Part shown: piece after piece, positions 1 to 64,000 of the stretch
How positions within the stretch are numbered: the first letter of the stretch is position 1
How the letters are laid out: each line of letters starts with the position of its first letter
Source: a virus
Lineage: Duplodnaviria > Heunggongvirae > Uroviricota > Caudoviricetes
IMG/VR virus record: IMGVR_UViG_3300026302_000005
Coordinates: 209,301-273,300 of that record
Strand: one strand, 5' to 3'
Length of the DNA stretch: 64,000 bases
The notes under the pieces: model-generated
Databases searched by the model: none
Told to the model about the DNA's origin: nothing
The model's input: only the letters and a program-made list of their open reading frames with translations
Made by a program: the position numbers and the translations under genes

Positions 1-783
1 CTCACGACCCCACGAGGTGATCGTGCTGTGCTCCCCGGCAGGGATCGAGTATCCCGGCATGATACCGGCATCCGGGTCCATCGGGGCCCCGTAGTAGAAC
101 ATCGCCCCCAGCATACCCACTGCGGTATCAGTGCCCATGAAGTTCACCAGGTGTGCAGCACCGCCCAGCATGGCCGTCTCGTAGCTGCTGGCCCCACGGG
201 AGCCGAAGTCATGCAGACGGAACGGCATCAGACCGGCAATCTTTTCGTCGTCGGCTGTTTCGTTCAACGCTTTCAGGATGATCTGCTTGATCGTCCATGA
301 CAGGGTGCAGACCGTGGTGGGATACCAGATCGCACGGAGCAAACTGGTTTCCACCCAGGTCGGAAGCCACCAGCAGTTCGGATCAGTGTTGGTGATTCGC
401 AGTAGGGCGTTGTGGATCGGCACGACCGTCCCCTCGTCCACCGCATCGATCTTGAGCGGGAGACGTCCGTCCAGCTTCTCGACGATATACATCCAACCGT
501 CGTAGTTGAACGGCTCGCCGTGGGTGGTCCAAAACATCCGGGCGAATTCGACTTCCTGCCGAGTGACACGGCGGCTGAGCTTTTTCAGGAAAGCTTGCAG
601 GCCGAAGAACGTGGTGTTCGGGAATCGCCCACCCCGGGCCTCGATGTAGCTGGACACGAATTTCGTCCCCGGGGGGTATTGCTTCCACATCGACACCTTG
701 TAGCTGTCGGTGTCCAGAACGATGCTCCATTCCGGCATGATACCGGAGAACATGTCGAAGTCTTTCAGATTGATTGCAGTCAT
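1..783 (-). CDS. nadV: Nicotinamide phosphoribosyltransferase (NAMPT); C-terminus runs off the window
   Basis: Not in the ORF track. Hand translation from ATG 783 gives MTAINLKDFDMFSGIMPEWSIVLDTDSYKVSMWKQYPPGTKFVSSYIEARGGRFPNTTFFGLQAFLKK, carrying the NAMPT motifs TDSYK, YIEARGG and FFGLQ. Confidence 0.92.
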   Translation of the reverse strand, partial: MTAINLKDFDMFSGIMPEWSIVLDTDSYKVSMWKQYPPGTKFVSSYIEARGGRFPNTTFFGLQAFLKKLSRRVTRQEVEFARMFWTTHGEPFNYDGWMYIVEKLDGRLPLKIDAVDEGTVVPIHNALLRITNTDPNCWWLPTWVETSLLRAIWYPTTVCTLSWTIKQIILKALNETADDEKIAGLMPFRLHDFGSRGASSYETAMLGGAAHLVNFMGTDTAVGMLGAMFYYGAPMDPDAGIMPGYSIPAGEHSTITSWGRE

Positions 784-829
784 GATGTGATCCTCTCACA
801 GTAGAACCAATGGGACATCCCCATCGGCG

Positions 830-1066
830 TTAGGGTTGTATTTCCTGCCAATCCTGGGATACCCAAACGATGGCAGAAAGTCTTGTGTATCCAAAGGATG
901 GGTCGTCTGAATATCTCCATTCGACGTTGGTGACCATATAGATCACGTCTTTGTAAACGAACGTATCCCACTTCCTTGGAATCGCCGGGGATTTCCCACT
1001 GACCAGAGCATCCAGGATGGTTTTAGCACCCGGTAGTCTGACCTCGTAGTTGATCCCATCGCTCAT
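830..1066 (-). CDS. Hypothetical protein, 78 aa
   Basis: ATGA overlap with upstream gene; lies in the NAD operon. Confidence 0.7.
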   Translation of the reverse strand: MSDGINYEVRLPGAKTILDALVSGKSPAIPRKWDTFVYKDVIYMVTNVEWRYSDDPSFGYTRLSAIVWVSQDWQEIQP

Positions 1067-1476
1067 GCGGCCACCAGGTCATCTTCTGATAGCATCATGC
1101 TGTCGGCCCGGAATTCGAAGTTGTCGAGTTTCCCGGCAAACCCCACCATGCGATCTGGGTCCAGATGCGGGTTGAAGATCGCCCGTCCCCGATACCGGAA
1201 GTGTTCATCCAGTTCGTGCATCTCTGCACTGACCACGGCCTTGTGGGCAGTTCTGACGATCTCGTTGCGGGTCATATGCTGGGACACCAGCATCTTGCCA
1301 CCACGCCACCCCGATACCACCCCGGTCTTGATGTCCCGAGCCGCATCGGCGGTCTCATCAACGCAGACCTGGATGAAGTAGTGACCATTGCCGTCCAGCG
1401 GCTCCACCCGGAATGACCATCCGGGTTTGTAGCTGATCGCCTCAACGACCTCACGGATTTCATCGAACGTGTGCAT
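1063..1476 (-). CDS. Hypothetical phage protein, 137 aa
   Basis: Coupled ORF with protein-like composition. Confidence 0.75.
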   Translation of the reverse strand: MHTFDEIREVVEAISYKPGWSFRVEPLDGNGHYFIQVCVDETADAARDIKTGVVSGWRGGKMLVSQHMTRNEIVRTAHKAVVSAEMHELDEHFRYRGRAIFNPHLDPDRMVGFAGKLDNFEFRADSMMLSEDDLVAA

Positions 1477-1478
1477 GA

Positions 1479-1853
1479 TCAGTCGCGCTCCACCACTGTG
1501 ACGACGGGCCCTTCCATCATCGGAGCGATCCCTTCGATGGTCATGCCATAGCGGGACTTCATGTCATTCGCCATCCGTGCGATAATCCGTTCCTGGGCCC
1601 GAGCGAAAGTCCGCAGAATCTCCACGTATTCGAAGTGGGTCAGTTCCTGCATGATTTCGGGACCCATCTCCAGGGGTGTGGAGCTTCCGTGGGAACCATG
1701 CACGGTCAGCGAAGCCGACAGAGACCGTTGGGCATTCGATCCGCCCGTATTGGCGAACGAGCTAATGCGACTGGACTTCTCAATCGCTGCTGCAACCGTG
1801 GTCGAATCTTTGACCAACTGCTGCATATCGCCGATGGTGATTTTGCCGTTCAT
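1479..1853 (-). CDS. Hypothetical protein, 124 aa (start MNGKIT)
   Basis: GGAGG SD inside the end of the upstream gene; ATG at 1853. Confidence 0.7.
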   Translation of the reverse strand: MNGKITIGDMQQLVKDSTTVAAAIEKSSRISSFANTGGSNAQRSLSASLTVHGSHGSSTPLEMGPEIMQELTHFEYVEILRTFARAQERIIARMANDMKSRYGMTIEGIAPMMEGPVVTVVERD

Positions 1854-1854
1854 G

Positions 1855-2994
1855 TCACTTTCCTCCCGTATGAGCCAGCATCTGCTGGATGATGAAGTAG
1901 TGGTCTGCGAAGAACATCTCAGGCTTGAGACTGCCGATAGGATACCACGCGGCTTTGGAAACTTCAACCCCATCTGGTTGAACATCCCACAATTCTCCAC
2001 CCGGGAAGACAAAGCGGAATGCCGTGGTCAGGTAATAGCCACGCGGATCACGACCGGGCTTGTCGAACCGACGTTCATAGCCGGTGTAACACCCACGCAG
2101 CCGTCCCATCGGAATGGCCTTGCCGCCATTCTTCTCGCCCCACTTGTCCATGGGCGCTGCTTCTTCCATCAGTTCGTGAAGAGCGTTTTCGAAGCTGTCA
2201 CCCTTCCGGGTCTCGACATGCCCACCCGGTAATGCCAGCAGGCCGACACCCGGAACCTGATCGCGGGTCACCAGCAGAATGTGACCGGCCTGGGTGCAGA
2301 CGGCATCGACCGTCACGGTCTGGAGCGGATACGGCAGTTTCGGCCACTTGGCGTGGTGCTTGGCCAGCCCCTCGACCTCGTTCAGAACATACCGGAATTC
2401 ATCCGTCAGCATGAACCGCTTCATGTAGTCGATCACCGGCTCCGGGCACAGGTCGTGCGGCAGGATCGGGGCCTTCTGGAAGTAGTTGTGGCGAACCTGG
2501 GTTGCACTCAGCGTTCCCCACTGTTCCTTGAGCAGGAATTTCTCCCACTGCGGGAACAGGTTCAGGTAGTAGCTGGTCGGGTCTTTCTCAAACCCGATGA
2601 CGCCGATCCGCATGTCCTGCACCCCATCAAGATGCACGGCGGAATGATTGTTGCCGTAGTCGTTGATGGTCTGGGTCAACGTTCGCTGCACATTGGCGAG
2701 CCATGCCGGGTCGTTGTATTCAACGTCATCCAGCGGCATCACGATCAATCGCTCGGGGGAAAGCTCCGGGTAAGCCGAGCGAATCATGGCAGCACGTTCT
2801 TGGAACGTCCATGGATTGCTGTCCGTGCGGGGGCGATTGGCCGAGCCCACCATGACGATCACACGCTTGGAGTTGTTCAAAGCGGTATCGACCACAAACT
2901 TGTGGCCCAGGTGGAACGGCTGAAACCGTCCGATGTAGATGAGAAAATCAAAGGGGTCAGAACCCCCCGAATGTGGGTGATCAACTGCCATCAT
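1855..2994 (-). CDS. nadM: Bifunctional NMN adenylyltransferase / Nudix ADP-ribose pyrophosphatase (NadM-Nudix, NatV-like)
   Basis: GRFQPFHLGH (HxGH), GSAN..NPWT, LSATQVR; C-terminal LALPGGHVE...ELMEE Nudix box; GGAGG SD. Confidence 0.93.
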   Translation of the reverse strand: MMAVDHPHSGGSDPFDFLIYIGRFQPFHLGHKFVVDTALNNSKRVIVMVGSANRPRTDSNPWTFQERAAMIRSAYPELSPERLIVMPLDDVEYNDPAWLANVQRTLTQTINDYGNNHSAVHLDGVQDMRIGVIGFEKDPTSYYLNLFPQWEKFLLKEQWGTLSATQVRHNYFQKAPILPHDLCPEPVIDYMKRFMLTDEFRYVLNEVEGLAKHHAKWPKLPYPLQTVTVDAVCTQAGHILLVTRDQVPGVGLLALPGGHVETRKGDSFENALHELMEEAAPMDKWGEKNGGKAIPMGRLRGCYTGYERRFDKPGRDPRGYYLTTAFRFVFPGGELWDVQPDGVEVSKAAWYPIGSLKPEMFFADHYFIIQQMLAHTGGK

Positions 2995-3044
2995 CAGTCC
3001 TCCTGATGGTATATCCAGCACCGACCTCCGGTGCCTTCACATCT

Positions 3045-3073
3045 TACTTATGCGAATCAGGTTGGATTGTCAA
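3045..3073 (-). promoter_or_regulatory. Sigma70-type early promoter of the NAD operon
   Basis: TTGACA-N17-TAAGTA. Confidence 0.7.
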
Positions 3074-3092
3074 CCCCGACTGGATTCAATCA

Positions 3093-3121
3093 TTGAACTT
3101 CCCCAGGTGTGTCCCTAAATA
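3093..3121 (+). promoter_or_regulatory. Promoter with TAAATA -10 element
   Basis: TTGAAC-N17-TAAATA, ahead of a CAGGAG SD and ATG 3138. Confidence 0.55.
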
Positions 3122-3137
3122 TGCCTGTAGCAGGAGT

Positions 3138-3608
3138 ATGTTGATGACCAATCCTTTCCACCAACTCGTTGAAATCATGCTTGGCGATGATGATGATGAT
3201 GACGCCGTAGCAGAGTTCATCCTCCAGGAATCTGAGAAGGATGACGTCATGTTGGCGTTGGATGGTAACTCCACCTTGATCAACTATATGATGTTGTTTG
3301 AAGAATTCCTTGAGCAGCATGACATCTACTTGTTCAAGGGGTGGGAGAAGGCTGTGTTTGTGTCACAGCCGGTTGTGGAGAAGTTCTGGGTTGTTTTTCA
3401 TCTGATGACCCCACCGAATACCGACCTTCGTGGTGCCAAGCGTGTCAACGACGCAATGAAGCAGGGTGAAGTGGTGTTCCAGGAACAGTCCGATGGCAGG
3501 GCGCTTTTCCGGTTTACCGTGTTGAAGCGGGCATTGGATCAGATCGAGAAAGATACCCAAGATCGGATTGAAAAGCTGTCAACAGATGCGTTGGAGGATG
3601 TCCAATGA
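3138..3608 (+). CDS. Conserved jumbo-phage hypothetical protein
   Basis: SD CAGGAG; FEEFLEQHDIYLFKGW..PVVEKFWV resembles a family I recall near glutaredoxin in T4-like jumbo phages. Confidence 0.7.
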   Translation: MLMTNPFHQLVEIMLGDDDDDDAVAEFILQESEKDDVMLALDGNSTLINYMMLFEEFLEQHDIYLFKGWEKAVFVSQPVVEKFWVVFHLMTPPNTDLRGAKRVNDAMKQGEVVFQEQSDGRALFRFTVLKRALDQIEKDTQDRIEKLSTDALEDVQ

Positions 3609-4267
3609 AGTGGATGGTTCGTCATCGTGCCACGGGCGAGACACTAAAGCCGATCTTTGAGGATCGTGATGCCGCAGCAGTGCATCTGATTCGGATGGGA
3701 CCCGCGTTTGCTCCTCTATATGAGACAATTCCGGACACGAGCGATCCGTGGACATTCCACATCCTCACCGAGGGTTTGGTTTCTGGAGATTTGCGTCGAA
3801 TCGTTCTACCACAAATCAGCATCGACGAGTATGTTCCGGGTGATCCCAACACGGACAATATCGTGATCGCATTCTTCATTCGTGGGGTGCCAGAGGCGGT
3901 TATTCCGTTCCGGGATTTCATCATCAAATGCAAAGGTATCCTGGATGTTGCCTATGGCGACTCTGATACGATCCCCGACACATCCATTGTCTATGCCGAG
4001 ATGAGCCGAGAAAAGTTCCGGTTCGAAGACCTCGAAACCATGATGGAACAGATCGGTATGCTTTGTCAGTTGGAACCCGAAGATTTCACTGTTGTGTTCC
4101 CGACCAGTAGCAAACGCCATCCATATGATCGAGTCGCTATCGAGACCTACTTCACATCCCGTTCTGCACAGAAAAACTGGGAAGAGCAACAACGTGCTTT
4201 GAAGCAGGCAAAGAATCAGGATGATCCTGATCAACAAAAAGATGAAACAGGGGAGCCACAAGAATGA
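3605..4267 (+). CDS. Hypothetical protein, 220 aa
   Basis: ATGA-coupled ORF. Confidence 0.75.
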   Translation: MKWMVRHRATGETLKPIFEDRDAAAVHLIRMGPAFAPLYETIPDTSDPWTFHILTEGLVSGDLRRIVLPQISIDEYVPGDPNTDNIVIAFFIRGVPEAVIPFRDFIIKCKGILDVAYGDSDTIPDTSIVYAEMSREKFRFEDLETMMEQIGMLCQLEPEDFTVVFPTSSKRHPYDRVAIETYFTSRSAQKNWEEQQRALKQAKNQDDPDQQKDETGEPQE

Positions 4268-4497
4268 CCGCCTATACCATTTATGGAAAAGAGAACTGCA
4301 CGTATTGTGATCAAGCTAAGGCCCTGCTGGAGTCCCGCGAACTGGCATATCAATACTTCGACATCATGACTGATCTGGACAAGCGAAATGAGATGTTCTC
4401 ACGAGTGCGTCATCAAATCACCACGGTCCCCCAGATCATGCACGGAGACGCCTATGTAGGCGGATATACGGAACTGGCTGCATCACTGGCTGACTGA
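4264..4497 (+). CDS. grx: Glutaredoxin
   Basis: CTYC active site, TVPQI and GGY motifs. Confidence 0.92.
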   Translation: MTAYTIYGKENCTYCDQAKALLESRELAYQYFDIMTDLDKRNEMFSRVRHQITTVPQIMHGDAYVGGYTELAASLAD

Positions 4498-4510
4498 TCA
4501 TCCCTGCCCA

Positions 4511-4516
4511 TAAATA
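4511..4516 (+). promoter_or_regulatory. T4-like late promoter motif TAAATA
   Basis: 25 nt upstream of a structural gene; no -35 at 17 nt. Confidence 0.6.
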
Positions 4517-4541
4517 CTACCGAATGCTCTGAGGTAGTGTA

Positions 4542-6770
4542 ATGGCCATCAATAACCCCGTTGATTTTGTTGAAAGTCGTCTGACCGCAGCCGATGCTGT
4601 AAAGGTGACCACCACCAGCGTCAAATTCGGACCTCTGACGGTATTTCGTGGGCCATTGGTCCCCCCGGATACATTCGGTCGCAACGGTGATATTTTCATT
4701 CATGATGATACGGCTGGGCCTGGAGAGGGAATCCAGATCAACCGTATCCCGGATACGGCATCTCTGTATCAGAAGCGTCCAGTTCAGGTCCCGGTTGGTC
4801 CCGTGGTGTATCGCACCGGTGGCGGTGGCCTTGTCGTAAACCCCGGAGATGGCATCACCATCAATGGTATCCCCATCGTATTCACCGGTGGCAATCTGGC
4901 TTCTGTCGCTGCTGACATTGGGGCCCAGATGAGTGGCACAGTCGGTGCCACAGTGGTTCCCACATCGCTTTCCGGTATCCCATTCGGATCGGCCATCCCT
5001 GGTGACATCTTGGGGATCGATCTGATATCGGCATTCTATATTGTTGTATTCTCTGGCATCCAATCCCAAGCGCAATCTTTGGTGGATATGCAGTTTGGTG
5101 TTGGCCCCGAGATCATTCTGAACGTGGTCAATGATGCAATCGTCATGACCTGTATGGGTGGTGAACCCATAGCCGTATTGGACTTTTTTGGCACCTCCAC
5201 AACCGACATCGGTTTTGCTCTGAACCTGGTTCAGGGTGGTGCTTTGATTCTGACCGAACACTCCGGTGCCGTGGGCTTCACATTCACCTCGCCGGTTGGT
5301 GCTGGTGGACTCCAATTCTTGTCAATGGTTACAAACCAACCGCCGTCCGCATTGACCACTGGCGGTGAATGGCTAGAGCTTGGTGGGGGTGGTGGTAGCG
5401 CAAACGGCGGGCCGGTAAGAATTGCCTCTGGTAATGGTGGATCGACTGGAAACCAGGGTGGGGACATTATCCTGCAAACTGGGGATGGTTTGTCTGCCGC
5501 AGGAAGATTGCTTCTTTTGGGGGGAACATCGACGTCAGGCTCCGGAGGGGATATCCGTCTCTCCGCAGGAACGGGGGGCGCACCTGCCGGGAACGTAGAG
5601 ATTACTGCCGGAGCCTCAACGCTTGTATCTGGTGGAAATATCACGGTGATGGCAGGGACCGGCTTCACCGATGGTGGTGCCGTCTTGATCTCCAGCGGGG
5701 GTGGAAACACTGGGTCTGGTGATGTCATCGTCACATCACTGACTGCTTTGGCACCTACTGGTGAAGTGTCAGTGGTGACTGGCGATTCTATTGGTGATGA
5801 ATCCGGAAGACTAAACCTGAGAACCGGTAATGGTGTTACTATTGCGGGAGATATAACCATCGCCGGTGGTTCTGCATCCACTCAGGGCGGATCGATAAAT
5901 CTGCGGGGTGGTGACTCTCAAGATAATGGTGGAAACATAGAATTCACCACCGGTGATGCAGCAGCGGCCACTGGTGTCAGTGGTGCGATTTTGGGACGAA
6001 CCGGTAATGCCGGTGATGTCTCCGGGACCATTGTGTTTGTTGTCGGAGACTCCACCACCGCATCAGCCGGAAACATCGAATTGATCGGTGGGGATGGACC
6101 CAACGAAGGTTCAAACATTCGGATCGTTGCCGGTGGATCGATCAACCAGCCCGGTCGGATTGAAATCCATGCCCGTAACGAACTGACCCTGACATCCAGT
6201 TGGGGATACACCAACGGTAGCAACATCAACTTGAACCCGGGTCCAGGTCCAATTCCCTCCCTGAATGGTCGGGTGAAGATCAATGCTCCTGGTTCTGCCC
6301 CAACTCGGCTGGACCTGGTATCGGATACGTTGTTCTCACATGGGTTTGAAGCTCCGGTCGGTATGACCCAGGATGTGGTGATGATCATGCCACCCACTCC
6401 CGGGGCACCCGGTCAGATGCTGACCACTACGACCAATCTCGGTAATACTGAGTGGCAGTATCCCACCTATGCAGTCGTGTCCCAGGTCGTGAATACTGCA
6501 CTACCGGTCATCACGGTGATCCTTCCGTTTCGAACCCTGTTGATGCTGACCGGTGCAGTAGCAGGACCCATCGCGGTTGCCGCCCCATCGATTCAACCTG
6601 GCGTGATCGTCGGTCAGGAGTTGGTATTGGTGAACGAACACAACGACACCATTGATCTGCTTGGTGGGGGCACCGTGAGACGGATGTCTGGTCCACTGGC
6701 CGCAAATGGTGGATCGATTACCATGGTGTGGACCGGTTCGAGGTGGATTGAGATCGCCAACAACGCTTGA
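4542..6770 (+). CDS. Gly-rich virion fibre/spike-like protein, 742 aa
   Basis: Many GG-x-I-x-(I/L)-x-x-G-x-(G/S) repeats; late motif upstream. Confidence 0.65.
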   Translation: MAINNPVDFVESRLTAADAVKVTTTSVKFGPLTVFRGPLVPPDTFGRNGDIFIHDDTAGPGEGIQINRIPDTASLYQKRPVQVPVGPVVYRTGGGGLVVNPGDGITINGIPIVFTGGNLASVAADIGAQMSGTVGATVVPTSLSGIPFGSAIPGDILGIDLISAFYIVVFSGIQSQAQSLVDMQFGVGPEIILNVVNDAIVMTCMGGEPIAVLDFFGTSTTDIGFALNLVQGGALILTEHSGAVGFTFTSPVGAGGLQFLSMVTNQPPSALTTGGEWLELGGGGGSANGGPVRIASGNGGSTGNQGGDIILQTGDGLSAAGRLLLLGGTSTSGSGGDIRLSAGTGGAPAGNVEITAGASTLVSGGNITVMAGTGFTDGGAVLISSGGGNTGSGDVIVTSLTALAPTGEVSVVTGDSIGDESGRLNLRTGNGVTIAGDITIAGGSASTQGGSINLRGGDSQDNGGNIEFTTGDAAAATGVSGAILGRTGNAGDVSGTIVFVVGDSTTASAGNIELIGGDGPNEGSNIRIVAGGSINQPGRIEIHARNELTLTSSWGYTNGSNINLNPGPGPIPSLNGRVKINAPGSAPTRLDLVSDTLFSHGFEAPVGMTQDVVMIMPPTPGAPGQMLTTTTNLGNTEWQYPTYAVVSQVVNTALPVITVILPFRTLLMLTGAVAGPIAVAAPSIQPGVIVGQELVLVNEHNDTIDLLGGGTVRRMSGPLAANGGSITMVWTGSRWIEIANNA

Positions 6771-6844
6771 TTAAATTAGCCATCAAGTTTGAAACCATAG
6801 TAAAATTTAACCAATAGGGGTGGCATACATTCGTCTGCCACCCC

Positions 6845-6850
6845 TAAATA
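6845..6850 (+). promoter_or_regulatory. Late promoter motif TAAATA of the lysis block
   Basis: 25 nt upstream of ATG 6876. Confidence 0.55.
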
Positions 6851-6875
6851 TACCTGACATCCAGGGGTAGTAGGT

Positions 6876-7547
6876 ATGCTTAAAACCGCCATAGAGTTCT
6901 TTACAAAGTATGCCAAGTCCGTTTCCCCGGGGCGTATGCTGTTTCATGTCATCCTGGCATCGATCTTCATCTCTTGGGCCAGTGTTGCAGTCCTGGTGAC
7001 AACGAACTTTCCATTGATCGTCCAGATGTGGGATCGCTATCACAGCGATAACACGGTCCATGTTGAGGATGCATTGATCGTCACCAACCAGGTCAACGCC
7101 CTATTGGATGAACAACAGGTTCGGCTGGGGGTAGATCGCATCTATGTGAGCAAGTTTCACAACGGCAAAGTTGACCTATCCGGGGTTCACTTCATCTACT
7201 TCTCGCGGGTAGCCGAATCCACCGCCCCCGGCGTTAGCAACGAGATCGGCAATACCCAATCACTGCCATTGAGCATCTTCCCGGCCATGCTTACCGACCT
7301 GGCCAACGGCGAATGTCATTACGTGAATTCGGTGGATGACAGCACTGAGAGCTTTCAGTTCTTGCAGAACATGGGTGTCAACAGCATGCTGGTATGTCCT
7401 GTGTGGTCGGTGGATCGACGACTGGTGGGAATTCTGGGGGTCGAGGGCGTCCGGGTTCCTCTAAATACTCTTGATATAGAAGACGTCCAGGCCACAATGG
7501 AAACACTGGCGGGCGTCGTCGGTAGCCTGTTCACAACAAGACAGTGA
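6876..7547 (+). CDS. Holin-like protein: one TMD plus GAF-like C-terminal domain (T4 T-like architecture)
   Basis: TMD around residues 23-48; GAF-like FLQNMGVNSMLVCPVWSVDRRLVGILGV; directly upstream of spanins. Confidence 0.55.
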   Translation: MLKTAIEFFTKYAKSVSPGRMLFHVILASIFISWASVAVLVTTNFPLIVQMWDRYHSDNTVHVEDALIVTNQVNALLDEQQVRLGVDRIYVSKFHNGKVDLSGVHFIYFSRVAESTAPGVSNEIGNTQSLPLSIFPAMLTDLANGECHYVNSVDDSTESFQFLQNMGVNSMLVCPVWSVDRRLVGILGVEGVRVPLNTLDIEDVQATMETLAGVVGSLFTTRQ

Positions 7548-7969
7548 CGGAGACAAAAATGCTTGCTGTAGCTAAACTTGCAATGTCCGCTCTGGGGTTT
7601 CTAAAGGGACCAGTCGGCAAGTTTGTGTCCATCGTTCTGATCGCGATCACCCTGTGGGGTGGTTTCCAATGGTGGTTGGCTCGTCATGATGCTGGCATTC
7701 GTGATGCTGCTCTGACTGAATTCAATATCGCACAGGAAGAGATCGCTGAGAAAATGCGACTGGAATTTGAACAGCGTATGCGGGAGACGCTGGATGCCCA
7801 GGTTGAACTGATCGATGAGATCACCCGCGAACGTGAAGAACTACAACGGAAAGCAGACACCCTGATCCGAGTCATTCGATCCGGCAATCTCCAGGGTGGG
7901 GAAGCATCTGAGGTCCTTCGGGGAACCATACAGATGCTTCAAGAACGGGCCCACGGGGGTGCAGAATGA
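7544..7969 (+). CDS. Inner-membrane spanin (Rz-like)
   Basis: N-terminal TMD followed by coiled coil; adjacent to a lipoprotein gene. Confidence 0.7.
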   Translation: MTETKMLAVAKLAMSALGFLKGPVGKFVSIVLIAITLWGGFQWWLARHDAGIRDAALTEFNIAQEEIAEKMRLEFEQRMRETLDAQVELIDEITREREELQRKADTLIRVIRSGNLQGGEASEVLRGTIQMLQERAHGGAE

Positions 7970-8247
7970 AATACTTGATGATGATCCTGGCAATGGCTGT
8001 GTTGGCTTCGTGTGGCGACAAAGAAAAGCCGCAGTTGATCGTGGAGCGACCGGTGGTGTTCGTTCCCAACGAAGCACTATTCCATTGTCCGACAGTTTCT
8101 GAGTTTCCCGATCCTACCACTCTTACAGACGAAGACGTGGCCGAACTATTGGTTCGACTAGACACATACAATCGCACATGTGCCAACTCATTGAGTGCGG
8201 TTCGTCGTCAACTCTTGGACGCAAAAGCTAGACTGGAACAGCAATGA
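7966..8247 (+). CDS. Outer-membrane spanin lipoprotein (Rz1-like)
   Basis: Signal peptide with LAS-C lipobox; Pro-rich mature part. Confidence 0.75.
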   Translation: MKYLMMILAMAVLASCGDKEKPQLIVERPVVFVPNEALFHCPTVSEFPDPTTLTDEDVAELLVRLDTYNRTCANSLSAVRRQLLDAKARLEQQ

Positions 8248-8759
8248 TCAATATTTTGGCCAAACTCACGGGGTATTCCGGACCCGATGCCATCAGTCGG
8301 CTACGTCGGCTGGCTGCACTGGCGGCTGCGGCGATGCTATTGCTGATCATCAGCACGTTTGTCGGTAGCGGGCTCCTTTATATGGAACTCATCTCCACCT
8401 ATACGGAAAACTACAACGTCCTGGCTGGTGCCGGTCTATCCGATCTGGTGGCATCCCCAACAGTCGTGAGCGACCGTATCCTGCTGTGGATCAGTCTCAT
8501 GCCGTTGTTGAACGCCGGTCTGGTGTTACCGACGTTCCTACTGGCGATCAAAGAGATCGTTGTCCTAAGCCGATCACACCAGCTTATAGACAAAGACGTT
8601 GCTGGGGAAGTTGATGTAGCCAAGGGGTGTGCTGATCAAGTGGCTCCGCAGCCCAGTGCTGTGGTCGATCAATCGATCCTGCTGACGAACCACTGCCAGG
8701 TATTCGTAGAACACACTGAGGCTGGCTCCGAACTGGTTCTCGTCCGTGTCCCCGCCTAG
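8244..8759 (+). CDS. Membrane protein with two TMDs; 3' end overlaps a convergent gene
   Basis: ATGA coupling; two hydrophobic segments. Confidence 0.55.
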   Translation: MINILAKLTGYSGPDAISRLRRLAALAAAAMLLLIISTFVGSGLLYMELISTYTENYNVLAGAGLSDLVASPTVVSDRILLWISLMPLLNAGLVLPTFLLAIKEIVVLSRSHQLIDKDVAGEVDVAKGCADQVAPQPSAVVDQSILLTNHCQVFVEHTEAGSELVLVRVPA

Positions 8760-9206
8760 ACCCTGGTTGACGAACGAAGTCTGAGACTTCGCCACCGGGT
8801 TCTGGTTCGCAAAGAAATCGTCGATGGCAACAATCGTAGGGGCTGTAATAGCTCCAGGAGTGAGCGTGGTGCGGATCGAGTATACGCAGACCAGTGCTTC
8901 CACCCCTGTCTCTTCCCAGGAGAGCCGCCACAGGCCCGTGTCGTTGTCTCGGGTCACCAGATAGCCCGCATTGACAAAGGCGTCCCTGTAGGCGATTTGG
9001 ACCGGTGTGAGGGTGCTACTGGTCATGGGATCACCCGTTGGGTTACCAATGATCCGTGCATCATACAGGGTGTTGAACCGCAGTCGCCCAGCCGCATTAC
9101 GGATGGTTCGTTCAGACAGATCAACTTCACGCTGTAGGTCCAGGTTTTCCTGGGTCGTGATGTTGTTGTTGGTGATCAGAAAGATCGTGGGTGCTGGCAA
9201 TACCAT
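8574..9206 (-). CDS. Late (probably virion) hypothetical protein, 210 aa
   Basis: AGGAG SD; TAAATA at 9224-9229 on the minus strand. Confidence 0.7.
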   Translation of the reverse strand: MVLPAPTIFLITNNNITTQENLDLQREVDLSERTIRNAAGRLRFNTLYDARIIGNPTGDPMTSSTLTPVQIAYRDAFVNAGYLVTRDNDTGLWRLSWEETGVEALVCVYSIRTTLTPGAITAPTIVAIDDFFANQNPVAKSQTSFVNQGLGGDTDENQFGASLSVFYEYLAVVRQQDRLIDHSTGLRSHLISTPLGYINFPSNVFVYKLV

Positions 9207-9231
9207 GGGCGTTCTCCTGCCCGTATTTAGG

Positions 9232-9987
9232 CTACACCTTGCTGTAGAAGATCATCTCTTCCATGGGATTGGCAAACACTGATGGCCCCGGCGACAACCG
9301 GTTCCACTCGATCCGTTCTTTGAGGATAACCAAGCCGAGCCGTTCCTCAGTGATGTTGCTACCATCTGCGGGATGATTCCACATCAGCATGGTGCGAAGC
9401 TTCGAGAACAGTCTGTATCCGTTTGCAGGATTACCTGCGGCCTTGCCATTCATGAGCGTTACCATGCAGGGGCCACCGGATCGATATAGGTTGCCCTTGA
9501 TATACCAGGATGCCTTCATGGTCTCGAATGCATAGCCAGTCACCACGCCATTATGGTGAAACAGTTCGAACTGCTCGAATTGTATCAGACTGGGAATATC
9601 CTCACGATCCTACCCCACCAGTTGCAGAACTGGATTGGGAACTTTGGAATTCGGATCGGGTATGGACTTCTTCCAGTTCAGGTCCAGTCGATCCGCTTTG
9701 AACGATGCTTCGCCAATCCGGAATGGACTTGAGTCGAGTGAATGAAGATCACCATCCTGATTCACCCGGAACGTGAAATTGGTGCATGAGATGGATGTGG
9801 GAAGTTCACCGGTGACAGTGTTGGAATCAGATACCATCTCCACGATCTCTGGATCGAAATCCTTGTGGAATACGGTTGTCACCGTGGGGCGTCGTGCAGC
9901 AGACGGATCAATGCCTCCCGTCAGAAACAGGAGAACGAACGCATCGGTCGATGCAAATTCCAAGAGAGAGCGATTCATAACATCCAT
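9232..9987 (-). pseudogene. Approx. 251-aa HRxxGPA-repeat paralogue interrupted by one in-frame TAG (9610-9612)
   Basis: ORFs 9610-9987 and 9232-9546 share a frame and only this TAG separates them; joined size matches the neighbouring paralogues. Confidence 0.55.
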
Positions 9988-9993
9988 GTGTGT

Positions 9994-10022
9994 AGCATAC
10001 GGATGGATTGGTGATTTGTCAA
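9994..10022 (-). promoter_or_regulatory. Early promoter
   Basis: TTGACA-N17-TATGCT. Confidence 0.6.
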
Positions 10023-10771
10023 GCAGTTTGAGCAGCCCAGATAAACTCGTCCTGGGGATCGGTGAAGTATCTCACTCCAAGTGGGGTGACTGGGCCAGCG
10101 ATGTTGGTTGGAGCTTTCCTGGTGGACCAATGGCATTGGCAACTATCGTAGGCAACATGGACGAGTTGACCTTGGGCATGATACTCCCGGTAACCCCTAA
10201 TGATCACCTGATCAGGACCATTGAACCGAATGGCCTCATTGTGTTGAAACCACCGAGCAATCACACATGATGCATATACCGATGGTTTCCCAGCGGGATG
10301 ATCCAGTCTTCCATCACGATAGGATCGATGTAGCCCTGTAGCGATGATAGATGCCGGTCGATCATCACGATGAAATGTTGGATTGAAAGCCCAGAAATCC
10401 CCAGTCTCACCATTGTAACCCTCTTGTTTGGTGATTACGGCATGTGGTGGGGCTGGTTGTCCAACACTGTCATCATAGTGTAACAGGTCAAATTGATCGA
10501 TGTCGCTGGCCCATACAGCCGCATACGTTGCAGGCTGGCGATAGCCCGACATATACGTCAATACGTGTTGATCGTCGAACATGTTCACCCGTAGCGTTGG
10601 GATATCGACCCGAATCGGGCCCATTACCTTTCCAGGCTCCTCTTCATTCATCTTGTGTAGAAACAGGTGGGTGTCGTGTAGCAGTCCGGTGCCCTCTTCT
10701 GTTGAAAACACAGCGGTATTTCGTAGCACATCCGTCCACAATTCAGTCACGGGAAACCTCGGAGAATGCAA
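10019..10771 (-). CDS. Hypothetical protein with G-x-L-(D/H)-x-x-x-G-x-P repeats
   Basis: GRLDHPAGKPS and similar segments. Confidence 0.7.
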   Translation of the reverse strand: MHSPRFPVTELWTDVLRNTAVFSTEEGTGLLHDTHLFLHKMNEEEPGKVMGPIRVDIPTLRVNMFDDQHVLTYMSGYRQPATYAAVWASDIDQFDLLHYDDSVGQPAPPHAVITKQEGYNGETGDFWAFNPTFHRDDRPASIIATGLHRSYRDGRLDHPAGKPSVYASCVIARWFQHNEAIRFNGPDQVIIRGYREYHAQGQLVHVAYDSCQCHWSTRKAPTNIAGPVTPLGVRYFTDPQDEFIWAAQTA

Positions 10772-11624
10772 ACATCATTTCTTGTTCATTCGGGAACAAT
10801 GGCCCTTCCCACACATTGAATTCAGAGAACAGGTTTGTGCGAATTCGTTCTCTTGTCTTCTCAGTGCTTTTGATGATGTCGCCGTTGATGATCCATTCCA
10901 TTTCATCGATTTGCTCACATCGATGACGGCCAGCCAGACCATCATCGTATTCTCTGGAATATTTGGATGCAATGATCCACCGCAACCTGAATGGATCGGT
11001 GTTGTTGCTTGCACCTTCGCGATTCCAGTTTGCGAACATCCTCTCGGCATGAAATCCCGGCACATCCCGAAAATCCGACAATACGGGTGTTTCTGATGTC
11101 GTTCGGTATATCCGGAAACCGTTCTGACACAACATCGAATGGGGTGCTGGATACTTCGAGGGATCACCCAGGGTAAACCAATAGGCTTCCAGTTCGTCCC
11201 AGGTCTCTACCAGATAGTCTTCCCCCACATCTTCACCGGTGGTCGGGATAGTGCTCTGATAGCGACTGTTACGCAGCACAATACTCGCGGGCCCGGTAGC
11301 AGCATGACGCAGCCCGTTCTGATAGTGGGTCATCTGGGTGGTGAAGGCTTTGTTGTCCCGCACTATCAGGGCTGGCCAGTCATTCCGATGAAGGCGATCC
11401 CCCATGACCCAATACTGGGCCATCCTGGTGTCACCTTCAATGACCTGGAATGAGATCGGAGAATCCTGGTATTCGGGATAGGCCAGATAGAAACACTGAT
11501 CGTTGGCTCGGAGACCCTGTATCTTTTGAACGTCAGCCAGAGTAAAGCGAATGACGGGACAATCTCGACCCTGGTAGACACCGGCCCAATTCAATGCATG
11601 GGCTAGTTCGTCCAATTCCATCAT
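10743..11624 (-). CDS. Hypothetical protein with LHRxxxPA repeats
   Basis: GDRLHRNDWPA, GLRHAATGPAS; ATGA-coupled start. Confidence 0.7.
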   Translation of the reverse strand: MMELDELAHALNWAGVYQGRDCPVIRFTLADVQKIQGLRANDQCFYLAYPEYQDSPISFQVIEGDTRMAQYWVMGDRLHRNDWPALIVRDNKAFTTQMTHYQNGLRHAATGPASIVLRNSRYQSTIPTTGEDVGEDYLVETWDELEAYWFTLGDPSKYPAPHSMLCQNGFRIYRTTSETPVLSDFRDVPGFHAERMFANWNREGASNNTDPFRLRWIIASKYSREYDDGLAGRHRCEQIDEMEWIINGDIIKSTEKTRERIRTNLFSEFNVWEGPLFPNEQEMMFAFSEVSRD

Positions 11625-12265
11625 AGCTGAAACCACCACTCAATGGTGTGTTCTTTTGGGGGAACCAGAACCCATAGATCATCAATCTGAGGATGAATCC
11701 ACACAGACATATTGTTCTCGGCAGCATACCGATCCACTGCTGCTTTGACACCATCCCATGTATAGTCATCACCCATCACTAGACCACCCGGACGCAACAC
11801 ACGAAAGCCGTTGGTTACATCCCGATACACATAAGGCTCATCATGATTGCCATCGACAAAGATAATGTCAAATGTGCGAGCCCCGTTGTTCTCTGCAAAG
11901 AATTCATCGCTGGTCTGGAGCCGGTGTTCGACGTTCGGGTAGATTGCAGTCGTGGCCTTTCGGGTATCCTCGATCAGGCTGGTCCACATGTTCCATGCAT
12001 CAGGATCACCTTTCATCCACTGGAACACCTTGAGATTTCGCTCTTTCAATTCAGTCAGGGTGTATCCCCTACTGGAATCTACGCTGACCACAGTGCCGTT
12101 TGGACAATTCGCAGCCCATGCCACGAGGGATCGACCGGCCCATGATCCAATCTCCAGGATCATTGGATGAGCCGATGTTTCAGATGCCCATTGTGACAAT
12201 GTGCCAAACAATGTCAGCTTGCTGATGTTTGTCCAACCTGGGACACTTAGATCGTAATGAATCAT
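11621..12265 (-). CDS. Class I SAM-dependent methyltransferase (Methyltransf_24-like)
   Basis: LEIGSWAGRS; FDIIFVDGNH; LRPGGLVMGDDY. Confidence 0.88.
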   Translation of the reverse strand: MIHYDLSVPGWTNISKLTLFGTLSQWASETSAHPMILEIGSWAGRSLVAWAANCPNGTVVSVDSSRGYTLTELKERNLKVFQWMKGDPDAWNMWTSLIEDTRKATTAIYPNVEHRLQTSDEFFAENNGARTFDIIFVDGNHDEPYVYRDVTNGFRVLRPGGLVMGDDYTWDGVKAAVDRYAAENNMSVWIHPQIDDLWVLVPPKEHTIEWWFQL

Positions 12266-13044
12266 GCTGCCTCAATCGAGATTTTGTTGCTCACGTGGCT
12301 TCCGAAATACGTCATGGCATCCGGTTCACCAACACGAGGAGTGGATAGCCTATCTATGGCTTTGATTGATTCGACAGCCAGTTTGGCATGTAGGGGATCA
12401 ACCAGCATGGTGGACATCCACCATTCAGATACGATCAACGGCTTGTGCCACTTCTCAGGACCAGACATCTCGGTGGGGCTTCCAAATTTGCCCTTCTTCA
12501 CCAACCGCGAATGCGGCCACACCGCCTGTCGGTTCAGATAGACCATCGTGGTCTTGATGTTCCGGAGCTTTTCCAAATCGGATTCTGCACCTGATTTGGC
12601 GTTCCGGATGATGCTGGTGATTTCTCGCTCGGTGAATCCGACAAAGCTCAGATCACCTTCGGGGCGTTCGAAATCAGCGGGTCGAGCCCCGTCTGAATAC
12701 TTGGCGATGGATTCCAATTCATGCACGGTGTTGCTGCATCTCACAGCATCATCAGATCGATAGTCCGCACCACCCGCTTCGGTCATGATGTAGAGGGTTG
12801 TGCGATCAAACAGCTTGACGGTTCTGCCACCGGCCAGGTGCTTCTCGAATTCTTCAATGATTTCGTATTCATCGGACCGAGAATCACAGCGAACGTTCTC
12901 ATGCAAATTCTCAGCAATCTCATCCGGAACCGTGATGGTCAAATCCATCAACCATTGCGAAAGACCAGCAATGATCGCCAGCCGCTGAACGGTTTCAAGC
13001 CGATTGGTGCGGTAGAACTGGAACTTGGCTTCTGGTGTCATCAT
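12262..13044 (-). CDS. Hypothetical protein, 260 aa
   Basis: Long coupled ORF. Confidence 0.75.
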   Translation of the reverse strand: MMTPEAKFQFYRTNRLETVQRLAIIAGLSQWLMDLTITVPDEIAENLHENVRCDSRSDEYEIIEEFEKHLAGGRTVKLFDRTTLYIMTEAGGADYRSDDAVRCSNTVHELESIAKYSDGARPADFERPEGDLSFVGFTEREITSIIRNAKSGAESDLEKLRNIKTTMVYLNRQAVWPHSRLVKKGKFGSPTEMSGPEKWHKPLIVSEWWMSTMLVDPLHAKLAVESIKAIDRLSTPRVGEPDAMTYFGSHVSNKISIEAA

Positions 13045-13213
13045 GGGTCTCCGTGGGGGTGGCCAGCATCATTGCGATCTGGGCACGAACTATGGCTCTG
13101 AAACCAACATAGTGCGGATGGAAATTCATCGCAACCCCATTCTTGCGCATCTCTTTTTCAAATGCCATCATCGCCGAATTGGTGAGGGAATCAAGGTCGC
13201 GGGTCATGGTCAT
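12995..13213 (-). CDS. Hypothetical protein, 72 aa
   Basis: AAGGGAG SD; first ORF after an early promoter. Confidence 0.55.
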   Translation of the reverse strand: MTMTRDLDSLTNSAMMAFEKEMRKNGVAMNFHPHYVGFRAIVRAQIAMMLATPTETHDDTRSQVPVLPHQSA

Positions 13214-13240
13214 TGCAGGTGCTCCCTTACGGATGACCCG

Positions 13241-13269
13241 GGTATACCAGCCCGCGAATGATTTGTCAA
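13241..13269 (-). promoter_or_regulatory. Early promoter
   Basis: TTGACA-N17-TATACC. Confidence 0.7.
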
Positions 13270-13272
13270 GAA

Positions 13273-13743
13273 CTATGCGAACATATCATCGAATGGCAGT
13301 TTCAAATATCTTGCCCGCACGATCTCTCGTGGGATGTGGAACGTTATCTGGTTGTTCGCGTTTCTCCACTCGGAGTATATCAGATCGACATGAGCCATCA
13401 ACGACCGCCTGGTCTTTTCGATGATTTGATCCAGATGATACCGCAGCACAGCCTGATCTGGATTGGTCACAGCTTCGTTCGCAGCCTGGTAATCCTCAAG
13501 CGTAGATTCGACGGTCAGGACATTTCCTGGATATCCCAGGGAACTGGCCATTTTCCACTTCCACTCGTTGCACTGATGTTGAATGAACCACGGCATGTAG
13601 TAGTTGGAATTCGACATCAACGATGCACTGACCCAGGTTGGGTGTGAGGGCTCGCGATCTATACCACTCATCCACCAGCACGAGTTGCCGGTCCCCCCAG
13701 AGTCCAACCAGGTAAAGTCGATTCGATTGAGGTATTTTGGCAT
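13273..13743 (-). CDS. Hypothetical protein, 156 aa
   Basis: ORF in co-oriented block. Confidence 0.7.
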   Translation of the reverse strand: MPKYLNRIDFTWLDSGGTGNSCWWMSGIDREPSHPTWVSASLMSNSNYYMPWFIQHQCNEWKWKMASSLGYPGNVLTVESTLEDYQAANEAVTNPDQAVLRYHLDQIIEKTRRSLMAHVDLIYSEWRNANNQITFHIPREIVRARYLKLPFDDMFA

Positions 13744-13746
13744 TGG

Positions 13747-14088
13747 CTAGAACGTCGCTGGTTTGGGCACTCCCGTCCAATTCTGCATCGTGTAGTTGTC
13801 CTCGATGGTTTCGTCAGCTTCGCTGTCAGGGACGACGATATTGGAGTAGGCCGGTTGTGGATTTGGTCTCACTTCCACAATGTAGGTATTATCCTCGTCC
13901 GTGTCAAACACGAAAATTCGACGAACATCTGCATTTTCGTCCCGACCGAAGATGCCGTAGCTGTCGCCGATCTCTTCCATGTAGTTGCGGGCCGCATCAT
14001 CCGGATCGTTGCACCAGCTATCGGCCTCCCACCAATCGGATGCAGGATCGTCGGCGTAGTCGGTGATGGGAAGGCAATAGAAGGTCAT
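13747..14088 (-). CDS. Acidic hypothetical protein (start MTFYCLP)
   Basis: ATGA overlap with upstream stop. Confidence 0.7.
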   Translation of the reverse strand: MTFYCLPITDYADDPASDWWEADSWCNDPDDAARNYMEEIGDSYGIFGRDENADVRRIFVFDTDEDNTYIVEVRPNPQPAYSNIVVPDSEADETIEDNYTMQNWTGVPKPATF

Positions 14089-14363
14089 GTCCGGGTCTCC
14101 CAGGCGGTGCCATCCCCAGCGATGATCTTCGCCCACACATCGTCGGATACTTCGACCTCGGGAGCTTCTTGTGGAGTCTGATCGGGTCTGCTGTATTCGT
14201 CAGGAACGATGCCGTTGTCGAGATTTTCCCGAACTGGTTGGTCCCACACCCGGTTGATGAATGCCGCAGCATGCTCTCGGGTTTGGTGCAGGCTGGCCCC
14301 ATCGGGACGAGTGCCCCATCCACGTTCAAATTCGGTCCAGGTGATTCGGATGGCTTTCGGCAT
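14085..14363 (-). CDS. Hypothetical phage protein, 92 aa
   Basis: GGAG SD; WTEFERGWGTRPDG motif. Confidence 0.75.
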   Translation of the reverse strand: MPKAIRITWTEFERGWGTRPDGASLHQTREHAAAFINRVWDQPVRENLDNGIVPDEYSRPDQTPQEAPEVEVSDDVWAKIIAGDGTAWETRT

Positions 14364-14366
14364 GTG

Positions 14367-14885
14367 TTAACTCCAGGGGTTGTTGAACCTTTCTTCGAGG
14401 ACTTTGATGAAGTTGTCAAGCCCGAAAAGGCACACGAATTGCCCCCACCGGGGTCCGCTCGGAGAACGAACCACCAATTCATACAGATACAGAAAGAACT
14501 CTCTGATTGCTGCTTTGTCTTCTCCGAACGTAGCCTTGGCAGCTTCGTAGAACTCGAACTGCACAGCCTCTTCATCCAGTGGTGCTGGTAGGGCCAGGAG
14601 GCGATCCAGGAGCCCTCCCAGGCCCACCAGAAGCTGCTGCACCCGCTGGTGGCTCACGACCTGTTCCTGAGCCCCACGAGGGGCATACCAGGCTTCCATC
14701 ACAGCATCGTATTCCGCCATGTCTTTCTGGTATTGCTGCATGACCCCATCCGAGGCGTTATCCCCGGGCTTACGGGGCTCCTGCATGGGTGGCCGCTCGG
14801 CCATCTGCCAATACAGAAAAGCCGTGATCGTGCCCAGACGAGCCTGTAGTGGGCCGACATCGATGATTCGGTCAGCATCGGTCAT
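14367..14885 (-). CDS. Stand-alone class I lysyl-tRNA synthetase anticodon-binding-domain-like protein
   Basis: C-terminus IREFFLYLYELVVRSPSGPRWGQFVCLFG matches the class I LysRS pattern LRxWFxxLYEVLLGxxxGPRFGxFIALYG; no HIGH/KMSKS domain. Confidence 0.75.
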   Translation of the reverse strand: MTDADRIIDVGPLQARLGTITAFLYWQMAERPPMQEPRKPGDNASDGVMQQYQKDMAEYDAVMEAWYAPRGAQEQVVSHQRVQQLLVGLGGLLDRLLALPAPLDEEAVQFEFYEAAKATFGEDKAAIREFFLYLYELVVRSPSGPRWGQFVCLFGLDNFIKVLEERFNNPWS

Positions 14886-15127
14886 CGTCTGGTTTCCCAA
14901 AAGCTGAAAGCGAGCATAGCCAGACCACCGACGACTGCCAGGATCAGGAATACCAGGAAAAACTTGAAGGCCAGAAAGAATGGCCACAGGATGATCCAGC
15001 CATACGTCCACAGATTGGCCCATTCGGTAGCGGCCAGGTTCATGCTGATGTGCTCGGAAAATGCGGCACCAACGAATAGGCCGATCACAAGATAGGCGAT
15101 GACGGGGATGATGCGAATGCTGATCAT
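14882..15127 (-). CDS. Small membrane protein
   Basis: Two to three hydrophobic segments; GAGG SD. Confidence 0.7.
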   Translation of the reverse strand: MISIRIIPVIAYLVIGLFVGAAFSEHISMNLAATEWANLWTYGWIILWPFFLAFKFFLVFLILAVVGGLAMLAFSFWETRR

Positions 15128-15137
15128 GGTTGACCTC

Positions 15138-15692
15138 TTATGCTCTTTGATCTTCTGTGTGGGCGGTGCCGCCGAAATTCATCCGGTTGTAGTATTCCCG
15201 GATATAGGCTTCATCGTGGCTGTCGCTTTCGAAACTGGTCCACTTGATCATCAGAAACATACGGCGTTCCAGCACGTTCAGTTCCGAATAGAGCAGACCA
15301 AACACCGGGAAGGCATCTTCCAGATACTGCTGGAGAGCCCACATCCGCTGCTGGCCATCGACCAGGATATTCCGGGTCCGGGGATTACCTTTGCCATAGG
15401 TGGGATCGATGTTGATCGTGTATGTGCCAACCGGCATTCCCATCCACAACGATTCGATGAACCGGATCATCTGGGTCTGCGACCATACCAGAGGACGTTG
15501 CCACTCCGGGATCACATAGCCCATGATGGTGCGTAGCCTGAGCGGGTTCATGTAGTCGAGTTCGTCGGTGTTGGCGTCATCCACCGCCGCCTTATAGGCG
15601 GTCCAATTGCAGATGGGAGCACTGAGCATGCTGGCATACTCTTTACCCATGTTGAACCCACGGGGCATACGGCTGATCATCTGTTCGGTCAT
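15138..15692 (-). CDS. DUF262 (ParB/Srx-like, GmrS-type) domain protein
   Basis: IPEWQRPLVW, FIESLWMGMPVG, LVDGQQR. Confidence 0.85.
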   Translation of the reverse strand: MTEQMISRMPRGFNMGKEYASMLSAPICNWTAYKAAVDDANTDELDYMNPLRLRTIMGYVIPEWQRPLVWSQTQMIRFIESLWMGMPVGTYTINIDPTYGKGNPRTRNILVDGQQRMWALQQYLEDAFPVFGLLYSELNVLERRMFLMIKWTSFESDSHDEAYIREYYNRMNFGGTAHTEDQRA

Positions 15693-16192
15693 GCTGCTAC
15701 CGGCTGCTCCACGACCAGGCCCGGATACCGGTCGGTCAGATCGTTCTGATACTGATCACAGTCCACCGGCTGGCCCAGTTGGTTCCGAACCACCCACCGA
15801 CCATTCGGTTCAATCGGGTAGCTGCGGCCATGCAGGACCAGTTCGCCCCGCTCGCGTTGAGCCGTGAACGTGTAGACCCCACCCTGCTTGGTGTAGAACG
15901 TGGGCAGGTATTCGGCAACACCGAACAGGTTGTCGCTGAACGTTGCCATCCGCTTCATGTTCCAGAACACAGCCTCGATCACACCGGTGTCGGGATCGAC
16001 AATAGCCACCAGCTTGGTCGGCTTGCCGGAGTCGAACATCCGCTCGGATGCGACACAGCCGGAGCGGAATGCCGCACGAGCGTTGTCTTCGGTGCGCCAG
16101 AACGACGGCTTGTAGGCGAACACCGCCACGTTGGCCTTGCCCACCGGGGTGTCCACGATCTTTGCGGTCACACGATAGATATACTCGCCCAT
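15689..16192 (-). CDS. Early hypothetical protein (start MGEYIY)
   Basis: AGGAG SD; the longer ATG at 16222 lies inside the -10 box. Confidence 0.7.
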   Translation of the reverse strand: MGEYIYRVTAKIVDTPVGKANVAVFAYKPSFWRTEDNARAAFRSGCVASERMFDSGKPTKLVAIVDPDTGVIEAVFWNMKRMATFSDNLFGVAEYLPTFYTKQGGVYTFTAQRERGELVLHGRSYPIEPNGRWVVRNQLGQPVDCDQYQNDLTDRYPGLVVEQPVAA

Positions 16193-16219
16193 GTCGATCT
16201 CCTGGTTGCGTTGAACCTT

Positions 16220-16248
16220 CATATATCAGGCGTTACACGATTCGTCAA
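16220..16248 (-). promoter_or_regulatory. Early promoter
   Basis: TTGACG-N17-TATATG. Confidence 0.7.
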
Positions 16249-16805
16249 GAAATATTCGATTCAAGAAAGAAGTGTTCCGCCGAAACCCACCCGGCCAGCC
16301 GACCCGCTGCAACCCAATCGCGTTCCAGTGTTCCCATTCCAACCAGAACTACCCGGTCGGCGGGTGTTACCCCCAGAGCCGCCCGTAAATCCTGTGCGGT
16401 TTGACGGAACGATGCCAGCGCATAGGGAGCAGGGTAAGCGGCATCCAAACCGTCGTTCATCACCAGAATCGACGGCGATAGGGGTGCTGATGCCAGCCCG
16501 ATCCTTCCAGCTTGCACCATCTCCAGCTTTTCTACCACCTCGGTCACCAAAGTGGGCATCGAGGCCGTCACTCCTAGTCCATTGGAGGAAAATAGAAACG
16601 CGGACACATCATGACCGGTCTGTGCTCGAATTCCGGCATAGGTCTTGTAGGGTAGACCCAGCGTCTTGGCTCTGGCTACACGCTGGCGTAGAACCTCAAT
16701 CGGTAGGCTCGGCATCAGTTCTTTGCGGGCGACACGCCAACAATGGGTATTCCACCCATTACCACTCGAAATTGACGGCCCCTGATTATGACCGATACCC
16801 GCCAT
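16245..16805 (-). CDS. Rhodobacteraceae-type conserved hypothetical protein
   Basis: MAGIGHNQGP...LPIEV..RV.RA..LGL.Y.TYAGIRA.TGHD..AFLFSSN recalled from roseobacter proteins. Confidence 0.65.
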   Translation of the reverse strand: MAGIGHNQGPSISSGNGWNTHCWRVARKELMPSLPIEVLRQRVARAKTLGLPYKTYAGIRAQTGHDVSAFLFSSNGLGVTASMPTLVTEVVEKLEMVQAGRIGLASAPLSPSILVMNDGLDAAYPAPYALASFRQTAQDLRAALGVTPADRVVLVGMGTLERDWVAAGRLAGWVSAEHFFLESNIS

Positions 16806-16807
16806 GG

Positions 16808-17029
16808 CTACGCGATCCCATCTGGATCGAACACCAGATCGGGATCATTGCGGGCGAAATACCGTTGAACGGTTTCCGGGCCCGGGTTGTCGATCCGACC
16901 ATTGGGTTGTTGGACTTCCCACCGGTTGATCACGGTGTTCTGCGGCAGTGTCAGAAGGCGGGCCCGAATCTCATCCAGGGTGCCGGTGAAGAACTCATCA
17001 TCGAGTTCGATGAATGCTGGTGCGCTCAT
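16808..17029 (-). CDS. Hypothetical protein, 73 aa
   Basis: Coupled ORF. Confidence 0.65.
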   Translation of the reverse strand: MSAPAFIELDDEFFTGTLDEIRARLLTLPQNTVINRWEVQQPNGRIDNPGPETVQRYFARNDPDLVFDPDGIA

Positions 17030-17337
17030 GATTTGTGATCATCCCATCCTTCGCCACCGGCATAGAAAAGCTCGCCCTCACGCTCGCCCCACCCATTGTA
17101 TAGGGGTTCGATGATCCGTGGATTCGACAGCAAATCTTGGCGGTCCTCGTCGGTTCTGCATCGGTCAAGCCGTTGCCACGGAGCACCACGAGATGGCGTT
17201 CGGCCACCAACTGTGGTCTGCTTCGTCGCTTTGCAGCTTTTGGAGCAGAACCGGGCCCATCCCCGATTCCGATCAGCGGTTCGAGCAGTAAAGCTCTTCC
17301 CGCAGCACTTGCATTTGTATTGACCGGTCGATGTCAT
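17026..17337 (-). CDS. Zn-finger protein
   Basis: CKCCGKSF...RFCSKSC; ATGA-coupled. Confidence 0.75.
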   Translation of the reverse strand: MTSTGQYKCKCCGKSFTARTADRNRGWARFCSKSCKATKQTTVGGRTPSRGAPWQRLDRCRTDEDRQDLLSNPRIIEPLYNGWGEREGELFYAGGEGWDDHKS

Positions 17338-17681
17338 GCTGCCCGCCGTGCATGCAGGGTCACGTAGAGACCGGTCTGAGCCTCGAACAGGTCCTTGAGC
17401 ATGTCGCAGTAGATGCCTTCGTGCTTGCTGCATTCGGCGAACTCATAGGTCTTGCGGTTGAACCGCAGGAACTCGACCGTGTAGGTATCCGAAGGGTCCA
17501 GTGTGATCCGGACGTGGGTGCAGCGGTTCTTCAACGGAATCTGGGCCGACGCCGACACCTGCATGGACAGCATATTGTCACCACCAACCAGGTTGCGGGC
17601 CCCGGTCAGGGCCAGGAATTGACGGCCACCCAGTTGACGAAGAATTTCGGTTGCGACTTCCATTGCCATGATCGTCTCCAT
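17334..17681 (-). CDS. Conserved phage hypothetical protein
   Basis: ILRQLGGRQFLALTGA...DTYTV motif. Confidence 0.7.
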   Translation of the reverse strand: METIMAMEVATEILRQLGGRQFLALTGARNLVGGDNMLSMQVSASAQIPLKNRCTHVRITLDPSDTYTVEFLRFNRKTYEFAECSKHEGIYCDMLKDLFEAQTGLYVTLHARRAA

Positions 17682-17726
17682 TTGCTGTTGACCCTGTATA
17701 GCAGGATGCAACGGAGAAGTCAATCA

Positions 17727-18038
17727 TCAATCGTAGTAGGTCTCTCGTTCGGATGGACTCAGGTCGGCCAGGGTGAGATAGTCGTGCTCGGTCCACCCGG
17801 CTCGATCTATACCATTACCGCAACCAACATAATTCCCGTCGGCATCAAAGCCGGAATACCCATACCAGTCGTATCCATCTTCGTCATAGTCACCGAACAT
17901 GGTTTTTTCATCATAGACGATACCGGCGTCATGAAGCTCTTGCGTCCATGGTTCCGGCTCTTGTCCATAACAGTTGAATCGGTATTCATACCCATCCGGT
18001 CTGTGCTGATAGGCAAGGCTGTATTTTCCACGACTCAT
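17727..18038 (-). CDS. Acidic Tyr/Asp-rich hypothetical protein
   Basis: GYDWYGYSGFD..G..DRAG repeats. Confidence 0.7.
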   Translation of the reverse strand: MSRGKYSLAYQHRPDGYEYRFNCYGQEPEPWTQELHDAGIVYDEKTMFGDYDEDGYDWYGYSGFDADGNYVGCGNGIDRAGWTEHDYLTLADLSPSERETYYD

Positions 18039-18054
18039 GATGACCTCATTGTGT

Positions 18055-18225
18055 TGGCACGACAGGCGGGATTCGAACCCCCGGAAACGCCTCTAGGAAG
18101 GCTTGGCCGGTCTTTACGCTACCTTCCACCCAACTACTTGCTCAGACCCCTAGTAGGTCTACACGTCAAGCCCTGGCCCTCACGAGTCCCAGAAGTGGCT
18201 GCTCTATCCAACGAGCTACTGTCGA
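18055..18225 (-). ncRNA. tRNA-Arg-like RNA with an approx. 93-nt insertion in the anticodon arm
   Basis: Acceptor CGACAG/CTGTCG plus G-CCA, D-arm GCTC-GTTGGAT-AGAGC, T-loop TTCGAAT; 171 nt in total. Confidence 0.65.
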
Positions 18226-18228
18226 ACT

Positions 18229-18302
18229 TGGTAGTCCCACCAGGAATCGAACCTGAGTAAAACGCTCATCAGGCGCTTGCTCTACCACTGAGCTATGGGA
18301 CC
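18229..18302 (-). tRNA. tRNA-Ile(GAU), variant loop CU-GAU-GA
   Basis: Cloverleaf; CCA encoded. Confidence 0.85.
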
Positions 18303-18310
18303 GAAATCCA

Positions 18311-18409
18311 TCACGGATTGTTTCTGCCGAACATGCTGGTCTTCTTGAACTCGTCCATTCCCACCTGCCGGATTGCCTGTAGAAATGCCTGATACAGAGC
18401 GTCTTTCAT
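18311..18409 (-). CDS. Small ORF, 32 aa, inside the tRNA cluster (MKDALYQAF...)
   Basis: GAGGA SD; hand translation. Confidence 0.5.
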   Translation of the reverse strand: MKDALYQAFLQAIRQVGMDEFKKTSMFGRNNP

Positions 18410-18423
18410 GTTCGTCCTCGCTT

Positions 18424-18506
18424 TGGAGAACCGGTGGGGAGTCGAACCCCTTGACCATGGATTAAAAGCCCATTGCCAGTCCACACCGACTTTCGTCTAC
18501 CGGTCC
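18424..18506 (-). tRNA. Atypical tRNA-Lys(UUU)
   Basis: Acceptor GGACCGG/CCGGTTC, T-loop TTCGACT, enlarged D region, 8-nt anticodon loop CTTTTAAT. Confidence 0.65.
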
Positions 18507-18511
18507 AATTT

Positions 18512-18586
18512 TGGTAGTCCCAGATGGTCTCGAACCATCGACCCCAGTCTTATCAGGACTGTGCTCTACCCCTGAGCTATGGGACT
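18512..18586 (-). tRNA. tRNA-Ile(GAU)
   Basis: Canonical cloverleaf, loop CT-GAT-AA, CCA. Confidence 0.92.
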
Positions 18587-18596
18587 ATAAAGTGCT

Positions 18597-18671
18597 TGGT
18601 GAACCGGGAGAATTTTGAAATCTCGACCTTGGGTTTAAGAGACCCCTGCTCTGCCTCTGAGCTACCGGTCC
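18597..18671 (-). tRNA. tRNA-Lys(CUU)
   Basis: Loop CT-CTT-AA, CCA; T-arm GAGAT-TTCAAAA-TTCTC is slightly unusual. Confidence 0.85.
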
Positions 18672-18880
18672 ACGAAGCACTCTACTTGTATATCACCTCG
18701 GCGTAGATGCGTTGGTAATACTCATCTTCTTCACGCTCCCCGAGTTTTCGGATCAATCCCTGGTGGGTTTTCAACCACTTTGGGAAATCCTCATTCCGAG
18801 GGTCTTCATACATTCGCCGATACAGATCGACGATGTGGTTCAGGCGTTATGCGTGGTCAATTCGTTATCCTCCAGAAGTT

Positions 18881-18956
18881 TGGTGTCCCCAGCAGGATTC
18901 GAACCTGCGACCTTCGGTTTCGTAGACCGACGCTCTATCCGCTGAGCTATGGGGAC
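18881..18956 (-). tRNA. tRNA-Arg(ACG)
   Basis: Canonical; GGATA D-loop; loop CT-ACG-AA; CCA. Confidence 0.95.
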
Positions 18957-18966
18957 AATTTGATTT

Positions 18967-19042
18967 TGGAGCCCCTGGCAGGAATCGAACCCGCGACCTG
19001 ATCGTTCGAAGCGACCCGCTCTATCCACTGAGCTACAGAGGC
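18967..19042 (-). tRNA. tRNA-Arg(UCG)
   Basis: Canonical; loop CT-TCG-AA; CCA. Confidence 0.93.
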
Positions 19043-19121
19043 ATGTTGGTTTGGAACTGTGTTGAGGGTGTATCACACACGGGTTCCGGAGGCTTGTGGC
19101 TCTCCGGATAAGAGAGCAGCA

Positions 19122-19169
19122 TCAAGCCTTGGATGTAATCCGGCGCTTTCGTTTGTGCTGCATAGCCAT
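19122..19169 (-). CDS. Leader peptide MAMQHKRKRRITSKA of the Arg/Lys/Ile tRNA operon
   Basis: AAGGA SD 8 nt upstream; codon run AAA CGA AAG CGC CGG ATT. Confidence 0.75.
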   Translation of the reverse strand: MAMQHKRKRRITSKA

Positions 19170-19213
19170 GGTGATGGTCCTTCGGTTGACGGGTGATTCC
19201 GTCCTTGCAACTG

Positions 19214-19242
19214 TATTTAGCGTAGACTGCTCGATCTGTCAA
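19214..19242 (-). promoter_or_regulatory. Promoter of the Arg/Lys/Ile tRNA operon
   Basis: TTGACA-N17-TAAATA. Confidence 0.8.
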
Positions 19243-19298
19243 CACCCAATCGGAAAAAACTTTCAGCCCTACCTCTCGGTGCTCATAACCAGGCTGGA

Positions 19299-20000
19299 TC
19301 ACACTATGGCACCGTGGAACACCTCGTCGTAGGTTTGCACCATGGCATCCAACAGCATCCTCGCGGCAGCAGCCTCGTCCCACTCTGGGTAGAACTGTGA
19401 GAGAGGTATCAGATCGGGTATCATTCCTATATGCCGGAAGAAGCTATCAAGCTGATTGTAGTGCAGATCGTGACGATCACTAGATGGGAAGTAGGACCGA
19501 AGCAGCAGAAGCTGATGATGTGTCCGAGCCACATACATAGTGCGTTCCATATTCGGGACCAGGTGGGTAGGCCATTCGATTTCATCCCGGGGTTGATCCG
19601 GTGGTGTATACGACGGCATCTGGTGTTTCCTGGTCTCTGCAAACACCATCACGCTTTTGAGTGTGTCCAACGGATTACGATGAACAAATATGGGTTGGTA
19701 TTTTTTGCTTTGAATGAATGCAGCCAGATACGGGTATAGCCACGTCTGGTTTGTTTGACGAACTGTGATTTTATGGGGGTGCCTCAGACCATCCTCGTTG
19801 GTCTTGTTCCACTTTGCCTCGGTCCACTCCAGAAATGCAGCCGGAGAACTATCATCAGCTTCTGCAAACAATTCACCCTGATACAACCCACCAATAGCCC
19901 GAGCTATGGTGGTGACTAGAACTGTAGTTCCAGATCGACCCGTGCCAATTATGATGTAGTCCTGAGATGGATCATACCACGAAAAGTTATCGGAAAACAT
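19299..20000 (-). CDS. Sulfotransferase-family protein
   Basis: IIGTGRSGTT (5'-PSB loop) and VHRNPLDTLKS (3'-PB motif). Confidence 0.75.
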   Translation of the reverse strand: MFSDNFSWYDPSQDYIIIGTGRSGTTVLVTTIARAIGGLYQGELFAEADDSSPAAFLEWTEAKWNKTNEDGLRHPHKITVRQTNQTWLYPYLAAFIQSKKYQPIFVHRNPLDTLKSVMVFAETRKHQMPSYTPPDQPRDEIEWPTHLVPNMERTMYVARTHHQLLLLRSYFPSSDRHDLHYNQLDSFFRHIGMIPDLIPLSQFYPEWDEAAAARMLLDAMVQTYDEVFHGAIV

Positions 20001-20026
20001 AATTCACCATCACCCGCATGCGCCCC

Positions 20027-20635
20027 TCAGGTCCACAAAGACTTGCGAAGCTTTACAATCTCCAATATAGCCGCATCGCGGCGGAGATCAATCTCTGCAC
20101 TGATAGCCATGGCCTGCTCATACAGGGGTTTCTGATGTGGTGGGCGAACAATCTGATGCACCACCGCGTTGTTCGGTCCAACCTCAACCTTGCGGGTTCT
20201 CGGAACATCCTTATTGGCGTCCCGCCATTGGTTCAGCAGATCAGCCTTTCGAGCCTCCATCTCAGGTTCACCCCGAGTGAACCATTCATAAAGCTCGATG
20301 ACCTTTTCGGTAGTTTCGATCTGCGGTCGAACATCCGTCAGGTCTTCTTCCCACGAAGCACGGATGCCCACCAGATACGCATGGAGTTGAATCAATCCGC
20401 CCATTTCGTCTTCTACGTATCGACGGAGAAGCTTGATCAATGCGGCTTCCATGATCGCATCGATGTCGTAGTATGCGGGTTTCAGATCGGTCCGGATGAT
20501 GTGGTATTGATGTCGTGGCATCAGGCGATACACCACCGACCATGAGAGGTCGTTGGCTCGACGAACAGCTTTGCGAAGCCACTTAGGCCCCCGCTGTGGC
20601 CATTCCAAATACCGCTGGAGCCACGAAAGAATCAC
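20027..20635 (-). CDS. Conserved phage hypothetical protein, 202 aa
   Basis: Coupled ORF ending L..I.K.R..LWT. Confidence 0.75.
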   Translation of the reverse strand: MILSWLQRYLEWPQRGPKWLRKAVRRANDLSWSVVYRLMPRHQYHIIRTDLKPAYYDIDAIMEAALIKLLRRYVEDEMGGLIQLHAYLVGIRASWEEDLTDVRPQIETTEKVIELYEWFTRGEPEMEARKADLLNQWRDANKDVPRTRKVEVGPNNAVVHQIVRPPHQKPLYEQAMAISAEIDLRRDAAILEIVKLRKSLWT

Positions 20636-21018
20636 TGCGTGTCACCACCCATTGGGGCAACCGGGCGGTCCTCGACGCTGAGAAGGGTGCGAGTCCCATC
20701 CACAAGGTTGACCACCCACACCTGACCATAGCCGTTGATGAAGCCTTTCATGCAATCATCGATGCTGCTGGTCTGCTCCTGTTGGCAAATGGTGGTTGCG
20801 GCCTGCATCATCTCGTTGTCTGGGGCTGTATCTCGGACGGTCACCAACTGGTATTGAACCTCGTTGGTGGCTCGGAGGATTTCCCCGTCGAGAACATCGC
20901 CGTGACCCCACCATTTGCCAAGCTCGAACGTGCCTATGATGGCGATGATCCCGACAATCGTGATCACTCCCGGTTTGAAGAAGTCCTCAAAGGACCAGGG
21001 TGCTTTGTATTCAGCCAT
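20632..21018 (-). CDS. Membrane-anchored hypothetical protein
   Basis: N-terminal TMD. Confidence 0.7.
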   Translation of the reverse strand: MAEYKAPWSFEDFFKPGVITIVGIIAIIGTFELGKWWGHGDVLDGEILRATNEVQYQLVTVRDTAPDNEMMQAATTICQQEQTSSIDDCMKGFINGYGQVWVVNLVDGTRTLLSVEDRPVAPMGGDTQ

Positions 21019-21307
21019 TTGCGATTTCCGTTCCTACGGCGGCATCCCGCCATTGCGTTGTGAATGGTGTTAGGCGTTTATGGTTGCTCGGCCAGTCATT
21101 TTGGTCGAGGTCGGTAACCACCCCACACACCGGGCATTTGAACCCCACGGCGGGATCGCTGTCACCCCAGGAACCAGTATCGCTACCCTCCCAGAAACGC
21201 AGATCATCCCGGGATACCCGCAGGAGAGAACCGCATCCTTTTCCGCCGTTTCCCTTGCCAGTGCAAGAGACGTCCATAGTTGGATATTTACGTTCCAGAA
21301 CTTCCAT
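21011..21307 (-). CDS. Zn-ribbon protein
   Basis: C..GCG and CPVCG. Confidence 0.7.
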   Translation of the reverse strand: MEVLERKYPTMDVSCTGKGNGGKGCGSLLRVSRDDLRFWEGSDTGSWGDSDPAVGFKCPVCGVVTDLDQNDWPSNHKRLTPFTTQWRDAAVGTEIANG

Positions 21308-21316
21308 AGTCGATCC

Positions 21317-22231
21317 TCAATACCAGGTCTTGGTGCAGGTGATATCCACCGGTGATACACAAGTTTCGGCACCACATGTGATGGGTTCTATCGGAAACCG
21401 GACGATCTGGTCCCTGACGTTTCCGAGCCGCCCACCCTCACGACACCACCCACGAGATATATCCCCGTTCGTGCGGATGACTATCATCTCCAGACCAATA
21501 TTACAAGTCCAATCTCTCCAATGGTTGAGATTTTCTGCAATGATTCTATCAGGTGTCATGGTGATCTGTTGGTCTGGATAGATCACGGACATTGCACCGC
21601 GATAGGATTGATGCATGCGGGTGCGACTCTTGACGATTAGGTCTTGGATCAAAATGTTACCGGCATCAATGTCAGTCCGTTGCTGCTCAGTCGGAACTTC
21701 TCCGGGAATCAGGTTCAACCCCATCGTGATGTTCCGACACTTCGCTGCAATCTCTTTGGAGATGCGAAGCGCATTGGTGATGTCAGTCAAGGCGAACTCT
21801 ATGTTGACATGTATGTCAACACGATCCGAGGACGTGGATAGCCCTTCGATGAGATGTTCCGGATCATGTTGGTCTACTCGGAACGCCACCACCGCACGGT
21901 TGAGAACATCCCGAACACCAATCCAGAAATCAGCGGTGGGCTCGTGTTGGATATAAACTCCGGTGTAGACTCCGATGGATCGAAGATACGTCAACACCGG
22001 GATAACACGGTGGGATCGAATCAGATTTGACCCGGAGAATTCCACGAATGGAGTCTTCCCCAGGGTATGCCGGTAGTGATGCACCATATCGGAGCAGAAC
22101 CGAATCAGGTCTGGTTCTGGTGCAATTGGATCATCCTGGTCGTCGGAATAATCCCCCAACGACCAGTTGACCACAAAAATGCTGGCATGATCCGGTGACG
22201 CATGCCGGATAGCTTCTGCTTCTTCCATCAA
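21317..22231 (-). CDS. Degenerate radical-SAM-like protein with a SPASM/twitch-like C-terminus
   Basis: FSGSN..; WTCNIG..I..NGDI.RGWC..C....C...DI; CxxxCxxC absent. Confidence 0.55.
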   Translation of the reverse strand: MMEEAEAIRHASPDHASIFVVNWSLGDYSDDQDDPIAPEPDLIRFCSDMVHHYRHTLGKTPFVEFSGSNLIRSHRVIPVLTYLRSIGVYTGVYIQHEPTADFWIGVRDVLNRAVVAFRVDQHDPEHLIEGLSTSSDRVDIHVNIEFALTDITNALRISKEIAAKCRNITMGLNLIPGEVPTEQQRTDIDAGNILIQDLIVKSRTRMHQSYRGAMSVIYPDQQITMTPDRIIAENLNHWRDWTCNIGLEMIVIRTNGDISRGWCREGGRLGNVRDQIVRFPIEPITCGAETCVSPVDITCTKTWY

Positions 22232-23184
22232 GCACTCTTCTTGGCGCTACGTCCACCCGGGACCGGTCCGGTTCCGGCAATCCACTGATCCAGTTCCTCG
22301 ACCGTGAACCAGCCAAAGTTCACATTGTCCTGGTCCTGTGGGTTCAGCCAGTAGATCACCGGGTGGATGGTCCCCCGAGCGGTTTGCTGTTCCTGATCGA
22401 TTGCCCGGGGTGACAGGGCATAGTAGCTGAACGGGCGGGTCCAGCGATAGCTCTGCACTTCGCCATCCTTGGGCTCACCAGCCGCTTCCAACCGCTTCTT
22501 GATGCCGGTGGCTTCATCCATGGCTTCCAGGTCAAGTCGTTCTTGGTCGGCCTTGGCGAAACCCTCGATGATTTCGGCGGGCATGCGGGAGACGATGCCC
22601 AGGACCAGACCAGCGTTCTCGAACGGGTTATCCGGCATGGTCTTGCCCAGCCAGATGGCCACGTCGTTGTTCTGGAATGCCTCATAGAGGTCCTTGAGGA
22701 ATTCGATCTCTTCCGGCTTGCGGGCGAAGACGGCGAAGTCCCCATCGGACCAGGCCGTGCTGAGCGGCATGCTGTCGATTTCATCAGTCCGACGGACACG
22801 ACCCTTCTCGTCCATCTTGCGAACGTAGCCGGAGTAATCAGCCAGTTCCCGCAGCGATGTGGGATCGAGTTCACGATCTTGATCCCATGTATACTTGTTC
22901 AGGACCAGCAACGTGCCGACAAAGCCGATACGGTCGTGGCTGGTTTTGGCCTTCTTCGCCGGTTTCATGGTGAAGTCGCCGATCATCAGTCGGGTATTGG
23001 TTTTCTGCACCGTGCGACCGACGATCCCGATGGGGTCCCGCCCGATCTTGTTGGTGTCGATGCCAAAGGCACGGTAGGTATCCTTGATACCCCATTCATG
23101 CTCGGCCACGTGATCGGCTCCGAAGTTCAGAGCCACCGGAACCCCATTCAGGGAAAGAATCAGACCATCGTTCGAACGACGCAT
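22228..23184 (-). CDS. Conserved phage hypothetical protein (start MRRSNDG)
   Basis: GGAGG SD; long ORF with high GC3. Confidence 0.75.
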   Translation of the reverse strand: MRRSNDGLILSLNGVPVALNFGADHVAEHEWGIKDTYRAFGIDTNKIGRDPIGIVGRTVQKTNTRLMIGDFTMKPAKKAKTSHDRIGFVGTLLVLNKYTWDQDRELDPTSLRELADYSGYVRKMDEKGRVRRTDEIDSMPLSTAWSDGDFAVFARKPEEIEFLKDLYEAFQNNDVAIWLGKTMPDNPFENAGLVLGIVSRMPAEIIEGFAKADQERLDLEAMDEATGIKKRLEAAGEPKDGEVQSYRWTRPFSYYALSPRAIDQEQQTARGTIHPVIYWLNPQDQDNVNFGWFTVEELDQWIAGTGPVPGGRSAKKSA

Positions 23185-23243
23185 GTGCTGGCCTCCAAGC
23201 CAAAGTTGATGTAGTTCAGCGTTACCAGAGTTACACCGGGCTG

Positions 23244-23609
23244 TCAATCACCTTTTCTACGAGATATCCAGGTGGTCGCACGATCACTGATACCACCATA
23301 GGGTTCAATCGTATACGATCCTTGTCCGAGCCCTTTCATGAGACGGTCGGCCACATCGAACGCCATTTGGGTCAGTCTCTCAAACGATGAGGGGAACCGT
23401 GGGTAGTTTATGATCGTCGCAACAAATCCGGCTTCTTCTCCACCGGAGTAGATGTAATCGGTTCGGTGGAGACTGATGCAGGCACCGTTCTCGGAACAGT
23501 AGTCCCGGCACAGGCGACGAGCCGTATCATAGTCACCGGCCATGTGGATGTGGTATCCAAATGTCTGTGCCGTCTTGATGGTGGGGGTTTCCGCGAATGG
23601 ACCGGTCAT
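23244..23609 (-). CDS. Hypothetical protein, 121 aa
   Basis: YIYSGGEEAGF...INYPRFP motif; coupled. Confidence 0.75.
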   Translation of the reverse strand: MTGPFAETPTIKTAQTFGYHIHMAGDYDTARRLCRDYCSENGACISLHRTDYIYSGGEEAGFVATIINYPRFPSSFERLTQMAFDVADRLMKGLGQGSYTIEPYGGISDRATTWISRRKGD

Positions 23610-24235
23610 GCCGCCATCTCCAGTTGATCCAGACTTTCGTATGCTTCCAGGAAGCGTTCTTCGGCGTATTCCGGAGACCAGCTAGGCATGCTGTCCCAGT
23701 TCAGCCTGGGGGGAAGTCCAGTCATGACCGCCTGATCGCCGGTGTAGATGTATTCCCCATCGACCCATACATAAGCACCGTGCGTCTGAAACAGCAAGGG
23801 CATTTCCGTGGCCAGCATGGTTTCGTCGATGAATTTCACAGCCGGAGATTTCTTCTGCGGGATGTTCAGGATCGGATGCAATTGCCGTTCGATCATGTGC
23901 TCGAACTCCGAGAGAGCCGGAATCAGCATCTTGTAGGGTCGAGGAAAATCCACTCCCAGGTAAGCTTCGACCGCATCATGCAGGAGAGCTTCCCGCTTAT
24001 CTTCGGGGCGAGCCATCTCCCAGCAGTAGACGGAGTGTTGTCCGACCGAATATCGGAAATCCGCTTGTCCACCATACCGGCAAATCATCGACAGCCCATG
24101 GGCGATGTCGCGAATATCCACATCTTCCGGACGGATGTCCTGGGGGTAGAATGCTTTGCCGGTCCATGTATGGATCGCATACCCTCGTTGTGGATCATAA
24201 ATGCAGCCTGATGCTTCGGCCATGTAATACCTCAT
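23606..24235 (-). CDS. HD-domain phosphohydrolase (YfbR-like 5'-deoxynucleotidase)
   Basis: IAHGLS..CRYGG, YSVGQHS, ALLHDAVEAY. Confidence 0.88.
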   Translation of the reverse strand: MRYYMAEASGCIYDPQRGYAIHTWTGKAFYPQDIRPEDVDIRDIAHGLSMICRYGGQADFRYSVGQHSVYCWEMARPEDKREALLHDAVEAYLGVDFPRPYKMLIPALSEFEHMIERQLHPILNIPQKKSPAVKFIDETMLATEMPLLFQTHGAYVWVDGEYIYTGDQAVMTGLPPRLNWDSMPSWSPEYAEERFLEAYESLDQLEMAA

Positions 24236-24285
24236 GAACCCGAACTGTTCGGGAAACCCCTACATGGGTGTTGTCCATAAAGGTT

Positions 24286-24603
24286 TCAAGGGGTTTTTAC
24301 AGTGATGGCCTGCGGGGGTGATTCGGAGGGAGGTTGCTCGGATTGTTCCGGCTGAGCCATGGCTTGCTGTTGCTGTAGATCACTGGCCTGCATCATGTTC
24401 AGGAACATCGGGCTGAGTAGTGTCCGATACTGTATGTCATCCAGTCGTTCGCGAAGGATGTTCAATGCCATCCACACGTCCGGTGGAACGTCGGTGGCCT
24501 CGTCGAGGCCCTCAACAATCTGATCAAGGCAGTCGTTAATGTCGAACAGGTCCAACGAAGACGCCTGGGATATGATAGTCGCCATGGTGTGTGTATTGCT
24601 CAT
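24286..24603 (-). CDS. Late hypothetical protein, 105 aa
   Basis: TAAATA-N5-ATG. Confidence 0.65.
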   Translation of the reverse strand: MSNTHTMATIISQASSLDLFDINDCLDQIVEGLDEATDVPPDVWMALNILRERLDDIQYRTLLSPMFLNMMQASDLQQQQAMAQPEQSEQPPSESPPQAITVKTP

Positions 24604-24608
24604 ACCGG

Positions 24609-24636
24609 TATTTAACGGACTGCTGACTCATAAATA
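24609..24636. promoter_or_regulatory. Back-to-back TAAATA late motifs, each 5 nt from an ATG
   Basis: Minus 24609-24614; plus 24631-24636. Confidence 0.65.
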
Positions 24637-24641
24637 CGAGT

Positions 24642-25550
24642 ATGAAACTAAATGGTATCACCGAGGGTTTGTCCCCGATCCTGTATCACTTCACCAGCCT
24701 CTATGGAGCCGCTCGTATCGCTTCGGAGGATCGCTTTCGATTGTCTGCAAGCTTTGCCAACCCCAGCGAGCGAGAAATGGGCCAGGACAAGCTGTTCTTC
24801 CTCAGCACCACCCGATCCGCCAGTGGGGGTTATACCCGAAGAAGCACCTACCAGCGTAACGTGGTGTTGAAACTGGATGGTCGTAAACTGGCACAGCGGT
24901 ATTCGGGACGTCCGGTTCAGTATTTCAGTCGATCCATGATTCGGGTAGACCCCAACTATGACGAAACCGAAGACCGCATATTCGCGGATACTCCGTTCAT
25001 CAAAGATGCGGTATCCTACATCCTGGAAGCCCACGTGTTGGTTGCGGATCAGCAGCTTGAAGATCGAGATCGACAAGCGTTGCTTCGGTTGAAGCTGCGG
25101 AAGATACCGACGTATCTGTATCAGGATGAGAACGCATTCCTCCTTCAAGATACCCGCAAGGCAGTATCGCTGGATGCCTATCAGATGAAGCCTGCGGACA
25201 AGCAACCGAACTACTCTCGGTATGACAGTCGTGCATCTCGAAAGCAGGAATATCGGCGATCTGGTAGTGACAAACTCCAATATGGGATTCAGCGTTGGAT
25301 CGAGTTCATGACCAGACCGGTCGAACAGTTCGAGACCATGCATTATAGCAAGAAGCAACTCATTCGAGAATTGGTTCGTGGCTATACTAGGGATGCCAAA
25401 GAGACGTTGGGTGCTGATCTACACAATGCCAAGAACGATGCATCATGGACATCCAGGCTGGCACCGCTGTTCAAGCGGTATGGATTGCGGACGCCAGAGG
25501 ATGTCATTCAGTTCATCGCGAACCGTTGGAAGACTGTGGCGGCAGATTGA
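24642..25550 (+). CDS. Late, probably packaged protein; possible ADP-ribosyltransferase-like fold
   Basis: MKLNGITE start; ILYHFTS ... FFLSTTRS; TAAATA-N5-ATG. Confidence 0.5.
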   Translation: MKLNGITEGLSPILYHFTSLYGAARIASEDRFRLSASFANPSEREMGQDKLFFLSTTRSASGGYTRRSTYQRNVVLKLDGRKLAQRYSGRPVQYFSRSMIRVDPNYDETEDRIFADTPFIKDAVSYILEAHVLVADQQLEDRDRQALLRLKLRKIPTYLYQDENAFLLQDTRKAVSLDAYQMKPADKQPNYSRYDSRASRKQEYRRSGSDKLQYGIQRWIEFMTRPVEQFETMHYSKKQLIRELVRGYTRDAKETLGADLHNAKNDASWTSRLAPLFKRYGLRTPEDVIQFIANRWKTVAAD

Positions 25551-25551
25551 A

Positions 25552-25584
25552 AACGACCGGTGGGGACTGGCCCGACCGGTCGTT
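25552..25584. terminator. Hairpin between convergent genes
   Basis: AACGACCGGT...ACCGGTCGTT, 10-bp stem. Confidence 0.55.
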
Positions 25585-25625
25585 CTGGGAGTGCTGATGG
25601 TGCTTCTACGAGTGGGACCGATCAA

Positions 25626-26228
25626 CTAATTCTTGGTGCTTCCTAGCCGACTACGAATTGTATCTATGTCGATCTCATGTTTTGCAATGACATGAACGAT
25701 TACCCCATTTTGTTCACATACTCGTGATATCTTATCTTCATCTTTTTTGATCAGATAATCATTCTTGGTATCGAAAAATACTGATCCGATTTGAAAATCC
25801 GGGTAATATCGATGATCATTTCCGTCGCCGTCGCACCAGATGAGCGGAGGTGGCCGACGCCATTCAATGTCATGGTCTTCCAATATCGTAGCAAACATCA
25901 CCTCATACGAGGATTGAAGGAATACGATATTACCGTCTTTTCTTTGAAACCGAACCGACCGTTTAGAGGTGTGACCACCCAGACCCCTAGCCTTTGCTAC
26001 CTCAGATAGTCGCTGTCTGGATGCCGATGACCACTGCTGATTCGGAGTTACGGCAGCAATTTTAGCTCTGGTTTCATCCGACATACTATATCCGGGATTA
26101 GACCATTGGTTTGCTTTAGTTTTGTAGGTAAGGGTAATCTTTGCCGGGTTGTCTGCACAATGTCGGGTGTGATTCGAAGCTGAAATTTTACTCTCAAAGC
26201 TCCGACCACAGAACCTACAATCTATCAT
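25626..26228 (-). CDS. Homing-endonuclease-like protein (Zn finger plus PD-(D/E)xK)
   Basis: CRFCGR...H...C; SSYE, YYPDF, FFDTK. Confidence 0.75.
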   Translation of the reverse strand: MIDCRFCGRSFESKISASNHTRHCADNPAKITLTYKTKANQWSNPGYSMSDETRAKIAAVTPNQQWSSASRQRLSEVAKARGLGGHTSKRSVRFQRKDGNIVFLQSSYEVMFATILEDHDIEWRRPPPLIWCDGDGNDHRYYPDFQIGSVFFDTKNDYLIKKDEDKISRVCEQNGVIVHVIAKHEIDIDTIRSRLGSTKN

Positions 26229-26247
26229 GAGACCACGCAGAAAATTT

Positions 26248-26325
26248 TGGTGCCCCAGGAGGGATTCGAACCCCCGACCTTCCGCTTACAAGACGGCTGC
26301 TCTGACCGGACTGAGCTACTAGGGC
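26248..26325 (-). tRNA. tRNA-Thr(UGU)
   Basis: Cloverleaf; loop CT-TGT-AA; CCA. Confidence 0.93.
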
Positions 26326-26338
26326 GATGCAAGGGTAT

Positions 26339-26680
26339 TTAGGCTTCTTCGGTGCCTTTGTCAACACCAATGTATTCGGGCCAGTCCGAAAAGTCCCCGA
26401 CATCCCAATCGCGGATGAAATACACCACCGTGTGATCATCTTCCAGTGGATCATCCGCCAGCTTGAGGGCAAACCGAAATGCCCGCAGTGGATCGCAAGG
26501 ATCGGTCTCCATGGCCGCGATATCCACCACCCCAACGAGTTCATCGGTCGAACCGGGTTCCAGCCATTGGGTGTAGCCATTCTCAATGGCCTTGTCCATG
26601 GACGCAGCATGGATGTAGGTATGATCGATCTTGCCGTTTTTCCGGATCGATACCCGATATTGCTTGAACTCACCAGCCAT
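26339..26680 (-). CDS. Hypothetical protein, 113 aa
   Basis: GGAGG SD; coupled. Confidence 0.75.
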   Translation of the reverse strand: MAGEFKQYRVSIRKNGKIDHTYIHAASMDKAIENGYTQWLEPGSTDELVGVVDIAAMETDPCDPLRAFRFALKLADDPLEDDHTVVYFIRDWDVGDFSDWPEYIGVDKGTEEA

Positions 26681-27233
26681 CTACAGCCTCCGCAGGGTTA
26701 TCCGGCCACTCTTGCTCTAGTGCCGGTATGGGTGGATAATACCAGGGTTCTGGTGGTCGTTTCGGTCTGAACCGATCTAGCCATTTCTGTTGACGGGCAT
26801 CTGGATGATCATGGAACCACCAAGGATCGACCAGCTTGGTCAACTTCCGCTGGAATGGCTCCGTCAGGGCTGGAAGTGTCAGAACCAACCTTTCTCGCTT
26901 CATCGGAATGGGATCGACTCCTGGCCCACAGTTTGCGTAAAACTGATCAACCTCAATATCCAGGCAGGTGACGATATCTCGACTGGTGATCATCCATGGG
27001 GTCAGGTCGATCAACTGCACTGAAAGTAGCGTGGTGGGATCGATCTCGATCTCGGCCACCGGCTTTTCCGAATCCTGATACGGCTCTGACAGATACCGGC
27101 ACTTGGTCAGTGCGGCAGCTTCATCATCGGTCAGTTTGGCCATGGTGGTATAGTCGGGACGATCATATCCGGACCACTCCCGCCGTATGATCCGGAATGA
27201 TCCAGGAACGCCCTTGAGTTCGAACGTATCCAT
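26670..27233 (-). CDS. Hypothetical protein (start MDTFEL)
   Basis: GGGG SD at the end of the upstream gene. Confidence 0.7.
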   Translation of the reverse strand: MDTFELKGVPGSFRIIRREWSGYDRPDYTTMAKLTDDEAAALTKCRYLSEPYQDSEKPVAEIEIDPTTLLSVQLIDLTPWMITSRDIVTCLDIEVDQFYANCGPGVDPIPMKRERLVLTLPALTEPFQRKLTKLVDPWWFHDHPDARQQKWLDRFRPKRPPEPWYYPPIPALEQEWPDNPAEAVDGW

Positions 27234-27235
27234 GA

Positions 27236-27985
27236 TCAGCCCCCGTTGGTAAAGCGTTGATAGACGATCCTGTCCACACCCACGGCGAGTTCGAACACCT
27301 TGAGGTTCTTCTCGACCGCACCCTTGTTGGTCTTGAACGAATAGGTGCCGGGGAAGTCCGTCCGGATACTGGCGGATGCGATTTCCATCCACCGTTGTGC
27401 CATTTCGTCATACACCTCGATGTCCAGGGTGGACTCGGCATAGGCCGGAATGCGATCCGATTCGATGACACGCACCTGGATGGCCGCACAAAGATTTTGG
27501 ATCACCGGAGCCACACGTTCCAACACCACTGACCGATAGTCGTTCTTGGTATCCTCAGTGTAGATGCACTGGAATTCCTGTTGATAGAATTCCTTGAGCC
27601 GCATGAACTTCGTGGGCTGTTCCTGTTCACGCCGGAACGACTTGCCGACTTGCCAGAAACAGACGGGTGGTCTCCATGCGGATTGGACGTCAAATACGGC
27701 CCGTGCGTAGGCGTAGGTGCTCGGAGTGGTCTCCGGTCGCAGAACCAGCGGAACAGCCGTCTCCGAGCCGCTCTGTGCGTATACGTCGGCATCAGTGTAT
27801 TCCTGGTTGATGATCGAACGCGGCACCAGAACGGTGCCCTCAATCTGCTCGAATGCCCAGGCTTGGTTCTGGCTCCATAGCGTGTTCTGAACACGGCGAG
27901 CAATCTGTTCCACAGCATGTTGCCGGAACTGAATGTGGGCACCGGTCCAGAAGACCAGGCCATTGATGTTGTGAATGTTATGCAT
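27236..27985 (-). CDS. Class II aminoacyl-tRNA synthetase catalytic core (alpha2 GlyRS-like), no anticodon-binding domain
   Basis: LRPET; motif 2 WQVGKSFRRE..RLKEFYQQEFQ; WMEIAS; motif 3 AVGVDR. Confidence 0.85.
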   Translation of the reverse strand: MHNIHNINGLVFWTGAHIQFRQHAVEQIARRVQNTLWSQNQAWAFEQIEGTVLVPRSIINQEYTDADVYAQSGSETAVPLVLRPETTPSTYAYARAVFDVQSAWRPPVCFWQVGKSFRREQEQPTKFMRLKEFYQQEFQCIYTEDTKNDYRSVVLERVAPVIQNLCAAIQVRVIESDRIPAYAESTLDIEVYDEMAQRWMEIASASIRTDFPGTYSFKTNKGAVEKNLKVFELAVGVDRIVYQRFTNGG

Positions 27986-28496
27986 CGAGTTTCTCGACCT
28001 CATAGAAAGCGGGGGTTTCACCATAGGTCTGGAAGAATTCCATCCTGGCAACACGATAGATATCGTTGGGGTCCTTGTTCGGGTAGGGGGTCCCCAGAAA
28101 ATCCCCCTCTTCCAGGATCATATCTTCCCCCCATGGAGCTTCGAATTTCACAGTGGGGCCCGTGTAGAAGCCACCGATGATCTGGCCCTTGGCAGAGACC
28201 TTGAACCAGGTCTGACCTTCTACCATAAGAACTTCATCAGAGCGATCATACCGATTCACGAACTTTTCGCCACTGATCGGGTAGCGTTCAGCCGAACTGT
28301 TGATCATGATGTTCTGGATCACCCAGTCCCCGGCGAACGTAGGCTTGAGCGTTTCGATGCGACCGGCAACGACTGTGATGACGGTCTCACCTGGCTGGGC
28401 GGGGCGGGCCAACATCACCCCCTGCTTCTGATAGACCCCACCCGCGTTGATGCGGTTGAACAGTTCGATGATCTTGTCTTTCGGCAGATAGTCCAT
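27978..28496 (-). CDS. Hypothetical phage protein
   Basis: GDWVI..E.YPI..F motif; coupled. Confidence 0.7.
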   Translation of the reverse strand: MDYLPKDKIIELFNRINAGGVYQKQGVMLARPAQPGETVITVVAGRIETLKPTFAGDWVIQNIMINSSAERYPISGEKFVNRYDRSDEVLMVEGQTWFKVSAKGQIIGGFYTGPTVKFEAPWGEDMILEEGDFLGTPYPNKDPNDIYRVARMEFFQTYGETPAFYEVEKLDA

Positions 28497-28560
28497 GAAA
28501 AAGGCCCCAGGTTGAGTCACCCAGGGCCTACATGATTCTCTCGATCAGTGCAAGAGGGAT

Positions 28561-28815
28561 TTACGGGCCAGTCTGACCGGCCATCAACGCTTCATACTGG
28601 GCCACGACATCTGCCAGTGGTGCCAGGTTGGATGCGATCACTGCGATGGCCTCATCCGCCATCATGTAGCTGAACACGTTGTCCGGGCTATCCGGAAAAT
28701 ACGCATCACGGATGAGATTCTTGAGAGCTTGCTTACGAGATGCAGCCTCGGCCAACTCTTGAGAGGCCCAAAGTGTGCCGTCTTCGGCACGATACATGGT
28801 TACGGTTTCGGTCAT
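28561..28815 (-). CDS. Hypothetical protein, 84 aa
   Basis: YRAEDGTLW motif; GGAG SD. Confidence 0.7.
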   Translation of the reverse strand: MTETVTMYRAEDGTLWASQELAEAASRKQALKNLIRDAYFPDSPDNVFSYMMADEAIAVIASNLAPLADVVAQYEALMAGQTGP

Positions 28816-28817
28816 GA

Positions 28818-29045
28818 TTATAGGGCTCCCAGGTATGCTGCCACGGTAGAGGCATTCAGTTTGATTCGATCCATGATTTCAGATGCGGATAGTAAACGCA
28901 ATTCACCCACGTCGGTCAGACCTTCCCCAATCATTTCGAACATATCGTTGTGATATGTGGATTGTTCATCACCGGCTTCGGCGTCGGGCTGCGAAGAGTA
29001 GATACGACCTTCCGTATCGGTCCAGTATGTGATAGATGTGGCCAT
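28818..29045 (-). CDS. Hypothetical protein, 75 aa; N-terminus resembles the neighbouring gene
   Basis: AGGAG SD; TAAATA at 29072-29077. Confidence 0.7.
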   Translation of the reverse strand: MATSITYWTDTEGRIYSSQPDAEAGDEQSTYHNDMFEMIGEGLTDVGELRLLSASEIMDRIKLNASTVAAYLGAL

Positions 29046-29087
29046 AACCCAGTCTCCTTGGTGGTTCGTTGTATTTAGTCTGGGTAG

Positions 29088-29267
29088 TTATCCCAAAAGG
29101 ATTTCACGCTTCTGAATCTCATGGGCTTCTTTCAGCACGGCAATTCCGGATACCTGAACCTTCCAACGACCCCCTTCATAGGCGATGATCGTTCCGACCT
29201 GTTTGGTGGCGGATACCATCACGGTGTCCCCGATACGGAAGGCGCTGTTGGTGGTTTCTTTAAGCAT
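29088..29267 (-). CDS. Small SH3/KOW-like protein, 59 aa (MLKETTNSAFRIGDTVMV...)
   Basis: Hand translation; AGGAG SD; TAAATA at 29287-29292. Confidence 0.7.
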   Translation of the reverse strand: MLKETTNSAFRIGDTVMVSATKQVGTIIAYEGGRWKVQVSGIAVLKEAHEIQKREILLG

Positions 29268-29289
29268 GATGGTTTCTCCTCACGAATAT

Positions 29290-29877
29290 TTATCGCTTTC
29301 GGGTTTTCCTACCGGGTAGAATCATCTCCGGAGCATATCTCGATGTGGTATCGAACCAGTAGGGGATGGCGTTGGGGATGTTGACGTGCCCGTGAATGTC
29401 CAGTGGGGAGTAATCAGATGCTACGCCGGTATGAATGGCGATCTCATCGAACAGCCCTTCCATCGTGTAGTAGTGACTGACGATCAAGAGTGTCTGATCG
29501 GTATCCCAGATCGGAAGTAGTTGTTCTGTGAAGAACGAATGAATGCGGACACGGAAGTCACCCTCGGTCTCGTATTCATACCAATTCATAGTCCCCGGGG
29601 CGTCCCAGCACCACTCGTTCAGTCGTGCATCCTGTCGATACGTCCGTTGCCAGTCGTTGATCCCCTGCATGACAATCGAGGCTGTATGGCGGGATCGGGT
29701 GAGGTCTGACGTCCACACGGTATTAACCCCATCGGGTGCCAGATCGAGGACCTGGTATGATGCCAGGTCGGCCTGTTTGGCTCCACGAAGCGACAAGAAG
29801 TTCATCTTGTCGTCTTCATACATACCACCCCAGACGTTGGCTTTTGATTCGCCATGGCGAAGGAAAATGACTTTCAT
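29290..29877 (-). CDS. Histidine phosphatase (phosphoglycerate mutase family)
   Basis: LRHGES, SDLTRS..TA, RLNE, IVSH. Confidence 0.9.
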   Translation of the reverse strand: MKVIFLRHGESKANVWGGMYEDDKMNFLSLRGAKQADLASYQVLDLAPDGVNTVWTSDLTRSRHTASIVMQGINDWQRTYRQDARLNEWCWDAPGTMNWYEYETEGDFRVRIHSFFTEQLLPIWDTDQTLLIVSHYYTMEGLFDEIAIHTGVASDYSPLDIHGHVNIPNAIPYWFDTTSRYAPEMILPGRKTRKR

Positions 29878-30575
29878 GATTGTCCTGTTGTTTGCATGAT
29901 CTGGCCTGGATGTATGCGACCCAGATCGACTTGTTGACGGTTACCGGACCCCATTATCGGGATATCAGCCATGGGATCGATCATGGCTCCCTCTTCGCCC
30001 TCCGGCAATAGAGGTTCAGCCAGTTGGAAGATAGCTTCATACGCGAACAGCAAAAGCTGATCCTGCACATCCTGCACCAGGGCCGCACTGACCTTGCCGA
30101 TCCAGTCGGGGATGATCGGAAGGAATTCCTGATTGTGGCTTTCGTCAACCACGATGGTTCCAGCTTCGGGATCGTATTGCAGCACGAACCGGAAGTATGG
30201 TTGCCCCTGTAGGCTGGCCCAGACACGCCGCAGGAAACTGATGTCATATACGGGTTGATCCAAGATCACTTTTGGTTTGACACCAGTTTGCAACTCGACG
30301 GATGCGAAGATAGTTTCCATATCGGATCGACTGATCAGTCCGTTGGTGAACCCCAACATGCGGGCCTTTTCAGTCACAAGCTCGTCATCCGTGAATGGCT
30401 TGACGGAGGTGAACTTGAACGATTGAGCCTGAGTTTTGCCTTCGGCCATAACTTCCCCGTAAACCCGCAGTTGGTTCTCCGGAGTTTGCTCGATCTGAAT
30501 GACGTTCTCCAGCCGATCCAGTCGGATGATCTGACCCCATTTGGGTCCAAGGTCAATGAGGATACCTGCGGTCAT
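29874..30575 (-). CDS. Hypothetical protein, 233 aa
   Basis: Coupled ORF. Confidence 0.75.
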   Translation of the reverse strand: MTAGILIDLGPKWGQIIRLDRLENVIQIEQTPENQLRVYGEVMAEGKTQAQSFKFTSVKPFTDDELVTEKARMLGFTNGLISRSDMETIFASVELQTGVKPKVILDQPVYDISFLRRVWASLQGQPYFRFVLQYDPEAGTIVVDESHNQEFLPIIPDWIGKVSAALVQDVQDQLLLFAYEAIFQLAEPLLPEGEEGAMIDPMADIPIMGSGNRQQVDLGRIHPGQIMQTTGQS

Positions 30576-31081
30576 CAGATTTCTCCCTTCATGATACGAT
30601 CCATCATTTCGAGTGCATCGGTGTGGTTCTGCATGGTGATACCGTTGTAAGCATCAGTGTGGATGAACCGTGGCTTCTGCTCTTCCATCATGTCAGAGTC
30701 ATCATCCAGTATCATCCATCGGGTTTCTTCGGGATGTTCCAGCAACCAGTCGCGGATTTGGAACCCACGGATGTCAGTGATCCCGTTGATGGTCATCCCC
30801 GTATACCGGGTGGTCCAATCCTTATGTAGGGTTGGATACAATCCGATGGCACCCAGCAGTTGAGAGATACCCACGTAGTTCTGTCCGATTCGCCAGGTCG
30901 ATGAGAACACAATGTAGGTATCCTCTTGCCATGCATCGGCAAGGTATCGAACCCACTTGTTGACCAACCCGACCCCGACGGGATCGATGGCCGCGAATGG
31001 ACTGGACTGCACACCACGGGTGATAGCAGACATAGCACGGCCCGTGCAGAGCACCCCATCCATGTCAAGGAAGATGATCAT
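30575..31081 (-). CDS. HAD-family phosphatase (Swiss-Army-knife RNA-repair-like HAD)
   Basis: FLDMDGVL, SSTWR, ILDDDSD. Confidence 0.85.
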   Translation of the reverse strand: MIIFLDMDGVLCTGRAMSAITRGVQSSPFAAIDPVGVGLVNKWVRYLADAWQEDTYIVFSSTWRIGQNYVGISQLLGAIGLYPTLHKDWTTRYTGMTINGITDIRGFQIRDWLLEHPEETRWMILDDDSDMMEEQKPRFIHTDAYNGITMQNHTDALEMMDRIMKGEI

Positions 31082-31338
31082 TCTTTGACATCCACCGAAT
31101 CGGCATACATCAGTAGCCAGTAAGCCAAGGTTCGTGCTTCTTCCTTGGTATGAACGGATACACGGTTCTCATCGGAGTCACCATTGCTCATTTCCAAGGT
31201 GATGGGGGCGGTATCTCCAGACACCGCGTATACCGTGACCGTCTCATCGCCCCCATCAATCGAGATCGATTTCGGTAGCTGAAATGAGACTGTCGGCTGT
31301 GGTGGCAGGGGTTCTGCCAGGATGGTTGGCGTGGTCAT
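31078..31338 (-). CDS. Hypothetical protein, 86 aa
   Basis: Coupled ORF. Confidence 0.7.
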   Translation of the reverse strand: MTTPTILAEPLPPQPTVSFQLPKSISIDGGDETVTVYAVSGDTAPITLEMSNGDSDENRVSVHTKEEARTLAYWLLMYADSVDVKE

Positions 31339-32126
31339 TCTCGGGTCTTCCTATGCACAATGGTTAGCTCATGGCGGGCGAATGCGGTATCCACACATAG
31401 CTGAATGGCTTTTTCAGCCAGTCGTGCTTCTACCGTCTTCTCTTCATCCTGGGACTGCGAAATCCCACGGAGAAGCTGATCGGAGTTTACCGCTACGTTG
31501 AATGCCACGGATGGATCATCCATGACCACGGGGATGTTCAGGACCATGCTGGTGCTGTGTGAGGATACGTTCCCACCAAACTCCATCGACACGGACTCAT
31601 GACGGGCGGAGATCGTGACGATATCTTCACGACCAGAGCTTGGGGCCGCAGCGTGAATCCGCTTGATCTCGGAAAACTCTTTGATCGCATCGATGTCCCA
31701 CATGAACATGACCGGCCATTTTTCGATGGTGACCGACTTGGGTTTGGTGATGCTGGCCCGGAACGGATCGGTCGTCACATAGACCATTTCGGTTCGGGCA
31801 TTTGGACGGAATACCAGAGAGCCCGCGATCACCCGCTCGTTTTGCTCCCTCACCATGACATCGACCGTCCCGGCACCGGCCTTGGCGATGGATGATCCCA
31901 GGAGTTGGTTCAGATACCCCAGGTTGCCCAGACATGCACGGCTACCCTTGATACTGATGGGGTTCTTGGATACCGAATTGAAGTGGATCGATCCATCGGT
32001 GGCCGAAGCCTTTGCCAGCAACGTTCCATCCGGTTGTTCTTTCAGGTGGACGAACTGGATGATGGAACCGAACGCGGTTACCCGGCTGACCACTTCACGA
32101 AGGAATGGCACAAGATTGTCAGTCAT
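31335..32126 (-). CDS. Probable DNA polymerase sliding clamp (gp45-like)
   Basis: About 263 aa, alpha/beta pattern, directly after polB; motif match is weak. Confidence 0.5.
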   Translation of the reverse strand: MTDNLVPFLREVVSRVTAFGSIIQFVHLKEQPDGTLLAKASATDGSIHFNSVSKNPISIKGSRACLGNLGYLNQLLGSSIAKAGAGTVDVMVREQNERVIAGSLVFRPNARTEMVYVTTDPFRASITKPKSVTIEKWPVMFMWDIDAIKEFSEIKRIHAAAPSSGREDIVTISARHESVSMEFGGNVSSHSTSMVLNIPVVMDDPSVAFNVAVNSDQLLRGISQSQDEEKTVEARLAEKAIQLCVDTAFARHELTIVHRKTRE

Positions 32127-33042
32127 AGAAGTCATCTACCTCTTCTGTTACTTCGGCGGCACAGTTTGTGGGTGGAGTAAAGTTCCAACCCAACACGTCC
32201 CCGATTACGTTGAACAGCTTTTTGTCCAACAGCTTCTCTTCCATTCGGGCTACATCAAACGGCAACCGACTGAACCAGTCTGGGATATAGAGTTCCCCAG
32301 TGCGAATTGCAACAGCATCCATCTGTTCTGGATTCGGTAACAGGTAGATAACCCCAACCTTGTCCCCATCGTGGATGCTATCCCATCGGGTTTCTCCATA
32401 GTGTTCGATCAACCGATTCGTGTTCAACGCGGCCTTGACCGTGAAGTGCATCTGATCGACCTTATCGCCGTATTCACCAGCTTCGACCTGTTCTTCGAAC
32501 ACCCGGTAGGCTTTGGTATGAACGCTCAGGTTTTTCACCCGACCTGGACTAACCTGTTGCCACGGCGGCATGGCCCGGAACGTCTTGCGGAATTCATCCA
32601 CCCGGGCCCGAACCTCATCATACGTCTTGTCCTGTTTGATCACCAGTTCGATGCACTCGGACAAGAAGTCCTGAATGAACGCGGGGGTATCGGAACGCTT
32701 GGTTTCCATACCCATGACTTTGATCTTGTCCGCAGATCGACCTTCGGAGTTGACCACGTGGATAGCGTATCGCTTCTTCTTATCCTTGAACAAGGCTTTG
32801 CGACCGACGTTTTCCCGACCTGGCTTCAAGATGGCCAGGTCCTTCGGAGAACTTAGGAATTTCCTTGATAGAATGTCGGGTAGCTCTGACTCAAGACGGG
32901 CCTGCAACCGGTCAGCCAGTGCCACCATGTTGTCAACCGTCTGTTCAATCCCATGCTTCTCCGCGTGTAGGTCTAGCCGCACGTAACTTGAGTCGGTGTC
33001 CCCCATGAGGACGTGTGTGAATCCGGAACTAGACAATTTCAT
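32119..33042 (-). CDS. Family B DNA polymerase, C-terminal part (motif C, palm/thumb)
   Basis: MGDTDS, KKKRYA, KVMGMETKRSDTP. Confidence 0.85.
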   Translation of the reverse strand: MKLSSSGFTHVLMGDTDSSYVRLDLHAEKHGIEQTVDNMVALADRLQARLESELPDILSRKFLSSPKDLAILKPGRENVGRKALFKDKKKRYAIHVVNSEGRSADKIKVMGMETKRSDTPAFIQDFLSECIELVIKQDKTYDEVRARVDEFRKTFRAMPPWQQVSPGRVKNLSVHTKAYRVFEEQVEAGEYGDKVDQMHFTVKAALNTNRLIEHYGETRWDSIHDGDKVGVIYLLPNPEQMDAVAIRTGELYIPDWFSRLPFDVARMEEKLLDKKLFNVIGDVLGWNFTPPTNCAAEVTEEVDDFYD

Positions 33043-34999
33043 CCTCCAGCAGATGTTCTGCATGATCAGCCATGGCCGATAGGCAGATACGACCGCTCAT
33101 CGTAACGCTGGCACCCATACGAGGATCATAGAACAGACAGAAGGCGTTGAGAAGGGCTCCATAGGTGGAGTTCAGGAAAATCTTCTGAACCTGTTGACGC
33201 ATGTCAAAATAGGCGACTTCAACCTTGATCGTTTCGAGATCGTTCGCCCTGTTTTTCTCAGCCTGCTCCAGCTTGTCCTTGGCGGCTTTCATCTTGCCCT
33301 GGAAATCTTTCCGTTGCAGATACCACTTCTCCAAGCAATACGGGATGATACCTTGTTTGCTACGATCCAAGATCAATCCGAATGCGGTGATGGCCCAGCC
33401 ATTGGCGACGATTTCCTCGTAGAGGTCGGCACCAGTAGTCTCAATCCGTTTGTCCGGATCATCATCCGCCAGATGCTCTTGCACGAACACGACCGGTTCA
33501 TTCGACTGCTCGATCACCCGGTTGTATTCGATGGTGCCGGGGAAGTGTGACCAGGCTTCGGCTGAGTCCATGCCGTTGGCAATCATTGCCATCAGTTTGG
33601 CGATGGTTTCGATAGGATCGATGAACCCGATGATGCACTCCGGGCTGATGTTCAGCATCCGGATCACAGTCGGATACAGGGAGTTGAAGTCAAAGCTGGC
33701 CAGCCAGTTATACAACCCCTTTTGTGGATCAAGAACGAATGCCCCCGGGATCGGGTAGGCCCGCTCTATGGACTTTCTGTCAAAGCACACCAGACCCTGC
33801 TTGTGCAGTTCCTTGAGGATTGCCTGTTCGATAATCGCCACCGAGCCCAGGACCTTATCCAAGGTCACTCCGGCCATGTGTGCCATGGAGTTGGCAAGCC
33901 CAATCATCTTACGCTTGTCATCAATCGCACTCAACCCCATGACGTCTTGGCGGTTGTATGCGGTGAACCGACGGATGTCCCACCGGTATAGCTGATCCAG
34001 CGATCCCTCATAGGGGATTTTCTTCTGCTTCACTTCATGACGAAGAATAGCATCCAGCGAGTAGCTGTGCAGTTCTTCATACGTAAACTTCCGATACAGA
34101 TCGAGGTAGTCCAGGTGAACCCTACCATGCAGGTTGTAGGTCTTTTCCATGTTGCCGTAGTGTTCGACCATCCGCATTGACGGCGGGCAGTCGAAAAGGC
34201 AAAGCTGGTTGATCCACAGTTTGGATTCATCAGTCGGTTGGTATGGGTATTCCTCTGATCCATCTTCCCGAGAGATCACATCGATGGGCTCTCCCCCCAA
34301 CACGATACGAATACGCTGAATCAGATAGGGAAGGTCGAAGAACATACTGTTCCAGCCCGAGATGACATCTGCGGCCTGCATGAGGGCGATGGTCATGATC
34401 AACAGTTGGGCTTCATCCTCAACCACAAAGTAGTTGTGGCCTTCCGTCATGGGCCCCCAGTCATCATCCGGCTGTGGGATATCTGTGAAATCACCACGAA
34501 CGTCCTGATAGTATTTGCCTTCCAGCAAATCCCTGGTCTGCTCTATGGTGAGATTTTCCGGGGGGACAATGATCGTGTCGGCAATGCCGGTGGTCTTGTC
34601 CAAAATGGTAATGGCGTTGATCGGGGCGTATGGATAGTCAACCCGAGAGAACCCCTTCTTGGGGTCCTTATCGACCTCGAGGTCGATCAGTTGAATGGTG
34701 AGCGGTGGACCATCTTCACCTGGATACAACTTCTCCAGCAACCGGTTTACCGGATCGATGTCAGTTTCAAAGACCTGGGTTCCAGAGTCCTGGAACGCCC
34801 TGACAGTCTCTTTCAGTTCTTTGCGGGTAGTGGCAACATACTTCCGGAGTTTGTGGCCGTCGATGCTGGTGTGAGACCCATCCGGGGCCTCAAAATACAT
34901 CTCATACCGAACAGGATGGGTCTTGATCTGACGCTTCCCCTGAGCATCACGCTCGGAGATGTAGATTCTACCCCCTATCTGTTTGGCATCGATATACAA
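33029..34999 (-). CDS. Family B DNA polymerase, N-terminal part (exonuclease, motifs A and B)
   Basis: IDLEV, SGWNSMFFDLPY, YNRQDV, SFDFNSLYP, KIFLNSTYG. Confidence 0.93.
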   Translation of the reverse strand: MYIDAKQIGGRIYISERDAQGKRQIKTHPVRYEMYFEAPDGSHTSIDGHKLRKYVATTRKELKETVRAFQDSGTQVFETDIDPVNRLLEKLYPGEDGPPLTIQLIDLEVDKDPKKGFSRVDYPYAPINAITILDKTTGIADTIIVPPENLTIEQTRDLLEGKYYQDVRGDFTDIPQPDDDWGPMTEGHNYFVVEDEAQLLIMTIALMQAADVISGWNSMFFDLPYLIQRIRIVLGGEPIDVISREDGSEEYPYQPTDESKLWINQLCLFDCPPSMRMVEHYGNMEKTYNLHGRVHLDYLDLYRKFTYEELHSYSLDAILRHEVKQKKIPYEGSLDQLYRWDIRRFTAYNRQDVMGLSAIDDKRKMIGLANSMAHMAGVTLDKVLGSVAIIEQAILKELHKQGLVCFDRKSIERAYPIPGAFVLDPQKGLYNWLASFDFNSLYPTVIRMLNISPECIIGFIDPIETIAKLMAMIANGMDSAEAWSHFPGTIEYNRVIEQSNEPVVFVQEHLADDDPDKRIETTGADLYEEIVANGWAITAFGLILDRSKQGIIPYCLEKWYLQRKDFQGKMKAAKDKLEQAEKNRANDLETIKVEVAYFDMRQQVQKIFLNSTYGALLNAFCLFYDPRMGASVTMSGRICLSAMADHAEHLLEDEIV

Positions 35000-35000
35000 T

Positions 35001-35345
35001 TCAGTCTGCCTCTTTCATCCATTTCGGCTCTGGTTCATTCGGATCATGCATACGTCGCCAGAAATACGCAGGCTCGTTGATCGCAGGATATGGATTTCCC
35101 ATGAGCCAGTCTTCTGCCCCGCAGGTATCACAGGTTCGTTTGGCCGTATTACCGGAGTTTTTGGACCATCGACATTTTTTCCGGTTACCTGGGCATACAT
35201 TATTGCTTGTCCAATCGGATGGAGGTCCATCATCGTTGGATCGTCCAGATTGTTCGGTCAATGTAACGTAGGTTGCTACGTCAGAGTTTGTAATCCTGAT
35301 AAACCATTTGGCGAGTGCCCGTATGGCTCGTTGGAGTATGCTCAT
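35001..35345 (-). CDS. Hypothetical protein with a Cys cluster
   Basis: Coupled ORF. Confidence 0.65.
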   Translation of the reverse strand: MSILQRAIRALAKWFIRITNSDVATYVTLTEQSGRSNDDGPPSDWTSNNVCPGNRKKCRWSKNSGNTAKRTCDTCGAEDWLMGNPYPAINEPAYFWRRMHDPNEPEPKWMKEAD

Positions 35346-35695
35346 TCAGTAGGTTCTCCATCTGCCGCTGGGGCTTTGAAACGATCCCAGGCACTTCCAA
35401 CCCGATCCACCACGGTGGCAGCACCATCACCGATAGCAGCACCGGCTTCGCCCGCATTCTCTTGCAGAGCTTGACCGACTTCGGCAATCCCCTCGGGACC
35501 AACCTCGACCAATGCCAGGATACCCTGAACCGACTCACTCACCGACTTGGACAGTTCGGTAAGACGCTCGATCTGGTTACCAATGTAGATAGTGGCGACA
35601 CCGGCGATGATCAAGGTGAAGATCGATCCAGACCAATGGATCAGCATCTGTTGCCAGAAGCGTTTTCCGAAGAATGATTCGTTATCGGTGCTCAT
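35342..35695 (-). CDS. Membrane-anchored coiled-coil protein
   Basis: Single TMD. Confidence 0.7.
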   Translation of the reverse strand: MSTDNESFFGKRFWQQMLIHWSGSIFTLIIAGVATIYIGNQIERLTELSKSVSESVQGILALVEVGPEGIAEVGQALQENAGEAGAAIGDGAATVVDRVGSAWDRFKAPAADGEPTE

Positions 35696-36045
35696 GCTGC
35701 ATACTCCAGGATGGGGAGCCCCTTGCGTTGGGCTCGGGTTTTCATGTCGTTGGTTCCGGCACCCCCGGGGAATGCCACGAGGATGTCGGGGTTTTGATCC
35801 AGCATCGTTTGGTTCCTACGATGGCCAGCCATTCGTCCGTATCTGGTCCAGTCGGATTTTGCAATAGGGAACGCCTTGGTGGGTATCCCTCGGGACTCGG
35901 CCCATTTGGCACAGATCGTGTCGGCACCGGTAGCGTCTCCGTGGATCAACATCGTGATGGGTTCCTCTGCGTGGATAGCATCCATCCAGGCAAAGGTCTC
36001 ATCTCTCTGTGCCCACCATCGGCCACCGGTAACCAGAACGATCAT
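35692..36045 (-). CDS. SLOG family protein (YspA/DUF2493-like)
   Basis: LVTGGR, IHGDATGAD, AGHRRN..ML, VAFPGGAGT. Confidence 0.88.
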   Translation of the reverse strand: MIVLVTGGRWWAQRDETFAWMDAIHAEEPITMLIHGDATGADTICAKWAESRGIPTKAFPIAKSDWTRYGRMAGHRRNQTMLDQNPDILVAFPGGAGTNDMKTRAQRKGLPILEYAA

Positions 36046-36530
36046 GCTGCACCCGCCTGCACCAGAGCATGAGCGACTTTGAATAACACTTCATCACCCC
36101 AATCGGATCGAGCTAGATTGACCGCAAAACACACTATTCTTACATTGTCTTTCGTATACCCGACACTGGGGATGATACGGTCGAGTGATGGTGTGAGTGG
36201 GTGTGTTTTATATTCACTGGATGATTCGCGAACAAACGGAATTCCAGTCATTTCGCAAACACCCGATTCTAGTTTTTTGGCTACCCATTCAATGTCTAGG
36301 TCGAACGGTAAGCCCATTCTCTTCGCTCGATATTTCGCCCCGCCAAACAGCATCGTTATAGTCCCCGCTGTGGTATTGGAATATTTCGTCCACTGCTGAC
36401 GAACTCGATCTGGGTGTTTGTGAAAAAACCGTCTCGTTCTAACGGCACCACTACACTTTCTACTACAATACACCGCATCAGACCTTCGCCCGATAACAGG
36501 GTTTTCACAACGGGGGCATATCTTAGCCAT
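36042..36530 (-). CDS. HNH-like endonuclease with N-terminal Zn finger
   Basis: CPRC..YCSRKC; CEMTG...SLDRI...GY...NV. Confidence 0.75.
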   Translation of the reverse strand: MAKICPRCENPVIGRRSDAVYCSRKCSGAVRTRRFFHKHPDRVRQQWTKYSNTTAGTITMLFGGAKYRAKRMGLPFDLDIEWVAKKLESGVCEMTGIPFVRESSSEYKTHPLTPSLDRIIPSVGYTKDNVRIVCFAVNLARSDWGDEVLFKVAHALVQAGAA

Positions 36531-36933
36531 TTGTAATAGACTTAACTCCCCACATGACGGTTTCTTCAATGGCAATTCGCATGTCACGAGTCGTTGTCAT
36601 CGACACCATCTCGGTCTCGAAGTCAATGTCCATGCCAAACCCACTGGTAATCCGGTCCAGTGCAATGGCACCTTCGCGGTTGTTCGGGTCAAGATTCGAC
36701 AGCATGGCTTGCAACAGCGCAATTGCATCCTCTTGAGATCGAGTGATGGAGTCGATCAGAACCTGTCCACGATCCTTGATCAGATCGACGGCCTGTTTCT
36801 CTGCATCCGTCAACGTCCGGTAAGTGTGACGGACAGCCGACGCTTTGACGCGATCATCCCCGGTGCTGGTGACGGTCTCGGTAGTCTCTTCCGGGCCAGG
36901 ATATGCATCGGCTCCGCTTCGTCCATAGTTCAT
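36523..36933 (-). CDS. Acb2/Tad1-family helical-hairpin anti-defence sponge-like protein
   Basis: VRHTYRTLTDAEKQAVDLIKDRG ... IEETVMWGVKSIT. Confidence 0.65.
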   Translation of the reverse strand: MNYGRSGADAYPGPEETTETVTSTGDDRVKASAVRHTYRTLTDAEKQAVDLIKDRGQVLIDSITRSQEDAIALLQAMLSNLDPNNREGAIALDRITSGFGMDIDFETEMVSMTTTRDMRIAIEETVMWGVKSITNG

Positions 36934-36937
36934 CGAA

Positions 36938-37597
36938 TCAGTCCTTCTTTCTGATGTTCTTTCTTACCCATTCTGGGCGAATGGTTGGTTTGTCCAGATA
37001 CAATGCTTTGTCCAGCATTAGCTGTTCCGCATACACTGGATCATCGGTCTGATCCAACCACGGGCTCCCGATGCACACGGTGATTTTTTCCACAGACGAT
37101 GGATCAATGCAGTGTGGATGACCTCCATCCAGCACATAGCATCGCTGTGTGGGATCGACGTGGACATGCTCCATCTTTTCGTTGATGAAGTATAGGCCGT
37201 CTATTTCGCCGTGTAGAACCAGTCGCCACTTGTGTTGAATTGTCCCGACCTCTTTGGGGGAACAATCGATGTGTTCCGCCATCATGGTCTGTGGTGGGGT
37301 TCGGAGAACCGTCACTCGTCCATGGGGCTTCATCCAGGACATAACGTGCTTCCTGATGTAAGCGATGAGATTGGGGCAATACTGGATTGCTGCCGATGAA
37401 AATTCCTTATCACCGACAAACTCCAGCTTGTATTCCCCAATCCCATCCTGCTGGTTATAGAATGCCAGCATTTGGCAATTTCTGAACTCATCGAAGTGCC
37501 AGTGTTCGTCTGGGACTGACCGAACTTCGGCGAGGAATTGTTCAACCTCCGCTTCGGTGATTCCAGAATGAACGGGGCAATACGTAAAGTTCATCAT
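36938..37597 (-). CDS. 2OG-Fe(II) oxygenase (Asp/Asn beta-hydroxylase-like)
   Basis: GRVTVL..P....HID ... LDGGHPH. Confidence 0.7.
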   Translation of the reverse strand: MMNFTYCPVHSGITEAEVEQFLAEVRSVPDEHWHFDEFRNCQMLAFYNQQDGIGEYKLEFVGDKEFSSAAIQYCPNLIAYIRKHVMSWMKPHGRVTVLRTPPQTMMAEHIDCSPKEVGTIQHKWRLVLHGEIDGLYFINEKMEHVHVDPTQRCYVLDGGHPHCIDPSSVEKITVCIGSPWLDQTDDPVYAEQLMLDKALYLDKPTIRPEWVRKNIRKKD

Positions 37598-37603
37598 CGT
37601 GGG

Positions 37604-37852
37604 TTACTCCATGCCGAGAGCGGCCAGGTAGATTTCCAGGATGGCGGCTTCTTCTGCCCGCTGATCCGGCGATTTCTTGCGTTCCGCGATGATCTTCTTG
37701 ATGATCTTCGTGTCGTATCTGCGCCCCTTGGCTTCGGCCATCACTTCCTTCTGGGTTTCGGTGATGTCGGTCTTTTCGGACTCAAGCTGTTCGTAACGTT
37801 CGATGAACTGGCGAAGCTCGTCGGCGGTGACCGAGGTGTTGGTATCGTTCAT
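37604..37852 (-). CDS. gapR: GapR / UPF0335 (DUF2312) DNA-binding protein
   Basis: ADELRQFIERYEQLESEK...EAKGRRYDTKIIKKIIAERK. Confidence 0.92.
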   Translation of the reverse strand: MNDTNTSVTADELRQFIERYEQLESEKTDITETQKEVMAEAKGRRYDTKIIKKIIAERKKSPDQRAEEAAILEIYLAALGME

Positions 37853-37916
37853 GGGTAGTCCCTTCTAGGTTGGTTGAACCGAATACATGTGGATGGCGTA
37901 GGGTTGGTTCAAGCCC

Positions 37917-38861
37917 CTATGCTGGAAGAAGTGGCACCAATAGTGTAGAATTTTCATAGGGGCGATCATCAATCACAAACAGACCGGCTGTGATCGTTGC
38001 ACCAGGGTATGCATCCTGGAAATGCTTCACAGCGGCATCCACCTTGGATGTGCTATCCAGGGGATATCCGTCGGCCAGACAGAACCGGCTATTGTCGGCA
38101 AAGAACCGGTCGAACATCTCCAACAGGATGGTGTAACGAAATGCCCCTGGCCATTGCTTCTGCTTGCTCTGCGGAACCATGTCTACAAGCTCTATAAAGC
38201 TGTTTGCAGAGCCACCATAAACGACCGCATCGATCAGTATGGGATACTCCAGATCAGACTGTCCAAGCATCTGAGCGAAGTGTGGAGCTATCTGTGCGGT
38301 GAAGTGTCCGAGGATGTCGGAGTAGTCCATCGCATATACGGTGATCGAGTCTGCCCACACCACGATCACCACGTGATCGGAGTCTTCTGCAATCGGATAA
38401 AGCACTCCGGGGACTTCGGTCAATCCCATCCCGATTCGATCTTTCCGTGTCGCCGGTCGCATCATGCTCAGACCAACACAGTCAGTGAGCCATTCACAGA
38501 ACATGTTCGTGGTGACCCCGGGAAAGGGCTTTCGTTGCAACACGGGTTGGTAACGCTGCTCCCATACCTCCCTGGTGCAATTGGTAGTGAACTTCACAAC
38601 CAGATTGGTTAGGGCACTATCGGTGATTGTAGGCCCCGTCACGACCAAGTAATCCAACAACCTGAGGAATATCTCATCGGTTGCCCGGTTCTCAGTTGCA
38701 AACTTCGGGGGGCTATCAAAGGCGAACTTTACCCGATCCGGTATCCAATGACGATAAATCCGCGACCCCACCTTGGCAACAAATTCATTCGTCTCCCGTG
38801 GCGGGATGGTGATGGCTTCTAGATCGTCGGCAATCATAGCCCCAATGTCGTCGTGATTCAT
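37917..38861 (-). CDS. Hypothetical protein, about 314 aa
   Basis: ATGA-coupled long ORF; only a faint resemblance to a DNA-ligase N-terminus. Confidence 0.7.
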   Translation of the reverse strand: MNHDDIGAMIADDLEAITIPPRETNEFVAKVGSRIYRHWIPDRVKFAFDSPPKFATENRATDEIFLRLLDYLVVTGPTITDSALTNLVVKFTTNCTREVWEQRYQPVLQRKPFPGVTTNMFCEWLTDCVGLSMMRPATRKDRIGMGLTEVPGVLYPIAEDSDHVVIVVWADSITVYAMDYSDILGHFTAQIAPHFAQMLGQSDLEYPILIDAVVYGGSANSFIELVDMVPQSKQKQWPGAFRYTILLEMFDRFFADNSRFCLADGYPLDSTSKVDAAVKHFQDAYPGATITAGLFVIDDRPYENSTLLVPLLPA

Positions 38862-40060
38862 ACTGCCCACACAAACGTATCAACCGCCCGAGTCATAGCC
38901 GTGTATAGCCACCGCTTTCGCGACTGTCTATTGAAGCTGCAAAACTGATCGTCTACCAACACAACGCTATCCCATTGGGAACCTTGTGACTTATGAACGG
39001 TAACTGCATATCCGAGATCGAACTGGAACAAGAACAGGTTGTCGTCGGTTCGATGTTCCTGGTAAGATCGATCCAGTATCTCCAGGTCCATCCGTTTCTC
39101 GTCATCTGTTCGTGGACTCCAGTTGTCCTGGAATGCCCCCATGTGGAGACGCTTGGGCCCGAATTGCTGCCGCCACCGGATACCTTCCTCCACCTGGACG
39201 CCCTGGGTGATGTATCGCTCTTTGACATCGATCATGCTGGCATCCACCACATGCGTGGTTCGCCCTATCATACCATTGAACAGTCCGTTGCGCTGGTTGT
39301 TCTTCAAGCAGATCACCTTGATCCCCGGCAACATGGGGTAACCAACCTCGAAGCCTTCGGCTTTCATCATCAGTTGGTTCAGTCCCCACCGGGTTTCGTT
39401 CTTGCCGGTCAGCACCTGGTCCGCAGCAATCAGATCGAGGTCACTCAGTTCATCGAACCGCATCTTGATGACCCCACCATGATCACCCATTGGGATCGGG
39501 ACATCATTCCGAATATCCTGCGACAGGCGGATGATGCTGTTCTCCAGAGCTTGGCGGTGAATCTCAGACAGAAAATAGTCTGGTGTGCCTCGGGTGAAGT
39601 ATCCGGACTTGGCACCTTTGATCGGCTCTAGCTGACCAGGATCGCCCAGAACCAGAATTTTCACATTGAACCGCAGAAGGTCTTCGGCGATGTCGTCACC
39701 AATCATCGAGCATTCATCAAGAACCAGCAGTTTGGCATCTCGGAGTTCGGAATCCCAGTTCAGGCCGAAAATCAACTCACCCAGCTTGTCTTCTTTGAGC
39801 GTATAGATCAGGCTGTGGACCGTGTTAGCGTCCATTCCCTTGCGGGTCATCACCATCGACGCTTTGCCCGTGTAGGCAGCGTATTTTACCTCACTACCCT
39901 CTGGGTCCAGGCCACATGCCTCGACTGCCAGGGTGGCTATCGATGACTTTCCACTACCTGCGTAACCCGCCAGATAGAAGAATGGTTTTGGGCTGTTTTT
40001 GAACCAGTCGCCGATCTCATAGATGGCTTCGGCTTGCTGGAAAGATGGGGTAATCGACAT
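38858..40060 (-). CDS. SF1B DNA helicase (Dda/RecD-like)
   Basis: GYAGSGKS, LDECSM, GDPGQL, YAVTVHKSQGS, YTAMTRA. Confidence 0.93.
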   Translation of the reverse strand: MSITPSFQQAEAIYEIGDWFKNSPKPFFYLAGYAGSGKSSIATLAVEACGLDPEGSEVKYAAYTGKASMVMTRKGMDANTVHSLIYTLKEDKLGELIFGLNWDSELRDAKLLVLDECSMIGDDIAEDLLRFNVKILVLGDPGQLEPIKGAKSGYFTRGTPDYFLSEIHRQALENSIIRLSQDIRNDVPIPMGDHGGVIKMRFDELSDLDLIAADQVLTGKNETRWGLNQLMMKAEGFEVGYPMLPGIKVICLKNNQRNGLFNGMIGRTTHVVDASMIDVKERYITQGVQVEEGIRWRQQFGPKRLHMGAFQDNWSPRTDDEKRMDLEILDRSYQEHRTDDNLFLFQFDLGYAVTVHKSQGSQWDSVVLVDDQFCSFNRQSRKRWLYTAMTRAVDTFVWAV

Positions 40061-40063
40061 GCA

Positions 40064-40261
40064 TCAACGATCAATCTGGGTGGCGACAATTTCCTGCCGT
40101 GAACCGGCTGACGCGCCCTCATCATCATATACTTGGACGTTTCCGATCAACACATCAAAACGCATCTCTTCTGGGACGCCATAACGTTGGCGGAGGAAAT
40201 CCGTAATTATTGCATTGATGTCGGCCTTGTCGAAGCGGTATACGTGGGTCTGTTTGACCAT
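40064..40261 (-). CDS. Hypothetical protein, 65 aa
   Basis: GGAG SD. Confidence 0.6.
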   Translation of the reverse strand: MVKQTHVYRFDKADINAIITDFLRQRYGVPEEMRFDVLIGNVQVYDDEGASAGSRQEIVATQIDR

Positions 40262-40292
40262 CAGGAATCTCCGGGTTGTTCTCCATCATAGA

Positions 40293-40481
40293 TGGTCGGA
40301 GTAGCCTGAATTTGCAAGGGGGAAGTTACGACGCGGGCAAGTTTTTGGACTGGACGTTTTACGCGCTCTACCACTAAGCTACCCCGGCCATACTTAACGT
40401 TTTGGTGGCGGGGAGAGGATTCGAACCATCTGCCTCGGTCTTCATGCAGGACAATAACCCATTCCGGTCGGCCCGCGTCGT
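40293..40481 (-). ncRNA. Composite tRNA-like structured RNA (element A)
   Basis: Own promoter; 11-bp closing helix; T-arm+CCA half precedes a D-arm half; shares a motif with 46644-46760. Confidence 0.6.
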
Positions 40482-40487
40482 TCTTCA

Positions 40488-40516
40488 TACATATGCGATT
40501 CGAATTGGGTTGTCAA
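40488..40516 (-). promoter_or_regulatory. Promoter of element A
   Basis: TTGACA-N17-TATGTA. Confidence 0.7.
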
Positions 40517-40752
40517 CCCCTGGGCCAAGAAGTATGTTCCAGGACGATTTCACGTGTCTGTGGGGGGAACATGAAATTCCAGTTGAGTTGGAGCCACTCA
40601 CGAGGACGATCAAACTCGTAGATCACTCGTGAATAACCACCACCCAGGTCCACCCGGGATACCTCGGTGCGAATCGGTTGCTCGTAATGTGCATACCATC
40701 CTCTGGATTTCGGATCGAACGACATCTTGATGACTGCGATTTCTTGTTTCAT
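40513..40752 (-). CDS. Hypothetical protein, 79 aa
   Basis: TGATG-coupled start MKQEIA. Confidence 0.6.
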   Translation of the reverse strand: MKQEIAVIKMSFDPKSRGWYAHYEQPIRTEVSRVDLGGGYSRVIYEFDRPREWLQLNWNFMFPPQTREIVLEHTSWPRG

Positions 40753-41102
40753 CACACGTCGAAGGTGATATTGTGGGAACGGACCCCGACCTGTGTCAGA
40801 ACCTCCAACAAAGCTTCCCTGGTCGGAAATCCCACGGTGCTCACCATCCGGGTCTCCCACTCCTCATCATCCGGATCGTCGGAAGTCTGGACATCATCAC
40901 AAAACTCGGCGTTCCACCCGGCGAATGGGGGTGCATCATCTGGATCGTGGGTGATCACGACCGATGCGACGTGTGGCGAGATGCCCACCTCGTCCAGAGC
41001 TTGCCGAAGCTGTTCCAGATTTGCGGGTTTCGGATCACCGAATGCCGACCGGAACATGCCAGTGCCATCGGTTCCGGGCGGGGGGAGGTGGAAGTCATCC
41101 AT
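40752..41102 (-). CDS. Acidic hypothetical protein
   Basis: AAGGA SD. Confidence 0.7.
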   Translation of the reverse strand: MDDFHLPPPGTDGTGMFRSAFGDPKPANLEQLRQALDEVGISPHVASVVITHDPDDAPPFAGWNAEFCDDVQTSDDPDDEEWETRMVSTVGFPTREALLEVLTQVGVRSHNITFDV

Positions 41103-41105
41103 GGA

Positions 41106-41456
41106 TCAGTCCTTCTGATGATGTTGGACGAATTCTCCCAGATGTGAGAAGAAGTCGTCGGTGTTGCGGTCCATTCCCCGAACTGCCGCAGCAAGCTCTG
41201 GGTCACGGGGGCTCTTAGCGGAATTCTTCATCATCGTCAAGAGACCAAAGCACAGTGGGGCCTCTTGTGCCCGTTCCTGGCTGGTATCGGATTCCCAATT
41301 CACGGTGAGATGACAGGGAAGGGGACGATCAGCCTGCCAATGCGGGCCGATGAACTCCATGGGTTTCCCCGAAGACTCACCCAGCCATCCTGGTAGGGAA
41401 GCCCGCCGAAACGGACATTCCCGACAGGCTTGCTTGACACATCGACGTTCGCTCAT
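41106..41456 (-). CDS. Cys-rich metal-binding hypothetical protein
   Basis: C..CPF..GWLG, PCH, LCFG. Confidence 0.75.
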   Translation of the reverse strand: MSERRCVKQACRECPFRRASLPGWLGESSGKPMEFIGPHWQADRPLPCHLTVNWESDTSQERAQEAPLCFGLLTMMKNSAKSPRDPELAAAVRGMDRNTDDFFSHLGEFVQHHQKD

Positions 41457-41698
41457 GCTGTCACCTTGGATTTCTTGATGTCCGTGATGTGGTCCGGGCT
41501 CATGGTGAAATACACCACGGGTTTGACCTCATACTGCCATCCACGACGAGCAGACCACGACCGCACCACCACCATATCTTCGTCCACAATGGCACGGATA
41601 TGGTAGCGGCGGGTGTTGGGGCTCTTGGGGCCGTAGTTTTGCAGGAACGAGACGCCCACCACGACCCATGCAGGCATGATCCAGAGGGCGTCATCCAT
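41453..41698 (-). CDS. Hypothetical protein, 81 aa
   Basis: Coupled ORF. Confidence 0.65.
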   Translation of the reverse strand: MDDALWIMPAWVVVGVSFLQNYGPKSPNTRRYHIRAIVDEDMVVVRSWSARRGWQYEVKPVVYFTMSPDHITDIKKSKVTA

Positions 41699-41700
41699 GA

Positions 41701-41997
41701 TCAGGCCCGGACGGTGATCTTGCCGTGGGCGGGCTTGCCATTGGCGGGAACGATCAGGTAGACGCGGCCACCCTCGGCGTTCTTGTTGGTGGTCAGCACG
41801 AAGCGGATCGGACCCTCGCCACCAGCAGCCTCGACGGAAGCAGCGGTCAACGACACACGGAAGGACTTCTCGGCATCACGCTTGGCCACGCCCGCACCCT
41901 TCACGCCGGAGATGGCATTGCCATCCAGGACGAAGCGGTCAGCAGCGGTCAGGTTCAGGGTATTCGCGGATTTCGAAACGGTCAGGTCGCCACGCAT
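41701..41997 (-). CDS. Small basic early protein with strong codon bias
   Basis: GGAG SD; early promoter immediately upstream. Confidence 0.75.
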   Translation of the reverse strand: MRGDLTVSKSANTLNLTAADRFVLDGNAISGVKGAGVAKRDAEKSFRVSLTAASVEAAGGEGPIRFVLTTNKNAEGGRVYLIVPANGKPAHGKITVRA

Positions 41998-42035
41998 GTC
42001 GGTCACTCCAGGTTGGGTTGCATCTCGATGAACCC

Positions 42036-42064
42036 TGTATACCCGGATCAAAACGATTCGTCAA
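42036..42064 (-). promoter_or_regulatory. Early promoter
   Basis: TTGACG-N17-TATACA. Confidence 0.75.
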
Positions 42065-42079
42065 GAAAAAAGTGAACCT

Positions 42080-42712
42080 TCACCAAAACGGAGCATCACC
42101 GTTCAGTTTGTCCTGGGCGAGTTTTATGGTAAGATCGATACCACCCAAAATGGATGTCCACCAGTAGGCAGCATCAGATGGTGTAGTGGTGCGGTTCTGC
42201 TCTACACGAACGCGGAGCCCTTCCATGAACCTAACTGATCCGGACGCAAACGCATCAGGTGACATACCATAAAGGTAGAAGGATTCCTGTTGCAGGAGTC
42301 CGTAGTTGATTCGGGTCTGTTCCGGATTCATTAGATCAGCTAAGTCCAGCAAGATCATCCGGGGATCACCGAAGTCATTCAGGTGATGTTCGGTGTCCAT
42401 GATGAGTTCATACGCCTTGATGGGATCAACACGCGGGATCGGACCCATCGCGGCATAGACGACCTCGAACAGCTTGGCGGATCGAAGTTCTTTCAACGGC
42501 TGGCTGTCATAGACGGCATCGTGGAACATGATGGCAAGGTCCAGGTTGGGATCATACGGGAACCTGAATGTGTGCTTGGCATGCCAATAGAGCCGACAGA
42601 TATGGGGGTTCCACCCATGGTAGACCCGCCTCCCATCAGTGTCATGGAATGCTCGGGCGATCTTCCCTATGGGCTGATCGATCAGTTGCGACCAGGATGT
42701 ATCAATTGTCAT
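42080..42712 (-). CDS. HD-superfamily phosphohydrolase (COG4339-like)
   Basis: RVYHGWNPH, FHDAVYD..ELRSA, DLADL. Confidence 0.8.
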   Translation of the reverse strand: MTIDTSWSQLIDQPIGKIARAFHDTDGRRVYHGWNPHICRLYWHAKHTFRFPYDPNLDLAIMFHDAVYDSQPLKELRSAKLFEVVYAAMGPIPRVDPIKAYELIMDTEHHLNDFGDPRMILLDLADLMNPEQTRINYGLLQQESFYLYGMSPDAFASGSVRFMEGLRVRVEQNRTTTPSDAAYWWTSILGGIDLTIKLAQDKLNGDAPFW

Positions 42713-44220
42713 CGGTTGTATCCCCCTACGTATGTTATCTCTGGCACCACAGCGGCGAAGTAGTTGATCTTCATGCTTTCGGCCAGTCGATATCGGTCGG
42801 CGTAGAATTCCGGAGTCAAGAGCACGGCCATGGAATGTTGGACGAAATAATCTGGGTCTGGGTGAAGCGATTGCACCATGGGTAGGGCAAACCCGGCCAA
42901 ATACCGATTTTCCAGGTGCTCTGCATTCATCTTATTGGCAACCCGCGATGCGATCTTGGAATTCATGAACTCATTTTCCCACCAACTGGCATGTGTCTCA
43001 CTGGTGGTGTATCCGTATTGCTCGGGGGATTGATTGAATTCCGACACATGGTGTTTGTTTTGGTTCTTGCTGTGCATTGCCAGACCATACCAAACCCAGT
43101 CATGCAGTAGATGACCCTGACCGATCAGTGCATTGGTTTCTGCCACCGATCTCAGGTCTTCGTAGGGCAATCCAACGATGAATGATCCAAACAACCGCAT
43201 GTGTGGATAATTCTGCCGGATGTGCAATATGGTCTCTTCGATCTTCTCCCACGGCATACTCTTACCAATGGCTTTCAAAGCCTCTGGGTGACGTGATTCG
43301 ATACCGAGGTGCATGGTGATCAGTCCGATATCATCCATGAGTTCCAGCATACGCGGAAAACGGGCTATGAGGTCAACACGGACAAATGAATTGAACTTGG
43401 GACGAAATGGTAGCCGGTCGGTAACGGACTTCAACATCTCTAATTTCTGGATAGTATCGTTCAGCGTGTCATCGATCAAAATGAACCTGGTGACTCCAAA
43501 TCGTTCGTAAAGACCCATGATTTCCTGATAGATGTCATCAGGATCGCGTAGATAGTCCAGCTTCTTCTTACCACGGAGAACGTGAGAACAAAACTTGCAA
43601 TTGAAGATACATCCACGACTGACTTCAATGGGTATCCATTCGTGAGACATGATGTGATGCTCAGGCCCCCAATCGACTGACAGTCTCGACAAGTCGGTGA
43701 CCGGCCACATGACGTCGGGTCTGATAATTTTGGGATTTTCTGGACCGATATCGTCGTAACCACCATCGCGAATAGCAGCGGCAATACCGACAATAGCACG
43801 ATCTGCATGGCCCATCACGAACATATCAGCGAAATATTGATCACGTCCATATACGTCCAAAGCACCCACGAGCACTTTGGCTTTGGGCGATCTGGCTTTG
43901 ATCGCGTAATATATCTGCTTCTGTTCTTCCCGTGTGAACCTGGTGGTTTTGGCGTTATCTTTGACGAGTTTACCAGTATCATCCATACTCACATCGCTGA
44001 GAAATGTGGCCGACCATCCCACGATCAGCGTGTTTTCGTCACAACGGGTATTGATGATAGTGATGATCTGATCCAGCGATAGGACCGATATGAAATCTAT
44101 CACATCACATGTATACCCCGCACGACGAAGCTCGGTTTGAATGCGATATGTGCCCAGTCCCCGCGACCAGGATTGAACAGTCATCCCAGAGTGATCGGTG
44201 AATAATACAGCCTCAACCAT
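42709..44220 (-). CDS. Cobalamin-binding-domain radical SAM enzyme
   Basis: EVSRGCIFNCKFC; DDTLN; GIES; FIVGLPYE; N-terminal B12-binding-like Rossmann domain. Confidence 0.88.
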   Translation of the reverse strand: MVEAVLFTDHSGMTVQSWSRGLGTYRIQTELRRAGYTCDVIDFISVLSLDQIITIINTRCDENTLIVGWSATFLSDVSMDDTGKLVKDNAKTTRFTREEQKQIYYAIKARSPKAKVLVGALDVYGRDQYFADMFVMGHADRAIVGIAAAIRDGGYDDIGPENPKIIRPDVMWPVTDLSRLSVDWGPEHHIMSHEWIPIEVSRGCIFNCKFCSHVLRGKKKLDYLRDPDDIYQEIMGLYERFGVTRFILIDDTLNDTIQKLEMLKSVTDRLPFRPKFNSFVRVDLIARFPRMLELMDDIGLITMHLGIESRHPEALKAIGKSMPWEKIEETILHIRQNYPHMRLFGSFIVGLPYEDLRSVAETNALIGQGHLLHDWVWYGLAMHSKNQNKHHVSEFNQSPEQYGYTTSETHASWWENEFMNSKIASRVANKMNAEHLENRYLAGFALPMVQSLHPDPDYFVQHSMAVLLTPEFYADRYRLAESMKINYFAAVVPEITYVGGYNR

Positions 44221-44235
44221 GAATTCTCATCCTCA

Positions 44236-44838
44236 TTAAATCGAGTCTATCATCCGGTGTTGTGCATGGCGATTCCGATACAGTGCGTCGAACGCATTTT
44301 TGATTTCGATGGGATCACCGGGAACCCATACGAAGTAGTCTCGGAAATTATCAACTGCTACATACTGATCATCGTGGAGCAACATGGCTGCACGATCTCC
44401 GGCATTGGTCCCTACATAGGTAAGCCAGAATCCGTCTGCATTTGCAGCAGGTATGAGAGTGTTACCCATGGCCCGCCTGGTAGATTTTGCGATTTTTGAT
44501 TGGGCTCGAACAAGCTGGACCTTGACCTCATGCTCTACCTCCAGCATGGGGCCGGATTGACGTTCCACGGTCGGTGCGTCTGCCAACTGGGATAGAAGCT
44601 GATCCGCAGTTTGAATGGGAAAGTCTTTCAGACTGGTGGCTTTGATAGTGGTGCTACCCACCGTGGGGGTCACCGTGTGTTTAACACCAGCAAACTCGAC
44701 ATCGTATGGGGTTGGGTCGTCTACCCGGCCCATGTGGATCAGATATTCTGCAACTCGACCTTGCACGTCGATCCAGTCGATTACGTTGTGACCAAAATGG
44801 GGATTCCGGTCGGGGAGGGTGTTGGTGTCCAACGGCAT
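44236..44838 (-). CDS. Protein containing T4 gp23 (major capsid)-like segments
   Basis: SKIAKSTRRAMGN and LTYVGTNAGDRAA resemble gp23 NxIAxxTRRGxGN and xGYKGxxExDAxA. Confidence 0.45.
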   Translation of the reverse strand: MPLDTNTLPDRNPHFGHNVIDWIDVQGRVAEYLIHMGRVDDPTPYDVEFAGVKHTVTPTVGSTTIKATSLKDFPIQTADQLLSQLADAPTVERQSGPMLEVEHEVKVQLVRAQSKIAKSTRRAMGNTLIPAANADGFWLTYVGTNAGDRAAMLLHDDQYVAVDNFRDYFVWVPGDPIEIKNAFDALYRNRHAQHRMIDSI

Positions 44839-45026
44839 GGGTTGATCTCGATCTCGTTCAGGATTTCCAGCTTTCGCTCATCGCTGAATTTAGTCCATCC
44901 TGCGATCTCTTCAAGGGTCCGACGACATCCTTGACATACACCGGTGAGTTTTGAGGGTTTGGTTGATTTCTGACAGGATCGTTTTTCGATCTTGCAGTTC
45001 TTTACACATGGAGATGCAACAGCCAT
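44781..45026 (-). CDS. DUF1289-like small Cys protein
   Basis: SPCVKNC...CQGCRRTLEEIAGW...RK.EIL. Confidence 0.7.
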   Translation of the reverse strand: MAVASPCVKNCKIEKRSCQKSTKPSKLTGVCQGCRRTLEEIAGWTKFSDERKLEILNEIEINPCRWTPTPSPTGIPILVTT

Positions 45027-45088
45027 CAACGATTCTCCCAGACGATGCATCGTATTTAGTGGGAGATTGGTCAAGGTGACAGGGATGT

Positions 45089-45166
45089 TGGTCAGCCATA
45101 CAGGACTTGAACCTGCGAACCTCCTGGTTCCCGACCAGGCGCTCTACCAAACTGAGCTAATGGCTG
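45089..45166 (-). tRNA. tRNA-Pro(GGG) with atypical loop UC-GGG-AA
   Basis: C1-G72, A73, CCA; stem CCTGG/CCAGG. Confidence 0.7.
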
Positions 45167-45175
45167 CTCATGTTG

Positions 45176-45204
45176 TATTTAGAGCAACCCTTCTTGACTG
45201 TCAA
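45176..45204 (-). promoter_or_regulatory. tRNA promoter
   Basis: TTGACA-N17-TAAATA. Confidence 0.75.
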
Positions 45205-45227
45205 CCCCACATAGCTATGTATGAAGC

Positions 45228-45776
45228 ATGTATATTGGCTCAGATCATCACAAGCGAAACCTGGATCGTGCTCGTGCCGCACAGAAGCGTGACAAACCCT
45301 GTCTGCACTGTGGTGCTATGTATTTTCAGAGTGGTATAATCAAGCATGAACGGTCATGCCGGTCAAACCCAGAAAATCAACGAGTCTGCGAGGTGTGTGG
45401 GAAATCCTTCACCGGTAAAGGTGTCACTTGCTCCCATGGATGTGCCAACACAAAATTCCGCACCGGACCCGATCATGGGAACTGGAAAGATGACAGCTAT
45501 CGATCAACGTGCTTTCATTATCACGAGAAGAAGTGTGTGGTGTGTCCAGAGACGGTCATAGTCGAGGTCCATCACCTGGATGAGGATAATACCAACAATA
45601 GTCCGGAAAATCTCATACCGCTATGCCCCACACACCATCAATACTGGCATTCGCGGCACCGACACCTGATTGAAGATCAAGTGATCAGCTATCTGAATTT
45701 ATGGAAGGAATTGGTCAGTGTGAGAGGACTCGAACCTCCGGCCTGTAGTTCCCGAAACTACCGCTCTACCGCCTGA
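45228..45776 (+). CDS. HNH homing endonuclease inserted antisense between tRNA-Pro genes
   Basis: Zn knuckles; EVHHLDED.TNN..ENLIPLCPTHH. Confidence 0.85.
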   Translation: MYIGSDHHKRNLDRARAAQKRDKPCLHCGAMYFQSGIIKHERSCRSNPENQRVCEVCGKSFTGKGVTCSHGCANTKFRTGPDHGNWKDDSYRSTCFHYHEKKCVVCPETVIVEVHHLDEDNTNNSPENLIPLCPTHHQYWHSRHRHLIEDQVISYLNLWKELVSVRGLEPPACSSRNYRSTA

Positions 45777-45787
45777 GCTACACACTG
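45712..45787 (-). tRNA. tRNA-Pro(CGG)
   Basis: Loop TT-CGG-GA; CCA. Confidence 0.92.
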
Positions 45788-45800
45788 ATGGAAGAGAGCT

Positions 45801-45887
45801 TGGCAAGGGTGACAGGATTCGAACCTGCTTAACCTCACGGTCCCAGTTTTGGAGACTGGCCCAACCCTCCCGCGTTGGCGCACCCCT
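45801..45887 (-). tRNA. Atypical tRNA-Trp(CCA) with long variable arm
   Basis: A1-U72, G73, loop CT-CCA-AA, 5-bp D-stem, variable hairpin GACC-GTGA-GGTT; 87 nt. Confidence 0.7.
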
Positions 45888-45911
45888 GCAAAACTCTCTT
45901 CGAAGATGGCT

Positions 45912-45990
45912 CGGTCAGGGCGGTCGGATTCGAACCGACGATACTCCTGTTTCCAAAACAGGCGGATTAACCAGACTTTCCCACGCCCTG
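45912..45990 (-). tRNA. tRNA-Pro(UGG)
   Basis: Loop TT-TGG-AA; ends A-CCG (CCA not fully encoded). Confidence 0.88.
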
Positions 45991-46010
45991 ACGGAACCAT
46001 CTTACGGCTG

Positions 46011-46039
46011 TATTTAGAGGATCACGCCGATCCTGTCAA
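46011..46039 (-). promoter_or_regulatory. Promoter of the Pro/Trp tRNA cluster
   Basis: TTGACA-N17-TAAATA. Confidence 0.75.
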
Positions 46040-46096
46040 TAGACGATTGCAATCTTTTCCAAATCATCTACATTGACCTCAACAAAGGAGTTTACC

Positions 46097-46447
46097 ATGA
46101 CAGCTACCACCCCACCCGATACCCAGTTGATCTATGATGAGGGCGGGACCGTGATCGCATCCATTCCATACGAGGTGGAACGCATCCCGGTCTTAGCCAA
46201 ATCCCGGGCACTGTCCGCAACATGGACATGCGAACGACCACAGGTCCTCACAGCGGTCTTCGGTGGCATCCCTATCCGTGAAGCCTGGGCTATGCCGGTG
46301 CCACCCGGACTGACGCTGTGGCAGCGTATCAAGCGGCGTGTGCGTATCCTGATGGGTCGGTTCGGGATTGAAGACGTGCTGGCCGAAACGTTGGCGGCTG
46401 AAATCACCGCAGAGATCGACCGTGAACTGATCAATCGGCTACGCTGA
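46097..46447 (+). CDS. Short protein made of T4 gp23 (major capsid)-like segments
   Basis: AKSRALSATWTCERPQVL.AVFG and LAAEITAEIDRELINRL; AAGGAG SD. Confidence 0.65.
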   Translation: MTATTPPDTQLIYDEGGTVIASIPYEVERIPVLAKSRALSATWTCERPQVLTAVFGGIPIREAWAMPVPPGLTLWQRIKRRVRILMGRFGIEDVLAETLAAEITAEIDRELINRLR

Positions 46448-46455
46448 AACGACGA

Positions 46456-46479
46456 AGGCCCAGGATCGCTCCTGGGCCT
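46456..46479. terminator. Hairpin between convergent units
   Basis: AGGCCCAGG-atcgct-CCTGGGCCT. Confidence 0.6.
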
Positions 46480-46489
46480 CAACATCTAT

Positions 46490-46564
46490 TGGCGGTCTGC
46501 ACGGGACTCGAACCCGTTTTCTCAGCGTGACAGGCTGATGTAATAACCCGTATACCAGCAAACC
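46490..46564 (-). tRNA. tRNA-Asp(GUC)
   Basis: Loop CT-GTC-AC; G73; CCA. Confidence 0.92.
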
Positions 46565-46568
46565 GTGT

Positions 46569-46643
46569 TGGCGGAAACGACGGGGATTGAACCCGCGACC
46601 TTCGGATCGACAATCCGCTGCTCTACCACTGAGCTACGCTTCC
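46569..46643 (-). tRNA. tRNA-Asp(GUC), variant loop UU-GUC-GA
   Basis: Cloverleaf with a different body; G73; CCA. Confidence 0.85.
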
Positions 46644-46760
46644 AAACATGTTCATCAAGACCATCCCATTGTCAGAGGGAGGTAGGTGACGGGCAAGTGA
46701 ATGGCGTTGGGGTTTCACTGTGTGCAATACAATAACCCAGTGCCTTCGGCCCGTCTCGAA
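46644..46760 (-). ncRNA. Structured leader or ncRNA (element B) between promoter and tRNA-Asp pair
   Basis: GACGGGC/GCCCGTC helix; motif shared with element A. Confidence 0.5.
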
Positions 46761-46762
46761 TG

Positions 46763-46791
46763 TATTTAGGGCATCGTTTGTGATTCGTCAA
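46763..46791 (-). promoter_or_regulatory. Promoter of the Asp tRNA unit
   Basis: TTGACG-N17-TAAATA. Confidence 0.75.
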
Positions 46792-46900
46792 TAGGGTTGT
46801 AGTAGATTTCTGGGATAATCACTCCGACAAGGAGAATGAACCCTAAAACCAACGATACGATCAACCCCACTGGGGGTTCAGGTTTGCGATGTCTAGACAT
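46766..46900 (-). CDS. Small single-TMD protein, 44 aa (MSRHRKPEPPVGLIVSLVLG...)
   Basis: Hand translation; TAAATA 7 nt upstream; stop codon lies inside the next -10 box. Confidence 0.55.
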   Translation of the reverse strand: MSRHRKPEPPVGLIVSLVLGFILLVGVIIPEIYYNPIDESQTMP

Positions 46901-46913
46901 GGTGGAGTATTTA

Positions 46914-47405
46914 TCAGCGGGCGGTCCCGAACGTGGCCAGCCGGTGCGTCAGGCTGTCCAACTGCCGCTTGAGGTCATCGTCTTCTGAGGAGTCCGAATC
47001 GACCGGCTCTGCAACACCATACCTGGCTCGAAACGCGGCTTCATCGGCACGAGCTTTTTCTTTCCGCTCCATCTCGCTTCGGGCACTGGAGATTGCACGT
47101 TTCACGATACGCTCACACAGGGTGGTTGCGGCTTTTGTGACGTGCTGCTCCAGGTCGGGGGAGTGCATCTTCCAATCGAAAGTCCCATCCGTGAATGTCA
47201 AAATATGCCGACCTTCCACCCACACCGCAATGTGCTTCTCATCGATATCGTCATATGTGAAACTGAACTTCACATTGTCGATGTGAGGGCGGAACAGACT
47301 GCCAGATCGGGTGCTGTGACGATATTCATCATCCATGTCACCAGCGGCATCCGCATCGTAACCGGCTTGAATGATTTCCAGCAGCATGGTAGCGAGAGTG
47401 GTCAT
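46914..47405 (-). CDS. Hypothetical protein (start MTTLAT)
   Basis: AGGA SD; ATGA-coupled. Confidence 0.7.
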   Translation of the reverse strand: MTTLATMLLEIIQAGYDADAAGDMDDEYRHSTRSGSLFRPHIDNVKFSFTYDDIDEKHIAVWVEGRHILTFTDGTFDWKMHSPDLEQHVTKAATTLCERIVKRAISSARSEMERKEKARADEAAFRARYGVAEPVDSDSSEDDDLKRQLDSLTHRLATFGTAR

Positions 47406-47776
47406 TGATTTGTTCCTGATTTGACGATGGAGCAGAAGGTGCAGAACCGAGTGGTTCTCATTTGAACCAACTGGGCTTCCAGTTCTTTGATTTCGATGGT
47501 GCGGGCGTCCCAGTCGGCCTTGGCCCGAGTGTGCCACTCAAGAGCCCGCTCATACGATGGGAATACCGCAAGCACCTGTTCTGGGGCCACCAGATCGCGT
47601 CCATGATATGGGGTAACCAGTGACAGGACTTTCTTCCCGACGGTCTTTACCTGGCGGGGGCGGGGATAGATACCCTTCCGATCATCCGTATCATAGCCCA
47701 TGAATCCCACACCACAGTTACCGGTGGCATAGACGATCCAATCGTCGGGTTTGATCTGATCGAGAGTGTAGGTCAA
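47402..47776 (-). CDS. Hypothetical protein, 124 aa
   Basis: Coupled ORF. Confidence 0.7.
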   Translation of the reverse strand: MTYTLDQIKPDDWIVYATGNCGVGFMGYDTDDRKGIYPRPRQVKTVGKKVLSLVTPYHGRDLVAPEQVLAVFPSYERALEWHTRAKADWDARTIEIKELEAQLVQMRTTRFCTFCSIVKSGTNQ

Positions 47777-48000
47777 TATTCAATCTCCCATCTTCCCACT
47801 TCCAGCCTGCCGAGATACTCGTGGCGATCCATCCACCGCGATCCCGACACATAGCCGAATTGCGACGACCGAATGTGAACCTCGTCTGTGAACGGGTCGT
47901 ATCCGATGTGGGCCCATCCCACACCGGAGTCAAGGTTGTAGCTGAAATCCGGATGGTTCAACCAGAACCGAATGCGTTCGAGAATGGTGCGGAACATCAC
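47773..48000 (-). CDS. Hypothetical protein, 75 aa
   Basis: Coupled ORF. Confidence 0.6.
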   Translation of the reverse strand: MMFRTILERIRFWLNHPDFSYNLDSGVGWAHIGYDPFTDEVHIRSSQFGYVSGSRWMDRHEYLGRLEVGRWEIEY

Positions 48001-48143
48001 AAGGGCCCTCGTATTACTCGTTCATAGAAACACCGGGTGCAGACTTCGATGTCCGACCGATAGCTCATGCTGGCCATTACGTTCTCATGGACGAACCGAT
48101 GGAACCCAATCCAACATTTGATGCGGGACCACAACCGATGCAT
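47997..48143 (-). CDS. Small protein, 48 aa (MHRLWSRIKCWIGFH...)
   Basis: TGATG coupling; C/H...CxxC. Confidence 0.55.
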   Translation of the reverse strand: MHRLWSRIKCWIGFHRFVHENVMASMSYRSDIEVCTRCFYERVIRGPL

Positions 48144-48298
48144 CACGATTTCCTCGGAACATACGGGACGCCCGCCCGGGTTTTCGGTCGAGGAATCAGG
48201 CCCGCCTCGATCAGCTTGTTCCAACGAATCCGCTCGATGACAATACCGATGACGATGCCAGCCAGGAGACCGATAAGTCCTACCAGAAACATATCCAT
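48143..48298 (-). CDS. Small membrane protein, 51 aa
   Basis: Hand translation; GGAGG SD; one TMD. Confidence 0.65.
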   Translation of the reverse strand: MDMFLVGLIGLLAGIVIGIVIERIRWNKLIEAGLIPRPKTRAGVPYVPRKS

Positions 48299-48312
48299 GA
48301 TGATCCTCCAGA

Positions 48313-48672
48313 TCAAGCGTTGTAGGCCGCACCATGCGGGCCCATACGGGCGATGCCGTTGTTGGCGTCGAAGATATTGCCACGGGCACCACGGGCAGGC
48401 GAAGCCCAGCCATCGGCCTTGAACACGTCACCGGCTTTCCACGAACCCATCTTCTTGTTCGATCCGTCAGCAACCGCCACGAAGCAGTGGGCGGAGTCGC
48501 CCTGGCCACGATCCGTGCGAATCACGCGGATGAACGTCTTGCCGCCGACCGAAGTCGAAATCTGGGGCTTCGGCAGGGTGGAGAAGTTACGCTCCATATA
48601 CATGTCCGAGATGGTCTGGCATCCGGAGACGAACGAATTCAGAGCGGCGGTGAAGTCCATCGATGCGTAGTT
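48313..48672 (-). CDS. Conserved early phage protein
   Basis: GDVFKADGWASPARGARGNIF motif; strong codon bias. Confidence 0.8.
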   Translation of the reverse strand, partial: NYASMDFTAALNSFVSGCQTISDMYMERNFSTLPKPQISTSVGGKTFIRVIRTDRGQGDSAHCFVAVADGSNKKMGSWKAGDVFKADGWASPARGARGNIFDANNGIARMGPHGAAYNA

Positions 48673-48701
48673 CATGATCATCTCCATGTTTCGTTGCACC
48701 T

Positions 48702-48730
48702 GGTATACCAGGATTACGTTGATTCGTCAA
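48702..48730 (-). promoter_or_regulatory. Early promoter
   Basis: TTGACG-N17-TATACC. Confidence 0.75.
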
Positions 48731-48739
48731 GAACTACTT

Positions 48740-48931
48740 TCAAGACGCCTCAATAAGGCTGGTTAGGGCGTCGATTTCGGCTTGATAACCCGCCCTGATC
48801 CGTTCCGACTTGAACTTGTTCAGTTGCCGCATTGCAAGGGTAATCTCCCGTGACAGATCGCACCCGGTGTCTTTGCAACGTTGCGCGAATTGGGCTGCGT
48901 CTTTGAGTTGCTTGGGGGTCGGATATTCCAT
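48740..48931 (-). CDS. Hypothetical protein, 63 aa (MEYPTPKQ...)
   Basis: GAGGAG SD; promoter-like TTGACA at 48982-48987. Confidence 0.65.
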   Translation of the reverse strand: MEYPTPKQLKDAAQFAQRCKDTGCDLSREITLAMRQLNKFKSERIRAGYQAEIDALTSLIEAS

Positions 48932-48983
48932 GGAACATCTCCTCACTTCGTTGAACCCTATATGCCACGGGCACCGTGATTTG

Positions 48984-49196
48984 TCAAGAAAAATATGCGA
49001 TCTGACTGATCTCATCTCGAACAAACTGGTAGTTCGAGTGTAATGCATTGGTCCCGAGGTTCCAGGAATATCCCCATGCGATGTTCCAGATGGCATCCAG
49101 CACATTCTGGGGTGCTCCAGGAAGGCCATACTCGGCCTCACACGTGGCACGAAGCGAAGCCTCTCGATCCCGTATTGCGGTGGTGATATCGCTCAT
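48984..49196 (-). CDS. Hypothetical protein, 70 aa
   Basis: Coupled ORF. Confidence 0.65.
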   Translation of the reverse strand: MSDITTAIRDREASLRATCEAEYGLPGAPQNVLDAIWNIAWGYSWNLGTNALHSNYQFVRDEISQIAYFS

Positions 49197-49585
49197 ACTG
49201 GGTCATCCGGGTTCGTGTGAATCGGCATCGGTTGGAACGGTTGGAGCCGCACCGGTTTCAGGTTACCAGGGTGGGATACCCAGGGAGAATCCGGAGCCCC
49301 ATAGACGTCTTCCCAACTCTGGTGAACCCAGTTTGGCTTGTCATCGATCCAGATGTCAATCGAGCGTCCCAGTTCGAGGCTGGTGTGGTGTTTTGCGGTT
49401 CCTGCCGTATAGATGATTTCGTCACACACCGCATGGTAGTGTTCACAGGTGATCTCCTGTTCCCGGTTTCGGAACGTCACACCAATGATGGTGAACCCGG
49501 CCTGTTTGAGCAACCGCAGAGCAGCCGCCCAAACCTCGGGGTTGACCGAGAAGGTGTCATCGTAGTCAACCCCGATGGTTCTCAT
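49193..49585 (-). CDS. HAD-like phosphatase
   Basis: IGVDYDDTF, VTFR, IDIWIDD. Confidence 0.75.
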   Translation of the reverse strand: MRTIGVDYDDTFSVNPEVWAAALRLLKQAGFTIIGVTFRNREQEITCEHYHAVCDEIIYTAGTAKHHTSLELGRSIDIWIDDKPNWVHQSWEDVYGAPDSPWVSHPGNLKPVRLQPFQPMPIHTNPDDPV

Positions 49586-49935
49586 GCTGCCACCAGGTCC
49601 AGGTTCTGGGCCCGCTCGGTGTCGTATTGCTCGACGATCCATCCGTTCTGGACCCGATATTCGGCCACGAATGCTTGCACCCATTCATCGATCCCAATCA
49701 GGATTTTTGCCCGAGCCACTTCCCGGTCATATTCCGACGTGATGGTGCCATCGACGCGGCGGGTTGCAGCGATACGAATCTCACCCTTGGTGTAGGGAAC
49801 CAGCCGATAGGTGGCGGCGTTTCCCCACTCCGCAAATAGCCGGTCGATGGATCGAATCAGAAGATGCGGATACTGGTAGGCCCAGAGTGCGCTGATTCCC
49901 AGGGTGCTGCTGCTGGTGGAGGGATGAATGCTCAT
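49582..49935 (-). CDS. Hypothetical protein, 117 aa
   Basis: Coupled ORF. Confidence 0.65.
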   Translation of the reverse strand: MSIHPSTSSSTLGISALWAYQYPHLLIRSIDRLFAEWGNAATYRLVPYTKGEIRIAATRRVDGTITSEYDREVARAKILIGIDEWVQAFVAEYRVQNGWIVEQYDTERAQNLDLVAA

Positions 49936-50081
49936 GCTGCTTTCCTTTGGTTCTGTTCCTGCCGCAAGCTTTTCAGCATGGCCGACAATTCGGTGCTGGT
50001 GCGGGGAAGCTTTTGTTTCTCATCACGGCCCAGGTCAAGCAGGGCCAGACGGATGTGGATGCAGAGGTCACGGTTTGTCAT
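49932..50081 (-). CDS. Small protein, 49 aa (MTNRDLC...)
   Basis: Hand translation; ATGA overlaps on both sides. Confidence 0.6.
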   Translation of the reverse strand: MTNRDLCIHIRLALLDLGRDEKQKLPRTSTELSAMLKSLRQEQNQRKAA

Positions 50082-50302
50082 GCTGTCACCTTTTCGGTAA
50101 TGATACCGGCTTCGATCAGATCACGTGCGGTGCGACCGAACCAGCCTTGGAGTTGCCATGCCAGCCCGGTATCGACCAGGAACTGCCATGCCTCGATCAC
50201 CTCTTGCTCATCCTCGGCGTCGATGAAACCTTCGGCCAGTCCGACGGCCCGGTAGTTGGTCATCACTTCACGGGGTGCGGGGGTATCCAGAATATCGCTC
50301 AT
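50078..50302 (-). CDS. Conserved small phage protein
   Basis: AWQFLVDTGLAWQLQGWFGRTARDLIEAG; GGAGG SD. Confidence 0.8.
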   Translation of the reverse strand: MSDILDTPAPREVMTNYRAVGLAEGFIDAEDEQEVIEAWQFLVDTGLAWQLQGWFGRTARDLIEAGIITEKVTA

Positions 50303-50328
50303 TACTTGCCTCCGGTTCAGGTGAGCCA

Positions 50329-50357
50329 GATATACCGGAATGATCATTGTTTGTCAA
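50329..50357 (-). promoter_or_regulatory. Early promoter
   Basis: TTGACA-N17-TATATC. Confidence 0.7.
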
Positions 50358-50483
50358 GAACTAAATGTGTCGCATTTTTGTAACACTAACCATGATGGGA
50401 TTGATCCGATCTTGCAACCCCATGATGTGTGACCTAAATCCATCCGTAGCGGCAATGACCGCACAACCCTGTTTGGAGTTCCC

Positions 50484-50981
50484 ATGAAGAAAATTCTACT
50501 CGTATCGGCTCTGGCCGCACTGACCTCGACTTCTGCGTTTGCTGGCGGTTTGACCTATGGCCTGGATGACCCGGAAGTTCTGGCTCCTGCTGCTGATCTG
50601 TCCTGGACCGGTCTGTATGCTGGTGTGAGCCTTGGCTCGGAAGTCGAAGGTGGCGCAAATGACGCCTCGGTCGGTGTCCATCTCGGCTACCGCTATGATC
50701 TCGGCAACGTCGTCCTGGGCGCAGAAGGCAGCTATGCCACCGAGTTCAACAATGGCAGTGATGACCGGTCGGCTCTCGAAGCATCGGCTGGCTATGACTT
50801 CGGCGATATCCTGACCTACGGAAGCGTCGGCTATGCCTGGGACAATGGCGAAGGTGCCGTGTATGGCGTCGGTGCGGACTATCGTCTGGACGCGAACAAC
50901 GTGATCGGCGTCAAGGCGACCTATGACGACTTCGGCACGAACGAAGTCAACGTATCGGCTCGCTATTCGTTCCAGTTCTGA
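50484..50981 (+). CDS. Outer-membrane beta-barrel protein (Omp25/RopB-like), copy 1
   Basis: Signal peptide AFA, WTGLYAG, alternating aromatic strands, C-terminal YSFQF. Confidence 0.85.
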   Translation: MKKILLVSALAALTSTSAFAGGLTYGLDDPEVLAPAADLSWTGLYAGVSLGSEVEGGANDASVGVHLGYRYDLGNVVLGAEGSYATEFNNGSDDRSALEASAGYDFGDILTYGSVGYAWDNGEGAVYGVGADYRLDANNVIGVKATYDDFGTNEVNVSARYSFQF

Positions 50982-51001
50982 TCTTCGGATCAATGATGCC
51001 A

Positions 51002-51031
51002 AAAGGGGCCCGGGAAATCCTGGGCCCCTTT
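51002..51031. terminator. Intrinsic terminator
   Basis: AAAGGGGCCCGGG-aaat-CCTGGGCCCCTTT. Confidence 0.8.
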
Positions 51032-51172
51032 CATTATGCTGATACATTTTTATCACACCAACTGGTTCATTCAATTGGTAGTCAATCTATTGGTTGCATA
51101 GTTGAATGAAACCGTGTAGGTAGTGGGAAGCGGCGAATGGGCCGTGGATAACAACCCTATGGAGCTTTCCAC

Positions 51173-51646
51173 ATGAAGAAACTTCTGATCCTCTCCACCC
51201 TGATCGGCTCGTTCGCCACCGCATCGTTCGCCGAAGACGTTGATCTCGGCCTCGACTTCTTCCCGTCCTGGAACGGCGTCTATGGTGGCGTTTCGCTGGG
51301 CGGTGATGTCGCTGGCGGCAACGATCTGGACTTCGGTGCCCACCTGACCTATCGCCACGAAGTCACCAACGAATTCCTCGTGGGCGTCGAAGGCAGCTAT
51401 GCAACGTCGCTTGGCGGCAATGGCGATGACCGTGCGGCCCTGGAAGCGATGGCTGGCTACAACTTCGGCCCCCTGGTGACCTACGTCAGCGCCGGGTATG
51501 CCTGGGACAACGGTGAGGGCGGCGTCTATGGCGTGGGCGTGGACTACCGCACGGTCTCGAAAGACGTGATCGGCGTCAAGGTCACCTACGACGACTTCGG
51601 CTCGAACGAAACGAACCTGTCGGTTCGCTATTCCTTCGACTTCTGA
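51173..51646 (+). CDS. Outer-membrane beta-barrel protein, copy 2 (paralogue)
   Basis: Signal peptide; shared LTYxSxGYAWDNGEGxVYGVGxDYR; C-terminal YSFDF. Confidence 0.85.
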   Translation: MKKLLILSTLIGSFATASFAEDVDLGLDFFPSWNGVYGGVSLGGDVAGGNDLDFGAHLTYRHEVTNEFLVGVEGSYATSLGGNGDDRAALEAMAGYNFGPLVTYVSAGYAWDNGEGGVYGVGVDYRTVSKDVIGVKVTYDDFGSNETNLSVRYSFDF

Positions 51647-51665
51647 TCGACGCATACCATCGATG

Positions 51666-51697
51666 AAAAGGGCCTGGGAATTTCCCAGGCCCTTTTT
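51666..51697. terminator. Bidirectional intrinsic terminator
   Basis: AAAAGGGCCTGGGAA-t-TTCCCAGGCCCTTTT. Confidence 0.85.
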
Positions 51698-52344
51698 CAT
51701 TTGCTCCAGTCGATCAGGGGAAGGTGGTGATCAGCAAAGAACCGATTGGTTTTGGAGAATATCCGGGAGCCAATGAATCCGCCACCGGTGCCGATCCGAG
51801 TCGGTCCATTACAGGATATCACCAGGTGATTGCGGGATAGCACGGTGGGGGCGATCAGCCGTGGTAAATCCCCAAGCTTCACTATGACCAGATGCTCCAC
51901 CAGGGCCACAGCAGCCTCGATTGCTTCCTGTATTAAGCCGTGCCACCCATGATCCACTGGAACGCTCAGGGAGCAGTTCAGCAGCAACACGCCCTGTTGG
52001 GCCCATCCCGTTAGCGATCCATTATGGTGATGATCTACACCGGTGTCCAATAGAAGCTCATCGAACAGGCTGATCAGTCCACCAGGAAGCGGGGATACAG
52101 ATGGAGCAACTGAAAACGCCAAACCATCGGATACCCCCGGGGTATCATATGGGGCTTCGCCCAGGATGATCACACGGGTTTGGTCTGGGCTGAAATACCG
52201 AAATGGCTCCAACAGGTAATCGACCTGTGGAACCGGTGGTCTATTGGAAAGCTCTTGCTGGGAAAGTCGGTGCATCACCCCATCGTAGTTCGAAGACTCA
52301 AACCATGGGAGAAGACTTACCCACTCATTCAGGTGATCGGTCAA
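51697..52344 (-). CDS. Family 1 uracil-DNA glycosylase homologue with altered catalytic motifs
   Basis: VIILGEAPYD, GLAFSV, WAQQGVLLLN. Confidence 0.8.
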   Translation of the reverse strand: MTDHLNEWVSLLPWFESSNYDGVMHRLSQQELSNRPPVPQVDYLLEPFRYFSPDQTRVIILGEAPYDTPGVSDGLAFSVAPSVSPLPGGLISLFDELLLDTGVDHHHNGSLTGWAQQGVLLLNCSLSVPVDHGWHGLIQEAIEAAVALVEHLVIVKLGDLPRLIAPTVLSRNHLVISCNGPTRIGTGGGFIGSRIFSKTNRFFADHHLPLIDWSK

Positions 52345-52582
52345 TCTGTAGGTCCATCACGCCGATCTGAACAGCGATATGCTGAGCGATCTCTGCATTA
52401 TCGTAGTCACCATCGCTGGAAAAGAAATCGGCCTGCTCCAGAAGCCAGGACTGCATCTCTTCCACCGTTTGAGGCAACACAACCGGGGTCACGTCATCCA
52501 TTGTATCATCCTCCAGATCAGGCTCGATACCCCTGCCGTGAAACACGGCGGCACACAGATCGATAAAGAAATCGATAATCAC
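52325..52582 (-). CDS. Acidic hypothetical protein
   Basis: Coupled ORF. Confidence 0.6.
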   Translation of the reverse strand: MIIDFFIDLCAAVFHGRGIEPDLEDDTMDDVTPVVLPQTVEEMQSWLLEQADFFSSDGDYDNAEIAQHIAVQIGVMDLQIDRSPE

Positions 52583-52902
52583 GACGACACCCGGTTTACA
52601 GCATACCGAGCCAGGTCTTCCGTAACCATCTCGGTAACCCTGGACAAGATCGCCGGATCAAGATCGCCTCGGGGAATATACCCGGGTGACGACATGCGGA
52701 CGTATTCGGCCAGTGCTGCAAGCTCTGTGGTATCTATTCCGGGATTTGTGGTTTTCATCTTGGAGACGAACCGGGCACCGTTTTCTGCGATCACCCGCCA
52801 CATCATATCCCGGTTCACCGACTGCCCCACCCGTAGGCCGAGCCGAGCCATCACCTCGGGAAAAGATTCCACGGATGATCCGTTGTGCATGACATATGCC
52901 AT
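52579..52902 (-). CDS. Hypothetical protein, 107 aa
   Basis: TAATG coupling. Confidence 0.7.
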   Translation of the reverse strand: MAYVMHNGSSVESFPEVMARLGLRVGQSVNRDMMWRVIAENGARFVSKMKTTNPGIDTTELAALAEYVRMSSPGYIPRGDLDPAILSRVTEMVTEDLARYAVNRVSS

Positions 52903-53327
52903 TATGCCACCTCTGCGGCTTTCGGAAACAACGTGGCCTGCCCCTGCTCGACCTGACGAATCGCTTCCACGATGTTTGCCAGTGCCCGCAGGGTGCCTTG
53001 ATCGGCAAGTGCCCGCATCGGATTGGTCGAGGCCGATGTTGACGTGGCCTTGTTCATCAATTGCTGGGTGGCATGATCCCGCAGTCCATCGATCAGATCA
53101 TTCTGGGACAGCGGCGGTGCAGTCTCCATACGCTTCACCAGGCTCTCGTATTCCATCCCCTCGGCTGCGAGGCGGGAGATGTCAGCGGCGTCCCAGTTGA
53201 ACCGGGATTCGAAGCCAACAATGGAGGTTTCCGCCACCAGCTTTTGGGTGAACCCATGCAGCGTTGCCCGAACGTCCATCAACGAGGTCTTGGCCCAGTC
53301 CAGCAGATTGTCACGAACGAAGATCAT
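52902..53327 (-). CDS. Early hypothetical protein, 141 aa
   Basis: GGGAG SD; early promoter upstream. Confidence 0.75.
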   Translation of the reverse strand: MIFVRDNLLDWAKTSLMDVRATLHGFTQKLVAETSIVGFESRFNWDAADISRLAAEGMEYESLVKRMETAPPLSQNDLIDGLRDHATQQLMNKATSTSASTNPMRALADQGTLRALANIVEAIRQVEQGQATLFPKAAEVA

Positions 53328-53356
53328 CTTGTTGCTCCCGAGTTGCGTTACACATG

Positions 53357-53385
53357 CATCTATCAGGATTGGGGCAATTCGTCAA
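53357..53385 (-). promoter_or_regulatory. Early promoter
   Basis: TTGACG-N17-TAGATG. Confidence 0.65.
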
Positions 53386-53395
53386 GTCTTATATT

Positions 53396-53471
53396 TGGCT
53401 GGAGACCCCGGCTTCGAACCAGGCCCTTCCTGCTTCAAAGGCAGGTGCTCTACCAACTAAGCTAGTCTCCA
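53396..53471 (-). tRNA. tRNA-Gln(UUG)
   Basis: U1-A72, G73, loop CT-TTG-AA, CCA. Confidence 0.9.
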
Positions 53472-53481
53472 ACAGGTAGAT

Positions 53482-53556
53482 TGGCTGGGGCGGTAGGATT
53501 CGAACCCACGTATGTCGGAATCAAAGTCCGATGCCTTACCACTTGGCGACACCCCA
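53482..53556 (-). tRNA. tRNA-Gln(UUG), different body
   Basis: TGGGGTG.., loop CT-TTG-AT, G73, CCA. Confidence 0.95.
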
Positions 53557-53568
53557 ACGGTGTTGTTT

Positions 53569-53644
53569 TGGCTGGAAGTCCAGGCATCGAACCTGGGCCC
53601 TCGACATTCAGAGTGTCGCGCTCTACCAACTAAGCTAACTTCCA
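53569..53644 (-). tRNA. tRNA-Gln(CUG)
   Basis: U1-A72, loop CT-CTG-AA, G73, CCA. Confidence 0.92.
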
Positions 53645-53647
53645 AGA

Positions 53648-53675
53648 AACGAAAAAGCCGCCCCGGGGGACGGCT
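53648..53675 (-). terminator. Intrinsic (attenuator) terminator upstream of the tRNA-Gln genes
   Basis: AGCCGTCC-cccg-GGGCGGCT followed by TTTTCGTTT. Confidence 0.85.
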
Positions 53676-53703
53676 GTGAGGGATCGATCAGATAAGCCTT
53701 TGC

Positions 53704-53745
53704 TTAACCGCCGTATCCCTCACGATGTTGTTGCTGCTTGCGCAT
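53704..53745 (-). CDS. Attenuator leader peptide MRKQQQHREGYGG
   Basis: AGGGA SD 8 nt upstream; CAG CAA CAA; overlaps alternative helices. Confidence 0.85.
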   Translation of the reverse strand: MRKQQQHREGYGG

Positions 53746-53785
53746 GATCGAATTCCCTATGAGCGTGATTCGCTCTGTCACAACC

Positions 53786-53814
53786 TATTTAGTCCAAGTC
53801 CTCTGATTTGTCAA
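53786..53814 (-). promoter_or_regulatory. Promoter of the tRNA-Gln operon
   Basis: TTGACA-N17-TAAATA. Confidence 0.8.
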
Positions 53815-53983
53815 CCTCTATCGAGAAGAGTTTTTTGAACGTCGCCGCAAACAGGCCGAGACCGATAACATGGCTGACGAATGACACTCCGTATCCAACC
53901 ATCGTGGTTGAATACCCCAGCACAAATGTCGGGACACCCAGTCCCAGTAATGCTGCAAGTGCATAAGATATAGTCGAGATCAT
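53789..53983 (-). CDS. Small membrane protein, 64 aa
   Basis: Two hydrophobic segments; GAGGA SD. Confidence 0.65.
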   Translation of the reverse strand: MISTISYALAALLGLGVPTFVLGYSTTMVGYGVSFVSHVIGLGLFAATFKKLFSIEVDKSEDLD

Positions 53984-54133
53984 GTGTTTTTTCCTCACTG
54001 ACATGTCTTTTTGTATAAGTATTTGGGGGATATCAGTATGACACATGCATCCTACTAGATGATGTGTTGAGCAAATTTTCATTATTTTTCAGGGTCTTGA
54101 CGAATCAATACCTTATCGGAGTTGATTCGCCCG

Positions 54134-54808
54134 TTAGTGCTGCGATACCCATTCCCGCAGGGCCGAATCCAGGCTATCCTGGTGGTGCTGCTGAGCCTGC
54201 TCCAGTGTATCGAACGGAGGCACACCCGCTTCCCAGGCGATATACTTCCCATCCTTGGACAGGTGGACCTCGTAATCCCAGAACGGACCTTCGGCTACCC
54301 AGATAAAGGGGGCAAAGTCAACAGTGGACAGGCTTTTGACCTTCCAGTCCAGCTTCTGAAATTCAATCGGTGCGGTAGGTGTTTTCGCCGCACACTGCTT
54401 GCTATAGGCAGCAGCAAATGCACTGGCCATCGCCAACCGGTGAGCCCGAACTGCTCGCTCGTTCATCTTGAGCATCGCGGTTAGTTCGATCCATTCAACC
54501 CTCTGGATCAGGTCACTCACCGTATTTGGAATCACCATTCTGATAAACCGCCATACCCCCCGATTCCAGGAGTTCTTGTATTTCCGAACTGCCAGGTCAT
54601 AGCAGTCCGCATGAACTTGCTGGTGCCGCCGTATGATGGCATCAGGTCCTGCGGTGCGAAGTGCGTATTCGCCAAAATAGTCACCCGTCAACAGGGCTCG
54701 GGCAAGGGTGGGCCAACTGAAATCATCGACCATGTGGAGGGCCACCTCTTCGGTGATCGATACCCCGGTCGGAAAGATGTCAAGAAACTCTTCGGTCGTG
54801 TATGTCAT
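54134..54808 (-). CDS. Hypothetical protein (start MTYTTEE)
   Basis: AGGAG SD. Confidence 0.7.
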   Translation of the reverse strand: MTYTTEEFLDIFPTGVSITEEVALHMVDDFSWPTLARALLTGDYFGEYALRTAGPDAIIRRHQQVHADCYDLAVRKYKNSWNRGVWRFIRMVIPNTVSDLIQRVEWIELTAMLKMNERAVRAHRLAMASAFAAAYSKQCAAKTPTAPIEFQKLDWKVKSLSTVDFAPFIWVAEGPFWDYEVHLSKDGKYIAWEAGVPPFDTLEQAQQHHQDSLDSALREWVSQH

Positions 54809-55125
54809 TTCTGTGCTCTCCTGGCTTTCTCTTCTTCCCACCACACCATGAGCTTGGTCACCCGGTCGGCCTGTTCAGCCATGAATTGGGCTTTCCAGGC
54901 TTGCCATTCTGGTGTTGCTCGTATTGCGGCCCGCCCTGGCTCCCCATCGATCCATTCTTGACGACGACGCTCGGCCTCTACGATGGAAGCCAAACCAGGA
55001 TTGTCCTTGTCACCGGTTAGAATGTGTCTGATCTCTGAGATACGAGCCCGATGGACTCGTATCTCAGCCTCAAGCTGTTTCTGTTCAGCTTGCAGTTCGA
55101 TCAGGCGCTGCTGGTCAGGCTGCAC
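54805..55125 (-). CDS. Coiled-coil hypothetical protein
   Basis: Coupled ORF. Confidence 0.65.
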   Translation of the reverse strand: MQPDQQRLIELQAEQKQLEAEIRVHRARISEIRHILTGDKDNPGLASIVEAERRRQEWIDGEPGRAAIRATPEWQAWKAQFMAEQADRVTKLMVWWEEEKARRAQK

Positions 55126-55342
55126 GGGCCTTACCCTTGCTCTTGGCTGGCTTCGCCTCCACCTCGGGCTCCACCGGCTTGGCAGCAGCCTTCTCGGCAG
55201 CTTTGGAAGCGGCCTGGGCCGTAGCCCGTTGAGCCTTCCATGCGGACTTCGGCGAAAACTTCGCCCGACCGGCGTTCACATCGACCTGGGCCTTTTCGTC
55301 CGATACCCGGGTGATCTTGCCATTGACTTCGATACACTTCAT
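55115..55342 (-). CDS. Small basic Ala/Lys-rich protein
   Basis: GGAG SD; AKP-rich tail. Confidence 0.75.
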   Translation of the reverse strand: MKCIEVNGKITRVSDEKAQVDVNAGRAKFSPKSAWKAQRATAQAASKAAEKAAAKPVEPEVEAKPAKSKGKARAA

Positions 55343-55442
55343 TGCGATTCGCTCCATGTGGGTTGGCGAAAATGCCAACGCCCCCAGCGTATCTCTACGA
55401 GGGGGCGTTGTCAACCATCAATAGCCGGGATTTTGTCTAGGA

Positions 55443-55697
55443 TCACGATTCGTCTATTGGCACCAACCCACCTTCATCCCCTGGAACTTCGGGTCCGGTT
55501 GTTTGGCTTGCAGGCCCCCTTGCGGTATCAGTGGTAAAACGGCTTTCGCCTCCCACAGGTTCCGGGCCTGTCCCGAGCTTCCTCTCCGTGGAGCCGTGAC
55601 CTCGATGGATTTCTGTGCCCTGTCGAACCCCTTCCAGCCCCTCACCATACGAGGTCATCTGTCGGGTTGTTCGCAGGATAGTCTCAAGCGTGAGCAT
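55443..55697 (-). CDS. Possible hypothetical protein, 84 aa
   Basis: TGATG coupling only. Confidence 0.35.
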   Translation of the reverse strand: MLTLETILRTTRQMTSYGEGLEGVRQGTEIHRGHGSTERKLGTGPEPVGGESRFTTDTARGPASQTTGPEVPGDEGGLVPIDES

Positions 55698-55939
55698 CAG
55701 ATGTCGTTCCAGTCCAGGATGCCCTGGCCGACGTTTCGACAGATGCTGTTGGCGGTCTCAGCCGACATCCCCTCGGGCCGTGCAATCGACCGATCCCACT
55801 CCACGAGTTCATGCGTGTAGAGTTGGCACACGATGGTGCCCTTGGGGGTTTCCACCACCACGGGGTCAGATTCGAAATCCTGTGGAGAACACGCCGTGAT
55901 GGTTGCCACGACCAGAAGTGCAAGTGCGATACGTGTCAT
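55697..55939 (-). CDS. Rhodobacteraceae-type small lipoprotein
   Basis: ITA-C lipobox; PVVVETPKG.IVCQLYT..V.WDR.I.RP.GMS...A..IC. Confidence 0.75.
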   Translation of the reverse strand: MTRIALALLVVATITACSPQDFESDPVVVETPKGTIVCQLYTHELVEWDRSIARPEGMSAETANSICRNVGQGILDWNDI

Positions 55940-55947
55940 GGTGATCC

Positions 55948-56685
55948 TCATACGACCAATGCGGTCTCTTTGGGTTTCAGCAGCATTCGTGCTGCTACCG
56001 TGCTGTCCGGTCGGTCAATCAGTTCCGGAAACAGTTCGAGTAGTTCGGTTCGGGTCTGAATATCCAACGTGCTGAGTGAACTCTTCCCGGGAAGGAAGCT
56101 CTCAGTCATCACATCATCTGCAACCACCACTTCATGGCGACCGGTCATCAGATGAATATACGTGGTATTCCGGGGAATGTCCATGACGATTCGTTCACCA
56201 TCGATCAGTCCCTTGGCGGATGCAAGGACTTCACGTTCTCCAAAGTGGAGTGCGGCTTTGTCACTGATCAACAGGAACCGATGCTGCTGGGATACCGTCA
56301 TGTCCCGACTGGGCATACCAGGTCCGAACGCATCCTTGCGAACGATCACCCCGAGCAGGGCCGGGTTCGTGTTCATCGAGTAGCGGCTCACCCGCTTCTT
56401 GCCGATCCACTCAACCTGTTGATATCCATTGTCGCGAGTGAACACCTGATCGCCAACGACAATCTGATCGACATCGATCAGGCCGTGTTTGGTCATCACT
56501 TGGCTACCCGGGGTGAAACAGATGCATCCACCCCCACCACCGCCCCCGTGACTGGAACCGTGGCTTCCGTGGCTTCCGTGGCTTCCTTTTCCACCACGTC
56601 CACGACCATCATCGTCATCTTTCAGGAAGTTGACGATACCTGTTTGTTGTTCATCATTCTGATCGCTGCTCATTTTGTTCTCCAA
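55948..56685 (-). CDS. Hint_2 (hedgehog/intein-like) domain protein with a short Gly/Ser/His-rich N-peptide
   Basis: ICFTPG, GD.V.TRDNG.Q.V.WIG, FGEREVL, Y.HL...HE, TESFLPG. Confidence 0.9.
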   Translation of the reverse strand: MENKMSSDQNDEQQTGIVNFLKDDDDGRGRGGKGSHGSHGSHGSSHGGGGGGGCICFTPGSQVMTKHGLIDVDQIVVGDQVFTRDNGYQQVEWIGKKRVSRYSMNTNPALLGVIVRKDAFGPGMPSRDMTVSQQHRFLLISDKAALHFGEREVLASAKGLIDGERIVMDIPRNTTYIHLMTGRHEVVVADDVMTESFLPGKSSLSTLDIQTRTELLELFPELIDRPDSTVAARMLLKPKETALVV

Positions 56686-56706
56686 GTTCAGCCCCCACCA
56701 CGGGTC

Positions 56707-56955
56707 TTAGTTGGATTTACTCGATTCCCGATGCACCATCGCGTTCAATACGAAATGGGTATACCAGGATAGTCTCACATATCCAATCGGTCTTGCCACC
56801 GTCCACCGGTTCGTGACTATCGGCTTTACAAGCTCTAGCCCATCCTCGTGTAAGATGAAACGACCGTGATCTCCCACAGCCCAACGTTCCGGTTCCAACC
56901 ATAGCGACTCACGTATGGCTTTGTCCAGACTTTTATAGTGCCCAATTGCTGACAA
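56707..56955 (-). CDS. Hypothetical protein, 82 aa
   Basis: GGAG SD. Confidence 0.6.
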   Translation of the reverse strand: MSAIGHYKSLDKAIRESLWLEPERWAVGDHGRFILHEDGLELVKPIVTNRWTVARPIGYVRLSWYTHFVLNAMVHRESSKSN

Positions 56956-56978
56956 TCTGTTTCTCCAAATGCCAGTAA

Positions 56979-57173
56979 TCAGGCGATGTCAGTCTTGTGC
57001 AACTTGTGATCGCGGTTGGACCGCTGTTCGTTTCGCTCATCGAGTTTCTTCCGGACCTGATCACCCTGATCGACAATCCACAAAACCCCCACGATGATAA
57101 ACAACAATCCGATCATTCCAAAGTCCATATCAGGTTCCCATCCATACTGTGTCATGACCCGGGTTCGAGTCAT
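56979..57173 (-). CDS. Small membrane protein (start uncertain)
   Basis: Single TMD. Confidence 0.55.
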   Translation of the reverse strand: MTRTRVMTQYGWEPDMDFGMIGLLFIIVGVLWIVDQGDQVRKKLDERNEQRSNRDHKLHKTDIA

Positions 57174-57768
57174 ACCAGCAATACTCGATCATCTTTCGAC
57201 CAATGTCAAGTCCTTGAGATGACAACCACAAAGTCTTTTGATGGACGGAGGTCAGAAATTCCGCACGATCCATATCATACCCGCGTTGGGTCAACATGAA
57301 CCCAACATGGGTTGGAGTTTGTTTGGCCGAATTGCGAGACAGATACTGGGATGGGATCGTGTAGATATACCTGCGGAATTCATCGACCGATTTCACCGGC
57401 ACCGAGAGTTCCAGGTGGGCTTCCCAATATCCACCCGGGTGGTCAGCACGAGCGATATCAGACGGCGATGTCTCGATCTTTGCGCGAACCGGACTGACCC
57501 GGGCCAGGATCATCCTACACATGATCCGCTCGGCTTCATCCCGGGCCTCATCATAAGTTCCACGAAATTTGTGCGAGGTCATTGCTTCATCATGAACCAA
57601 TCCATCGCGGCGGTCGGTGTGGACGAGAATCGGTTTGATCCCCAACTTCCGACAGACCTCCGGGAACGCCTGGTTGTCTTCCGGTCGCACCGTGATGTGA
57701 ATTTCATGGTGATCCAGTGGCACGTCCTGGTGCTGGAATGTGCAATCAATGCATCCAGCACAGGTCAT
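57130..57768 (-). CDS. Hypothetical protein, 212 aa
   Basis: Coupled ORF; HEIHITV and EAHLEL duplicated motifs. Confidence 0.75.
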   Translation of the reverse strand: MTCAGCIDCTFQHQDVPLDHHEIHITVRPEDNQAFPEVCRKLGIKPILVHTDRRDGLVHDEAMTSHKFRGTYDEARDEAERIMCRMILARVSPVRAKIETSPSDIARADHPGGYWEAHLELSVPVKSVDEFRRYIYTIPSQYLSRNSAKQTPTHVGFMLTQRGYDMDRAEFLTSVHQKTLWLSSQGLDIGRKMIEYCWYDSNPGHDTVWMGT

Positions 57769-58103
57769 TCGGTTTTACCCGGTTGGTTGTGCATCCAGTC
57801 GGCGGATTCCGAATTGGTAACCCCGTCGATGACAATCGGATATATGGTCGGATATACGTCAATGATGTCATAGACCGGGCCGTCGATCAGCACGAAGTTC
57901 GGTTTGTCCGGTGCCGCATCACGCCATGCCGCGAGTTCTTTCGGGGCCATGCAAATCCGACGTTCGACCTGGCCCAGACCATCCAACAACCATTGGGGTA
58001 GATAGCCGACCGACTCGGCCCGACCAATTAGGTCGTCGAGTTCCGCAATTGCGCCAACAGATGCAGCATGCACCAGGTTTCGTCTCATGTATTCGTTCGA
58101 CAC
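57765..58103 (-). CDS. Hypothetical protein, 112 aa
   Basis: AGGAG SD. Confidence 0.65.
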   Translation of the reverse strand: MSNEYMRRNLVHAASVGAIAELDDLIGRAESVGYLPQWLLDGLGQVERRICMAPKELAAWRDAAPDKPNFVLIDGPVYDIIDVYPTIYPIVIDGVTNSESADWMHNQPGKTE

Positions 58104-58105
58104 GT

Positions 58106-58429
58106 CTATCTCCTGGTATCTGCCGCTACAGCCGAAGCATAGCTCGATCCGATCAGCTTGTAAAGATCATTCGGATGCATCCCGGGTTCCCAGATGGTGC
58201 CGCCACTGATGTGGAACTGTTCGGCTTGCATGTGATGGGTCGGGCATAGACTGATGCCGTTCTGGAGCACATAGCCGCCGTTCGGCATCAGATGGCGATC
58301 CGTGATATGATGGGCGTCCAGATCGGTCTTGGAATCACAAAACCGGCACGTATGCCGGTCTCTGGAGAACACCGCGTCCCGAAACGCCTGTCGGACTTTT
58401 TTCTTGTTGGAGACTGCGATCTTGGTCAC
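58106..58429 (-). CDS. HNH endonuclease
   Basis: VFSRD..TCRFC...DAHHI...NGISLCPTHH. Confidence 0.85.
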   Translation of the reverse strand: MTKIAVSNKKKVRQAFRDAVFSRDRHTCRFCDSKTDLDAHHITDRHLMPNGGYVLQNGISLCPTHHMQAEQFHISGGTIWEPGMHPNDLYKLIGSSYASAVAADTRR

Positions 58430-58446
58430 GGTAAAGCCTCGGTAAA

Positions 58447-58523
58447 TGGTGGGCCCGGGAGGACTTGAACCCCCAACCAAGGCGTTATGAGCGCCCCGCT
58501 CTAACCAATTGAGCTACAGGCCC
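58447..58523 (-). tRNA. tRNA(CAU), most likely Ile2 (lysidine type) rather than Met
   Basis: GGGCCTG G1-C72 body, loop CT-CAT-AA, CCA; no initiator features. Confidence 0.85.
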
Positions 58524-58528
58524 GGAAG

Positions 58529-58615
58529 TTACTTCGCGGCTATCGCGGCATCAAGCTCGGCCAGCACAGCAGCCAGCGGGCGAACCACGACGATCTTGGT
58601 GTCTTTGCGAGCCAT
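58529..58615 (-). CDS. 28-aa leader ORF with a single ATA codon, ending 5 nt before tRNA(CAU)
   Basis: AAGGA SD; MARKDTKIVVVRPLAAVLAELDAAIAAK. Confidence 0.65.
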   Translation of the reverse strand: MARKDTKIVVVRPLAAVLAELDAAIAAK

Positions 58616-58648
58616 GATGGTGTTCCTTTGCGCTTCGTTCACTTGACC

Positions 58649-58677
58649 TATGTATCAGCTTCAAACTGATTCGTCAA
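58649..58677 (-). promoter_or_regulatory. Early promoter
   Basis: TTGACG-N17-TACATA. Confidence 0.7.
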
Positions 58678-58678
58678 C

Positions 58679-59053
58679 TTATATCTGATCGTGGGTGCAA
58701 AGATTCAGCAGTTCCAACTTTCGATCCTGGTAGTCGGCTCGGAACACCAGGCCGATGTGCTGGCTCTTCAAGTGAGCCCACAACGTGCCTTTGGGATACG
58801 ACTTGAGCGGGTGGACGTAATGCTCGTGTGGATACTCATCCAGCTTCGGCTGTCGGGGTTGGTTCGTGATGAATCCAAGCAAGTCACGGAGGGCCGTCAT
58901 TACCCGTTTATCGGTCTGGTATTTGCCCATACCCTTGCGATAGGATTTGGTTTCACCGACCGACCAGCCGGAATCCTCCAACAAGGTCCACTCGATGATC
59001 TCCAGTGGGCCCAGTTGATGATATTCGAGAAGTGATTCTACCAGCGATGTCAT
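58679..59053 (-). CDS. RelE/YafQ-like fold protein, late and probably leaderless
   Basis: VHPLKSYPKGTLWAHL...LVF...LELLNLCTHDQI resembles YafQ HxL..G..H...L.Y...L..GTH; TAAATA-N5-ATG. Confidence 0.55.
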   Translation of the reverse strand: MTSLVESLLEYHQLGPLEIIEWTLLEDSGWSVGETKSYRKGMGKYQTDKRVMTALRDLLGFITNQPRQPKLDEYPHEHYVHPLKSYPKGTLWAHLKSQHIGLVFRADYQDRKLELLNLCTHDQI

Positions 59054-59061
59054 GCTGATAT

Positions 59062-59859
59062 TTAGGCCCGTGATTGCTCAACCATGTTGTTGATCGCATC
59101 GACCACATTGGCGATGTTACAGGCATACAGACCAGCGGAGTTGAATCCGTTGTATTCGATCACCTTGAGTTCCCCATCGACCTGGCCGATGTCGATGACA
59201 TATGCCGGGGCCGGGTTGTGCAGCGCAATTGCTTTTGCTGCACACTCCAGGACTTCATCATAGATTTCCCGCGACGGCATGACACGACGCCACTGCCGGT
59301 AGATGGAATAATCCACCACACGACCGTCCACCACCGGAAGACGCCATTCGATGCCGATCTGCTTGATTGAACTCACACAGACGTTGAACTCGTGTTTGTC
59401 CCACATGTTGGCGATCAGGGCTTCCATGAAGAACGGATACTTCTGTGGATCGAACACCGTGCCGGGGAATTCCTTGTCGTCGGTGTCGGGTTTGGCAAAG
59501 AAGTATTCCCAGCCTCGCTCCAGGGCCACCTGGGTGGCTTCCATGGCTGGAACCACCTGGAGGTCAGCATTCATGTAGAGAGGCCCCAGGGCGGCTGCTA
59601 CGCGGCTCTCACGCACATCCTCGACATCCCATATCCCAGGGGTCCATCCGTTGCGGTCCACCACGGTGCGGATCGCGGTGCTACCAAAGGCCACGACCGG
59701 ACCTTCGATGATGGGATCACCACCGACTACAGACCGTTCAAATGGAACGATCTGAATCTCCACCCACTTGTGGCCGGTCTGTTCGACCCGCTCGATGATC
59801 TTCTGGTTGACGTCGATGCGATGCTCTTGTGAAGATCGCTCAAGAACCCACGTGATCAT
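59062..59859 (-). CDS. ATP-grasp protein (DUF4343/R2K-like)
   Basis: FAKP, EWR..VVDG, YVIDI, KVIEYN.FNSAGLY. Confidence 0.85.
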   Translation of the reverse strand: MITWVLERSSQEHRIDVNQKIIERVEQTGHKWVEIQIVPFERSVVGGDPIIEGPVVAFGSTAIRTVVDRNGWTPGIWDVEDVRESRVAAALGPLYMNADLQVVPAMEATQVALERGWEYFFAKPDTDDKEFPGTVFDPQKYPFFMEALIANMWDKHEFNVCVSSIKQIGIEWRLPVVDGRVVDYSIYRQWRRVMPSREIYDEVLECAAKAIALHNPAPAYVIDIGQVDGELKVIEYNGFNSAGLYACNIANVVDAINNMVEQSRA

Positions 59860-60221
59860 TCGTGGCCCCCTTCATCTTTTGGCAGGATGCGGCCATACCG
59901 AAGTTCCAGCTTGGGTGTTCGATTCTGTATCTCTTCAATCGAGAGGACGGTGTGGGCCTCATCGATAAGTCTCCAGGTGTTTCGATCCATCGGAATGGTT
60001 GCCCAGTCCGCAAAACCAGCAATGGCTTCACCGACGATCTCTATCAGATCACAGAAAAACCCTATGATCCGGTGAATCAATCCCAACACCAAAAGCACCG
60101 CGATGCAGGGTGCCGAGACAATCCAATACAGTGTTCTCCAGAGATAGACTCGGATGATATGGGATCGAATTTCGGGGCAGGTTTTGAACACCTGGTAGTC
60201 GTTTCTTGGTCGAACAAGCAT
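59856..60221 (-). CDS. Membrane hypothetical protein
   Basis: Hydrophobic segment; GGGGA SD. Confidence 0.6.
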   Translation of the reverse strand: MLVRPRNDYQVFKTCPEIRSHIIRVYLWRTLYWIVSAPCIAVLLVLGLIHRIIGFFCDLIEIVGEAIAGFADWATIPMDRNTWRLIDEAHTVLSIEEIQNRTPKLELRYGRILPKDEGGHE

Positions 60222-60222
60222 G

Positions 60223-60708
60223 TCAGTTTCCCCCAATAGGCCATGGGTCTCCGTCTGATGGTTTCCAGTATTCCCACGGATCGCTGACCGAGGTGCAACC
60301 GATGCATATCCCCAGTAGACGATAATCCGGTTTTATAGCTGCGGAACGATAGTCTTCCGCGATGGCCCGCCAGTGGTTGGCCCGATCTGGAGCCCAGGGT
60401 TCGGATAGTTGTGCGAACTCTTCCAGTAGCACCGCCCCATCCATGAGTCTATCGACCGGGCAATATGACCAGTCGAAGGTTGCCAGCAACGCAAATCGCT
60501 CACAGGCTCGAAGCCGTGTGTCCCGTTGTAGAGCCCATACATCCTTCATCTGTCCGGTGATGGCCCGGGAATACGGCATCGGTGGCAGGTAGTGATGCTC
60601 TAGGTAATCCCACACGACCGGTGCAGAGCCCCAGGAATTGCGGTGCTCCCGAATGGTGGTGACCTTGGTCTTGAACAACCGGTAGGTGGTGGTATAGCTC
60701 ATGGTCAA
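60223..60708 (-). CDS. Hypothetical protein, 161 aa
   Basis: Coupled ORF. Confidence 0.7.
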   Translation of the reverse strand: MTMSYTTTYRLFKTKVTTIREHRNSWGSAPVVWDYLEHHYLPPMPYSRAITGQMKDVWALQRDTRLRACERFALLATFDWSYCPVDRLMDGAVLLEEFAQLSEPWAPDRANHWRAIAEDYRSAAIKPDYRLLGICIGCTSVSDPWEYWKPSDGDPWPIGGN

Positions 60709-60977
60709 CCTTTCATACGTTCTTCAAACTCAATGGCTGTTTCGCAGTTGTGTGGAATTTCACCATCAACTAGAATTTCAATACCTTTGGTCCGAAGCGC
60801 AATTACCAACAGTTGCTCCCAACCGTAATTCATGTTATCCCAGCAACCTGCAATTGGGGAGTAAGAAAACACTTCTTCCCCATCTATCAAAACGGAACCA
60901 CCGGAATCATAGTTCGTTCCACAGGTTTCACAATCAGAGGAGACATCCTCTGTATGGATTTCAATTTTCATACTCAT
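60705..60977 (-). CDS. Hypothetical protein with CxxC
   Basis: ATGA-coupled. Confidence 0.65.
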   Translation of the reverse strand: MSMKIEIHTEDVSSDCETCGTNYDSGGSVLIDGEEVFSYSPIAGCWDNMNYGWEQLLVIALRTKGIEILVDGEIPHNCETAIEFEERMKG

Positions 60978-61387
60978 TTGCCAATCCACAGACTGTAGGG
61001 TTGGACCGCGATGAACGACTGCCACCCGTGATCCTTGATGCGACCATTCCAGGTATCAACGTAGACCCGCCATCCGTAGCCGAGCCAGATTTCGGGATCG
61101 TCGGTCGGGGTCCATGCATCCTTGGGCAGAGCCCGTAGCCAGTCCCATGCATACTCTGCCATTCGGTTCGTGTCGATGGGTGTCGGAAATGGATTGAACC
61201 CTGGATTCATGACAGTCCCATCTTTGTTGGGATTGGTCCAGAAGAACACCATACGGTGGGGATTGGTATCAATCGCCCATCCAACAGCCGGAGATTTCAA
61301 CGCCAGTGACATGGCGGTGATCAGCCGATCCTTGGATTCGCCATTCACCGAAATGACAGGGTTGTCATAGATTTCACTCAGATTCAT
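60974..61387 (-). CDS. Conserved phage hypothetical protein
   Basis: Coupled; GW.VY..W...I.V.P.W.GK ending. Confidence 0.75.
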   Translation of the reverse strand: MNLSEIYDNPVISVNGESKDRLITAMSLALKSPAVGWAIDTNPHRMVFFWTNPNKDGTVMNPGFNPFPTPIDTNRMAEYAWDWLRALPKDAWTPTDDPEIWLGYGWRVYVDTWNGRIKDHGWQSFIAVQPYSLWIGK

Positions 61388-61620
61388 TCGTCACTTCTCC
61401 AATCACATTCGGTGCATTCCATCCAACCATGCTCGCAATTGCTACATGGGGGCATACGACATGCCGAACAATAGCAGGGTTCCTGGTTTATCACAAGATG
61501 TCCGGTGCAAAAATCACGCCGACACAAATCACCCTCGTCTTCACCAACCGGATCGGTCGTGAAAGACATACCTTTCCCGAAAACGTAATTGTAGTTGATT
61601 TCCGGAATCTGTTCGGACAT
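61384..61620 (-). CDS. Cys-rich Zn-binding protein
   Basis: Multiple CxxC. Confidence 0.7.
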   Translation of the reverse strand: MSEQIPEINYNYVFGKGMSFTTDPVGEDEGDLCRRDFCTGHLVINQEPCYCSACRMPPCSNCEHGWMECTECDWRSDE

Positions 61621-61623
61621 GCC

Positions 61624-62115
61624 TCACCACTCGTCGATGTGATCCATGATGTAGTTGACAGCCTCGAACAGCGATGAGACTTGTTTGATACCGTAACGAT
61701 CACAGACGATATCGACGTTCCCCTTGCGCCAGAACCCATCCGGGCAGATCACGATGAGCTTCTCCGGGAACAGACCCGCACACAGACCAAGCTCCAACAG
61801 ACTGATGGGGGATTTGGTGCCAGACTGGAAATACAGAATGACGACATCTGCTTCCTCGATTTCATCGAGTTCCCAGGTGACCTGGGTGACAAAGTTCTCG
61901 TCATCAATCGACTGCTTCCAGGATGAGTCCCAGTCTTTGCGACGTGGGTTCATCATGCTGATCGGTCTGATCTGCGGCTTCTCGGCGTTCCGAAGAAGTT
62001 TGGCCAAGTGTGGTTGCCATTCCTCGGCGGTGTCCATCTCGATAGAACCACCGGCGAAGACACGTAGGTCAACGCGGTCAGTTTTGGGCGGGTGGGGTGG
62101 ATTGAACTCTTTCAT
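61624..62115 (-). CDS. Nucleoside 2-deoxyribosyltransferase-like protein
   Basis: VFAGGSI, NPRR, QV.WE, SPISLLELGL, FWRKGNV. Confidence 0.88.
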   Translation of the reverse strand: MKEFNPPHPPKTDRVDLRVFAGGSIEMDTAEEWQPHLAKLLRNAEKPQIRPISMMNPRRKDWDSSWKQSIDDENFVTQVTWELDEIEEADVVILYFQSGTKSPISLLELGLCAGLFPEKLIVICPDGFWRKGNVDIVCDRYGIKQVSSLFEAVNYIMDHIDEW

Positions 62116-62147
62116 GATTCTCGTCTACAGGGTTACGTGAGTGTCTG

Positions 62148-62684
62148 TCAATAGGATAGACCCAATGCCGTCGCAAGTGTTGCAGCATACGATTGATCGG
62201 ACAGCTTTCGGCTGGTGTATCGGGAGGATTCACGACGTGGCACGGCGTATGCCAGGTGATCACCAACCGGGGGAATGAGCACATCAGGGACCTTCATCCC
62301 GGGTGTCATCTCCGCCTCAGCCATAATCCAGTAGATGGTGTTTTCTTTGGTTCGGAAGAAATCGATGTCCCAGGTGATGTCCCGGTCTATGATCGTGTAA
62401 CGATCCTTGATCAGGACTTCATCGCACAACGGAAACATGCGTTCGAAACATGCCTGATCGATGATCTACTCGAATTCTTCCACCTCGCCCGTGGGCAAGG
62501 GTAGCTTGTAGGTGAACGTATAGGATGTGGTTTCCCCAAACCCGATGGCCCGGAACCGAGCATCTCGTTTGTAGTAGCATTGTGTGATGCTACACCTGTT
62601 GGCGGGCCCCAGCACGGTTGGATAGTCGGCAAAGCTTTGAAGTAGTGTTGGGTTCAGCACAAACTTCAATTCATTCTCGATCAC
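62148..62684 (-). pseudogene. CYTH-domain triphosphatase/cyclase-like gene interrupted by an in-frame TAG (62466-62468)
   Basis: MIENELKF, Q.Y, R.R, EFE*II, K.RY, DIDFF, AEAE, SRKL; both ORFs share one frame. Confidence 0.7.
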
Positions 62685-62699
62685 GGCGATCTCCTACAT

Positions 62700-62924
62700 T
62701 CATACCCCTGATGTAGGTCTCTTGATCAGCAGATTCAACTCCTCGGCAGCAGAAATAGCCGCGTCGAATTGCTCCGGAGTATCCGCCATCATGGTGGCCC
62801 ACCATAGCTGATCATAACTGACCCCGCTATGGTAGGCATTACCTATGCTGGAGCGAATCCAGTGGAACGGATTGACCTCACCGTAGATATGGTGAGATCG
62901 ATCTGGCTCGTCTTCGTCATGCAT
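62700..62924 (-). CDS. Hypothetical protein (start MHDEDE)
   Basis: Coupled ORF. Confidence 0.6.
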   Translation of the reverse strand: MHDEDEPDRSHHIYGEVNPFHWIRSSIGNAYHSGVSYDQLWWATMMADTPEQFDAAISAAEELNLLIKRPTSGV

Positions 62925-63336
62925 CTTCTTGCTTGCGTCCGAGAGCCCCTGCCACGACCGCACCAAATTTGTTCACAATTGATGCCAATCGCGACTGCCG
63001 AGCTTTCTCGGCGAGTCGGTGTTCTTCGCGCTTTCCGGCCCAACCGGATACAACCGCCACCGGCAACCGGAAGATCGACCCATGTGCGGCCAGGGCACCG
63101 TAGGGGATTTCCTGACGAATCAGCAACAGCGTGGCGATATTGCCTTCGATATCCAGCAGGCGGGCCGAGCAGTGTTCATCGGCGGAACCCGGACTGGTGA
63201 CATCTTTGCGATCCAGGCCATGGCCATGCACAGCATCATTGGAATAGCCGATGCCATCGGTGATCCAGAAGAACTCGCCAACCTGATAGGTTTCGCCGAT
63301 GATCAGGCCGGTGTAGGGGACGGGAAGCATATTCAT
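62917..63336 (-). CDS. Hypothetical protein (start MNMLPV)
   Basis: GAGGA SD. Confidence 0.7.
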   Translation of the reverse strand: MNMLPVPYTGLIIGETYQVGEFFWITDGIGYSNDAVHGHGLDRKDVTSPGSADEHCSARLLDIEGNIATLLLIRQEIPYGALAAHGSIFRLPVAVVSGWAGKREEHRLAEKARQSRLASIVNKFGAVVAGALGRKQEDA

Positions 63337-63343
63337 GATTTCC

Positions 63344-63589
63344 TCATGCGTTGGGGTTTTGACGAACAATCTGGATGATCAACGGATCATCAGGGTCTTC
63401 GGTATTCGGCCCATACTGGAGGGCCGAGGTATCTTTCGGTAGTTCATCCGGCTTCGGGGCGATGAGCGACAGGAAATAGTCAAGCTTACCCGGGATCAAC
63501 CATATTGGCTTCTTGTTCAGGTTGACATAGCTGCGGGCTTCCCGAAACTTCGCCGCAAACAGTTCGGTGGTCAGGGGGCTCTTGGGCAT
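63344..63589 (-). CDS. Hypothetical protein, 81 aa
   Basis: AGGAG SD; TGATG coupling. Confidence 0.6.
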   Translation of the reverse strand: MPKSPLTTELFAAKFREARSYVNLNKKPIWLIPGKLDYFLSLIAPKPDELPKDTSALQYGPNTEDPDDPLIIQIVRQNPNA

Positions 63590-63915
63590 CAATTGCTCCT
63601 GTCGGCTTGGAGAGCATCGAAGTGGGCTTTCCGCTCCGCATCTTGTTTCAACCATCCAGCTTCGGTGGCAGCTTCTCGATCCCGATCTGAGACCACGAAG
63701 TCACATGAGATTGCAGTCCGGTTGTAGGCCCGCTGATACAGCCACGGCTTACCACGGGCCAGTGCCTCGTCATAGGCAGCATCAGCCTCAGCATGGGCCG
63801 GGGCCCGTGGGTTGTTGGCGGCGAAGGCGGAGAGCCAGATTTGCATCTCGGCTGTTTCCACGAATTCGTCATCCGATTTGGATGCCCAATCGATTGGTGT
63901 GTGATCCATGCCCAT
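63589..63915 (-). CDS. Hypothetical phage protein
   Basis: WLSAFAANNPR motif. Confidence 0.7.
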   Translation of the reverse strand: MGMDHTPIDWASKSDDEFVETAEMQIWLSAFAANNPRAPAHAEADAAYDEALARGKPWLYQRAYNRTAISCDFVVSDRDREAATEAGWLKQDAERKAHFDALQADRSN

Positions 63916-64000
63916 CCTCACATATTGAAGCCGACGATCAGCATGTATTTGGACCATGCTGCACCAACCGGGTAGAACCGATGATTCGGGTCGTTTTTCG

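What the first reader, a model, noticed from the sequence alone, without database searches (positions are those of the whole stretch)
14367..14885. Free-standing LysRS-I anticodon-binding domain
The C-terminal approx. 65 aa match the helical anticodon-binding cage of class I LysRS, the LysRS type used by many Alphaproteobacteria. It is fused to an unrelated approx. 100-aa N-terminus and has no catalytic domain. A domain that covers the tRNA-Lys anticodon without charging it could shield tRNA-Lys from anticodon nucleases (PrrC targets tRNA-Lys), modulate host LysRS, or help recognise the odd phage tRNA-Lys(UUU) encoded 4 kb away. The function is inference.
Basis: partly seen in the sequence, partly recalled or inferred. 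Interest (0 to 1): 0.7.

Follow-up and report, generated by a model that had tools for sequence, protein, structure and literature searches.

The report
Phage stand-alone lysine-tRNA anticodon cap
A jumbo phage encodes only the anticodon-reading end of a class I lysyl-tRNA synthetase, with no enzyme attached, in a large undescribed phage family that often travels with an oddly folded lysine tRNA, so it probably caps lysine tRNAs during infection, though binding has not been shown.

Summary
Confirmed. The 172-aa ORF (14367-14885, minus strand, 376-kb phage with 48 tRNAs) carries the alpha-helix cage of class I LysRS in residues about 78-170 (profile E 8e-8 to PDB 1IRX; HHalign 99.5%; top fold match Z 8.4). 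There is no catalytic domain here or elsewhere in the 93%-complete genome. It belongs to about 140 stand-alone 110-190-aa clusters; every context read was phage-like. Cage residues Y113, K117, F131, Y135, G144 and R146 are 98-100% conserved, as in full enzymes, and dN/dS is about 0.13. The N-terminus is a family-specific conserved helix plus a variable insert. New here: the odd tRNA-Lys(UUU) 3.5 kb away belongs to a covarying 8/4-fold tRNA-Lys class. It is present in 4/4 near-complete carriers and 0/13 unmatched control phages. It also occurs without the cage in cultured Caulobacter phages, so the link may only reflect a shared host type. Best reading: a non-catalytic tRNA-Lys anticodon cap (about 0.75), most likely protecting or stabilising tRNA-Lys (about 0.4 overall). 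Binding and function are inferred. The scan noted this family before on another phage (e1-5404246). I found no paper on it.

The parts
14367..14885 (-). 172-aa stand-alone LysRS-I cage protein (P0001)
   Evidence: dN/dS about 0.13 against L003
14376..14654 (-). alpha-helix cage, residues 78-170, homologous to the LysRS-I anticodon-binding domain (1IRX 438-523)
14448..14495 (-). core anticodon-reading motif F131-x3-Y135-x8-G144-P-R146 (aligned to 1IRX F487, Y491, G500, P501, R502)
   Evidence: alignment; conservation
14796..14837 (-). family-specific N-terminal helix, residues 17-30 (consensus about L-A-A-Y-L-Y-L); no detectable homology to LysRS-I
14688..14789 (-). lineage-specific polyproline-plus-helix insert, residues 33-66; absent from most family members
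18424..18506 (-). non-canonical 8/4-fold tRNA-Lys(UUU): 8-bp acceptor with G2.U71-type pair, 4-bp T stem, 6-bp D-like hairpin, extra 3-bp helix between an 8-nt linker and the variable loop, 7-nt anticodon loop, U discriminator; missed by ARAGORN
18597..18671 (-). 7/5 tRNA-Lys(CUU) with a G2.U71 pair (a LysRS-I identity element in B. burgdorferi, per PMC9976931)

Best explanation
The protein is a catalysis-free tRNA-Lys anticodon cap. It derives from the C-terminal cage of a class I LysRS and is stabilised as a free domain by its own N-terminal helix. SHOWN: the cage fold; the anticodon-reading residues conserved as strictly as in real LysRS-I; purifying selection; one copy per genome; no LysRS catalytic half in the near-complete carriers; frequent placement in tRNA clusters and near tRNA-repair or modification genes. 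INFERRED: it binds the U35/U36 anticodon loop of tRNA-Lys (about 0.75), in hosts that charge lysine with LysRS-I, such as Alphaproteobacteria. It would reversibly cover that loop on uncharged host and phage tRNA-Lys, including the phage's 8/4-fold tRNA-Lys. This would protect or stabilise the lysine tRNA pool against anticodon nucleases until the synthetase and EF-Tu displace it.
For: Homology and fold. Conservation in 143 short members against 30 full enzymes: Y113 98/67%, K117 99/93%, F131 100/97%, Y135 99/97%, G144 99/97%, R146 99/97%; the role of F487/Y491/R502 in reading U35/U36 is from my memory of Levengood et al. 2007, which I could not retrieve. dN/dS 0.13 against L003, 0.22 against L314, 0.13 for L004 against L314. 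No PF01921 over the cut-off in G000, G001, G003, G012, G019; no class II LysRS core in G000, G001, G003, G019. All four near-complete carriers have 29-48 tRNAs including tRNA-Lys. The gene lies directly behind a tRNA-Lys gene in L166/L168 (44 nt) and L194 (29 nt). Neighbours in several loci include RNA ligase, PNK-like kinase, SpoU methylase, Thg1, PTH2 and RNase T. tRNA-Lys is the target of PrrC and PARIS, and phage tRNA-Lys rescues infection (PMC11555353).
Against: There are no binding or protection data. An isolated cage may bind weakly, and the whole protein is acidic (median pI 4.8), though the cage charge equals that of full enzymes (net -3). A cap on the anticodon would also compete with LysRS, so protection and inhibition cannot be told apart from sequence. 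No partner gene is constant, and in several loci the nearest tRNA is not Lys. Neighbour recurrence partly reflects synteny among related phages.
Confidence: 0.4

Rival explanations
1. Dedicated partner of non-canonical phage tRNA-Lys. The cage binds the 8/4-fold tRNA-Lys as a folding or charging helper, or forms an RNP with it, rather than acting on the general pool.
For: The 8/4 tRNA-Lys is in 4/4 near-complete carriers and in L004, L017, L031, L194 and L315 (L315 was a prospective test). It is absent from 0/13 large control phages, and 0/39 phage records with an ordinary tRNA-Lys carry the cage. The carriers' proteins are only 30-50% identical. Phages with a full-length LysRS-I also often have the RNA (4/7).
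Against: L003 and L314, close relatives, lack the RNA in the same tRNA cluster, and L316 lacks it within 10 kb. Six near-complete records with the RNA have neither the cage nor LysRS-I, including CcrColossus, CcrPW and CcrBL10. The controls were not matched for host, so a shared LysRS-I host explains the overlap.
Confidence: 0.2
2. Sequestering inhibitor or tuner of lysine decoding. The cage competes with host LysRS for tRNA-Lys, lowers charged host tRNA-Lys, and so shifts translation or triggers the phage's codon-sensing tRNA leader.
For: It has the same binding surface as the enzyme but no catalysis. An earlier scan note reports a Lys/Arg/Ile-codon leader ahead of this tRNA operon (e1-5436214, not tested here).
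Against: The phage's own tRNA-Lys keep U35/U36 and would be sequestered too. The phage uses both AAA and AAG heavily (378 and 601 in long ORFs).
Confidence: 0.17
3. Trans-acting anticodon module that lends tRNA-Lys specificity to another enzyme, such as a synthetase core lacking its own anticodon domain, or a tRNA modification or repair enzyme, by docking through the N-terminal helix.
For: A class II aaRS core without an anticodon domain lies at 27236-27985, with a homolog in G001. SpoU is adjacent or near in L013, L014 and L199. The N-terminal helix is conserved and family-specific.
Against: That core is missing from G003 and G019. No neighbour is constant. There is no LysRS-I catalytic half in the carriers.
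Confidence: 0.13
4. Exapted fold or decaying fragment of a phage LysRS-I that no longer binds tRNA.
For: Huge phages do carry full LysRS-I genes (11 records), a plausible source. The protein is acidic.
Against: The best-conserved positions are the same ones conserved in real LysRS-I cages. dN/dS is about 0.13. There are about 140 divergent clusters with their own conserved N-terminal helix.
Confidence: 0.1

Closest known systems
C-terminal alpha-helix cage of class I lysyl-tRNA synthetase (P. horikoshii, PDB 1IRX residues 438-523; Pfam PF01921 enzymes, PF19269 domain)
   Same: Fold (Z 8.4, rmsd 2.6, 86 residues), and the F-x3-Y-x8-GPR motif with the upstream aromatic-x3-K motif. The closest sequences are alphaproteobacterial and huge-phage LysRS-I.
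   Different: No Rossmann catalytic domain, SC-fold or helix bundle. A new N-terminal helix and a conserved C-terminal tail (F159, R166, P170). Encoded alone in phages.
GluRS anticodon-binding cage (e.g. PDB 6BRL, 2O5R)
   Same: Same fold (Z 5.5-7.7).
   Different: Far weaker sequence match (E 0.029 against 7.9e-8 for LysRS-I); the motifs are of the LysRS-I type.
Free-standing aaRS accessory domains (Trbp111/CsaA OB folds, YbaK/ProX editing domains; from memory)
   Same: A synthetase domain released as its own gene to act on tRNA in trans.
   Different: Different folds and jobs (elbow binding, editing). None is an anticodon cage and none is a phage family, as far as I know.
8/4 tRNAs of Mukai et al. 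(PMC5389517)
   Same: 8-bp acceptor and 4-bp T stem; 8/4 tRNA-Ser and tRNA-His were reported in alphaproteobacterial phages.
   Different: The RNA here has Lys anticodons (22 of 23; one Gly), a short variable loop, an 8-nt linker forming an extra helix, and a 6-bp D-like hairpin. That paper found a Lys-anticodon 8/4 allo-tRNA only once.

Membership tests
Class I LysRS enzyme | Rossmann catalytic domain with HIGH/KMSKS (PF01921) | tested here: not met
   172-aa ORF without it; no PF01921 match in the genome
Class I LysRS enzyme | C-terminal alpha-helix cage fold | tested here: met
Class I LysRS enzyme | Anticodon-reading residues equivalent to F487, Y491, R502 | tested here: met
   F131, Y135, R146 by alignment, 99-100% conserved; their role is from memory
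Class I LysRS enzyme | SC-fold and helix-bundle domains between the catalytic domain and the cage | tested here: not met
   the N-terminus does not align to any part of LysRS-I
Class I LysRS enzyme | Binds and lysylates tRNA-Lys | not testable with these tools
   needs biochemistry
Pfam PF19269 Anticodon_2 | Score above the curated cut-off | tested here: inconclusive
   the query has no hit; 13 of 143 members match at E<=0.1, best 2e-6
Split LysRS-I (two-gene enzyme) | Catalytic half encoded in the same genome | tested here: not met
   none over the cut-off in G000, G001, G003, G019 (93-100% complete); the weak G001 hit is a different class I synthetase fragment
8/4-fold tRNA | 8-bp acceptor stem plus 4-bp T stem | tested here: met
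   100% of cells paired in both helices over 23 sequences; pair 8 is GC 13, UA 8, AU 2 (alignment fitted to the model)
allo-tRNA (Mukai et al.) | tRNA-Sec/Ser-like long variable arm (from memory) | tested here: not met
   variable region of 6-7 nt
8/4-fold tRNA | Aminoacylated and active in translation | not testable with these tools
   needs experiment

The most novel reading that the evidence does not exclude
Phages of LysRS-I hosts deploy a new anti-defence or translation module. A free anticodon cage protein caps tRNA-Lys against anticodon nucleases and works together with a structurally new 8/4-fold tRNA-Lys, so that lysine decoding survives host tRNA destruction.
Probability: 0.2. Interest if true: 0.85.

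Novelty: new variant of a known kind. Interest (0 to 1): 0.6.

Why it matters
Phages are known to beat tRNA-cleaving defences by supplying replacement tRNAs or repair enzymes. A protein cap on the anticodon would be a third route. The protein is small and the predicted binding residues are known, so it can be tested directly. The associated 8/4-fold tRNA-Lys is unannotated in cultured Caulobacter and Brevundimonas jumbo phages, so its charging and function can be tested now in a standard laboratory host.

Tried and rejected
Foldseek on the whole model was not significant. The N-terminal helix as a relic of the LysRS-I SC-fold looked tempting by eye but was rejected: HHalign, PSSM and HMM scores were no better than reversed decoys. 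A link to amber (CUA) tRNA was rejected as obligatory: it is present in G000, G019, L011, L013, L014 and L316 but absent from the complete G001 and G003. No cultured phage in INPHARED matched four family members. A search for longer, fused forms found only two full LysRS-I and is weak. The cage tree is poorly resolved at 88 columns; one origin is not rejected (p-AU 0.27) and not shown; P0102, P0148 and P0154 proved to be LysRS fragments. Homodimer prediction gave no answer. No RNA holder was listed, and the laid contigs were uninformative. Literature searches found no paper on this family; the library lacks most subscription journals, and Levengood 2007 was not retrievable.

Full report
Observation. 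The ORF at 14367-14885 (minus strand) encodes 172 aa. It is translationally coupled to the upstream 81-aa gene and followed 3 nt later by the next gene. The window lies in a 376-kb virus record, 93% complete, with 48 ARAGORN tRNA calls. Alone, the protein has no relevant Pfam, PHROG or PDB match. Ten close homologs of 39-98% identity are conserved mostly in the C-terminal half, and three of them sit in the same gene order near an Arg/Lys/Ile tRNA cluster. dN/dS is about 0.13 against L003, so this is a gene under selection.

Identity of the domain. A profile of the 11 sequences found 311 clusters at E<=0.001 among 1.84 billion representatives. Of the best 150, about 140 are proteins of 110-190 aa, and a few are full-length class I LysRS matched at their C-termini. 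A profile of the 143 short proteins hits P. horikoshii LysRS-I (1IRX 440-519) at E 7.9e-8 and a GluRS at only 0.029. HHalign to full LysRS-I gives 99.5% over residues 78-170. The AF2 model (pLDDT 95) has 1IRX as best match of 48,161 chains (Z 8.4), followed by GluRS cages. That Z is modest for a helical domain, so the sequence evidence carries most of the weight. By the alignment, F131, Y135 and R146 correspond to F487, Y491 and R502, which from memory (Levengood et al. 2007; not retrievable here) read U35/U36. These positions, with Y113, K117 and G144, are 98-100% conserved in the short proteins, as high as or higher than in 30 full enzymes.

It is stand-alone. There is no LysRS-I catalytic domain in this genome or in the three other near-complete carriers, and no class II LysRS core. 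Each has one copy of the cage gene. The N-terminus is a conserved family helix (17-30) followed by a variable acidic linker; here the linker holds a 34-residue polyproline-plus-helix insert. It is not detectably derived from LysRS-I. A separate set of huge phages carries full-length LysRS-I. The cage tree cannot settle origin: one clade is not rejected, p-AU 0.27.

Context. Every context I read looked like a phage accessory region. Of 33 non-redundant loci, many of them short, 12 have tRNAs within the fetched DNA, and in two the gene directly follows a tRNA-Lys. RNA ligase, PNK-like kinase, SpoU, Thg1, PTH2 and RNase T recur, but no neighbour is constant. No cultured phage carries the gene.

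The odd tRNA. The tRNA-Lys(UUU) at 18424-18506 is missed by ARAGORN and scores 34 bits in Rfam. It has a normal 7-nt loop. It belongs to a class with an 8-bp acceptor, a 4-bp T stem, a 6-bp D-like hairpin and an extra 3-bp helix between an 8-nt linker and the variable loop. Over 23 sequences, 94% of cells pair and 24 of 26 pairs show compensatory change; slid controls pair at 39-49% (the alignment was fitted to the model). With a covariance model it is found in 4/4 near-complete cage carriers, 4/7 near-complete phages with full LysRS-I, and 0/13 control phages. It is also in carrier loci L004, L017, L031, L194 and L315, but not in L003, L314 or L316. Conversely, 0/39 records with an ordinary tRNA-Lys carry the cage. 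Six near-complete records have the RNA without the cage or LysRS-I. Three are the Caulobacter phages CcrColossus, CcrPW and CcrBL10; the RNA is also in seven Brevundimonas phages, and it is unannotated in all of these cultured phages. So the RNA does not need the protein, and both may simply mark phages of LysRS-I-using Alphaproteobacteria. The controls were not host-matched and the patterns were seeded from carriers. The G2.U71 pair in both Lys tRNAs of this phage fits a LysRS-I host (PMC9976931). Mukai et al. reported 8/4 tRNA-Ser and tRNA-His in alphaproteobacterial phages, and a Lys-anticodon 8/4 allo-tRNA only once (PMC5389517).

Mechanism. Shown: fold, residue conservation, selection, absence of a catalytic half, and tRNA-linked context. 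Inferred: binding to the tRNA-Lys anticodon loop (about 0.75). Given binding, I rank protection or stabilisation of the tRNA-Lys pool first (0.4), because tRNA-Lys is the known target of PrrC and PARIS and phage tRNA-Lys counters them (PMC11555353). Next come a dedicated partner of the 8/4 RNA (0.2), sequestration (0.17), a trans specificity module for another enzyme (0.13; the minimal class II core at 27236-27985 is in only 2 of 4 carriers), and no tRNA binding (0.1).

Novelty and verdict. It works like the LysRS-I anticodon domain but is not a LysRS. I found no publication on the family. The scan noted the same family on another phage (e1-5404246). I file it as a new variant of a known kind, interest 0.6.

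Noticed in passing
window 18424-18506 (-); L297:2357-2437; L301:3014-3096: The 8/4-fold tRNA-Lys class with an extra linker/variable-loop helix is unannotated in cultured Caulobacter (CcrColossus, CcrPW, CcrBL10, BL57) and Brevundimonas jumbo phages; it deserves its own study.
   Followed up: yes
L296:8010-8092: The same 8/4 architecture with a Gly (UCC) anticodon, so the fold is not strictly limited to Lys.
   Followed up: partly
L210:4329-4412; L212:8253-8335: A second atypical tRNA-Lys(UUU) type with an 11-12-nt unpaired variable loop. Its pattern matched only two IMG/VR records, both cage carriers.
   Followed up: partly
G000:C1:301027-301103 (outside the window); L011:2776; L013:16809; L014:11518; L212:4523; L316:7550: Amber-anticodon (CUA) tRNAs; the G000 copy has a tRNA-Lys-like anticodon arm, although TAG still ends many long ORFs in G000 (30 of 186).
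   Followed up: partly
window 18597-18671 (-); L003:4440-4514; L004:4514-4588; L314:5486-5560: A 7/5 tRNA-Lys lineage with an altered T arm. The anticodon is CUU here and UUU in relatives, whose loops end in A37-C38, a possible nuclease-evasion change.
   Followed up: no
L015, L019, L022, L023, L027, L030, L034, L203: Huge phages (about 280-580 kb) encoding full-length class I LysRS.
   Followed up: partly
window 27236-27985 (-): 249-aa class II aaRS core (PF00587) without an anticodon domain; a 40% identical homolog is in G001.
   Followed up: partly
window 14688-14789 (-): A natural insert resembling the designed PPalpha miniprotein (6GWX; 38% identity, rmsd 1.0 over 34 residues).
   Followed up: partly
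window 15138-15692 (-) and 11621-12265 (-): GmrSD_N/DUF262-like protein and Methyltransf_24 protein, kept syntenic with the cage gene in L003, L004 and L314.
   Followed up: no

Follow-up and report, generated by a model that had tools for sequence, protein, structure and literature searches.

Do the short open reading frames (ORFs) that precede several tRNA operons of this phage act as leaders, through which a translating ribosome reports on the decoding of the codons that the operon itself serves? The window analyzed here is a 64,000-nt stretch of a 376-kb phage genome. The preliminary description singled out three tRNA units in it, each said to lie behind its own promoter and a mini-ORF with codons matching the downstream tRNAs. 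All three units were recovered on the minus strand, as were all of the features located below. The promoter followed by a codon-matched ORF stood up for the Gln and Arg/Lys/Ile units and failed for the tRNA(CAU) unit. On balance we think it probable that the matched mini-ORFs are regulatory leaders that tune each tRNA set to the decoding of its codons.

Promoters, leader ORFs and terminators of the tRNA units

The promoters belong to a single class. The motif TTGAC-N(16-19)-TAAATA occurs six times in the window, compared with an expectation of 0.03, and together with a TACATA variant it has 17 copies in the 376-kb genome, each directly upstream of a tRNA unit; within this genome the motif is confined to the fronts of tRNA units. 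For example, the Thr-unit promoter (26336..26364) lies 10 nt before tRNA-Thr(UGU); this unit lacks a leader ORF and serves as an internal contrast. The first Pro-unit promoter (45176..45204) lies 9 nt before tRNA-Pro(GGG) and the second (46011..46039) 20 nt before tRNA-Pro(UGG), again with no leader ORF, and the Asp-unit promoter (46763..46791) is followed by a 119-nt leader with a structured RNA element. None of these four units in the window has a matched ORF, at promoter-to-unit distances of 9–119 nt. Since the units of this class without a leader ORF begin 8–20 nt before the tRNA, the long leaders are an added feature. Codon-matched leaders are present at four units of the 376-kb genome (Gln, Glu, Arg/Lys/Ile and Phe/Tyr/Asn/His/Leu), and many tRNA units have none. 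In these four a ribosome-binding site and a short ORF lie between the promoter and the tRNAs, and in every leader the stop codon falls inside the 5′ arm of a hairpin, hairpin A.

In the Gln unit, the promoter (TTGACA-N17-TAAATA, 53786..53814) is a member of this tRNA-only class. It precedes a leader ORF (MRKQQQHREGYGG, 53704..53745) in which CAG CAA CAA (53728-53736) stands, as had been described, before tRNA-Gln(CUG), tRNA-Gln(UUG) and tRNA-Gln(UUG) (53396..53644). The last six codons and the stop make up the 5′ arm of hairpin A (53676..53723), and the predicted fold of the leader has an energy of −57 kcal/mol (z −4.7). The intrinsic terminator (53645..53675) consists of a GC-rich 8-bp stem, a 4-nt loop and a U-run, and ends 1 nt before tRNA-Gln(CUG); its stem-loop (53656-53675), which precedes the U-run, lies 11 nt before the same tRNA.

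The Arg/Lys/Ile promoter (19214..19242) leads into an ORF (MAMQHKRKRRITSKA, 19122..19169) with the SD AAGGA, which is conserved in four such leaders. The run AAA CGA AAG CGC CGG ATT was located at 19137-19154, ahead of an operon (18055..19042) of Arg-UCG, Arg-ACG, Lys-CUU, Ile-GAU, a weak Lys(UUU)-like tRNA (18427-18506), a further Ile-GAU and an insert-bearing tRNA-like gene (18055-18228). Two small ORFs also sit between tRNAs inside this operon. Three helices are predicted in the leader. Helix P (1:2, 19116..19161) pairs codons 3–5 (19156-19161) with the six nucleotides after the stop (19116-19121) and loops out the control codons. Hairpin A (2:3, 19090..19129) has an outer helix formed from the last codons and the stop, and an inner hairpin, GCUCUC/GAGAGC. 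Hairpin B (3:4, UCCGGAG/CUCCGGA, 19085..19108) is mutually exclusive with hairpin A. Hairpin B is not followed by a U-tract and is therefore not a canonical intrinsic terminator.

Two further leaders lie outside the window in the same genome. The Glu leader is MMNKCEEQRRGTE, with EE..E; its match of 3/12 codons is weak taken alone. The Phe/Tyr/Asn/His/Leu leader (Phe/Tyr below) is MLHHFYLNLTERAAV, with LHHFYLNL, a core that is kept in relatives while its flanking residues vary. Both carry an intrinsic terminator downstream of the ORF and ahead of the tRNAs.

The tRNA(CAU) unit has a promoter of the variant form (TTGACG-N17-TACATA, 58649..58677), a 28-codon ORF (MARKDTKIVVVRPLAAVLAELDAAIAAK, 58529..58615) and the tRNA itself (58447..58523). 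The single ATA that had been matched to tRNA(CAU) is present; however, this codon is ATT in a relative, and the best amino-acid score of the ORF is for Ala, neither Met nor Ile. We therefore rejected it as a codon-matched leader. It looks like a conserved small protein of 28–29 aa.

A proposed role of ribosome position in the choice of structure

In the mechanism that we propose, each leader would be written in the codons of the tRNAs of its own operon, so that the pace at which a ribosome moves along it would report the decoding of those codons. A ribosome reaching the end of the ORF would melt hairpin A and allow a second structure to form, namely the full terminator in the Phe/Tyr/Asn/His case and hairpin B in the Arg/Lys/Ile case. 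A ribosome held on the control codons would leave hairpin A in place and block the second structure. The most likely outcome of a shortage of cognate charged tRNA would be more read-through into the tRNA genes. This would be negative-feedback control of supply with the logic of trp/his/ilv attenuation, except that the product would be the sensed tRNA itself. Four steps of this mechanism are inferred: ribosomes translate the leaders, their stalling decides which structure forms, less tRNA is made when hairpin B or the terminator is present, and the polarity is as given here.

Folding with a masked ribosome agrees with this mechanism in two of the leaders. In the Arg/Lys/Ile leader, hairpin B is predicted with free RNA or with a ribosome at the stop, and hairpin A is predicted instead with a ribosome at the first control codon; in silico, the 1:2, 2:3 and 3:4 set behaves in a trp-like manner. 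In the Phe/Tyr leader, the last CCC of hairpin A is shared with the 5′ arm of the terminator. When the ribosome mask covers the control codons, the prediction is a complete hairpin A and a terminator without its three bottom pairs; when the mask is at the stop, the full terminator is predicted. Thus, of the attenuation circuitry that had been proposed, alternative helices set by ribosome position were recovered in the Phe/Tyr and Arg/Lys/Ile leaders, but a 2:3 antiterminator in the Gln leader and an intrinsic terminator in the Arg/Lys/Ile leader were not. In the Gln and Glu leaders an ORF, hairpin A and a terminator are present, and this terminator is predicted whatever the modelled position of the ribosome. 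No trp-type 2:3 antiterminator was found in either by folding with a ribosome mask, by folding before the 3′ arm of the terminator emerges or by folding with the terminator held open, and the classical 2:3 pairing amounts to only about −2 kcal/mol.

The leaders could also be translated sensors whose output is not intrinsic termination but Rho loading, RNase processing, or the folding or maturation of the first tRNA. Two features are consistent with such an output. In the Arg/Lys/Ile leader, hairpin B has no U-tract, and the sequence after it has, in four of four phages, a conserved motif and a tail rich in C and poor in G. In the cultured phage Xoo-sp13, the hairpin predicted for a ribosome at the stop uses the first 7 nt of tRNA-Lys in its pairing. 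On the other side, textbook terminators stand directly before the first tRNA in the Gln, Glu and Phe/Tyr leaders and in that of the Caulobacter phage CcrBL9, and we regard this alternative as rather unlikely. Somewhat less likely still is the same sensor working with opposite polarity, in which slow decoding of the control codons would lower tRNA transcription, as an amino-acid-specific 'stringent' control of tRNA that cannot be charged. Bacteria stop stable-RNA synthesis on amino-acid starvation in the stringent response, which gives this polarity a precedent. Moreover, neither hairpin A nor the terminator of the Gln and Glu leaders is disrupted by a stalled ribosome, and a read-through conformer is conceivable there only after ribosome passage. 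It would pair the initiation region with the 3′ arm of hairpin A (−17.5/−16.1/−10.5 kcal/mol) and the 3′ segment of the ORF with the 5′ arm of the terminator (−13.1/−11.0/−10.3). However, in Gln and Glu hairpin A and the terminator together are more stable than this conformer by about 14 kcal/mol, and in the Phe/Tyr and CcrBL9 leaders the structure kept by an upstream stall removes the terminator.

Regarding the trigger of the favoured negative feedback, ordinary supply and demand fits the anatomy equally well as loss of host tRNA through anticodon nucleases. The Gln/Glu/Lys, Tyr/His/Asn, Arg and Ile tRNAs have elaborately modified wobble bases and are classic targets of such nucleases, and the leader-controlled sets in this phage are Gln/Glu/Lys, Tyr/His/Asn, Arg and Ile. 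Tentatively, large phages may possess a modular, demand-sensing tRNA supply, in which collapse of a host pool (by shut-off, codon mismatch or anticodon nuclease) would induce only the matching tRNAs.

Conservation, covariation and recurrence of the leaders

The leaders are conserved as coding sequence in relatives, as the preliminary description would have it. In comparisons covering the Gln, Arg/Lys/Ile and Phe/Tyr leaders, three uncultured relatives keep them, with synonymous changes and compensatory changes in the stems, and the leader ORFs are 81–90% identical compared with 62–64% for the 5′ UTRs. In the Gln leader, the peptide is identical in a relative whose proteins are 33–89% identical to those of this phage; there are four synonymous and no non-synonymous changes, the ORF is 90% identical compared with 62% for the 5′ UTR, hairpin A is kept, and the terminator stem is rebuilt from different bases. 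The Gln unit is absent from the syntenic position in relative 3, so this comparison is with one relative. Three relatives encode the same KRKRRI core in the Arg/Lys/Ile leader, with synonymous codon differences. These patterns suggest that selection acts on the translated sequence of the leaders.

The Arg/Lys/Ile helices were compared among four phages. In helix P, two of the six pairs are changed on both sides. In the covariation count on this helix set, 97.5% of cells are paired and 4/10 pairs are changed on both sides; slid controls give 25–57%. No two of the four phages share the sequence of the outer helix of hairpin A; for this helix and for hairpin B the alignment registers differ, and their support is from per-sequence folds and not from pair counts. 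The leader codons also covary with the tRNA content of the operon, as had been anticipated. The leader reads ATT ACA in two phages with an operon lacking tRNA(CAU) and tRNA-Ile(UAU), and ATT ATA in two phages with tRNA(CAU) in the operon, with or without tRNA-Ile(UAU); an ATA in this leader is thus limited to operons that include tRNA(CAU). This covariation may reflect one single evolutionary event.

Matched leaders also occur in cultured phages. In XacN1, MNKPYYKRYYAKA stands before Lys, Lys and Tyr tRNAs (binomial 2e-6), Xoo-sp13 has the matched leader MNKLYYKRYYKKLP, and in CcrBL9 13 of 14 consecutive leader residues fall within the set of seven downstream tRNAs. The CcrBL9 ORF contains a copy of the 3′ arm of the terminator. 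In all three phages the ORF starts 5–7 nt after the −10 element and is therefore probably leaderless. The tRNA regions of four tRNA-rich jumbo phages (RsoM2USA, Phosso, SCTP-2 and XaC1) gave no clear matched leader; the sole candidate in that survey was an N/Q-rich 37-aa ORF of RsoM2USA with a score of 4.1.

Further searches widened the comparison little. A DNA search of the phage collection with both units matched at the tRNA level only, and by tblastn with the DNA polymerase the best cultured relatives are about 34% identical. IMG/VR scans with the DNA polymerase, two flanking proteins, an HD-protein alignment and degenerate Gln-leader and KRKRRI patterns gave no relatives; the KRKRRI pattern had 18 matches, none with a downstream tRNA. 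A JGI metagenome scan gave one bacterial match only, at 30% identity. The UDG neighbour was dropped as a search anchor, its homologues being mostly bacterial.

Instead, the products of the mini-ORFs might be micropeptides with a separate function, such as basic peptides that bind RNA, and resemble the tRNA set only incidentally. The Gln peptide is conserved throughout, beyond QQQ alone, the tRNA(CAU)-unit ORF is a conserved 28–29 aa protein without a codon match, and small ORFs lie between tRNAs inside the Arg/Lys/Ile operon. However, unrelated peptides of different units each match their own operon, in XacN1, Xoo-sp13 and CcrBL9 likewise, and the 3′ parts of the ORFs would be conserved because they double as helix arms; we consider this explanation improbable. 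Finally, chance ORFs in structured tRNA leaders are hardly credible: although single-leader binomial p values in this genome are modest (0.001–0.035, among 62 ORFs tested) and many tRNA units lack a leader, the leader/operon match has p of about 2e-4 (scan-statistic permutation over the 17 promoter-led units of the genome), matched leaders score 4.8, 4.2 and 5.3 for their own amino-acid set against at most 1.2, 1.9 and 2.5 for any other, the changes in the Gln leader are synonymous only, and the design recurs in three further lineages (XacN1, Xoo-sp13 and CcrBL9). The sequences themselves show the ORFs with their matching codons and their conservation, as well as the predicted alternative helices.

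Comparison with known control systems

tRNA genes are textbook cases of promoter-level, growth-rate and stringent control, and our literature search found no published leader-peptide control of tRNA genes. If the regulatory reading is true, leader-peptide control with the sensed tRNA as output would close a feedback loop undescribed in the searched literature, and would account for the dosing of individual tRNAs by giant phages whose tRNA sets are nearly complete. The signature of leader codons equal to operon content would predict which tRNAs a phage treats as limiting, and if the trigger is tRNA cleavage by host defences, the system would be an inducible counter-defence. The same design can be read in cultured phages with tractable hosts (Xanthomonas phages XacN1 and Xoo-sp13, Caulobacter phage CcrBL9) and is directly testable there.

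T-box riboswitches similarly sense the state of one specific tRNA through a terminator/antiterminator switch in the leader; however, they bind uncharged tRNA directly and without translation, using a specifier loop and a conserved T-box sequence. A T-box or glutamine riboswitch is argued against by Rfam, which returned only tRNAs and noise (the window at the gathering score, the Gln leader at E<=10, where no family matched). In tnaC and Rho-dependent control, a stalled ribosome near the end of the leader ORF decides transcription without a canonical hairpin-plus-U terminator. The Arg/Lys/Ile leader, which has a C-rich tail, could work along these lines, the Rho part being pure conjecture; TnaC, however, stalls through its nascent peptide and free tryptophan and not on hungry codons. 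The pheM leader of pheST is a case of leader-peptide attenuation of an aminoacyl-tRNA synthetase, and so acts on the translation apparatus and not on amino-acid biosynthesis, as the phage leaders would; its output is a synthetase and not a tRNA, and it is chromosomal and serves a single amino acid.

The attenuators of amino-acid operons (trpL, hisL, pheL, leuL, thrL and ilvGMEDA/ilvBN) share with the phage leaders a short ORF near the promoter that contains runs of regulatory codons. In the phage, a choice between mutually exclusive helices made by ribosome position, as in these attenuators, is predicted for the Phe/Tyr and Arg/Lys/Ile leaders, and a terminator immediately precedes the genes under control in the Gln, Glu and Phe/Tyr units. 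The phage leaders of mixed K/R/I and H/F/Y/N/L content resemble the multivalent ilv leaders. In contrast to these attenuators, the Gln and Glu leaders have no detectable 2:3 antiterminator and the Arg/Lys/Ile leader no U-tract terminator. The Phe/Tyr and CcrBL9 leaders lack region 1, so that an untranslated leader would read through. Lastly, the phage system is borne by a virus, and its output is the tRNAs, the very molecules that would be sensed.

Promoter-led tRNA units and uncultured relatives

The window forms bases 209301–273300 of a 375,937-bp virus record with a completeness of 93% (CheckV). The whole genome carries 48 tRNAs for nearly all amino acids, arranged in small, separately promoted units that are grouped largely by amino acid; a CUA (amber-reading) tRNA lies at genome 301027–301103. 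In the window, all 15 tRNAs called by ARAGORN are on the minus strand. A further, weak tRNA detected by Rfam (18427–18506, minus strand; 34 bits) shows an enlarged D region and the context of a UUU anticodon. The window also contains replication genes, including a Dda-like helicase and a split family-B DNA polymerase (32119–34999, minus strand) encoded by two ORFs of 656 and 314 aa.

The polymerase shows only ∼34% identity to those of the nearest cultured phages (XaC1, RsoM2USA, SCTP-2 and the Rak2 group), and scans of IMG/VR and one scan of JGI metagenomes found no relatives. Three uncultured relatives were reached via a protein collection and extended by exact-protein look-ups: rel1 (JGI, 204 kb), rel2 (Logan, 99 kb) and rel3 (ENA, 73 kb), with polymerase identities of 76, 60 and 45%, respectively, and an HD protein identity of 71% in rel3. 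Further relatives of the DNA polymerase (P0003–P0009) and of the HD protein (P0243–P0258) come from short contigs. Gene order is conserved in rel1, with protein identities of 33–89%. The polymerase is split in the same way in all three relatives; in many of the more distant ones it is a single protein of ∼950 aa. At the position of the weak tRNA, rel1 and rel2 have standard Lys-UUU tRNAs, and rel2 also carries the odd form.

The window contains six copies of the motif TTGAC-N(16–19)-TAAATA, where 0.03 would be expected. Including a TACATA variant, the genome has 17 copies, every one directly upstream of a tRNA unit, and the tRNA units of the three relatives are likewise preceded by it. By the spacing between the −10 element and the first tRNA, the units fall into three kinds. 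First, the Thr, two Pro, two Ser and Gly units have only 8–20 nt and no ORF. Second, the Asp, Ala/Val, Ala, Ser, Leu and Cys units have structured leaders without a matched ORF. Third, leaders of 125–210 nt with a mini-ORF precede the Gln, Arg/Lys/Ile and tRNA(CAU) units of the window and, outside it, the Glu and Phe/Tyr/Asn/His/Leu units. The Asp and Ala/Val leaders start with a ∼75-nt structured element closed by a GACGGGC/GCCCGUC-type stem (window 46686–46758, minus strand; genome 316782–316863, minus strand; positions 735–810 of the comparison stretch L009). This element is kept in rel1, and its sole Rfam match, to a nematode sRNA at threshold, is spurious.

A tRNA-like gene at 18055–18228 (minus strand) has normal acceptor, D and T arms and an insertion of ∼100 nt after the anticodon region; it is called by neither ARAGORN nor Rfam, matches no group I intron model and is kept in relatives (rel1 stretch L011, 3950–4050, minus strand; comparison stretch L014, 19035–19200). 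In another rel1 stretch (L017, 1–2900), ∼3 kb is crowded with tRNA T-arm motifs that have long inserts between them; most are not called as tRNAs and may represent tRNA genes that bear inserts or are decaying. A 292-aa protein with a class I Glu/Gln synthetase catalytic domain, of GluQ-RS-like size, is encoded right after the tRNA-Glu unit (genome 9653–10531, plus strand), and a 272-aa class II synthetase-core protein near the Thr unit (window 27236–28054, minus strand).

Codon match between leaders and operons

We compared the leader ORFs with the tRNAs of their own operons. The Gln leader ORF, MRKQQQHREGYGG, precedes tRNA-Gln CUG, UUG and UUG. The Arg/Lys/Ile leader ORF, MAMQHKRKRRITSKA, precedes Arg-UCG, Arg-ACG, Lys-CUU, Ile-GAU, the Lys(UUU)-like tRNA and a further Ile-GAU. 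Outside the window, the Glu leader (MMNKCEEQRRGTE) stands before three tRNA-Glu genes, and the Phe/Tyr leader (MKETTMLHHFYLNLTERAAV), which reads MLHHFYLNL... from the start codon kept in rel1, before Phe, Tyr, Tyr, Asn, Asn, His, His and Leu. Each leader was scored by its best window of cognate residues, and the amino-acid sets were shuffled among the 17 units. The match between leaders and operons gives a permutation p of ∼2e-4, and each matched leader scores far higher for its own set than for any other. The codon-matched Gln and Arg/Lys/Ile leaders of the preliminary description are real, and the case for them is stronger than was known there. The third leader proposed there, that of the tRNA(CAU) unit, has to be withdrawn, as its best score is for Ala and a relative has ATT in place of its single ATA. 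The ORF directly 5′ of tRNA(CAU) (window 58529–58615, minus strand; L017, 9160–9249) instead encodes a conserved small protein (MARKDTKIVV...) of 28–29 aa, 29 aa in the relative, without a codon match.

The matched leaders are conserved as peptides. In rel1 the Gln leader encodes the same peptide: four differences are synonymous and none is non-synonymous. Its 5′ UTR has diverged, and other bases make up the terminator stem. The Phe/Tyr leader of rel1 preserves LHHFYLNLT.RAA, its Leu and Ala codons showing synonymous changes, and 44 nt of the RNA downstream are identical. The Arg/Lys/Ile leader is available from four phages (MAMQHKRKRRITSKA, MALLLKRKRRITSTV, MAMLHKRKRRIITIA and MTMLHNRKRRIISKT), and its core is the part matching the tRNAs. 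Two of the four leaders have ATT ATA, and their operons contain tRNA(CAU), plus tRNA-Ile(UAU) in rel2; the other two have ATT ACA, with tRNA(CAU) and tRNA-Ile(UAU) encoded elsewhere, outside the operon. The covariation between leader codons and operon tRNA content that the sensor reading predicts is seen for ATA among these four leaders, where it may reflect a single evolutionary event.

Other small features lie in the same units. Small ORFs occur between the tRNAs of the Arg/Lys/Ile operon (window 18310–18417 and 18680–18790, minus strand), one of which (MKDALYQAFLQAIRQVGMDEFKK...) is kept in rel1 (L011, ∼4300–4425). A decayed tRNA (genome 8690–8770, plus strand) separates the Glu leader ORF from its promoter; the 3′ half of this tRNA is identical to that of tRNA-Thr(UGU).

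Matched leaders in other phage lineages

In the tRNA region of XacN1, MNKPYYKRYYAKA precedes Lys-CUU, Lys-UUU and Tyr-GUA (binomial p 2e-6); this leader contains a decayed tRNA-Lys copy. Xoo-sp13 has MNKLYYKRYYKKLP after a TTGACA-N17-TAAATA promoter and before the same three tRNAs. In the Caulobacter phage CcrBL9, 13 of 14 consecutive residues (RQFVRQIQSVRVNR) of a 32-codon ORF belong to the set of the seven following tRNAs, and the 3′ arm of a strong terminator recurs as a copy inside the ORF. No clear matched leader was found in four other tRNA-rich jumbo phages. A 37-aa ORF with NNNQRQNQ in RsoM2USA (L030, minus strand; record ∼83–103 kb), 68 nt upstream of a Met, Ile, Asn, Asn, Gln and Lys tRNA cluster, may be a further matched leader.

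Predicted RNA switches and known attenuators

All of the leaders place the stop codon within the 5′ arm of a hairpin, here hairpin A. In the Phe/Tyr leader, the CCC that ends hairpin A is also the start of the terminator stem. When any control codon is masked by a ribosome, hairpin A folds completely and the terminator loses the three pairs beside its U-run; with the ribosome at the stop codon, hairpin A is absent and the terminator is whole. The CcrBL9 leader shows the same folding behaviour. As modelled, the Phe/Tyr leader, like that of CcrBL9, is a three-region attenuator without a protector helix, in which a stalled ribosome, or absence of translation, would lead to read-through.

All four attenuator regions are found in the Arg/Lys/Ile leader. 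Codons 3–5 pair with the bases just after the stop codon (helix P), hairpin A is composed of an outer and an inner helix, and hairpin B overlaps it. In all four phages, free RNA or a ribosome at the stop codon gives hairpin B, and a ribosome at the first control codon gives hairpin A. The paired cells of helix P and the inner helix amount to 97.5%, compared with 25–57% for slid controls, and 4 of 10 pairs are changed on both sides; this covariation supports both predicted helices. The outer helix has a distinct sequence in each phage. Hairpin B has no U-tract; downstream of it lie a conserved motif and a tail rich in C and poor in G. The hairpin could act as a non-canonical terminator, via Rho or via processing.

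The Gln and Glu leaders appear to be paralogous. Their textbook terminator adjoins hairpin A without shared bases and is predicted in every modelled ribosome state; the classical 2:3 pairing is negligible in the folding models. A five-segment switch is possible in these leaders because two further pairings are available: the 3′ segment of the ORF resembles the 3′ arm of the terminator and can form a duplex with its 5′ arm (−10 to −13 kcal/mol), and the 3′ arm of hairpin A can pair with the initiation region (−10 to −17 kcal/mol). In Xoo-sp13, the first seven bases of tRNA-Lys are paired with the hairpin formed with the ribosome at the stop codon, a hint that tRNA folding or maturation may be the target of some leaders.

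To our knowledge, no leader-peptide attenuation has been described before tRNA genes. A full-text literature search of incomplete coverage returned nothing on leader peptides or attenuation before tRNA genes, viral or cellular, and promoters, leaders and terminators go unmentioned in the XacN1 paper. Within the earlier reading as tRNA-depletion sensors, there is good support for the general type, a translated sensor with matched codons that is coupled to an RNA switch; the exact output of the switches, the polarity of the Gln and Glu leaders and the proposed link to tRNA-cleaving defences are inferred. In summary, the phage tRNA leaders would work like the trp, his, phe and multivalent ilv leaders, with which they share the leader ORF and cognate codons and, in some cases, the terminator and alternative helices.

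What the first reader, a model, noticed from the sequence alone, without database searches (positions are those of the whole stretch)
19043..19242. Leader peptide whose six consecutive codons list the Arg/Lys/Ile tRNA operon
MAMQHKRKRRITSKA (19169-19122; SD AAGGA) contains AAA (Lys-UUU), CGA (Arg-UCG), AAG (Lys-CUU), CGC (Arg-ACG), CGG (Arg-UCG by wobble) and ATT (Ile-GAU). These are the intact tRNA species encoded downstream. Mutually exclusive helices follow. One is UCC-A-AGGCUUG with CAAGCCU-CC-GGA enclosing a GCUCUC/GAGAGC hairpin. The alternative is UCCGGAG/CUCCGGA, and CCGGAU in the control codons can pair with AUCCGG. No U-tract terminator is present, but the 29 nt before tRNA-Arg contain 12 C and 1 G (rut-like). 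The output may therefore be Rho-dependent or processing-based rather than intrinsic termination (inference).
Basis: partly seen in the sequence, partly recalled or inferred. Interest (0 to 1): 0.9.

Follow-up and report, generated by a model that had tools for sequence, protein, structure and literature searches.

The report
Codon-matched leader peptide gating phage tRNAs
A 376-kb phage puts a 15-codon "test" gene, written in Lys, Arg and Ile codons, inside a conserved RNA switch ahead of its Arg/Lys/Ile tRNA genes, so it probably makes these tRNAs when ribosomes read those codons slowly, a control I could not find published.

Summary
On the minus strand a tRNA-specific promoter (19242-19214) is followed by an AAGGA-led ORF, MAMQHKRKRRITSKA (19169-19122). 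Its six consecutive codons AAA CGA AAG CGC CGG ATT are all read by the tRNA genes that follow.

- **Chance:** only six such runs exist in the whole 376-kb genome, about 0.0014 expected per leader.
- **Sister units:** three other tRNA clusters of the same phage (Gln, Glu, Phe/Tyr/Asn/His/Leu/Thr) have leaders spelled in their own codons, each with a U-tract terminator.
- **Relatives:** two distant phages keep the Arg/Lys/Ile leader as MAMQIIKRRITSKA and MALLLKRKRRITSTV. The run stays within Ile/Lys/Arg.
- **Structure:** three helices each carry one compensatory change.
- **Modelling:** a ribosome paused on the run leaves one fold; a ribosome past it flips the RNA and unpairs a C-rich, G-poor tail.
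- **Open point:** none of the three has a U-tract terminator, so the output (Rho or processing) is unresolved.

Other agents of this scan reported the same design in at least twelve other phage genomes. I found no publication.

The parts
19214..19242 (-). Promoter TTGACA-N17-TAAATA of the tRNA unit
   Evidence: Sequence checked. The exact motif TTGAC-N(17-19)-TAAATA occurs 16 times in the 376-kb genome, and every copy lies 8-210 nt upstream of a tRNA gene. The same motif heads the homologous leaders in L002, L013, L005, L007 and L010.
19188..19203 (-). 5' hairpin GACGG-AATCAC-CCGTC between the start site and the SD
   Evidence: Similar GAATC-loop hairpins open the Gln and Phe leaders, and the Gln one covaries in L010. 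It is deleted in the L002 and L013 Arg leaders, so it is not essential to this unit.
19178..19182 (-). Shine-Dalgarno AAGGA, 8 nt before the ATG
   Evidence: The relatives have GGGA (L002) and AAGGA (L013) at the same distance and share the context GCCATCATGGC.
19122..19169 (-). Leader ORF MAMQHKRKRRITSKA*
   Evidence: Homologues are MAMQIIKRRITSKA* (L002:2090-2134) and MALLLKRKRRITSTV* (L013).
19137..19154 (-). Control run AAA CGA AAG CGC CGG ATT (K R K R R I)
   Evidence: All six codons are read by the downstream tRNAs. There are 6 such runs genome-wide, 0.0014 expected per leader. The run is ATC ATT AAA CGC CGG ATT in L002 and AAA CGG AAA CGC CGG ATT in L013.
19090..19129 (-). State I domain: outer helix AGGCTTG/CAAGCCT (covering the last codons and the stop) enclosing hairpin GCTCTC/GAGAGC
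   Evidence: All cells paired in the three sequences, with one compensatory change in each helix (C-G to U-A; U-A to C-G). It is the local minimum-energy fold in all three phages.
19076..19112 (-). State II domain: TCCGGAG/CTCCGGA plus flanking helix CTTAT/GTGTG, mutually exclusive with State I
   Evidence: 92.6% of cells paired across the three sequences, but no compensatory change. It is the predicted fold once the ribosome has passed the control run.
19053..19087 (-). Hairpin H3 (GGAAC...GTTCC), 10 nt before tRNA-Arg; forms only in State I
   Evidence: One compensatory C-G to G-C change. Lost in State II. Other tRNA promoters of this genome also show a stable hairpin, a short spacer and then the tRNA.
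19043..19074 (-). C-rich, G-poor tail with no U-tract
   Evidence: The 32-nt tail has C 12 and G 2. Its C/G ratio is in the top 0.2-1.4% of 32-nt stretches of this genome in all three phages, although the sequence has diverged. Mean unpaired probability rises from 0.56-0.66 to 0.70-0.93 in State II.
18967..19042 (-). tRNA-Arg(UCG)
18881..18956 (-). tRNA-Arg(ACG)
18597..18671 (-). tRNA-Lys(CUU)
18512..18586 (-). tRNA-Ile(GAU)
18427..18506 (-). tRNA-Lys(UUU)-like gene with an 8-nt D-region insertion
   Evidence: Rfam 34 bits against a gathering score of 29; not called by ARAGORN. Aligned with the normal Lys-UUU genes of L013 and L002.
18229..18302 (-). tRNA-Ile(GAU), second copy

Best explanation
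**What it is.** This is a ribosome-operated sensor of the supply of Arg, Lys and Ile tRNAs. It tunes expression of the phage's own Arg/Lys/Ile tRNA array.

**Proposed mechanism**
1. A dedicated tRNA promoter starts a transcript of about 165 nt before the first tRNA. A ribosome loads at AAGGA-N8-AUG and translates 15 codons.
2. If it pauses on any of the six control codons (K R K R R I), the last codons of the ORF stay free. They pair downstream (outer helix plus inner hairpin), and hairpin H3 forms just before tRNA-Arg. I call this State I and read it as ON.
3. If decoding is fast, the ribosome runs onto the last codons and the stop. It then masks the 5' strands of both helices.
4. The freed 3' strands form the alternative stem (State II). 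H3 cannot form, and about 32 nt of C-rich, G-poor RNA is left single-stranded. I read this state as OFF.
5. OFF most likely works through Rho-dependent termination at the unmasked tail. Phage tRNAs made in the ON state relieve the pause, which would give negative feedback.

**Status of each step**
- Shown from sequence and comparison: the ORF, its codon match, its conservation, the State I helices and the absence of a U-tract.
- Modelled: the dependence of the fold on ribosome position.
- Inferred: the sign of the switch (by analogy with the sister units) and the Rho output.
For: 1. **Codon run.** Six consecutive cognate codons; only 6 such runs genome-wide, 0.0014 expected per leader.
2. **Sister units in the same genome.**
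   - Gln leader MRKQQQHREGYGG (CAG CAA CAA) before tRNAs Gln-CUG, UUG, UUG.
   - Glu leader MMNKCEEQRRGTE (2 GAA, 1 GAG) before tRNAs Glu-UUC, CUC, UUC.
   - Leader MKETTMLHHFYLNLTERAAV before Phe/Tyr/Asn/His/Leu/Thr tRNAs, matching at codon level (TTG, CTC, CTG and ACG against anticodons CAA, GAG, CAG and CGU).
   - Each leader is enriched only in its own cluster's codons. The product of the four chance expectations is about 3e-9.
3. **Conservation in relatives.** The run stays within Ile/Lys/Arg although two basic residues become Ile in L002. L013 differs from the window within the run only by synonymous, in-set changes.
4. **Structure.** State I is 100% paired with one compensatory change in each of its three helices; slid controls pair 28-62%.
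5. **Ribosome-position model.** In all three phages a ribosome on any control codon leaves State I. Passing the run flips the fold to State II.
6. **Sign, from the sister units.** The terminator's 5' arm is most likely to be pre-paired when the ribosome sits on the control codons, and is free at the stop codon. Their terminators covary between phages.
7. **Tail.** The C/G ratio of the last 32 nt is in the top 0.2-1.4% of the genome in all three phages.
8. **Other tRNA leaders.** Mid-length tRNA leaders in this genome are fully structured hairpins. That fits avoidance of naked RNA ahead of tRNAs.
Against: - No experimental data of any kind, and the host is unknown.
- Only three sequences support the structure. 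State II has no compensatory change.
- Equilibrium folding of the full leader does not separate the states cleanly. The model depends on an assumed footprint of +13 nt from the A site.
- In the window the predicted flip comes four codons after the run, not directly after it.
- The C-rich tail is only about 32 nt, short for a Rho loading site. Over 78 nt the C/G ratio is 1.4-2.0.
- A polybasic peptide could slow ribosomes irrespective of tRNA supply.
- CGC has no tRNA that passes thresholds in L002.
Confidence: 0.62

Rival explanations
1. The sensor is the same, but the output is RNA processing or stability rather than termination. Hairpin H3 next to the tRNA (State I) would be needed for efficient maturation or protection of the pre-tRNA. 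State II would yield a transcript that is matured poorly or degraded.
For: - No terminator of any recognisable kind is present in three lineages.
- A stable hairpin, a short spacer and then the tRNA is the layout at other, ORF-less tRNA promoters of this genome (Ser-UGA, Ala-GGC, Cys, Leu-UAG). State I therefore imitates the constitutive form.
- H3 has a compensatory change.
Against: - RNase P normally removes 5' leaders whatever lies further upstream.
- I found no complementarity between the tail and tRNA-Arg better than shuffled controls, so misfolding of the tRNA is not supported.
- The sister units act through plain terminators.
Confidence: 0.2
2. The switch has the opposite sign. A paused ribosome (State I, H3 formed) lowers read-through and fast translation raises it, giving positive feedback on tRNA supply.
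For: H3 is the only stable hairpin directly before the tRNA, and it forms when the ribosome is paused.
Against: - H3 has no U-tract.
- The sister units with true terminators have the classical sign.
- ORF-less tRNA units carry a similar hairpin constitutively.
Confidence: 0.06
3. The ORF encodes a small basic peptide with a function of its own, or is a generic upstream ORF that merely keeps the leader translated. On this reading the codon match with the tRNAs is incidental.
For: - The C-terminal RRITS is conserved as amino acids in all three phages.
- The leader ORF before tRNA(CAU) in the same genome behaves like a conserved small protein rather than a codon list.
Against: - HKRK is replaced by IIK in L002. 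That is a non-conservative change for a peptide, but it stays inside the codon set of the array.
- Thirty nucleotides around the stop codon are identical between the window and L002 while the flanking protein is only 46% identical. This points to an RNA-level constraint.
- Four parallel units each match their own cluster.
Confidence: 0.08
4. The ORF and its helices arose by chance in an ordinary pre-tRNA leader.
For: Short ORFs and short helices are common in any 170-nt stretch.
Against: - Run statistics.
- Conservation in two distant relatives.
- Compensatory changes.
- Parallel units.
Confidence: 0.02

Closest known systems
Multivalent leader-peptide transcription attenuators of enterobacterial amino-acid operons (ilvL of ilvGMEDA: Ile/Leu/Val; thrL: Thr/Ile), from established knowledge
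   Same: - A short SD-led ORF in the 5' leader.
- A contiguous run of control codons for several amino acids.
- The last codons of the ORF form part of mutually exclusive helices.
- The ribosome's position chooses the fold.
   Different: - The regulated genes are tRNAs rather than biosynthetic enzymes, so the product directly relieves the sensed shortage.
- This unit has no hairpin-plus-U-tract terminator. Its sister units in the same genome do have one.
uORF-dependent Rho attenuators: mgtL-mgtA and corL-corA of Salmonella, and tnaC-tnaAB and speFL of E. coli (review PMC12360218, read)
   Same: - Translation of a short upstream ORF remodels the leader or shields RNA, so that a Rho loading site is masked or unmasked.
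- No intrinsic terminator is needed.
- Here State II unpairs a C-rich, G-poor tail.
   Different: - Rho dependence is untested here, and the tail is short (about 32 nt).
- The signal would be tRNA supply read through six mixed codons, not Mg2+/proline, tryptophan or ornithine.
- The target is a tRNA array.
pheMST leader-peptide attenuator (Phe codons controlling phenylalanyl-tRNA synthetase), from established knowledge
   Same: A leader peptide that reads charged-tRNA availability and controls a component of the translation apparatus for the same amino acid.
   Different: The target is a synthetase gene and the attenuator has an intrinsic terminator. Here the target is the tRNA genes themselves and several amino acids are read at once.
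T-box riboswitches
   Same: A leader RNA that ties expression of translation-related genes to the state of a specific tRNA.
   Different: - T-boxes bind uncharged tRNA directly and need no ORF.
- No T-box or other Rfam cis-regulatory family matches 17500-20000 at E up to 1.
Codon-matched leaders before phage tRNA arrays noted elsewhere in this scan (e1-371813, e1-5434635, e1-5381190, e1-5322949, e1-5402871, e1-5322966, e1-5431628, e1-5374819; e1-5341205, e1-5341191, e1-5375455, e1-5362210)
   Same: The same design: a mini-ORF spelled in the codons of the tRNA block behind it, in a switchable leader.
   Different: - Those notes are unchecked by me, and most describe a switchable intrinsic terminator.
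- This unit, and its homologues in two relatives, lack one.

Membership tests
Ribosome-mediated (leader-peptide) transcription attenuators | Short ORF with a ribosome-binding site in the 5' leader of the regulated transcription unit | tested here: met
   Promoter, AAGGA-N8-ATG and a 15-codon ORF, 79 nt before the first tRNA. Conserved in L002 and L013.
Ribosome-mediated (leader-peptide) transcription attenuators | Control codons cognate to the regulated pathway, enriched beyond chance | tested here: met
   Six consecutive cognate codons, 0.0014 expected per leader. Seven of 14 codons are in the set, against 0-1 of 14 for the sets of the other clusters. The set is preserved in the relatives.
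Ribosome-mediated (leader-peptide) transcription attenuators | Mutually exclusive RNA structures selected by ribosome position | tested here: met
   State I has three compensatory changes. State II is 92.6% paired but without covariation. The position-dependent flip is seen in all three phages, by modelling only.
Ribosome-mediated (leader-peptide) transcription attenuators | Intrinsic terminator (G+C hairpin followed by a U-tract) as one of the alternative structures | tested here: not met
   No terminator-like site on the minus strand in 17500-20500. No U-tract after any conserved hairpin in the window, L002 or L013. The Gln, Glu and Phe sister units do have one.
Ribosome-mediated (leader-peptide) transcription attenuators | Output responds to charged-tRNA availability | not testable with these tools
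   Needs reporter, Term-seq or tRNA-depletion experiments.
uORF-dependent Rho attenuators (mgtL/mgtA type) | C-rich, G-poor unstructured Rho loading site that is masked in one conformer and exposed in the other | tested here: inconclusive
   The 32-nt tail has a C/G ratio of 3.3-6.0, in the top 0.2-1.4% of the genome, in three phages. Its unpaired fraction rises in State II. It is short, however, and over 78 nt the ratio is only 1.4-2.0.
uORF-dependent Rho attenuators (mgtL/mgtA type) | Termination depends on Rho (bicyclomycin, rho mutants, in vitro Rho) | not testable with these tools
   The host is unknown and no transcript data exist.
T-box riboswitch | Specifier loop and T-box sequence recognised by the Rfam model | tested here: not met
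   cmscan of 17500-20000 at E up to 1 lists tRNAs and chance-level hits only.

The most novel reading that the evidence does not exclude
The phage carries a whole regulon of tRNA-pool sensors: one dedicated promoter class, with a codon-matched leader peptide at some of its tRNA blocks. The Arg/Lys/Ile unit would be a terminator-less version that works by masking or unmasking a Rho loading site. On this reading the phage detects shortage of particular tRNAs during infection, for example after attack by host anticodon nucleases on Lys or Arg tRNAs, and answers by transcribing exactly the matching replacement tRNAs.
Probability: 0.3. Interest if true: 0.88.

Novelty: new variant of a known kind. 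Interest (0 to 1): 0.8.

Why it matters
- **A new target for a classical mechanism.** Leader-peptide attenuation is textbook for amino-acid operons. I found no account of it controlling tRNA genes (literature searches). Here the regulated product is the very molecule being sensed, which would make the simplest possible homeostat for the tRNA pool.
- **Relevance to phage tRNA function.** It bears on the long-open question of what phage tRNAs are for. Recent work shows they can replace host tRNAs destroyed by defence nucleases (PMC10264068, PMC11555353, PMC11464382; abstracts listed). A demand-driven switch would fit that role.
- **Testability.** The units are short, modular and easy to test with reporters.
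- **The terminator-less version.** This version is conserved in three lineages. It would show how the same sensor is coupled to a second kind of output.

Tried and rejected
**Searches for relatives**
- Near and distant DNA searches of GenBank phages found only tRNA matches and no homologous leader. The closest cultured phages are only about 33% identical in DNA polymerase.
- IMG/VR and JGI scans with the flanking protein, its alignment, and conserved leader 23-32-mers found nothing.
- Relatives came only from protein look-ups in Logan, ENA and JGI assemblies and from walking one JGI contig.
- The genome search could not open the records behind L008 and L010.

**Folding**
- Equilibrium folding of whole leaders with a masked ribosome footprint always kept the terminators of the Gln and Glu units.
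- It therefore cannot stand as a test. I replaced it by folding only the RNA 3' of the ribosome, and, for the sister units, only what is made before the terminator's 3' arm.

**Hypotheses rejected**
- The free tail does not misfold tRNA-Arg by pairing: the duplex energy is no better than shuffles.
- The lone ATA codon in the tRNA(CAU) leader, proposed elsewhere for this window, is not supported as a sensor. The codon is ATT in the relative, while the peptide is conserved.
- There is no strict one-to-one match between the number of control codons and the number of tRNA genes. L007 keeps CAG CAA CAA with only two tRNA-Gln genes.

Full report
**What the window is.** The window is bases 209301-273300 of a 375,937-bp virus record with about 53% G+C. 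The genome carries 47 tRNA genes called by ARAGORN and a tmRNA. Nearly all lie on the minus strand and are grouped by amino acid. The nearest cultured phages (Xanthomonas XaC1, Ralstonia RsoM2USA, the RaK2 group) share only about 33% identity in DNA polymerase. This is therefore an uncultured jumbo phage without close named relatives, and its host is unknown.

**The observation.**
- The promoter is -35 TTGACA (19242-19237), a 17-nt spacer and -10 TAAATA (19219-19214).
- AAGGA (19182-19178) lies 8 nt before the ATG.
- The ORF 19169-19122 encodes MAMQHKRKRRITSKA.
- Codons 6-11 are AAA CGA AAG CGC CGG ATT (19154-19137).
- The nested helices AGGCTTG/CAAGCCT and GCTCTC/GAGAGC are there, as is the competing TCCGGAG/CTCCGGA.
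- There is no U-tract, and the last 29 nt hold 12 C and 1 G.
- The array behind it is Arg-UCG, Arg-ACG, Lys-CUU, Ile-GAU, a Lys-UUU-like gene and Ile-GAU.

Two details need correction.
- The Lys-UUU gene is aberrant. It has an 8-nt insertion in the D region, ARAGORN does not call it, and Rfam gives 34 bits.

**Is it chance?** The tRNAs of the array read eight codons.
- Maximal runs of six or more such codons occur six times in all six frames of the genome.
- A leader-length stretch would therefore hold 0.0014 of them.

The promoter adds independent weight.
- The exact motif TTGAC-N(17-19)-TAAATA occurs 16 times in the genome.
- All 16 copies lie 8 to 210 nt upstream of a tRNA gene.
- I estimate about 0.5 copies expected from composition (my own arithmetic).

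So this is the leader of a dedicated tRNA transcription unit.

**Parallel units in the same genome.** I looked upstream of every tRNA cluster. Most promoters sit 8-82 nt from the tRNA. Six have leaders of 119-210 nt, and four of these hold an SD-led short ORF written in the cluster's own codons.

| Cluster | Leader peptide | Codon match |
|---|---|---|
| Arg/Lys/Ile | MAMQHKRKRRITSKA | AAA CGA AAG CGC CGG ATT |
| Gln (CUG, UUG, UUG) | MRKQQQHREGYGG | CAG CAA CAA |
| Glu (UUC, CUC, UUC) | MMNKCEEQRRGTE | two GAA and one GAG |
| Phe, Tyr, Asn, His, Leu (five anticodons), Thr-CGU | MKETTMLHHFYLNLTERAAV | three different Leu codons and ACG match anticodons CAA, GAG, CAG and CGU |

- Each leader is enriched only in its own cluster's codons.
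- The product of the four chance expectations is about 3e-9.
- The Gln and Glu units end in clear intrinsic terminators directly before the first tRNA. The Phe unit ends in a weaker hairpin (one C·A mismatch) followed by a U-tract.

**Relatives.** Searches of GenBank phages, IMG/VR and JGI contigs with DNA patterns or flanking proteins found nothing. Protein look-ups in larger assembly collections did.
- *L002.* The 233-aa protein upstream of the finding has one homologue (46% identity) on a 6.1-kb Logan contig.
  - The contig has the same promoter and a leader ORF MAMQIIKRRITSKA with the run ATC ATT AAA CGC CGG ATT.
  - Its tRNAs are Arg-CCG, Arg-UCG, Lys-CUU, Ile-GAU, Lys-UUU and Ile-GAU.
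- *L013.* A 204.5-kb JGI contig is syntenic with the window (Met, Gln, Asp/Pro, helicase, DNA polymerase, Thr, then Arg/Lys/Ile). Its Gln-side flanking protein is only 34% identical.
  - It carries MALLLKRKRRITSTV with AAA CGG AAA CGC CGG ATT.
  - Its array is the same: Arg-UCG, Arg-ACG, Lys-CUU, Ile-GAU, Lys-UUU and Ile-GAU.
- The run is six codons long and lies inside the Ile/Lys/Arg set in all three. In L002 two basic residues are replaced by Ile. That is a poor substitution for a peptide, but it is a member of the array's set.
- Thirty nucleotides around the stop codon are identical between the window and L002, which points to an RNA-level constraint.
- The sister units are conserved too.
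  - The Gln leader peptide is identical in L007, and in L010 it differs only by four synonymous changes and has a different, covarying terminator.
  - The Phe-cluster leader appears as MLQHLFYNLTNMVGRT, with a strong terminator, in L005 and L006.

**Structure of the Arg/Lys/Ile leader.** On the three-way alignment, State I consists of three helices:
- an outer helix that includes the last codons and the stop;
- an inner hairpin;
- hairpin H3, which ends 8-10 nt before the tRNA.

State I pairs in 48 of 48 cells, with one compensatory change in each helix. Slid controls pair 28-62%. It is the local minimum-energy fold in all three phages.

- It uses the 3' strands of the inner and outer helices and the base of H3, so it excludes State I.
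- It pairs in 92.6% of cells but has no compensatory change. State II is therefore compatible with the data rather than demonstrated.

**Ribosome position.** I folded only the RNA 3' of the leading edge of the ribosome, taken as the A site plus 13 nt.
- A ribosome on any control codon leaves State I in all three phages.
- The flip to State II comes at the first codon after the run in L002 and L013, and four codons later in the window.
- H3 is then lost. The mean unpaired probability of the last 32 nt rises from 0.56-0.66 to 0.70-0.93.

For the sister units I asked how likely the terminator's 5' arm is to be already paired before its 3' arm is made.

| Unit | Ribosome on or just after control codons | Ribosome at or near the stop |
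|---|---|---|
| Gln (three phages) | 0.4-0.8 | 0.04-0.39 |
| Phe, own genome | 0.5 | 0.15-0.3 |
| Phe, L005 | 0.87 | 0.2-0.4 |
| Glu | 0.46 on the second Glu codon, peaking at 0.67-0.86 on the next five codons | 0.40 |

This is the classical sign: a pause gives read-through. By analogy I read State I as ON.

**The output of this unit.** No U-tract follows any conserved hairpin in the three phages, so intrinsic termination is not the output. What is conserved is the character of the last 32 nt.
- The C/G ratio is 3.3-6.0, in the top 0.2-1.4% of the genome, although the sequence itself has drifted.
- It is exposed in State II.
- This matches the logic of uORF-dependent Rho attenuators such as mgtL-mgtA and corL-corA (review PMC12360218).
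- The tail is short, however, and Rho dependence cannot be tested here.

A second reading comes from the ORF-less tRNA promoters of this genome.
- They have a stable hairpin, a few nucleotides and then the tRNA.
- State I imitates that layout.
- H3 may therefore matter for maturation or stability instead.

Pairing of the free tail with tRNA-Arg is no better than for shuffled tails.

**Novelty.** Six literature searches found no description of leader-peptide control of tRNA genes. The XacN1 paper on a tRNA-rich jumbo phage mentions neither promoters nor leaders. Notes of this scan show that other agents reported the same design in at least twelve other phage genomes. I did not check those. I file this unit as a new variant of a known kind: the mechanism is ribosome-mediated attenuation, the target (tRNA genes) is new, and this unit lacks the family's defining terminator.

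**Verdict.**
- The reading as a codon-matched, translation-operated switch before the tRNA array is supported by parallel units, conservation, covariation and modelling.
- The sign is inferred.
- The output is open: I put Rho at about one in three, and processing or stability at about one in five.

Noticed in passing
whole genome (G000); in the window at 19214-19242, 26336-26364, 45176-45204, 46011-46039, 46763-46791, 53786-53814: A promoter class TTGAC-N(17-19)-TAAATA is used only for tRNA units. All 16 exact copies in 376 kb lie 8-210 nt upstream of a tRNA gene, which suggests a separately regulated tRNA regulon.
   Followed up: partly
window 53645-53814 (-): Gln unit: leader ORF MRKQQQHREGYGG (53745-53704), protector helix GUGAGGGAU/AUCCCUCAC, and a terminator with a U-tract 10 nt before three tRNA-Gln genes. 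The peptide is identical in L007 and L010. In L010 it has four synonymous changes and a different, covarying terminator.
   Followed up: yes
L004:2648-2886 (genome 8648-8886, + strand) and L003:7422-7630 (genome 284422-284630, - strand): Glu and Phe/Tyr/Asn/His/Leu/Thr units with codon-matched leaders and U-tract terminators. The Phe-cluster leader is conserved as MLQHLFYNLTNMVGRT in L005 and L006. The Glu leader also holds a tRNA-like element (anticodon-like UCU) between the promoter and the leader ORF.
   Followed up: partly
window 58529-58615 (-): The 28-codon ORF before tRNA(CAU) is conserved as a peptide in the JGI relative (L010:998-1087; both begin MARKDTKIVV). Its single ATA codon is ATT there. 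It therefore looks like a small protein gene rather than a codon-listing leader.
   Followed up: partly
window 46644-46763 (-) and genome 316782-316864 (-): The leaders of the Asp and Ala-UGC tRNA units share an ORF-less structured RNA closed by GACGGGC/GCCCGUC (folds of -37 and -24 kcal/mol). Its function is unknown; it may be a second kind of regulatory leader.
   Followed up: no
window 18055-18222 (-); L013:18776-18940; L002:3218-3388: A tRNA-like gene with anticodon-loop sequence CUUCUGG (Arg-UCU-like) is interrupted by an insertion of about 95 nt after the anticodon. It is conserved in three phages and is called by neither ARAGORN nor Rfam. It may be an intron-bearing tRNA.
   Followed up: no
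window 18282-18458 (-) and L013:18397-18519: A small ORF between the Lys-UUU-like gene and the second tRNA-Ile is conserved in the relative (shared motif FLQAI..VG.D.FK.TS.F). A protein gene is thus embedded in the tRNA array.
   Followed up: no
genome 301027-301103 (-), outside the window: A tRNA with anticodon CUA (amber suppressor), with its own TTGACT-N17-TATGTA promoter 10 nt upstream. It was already noted by an earlier agent of this scan.
   Followed up: no
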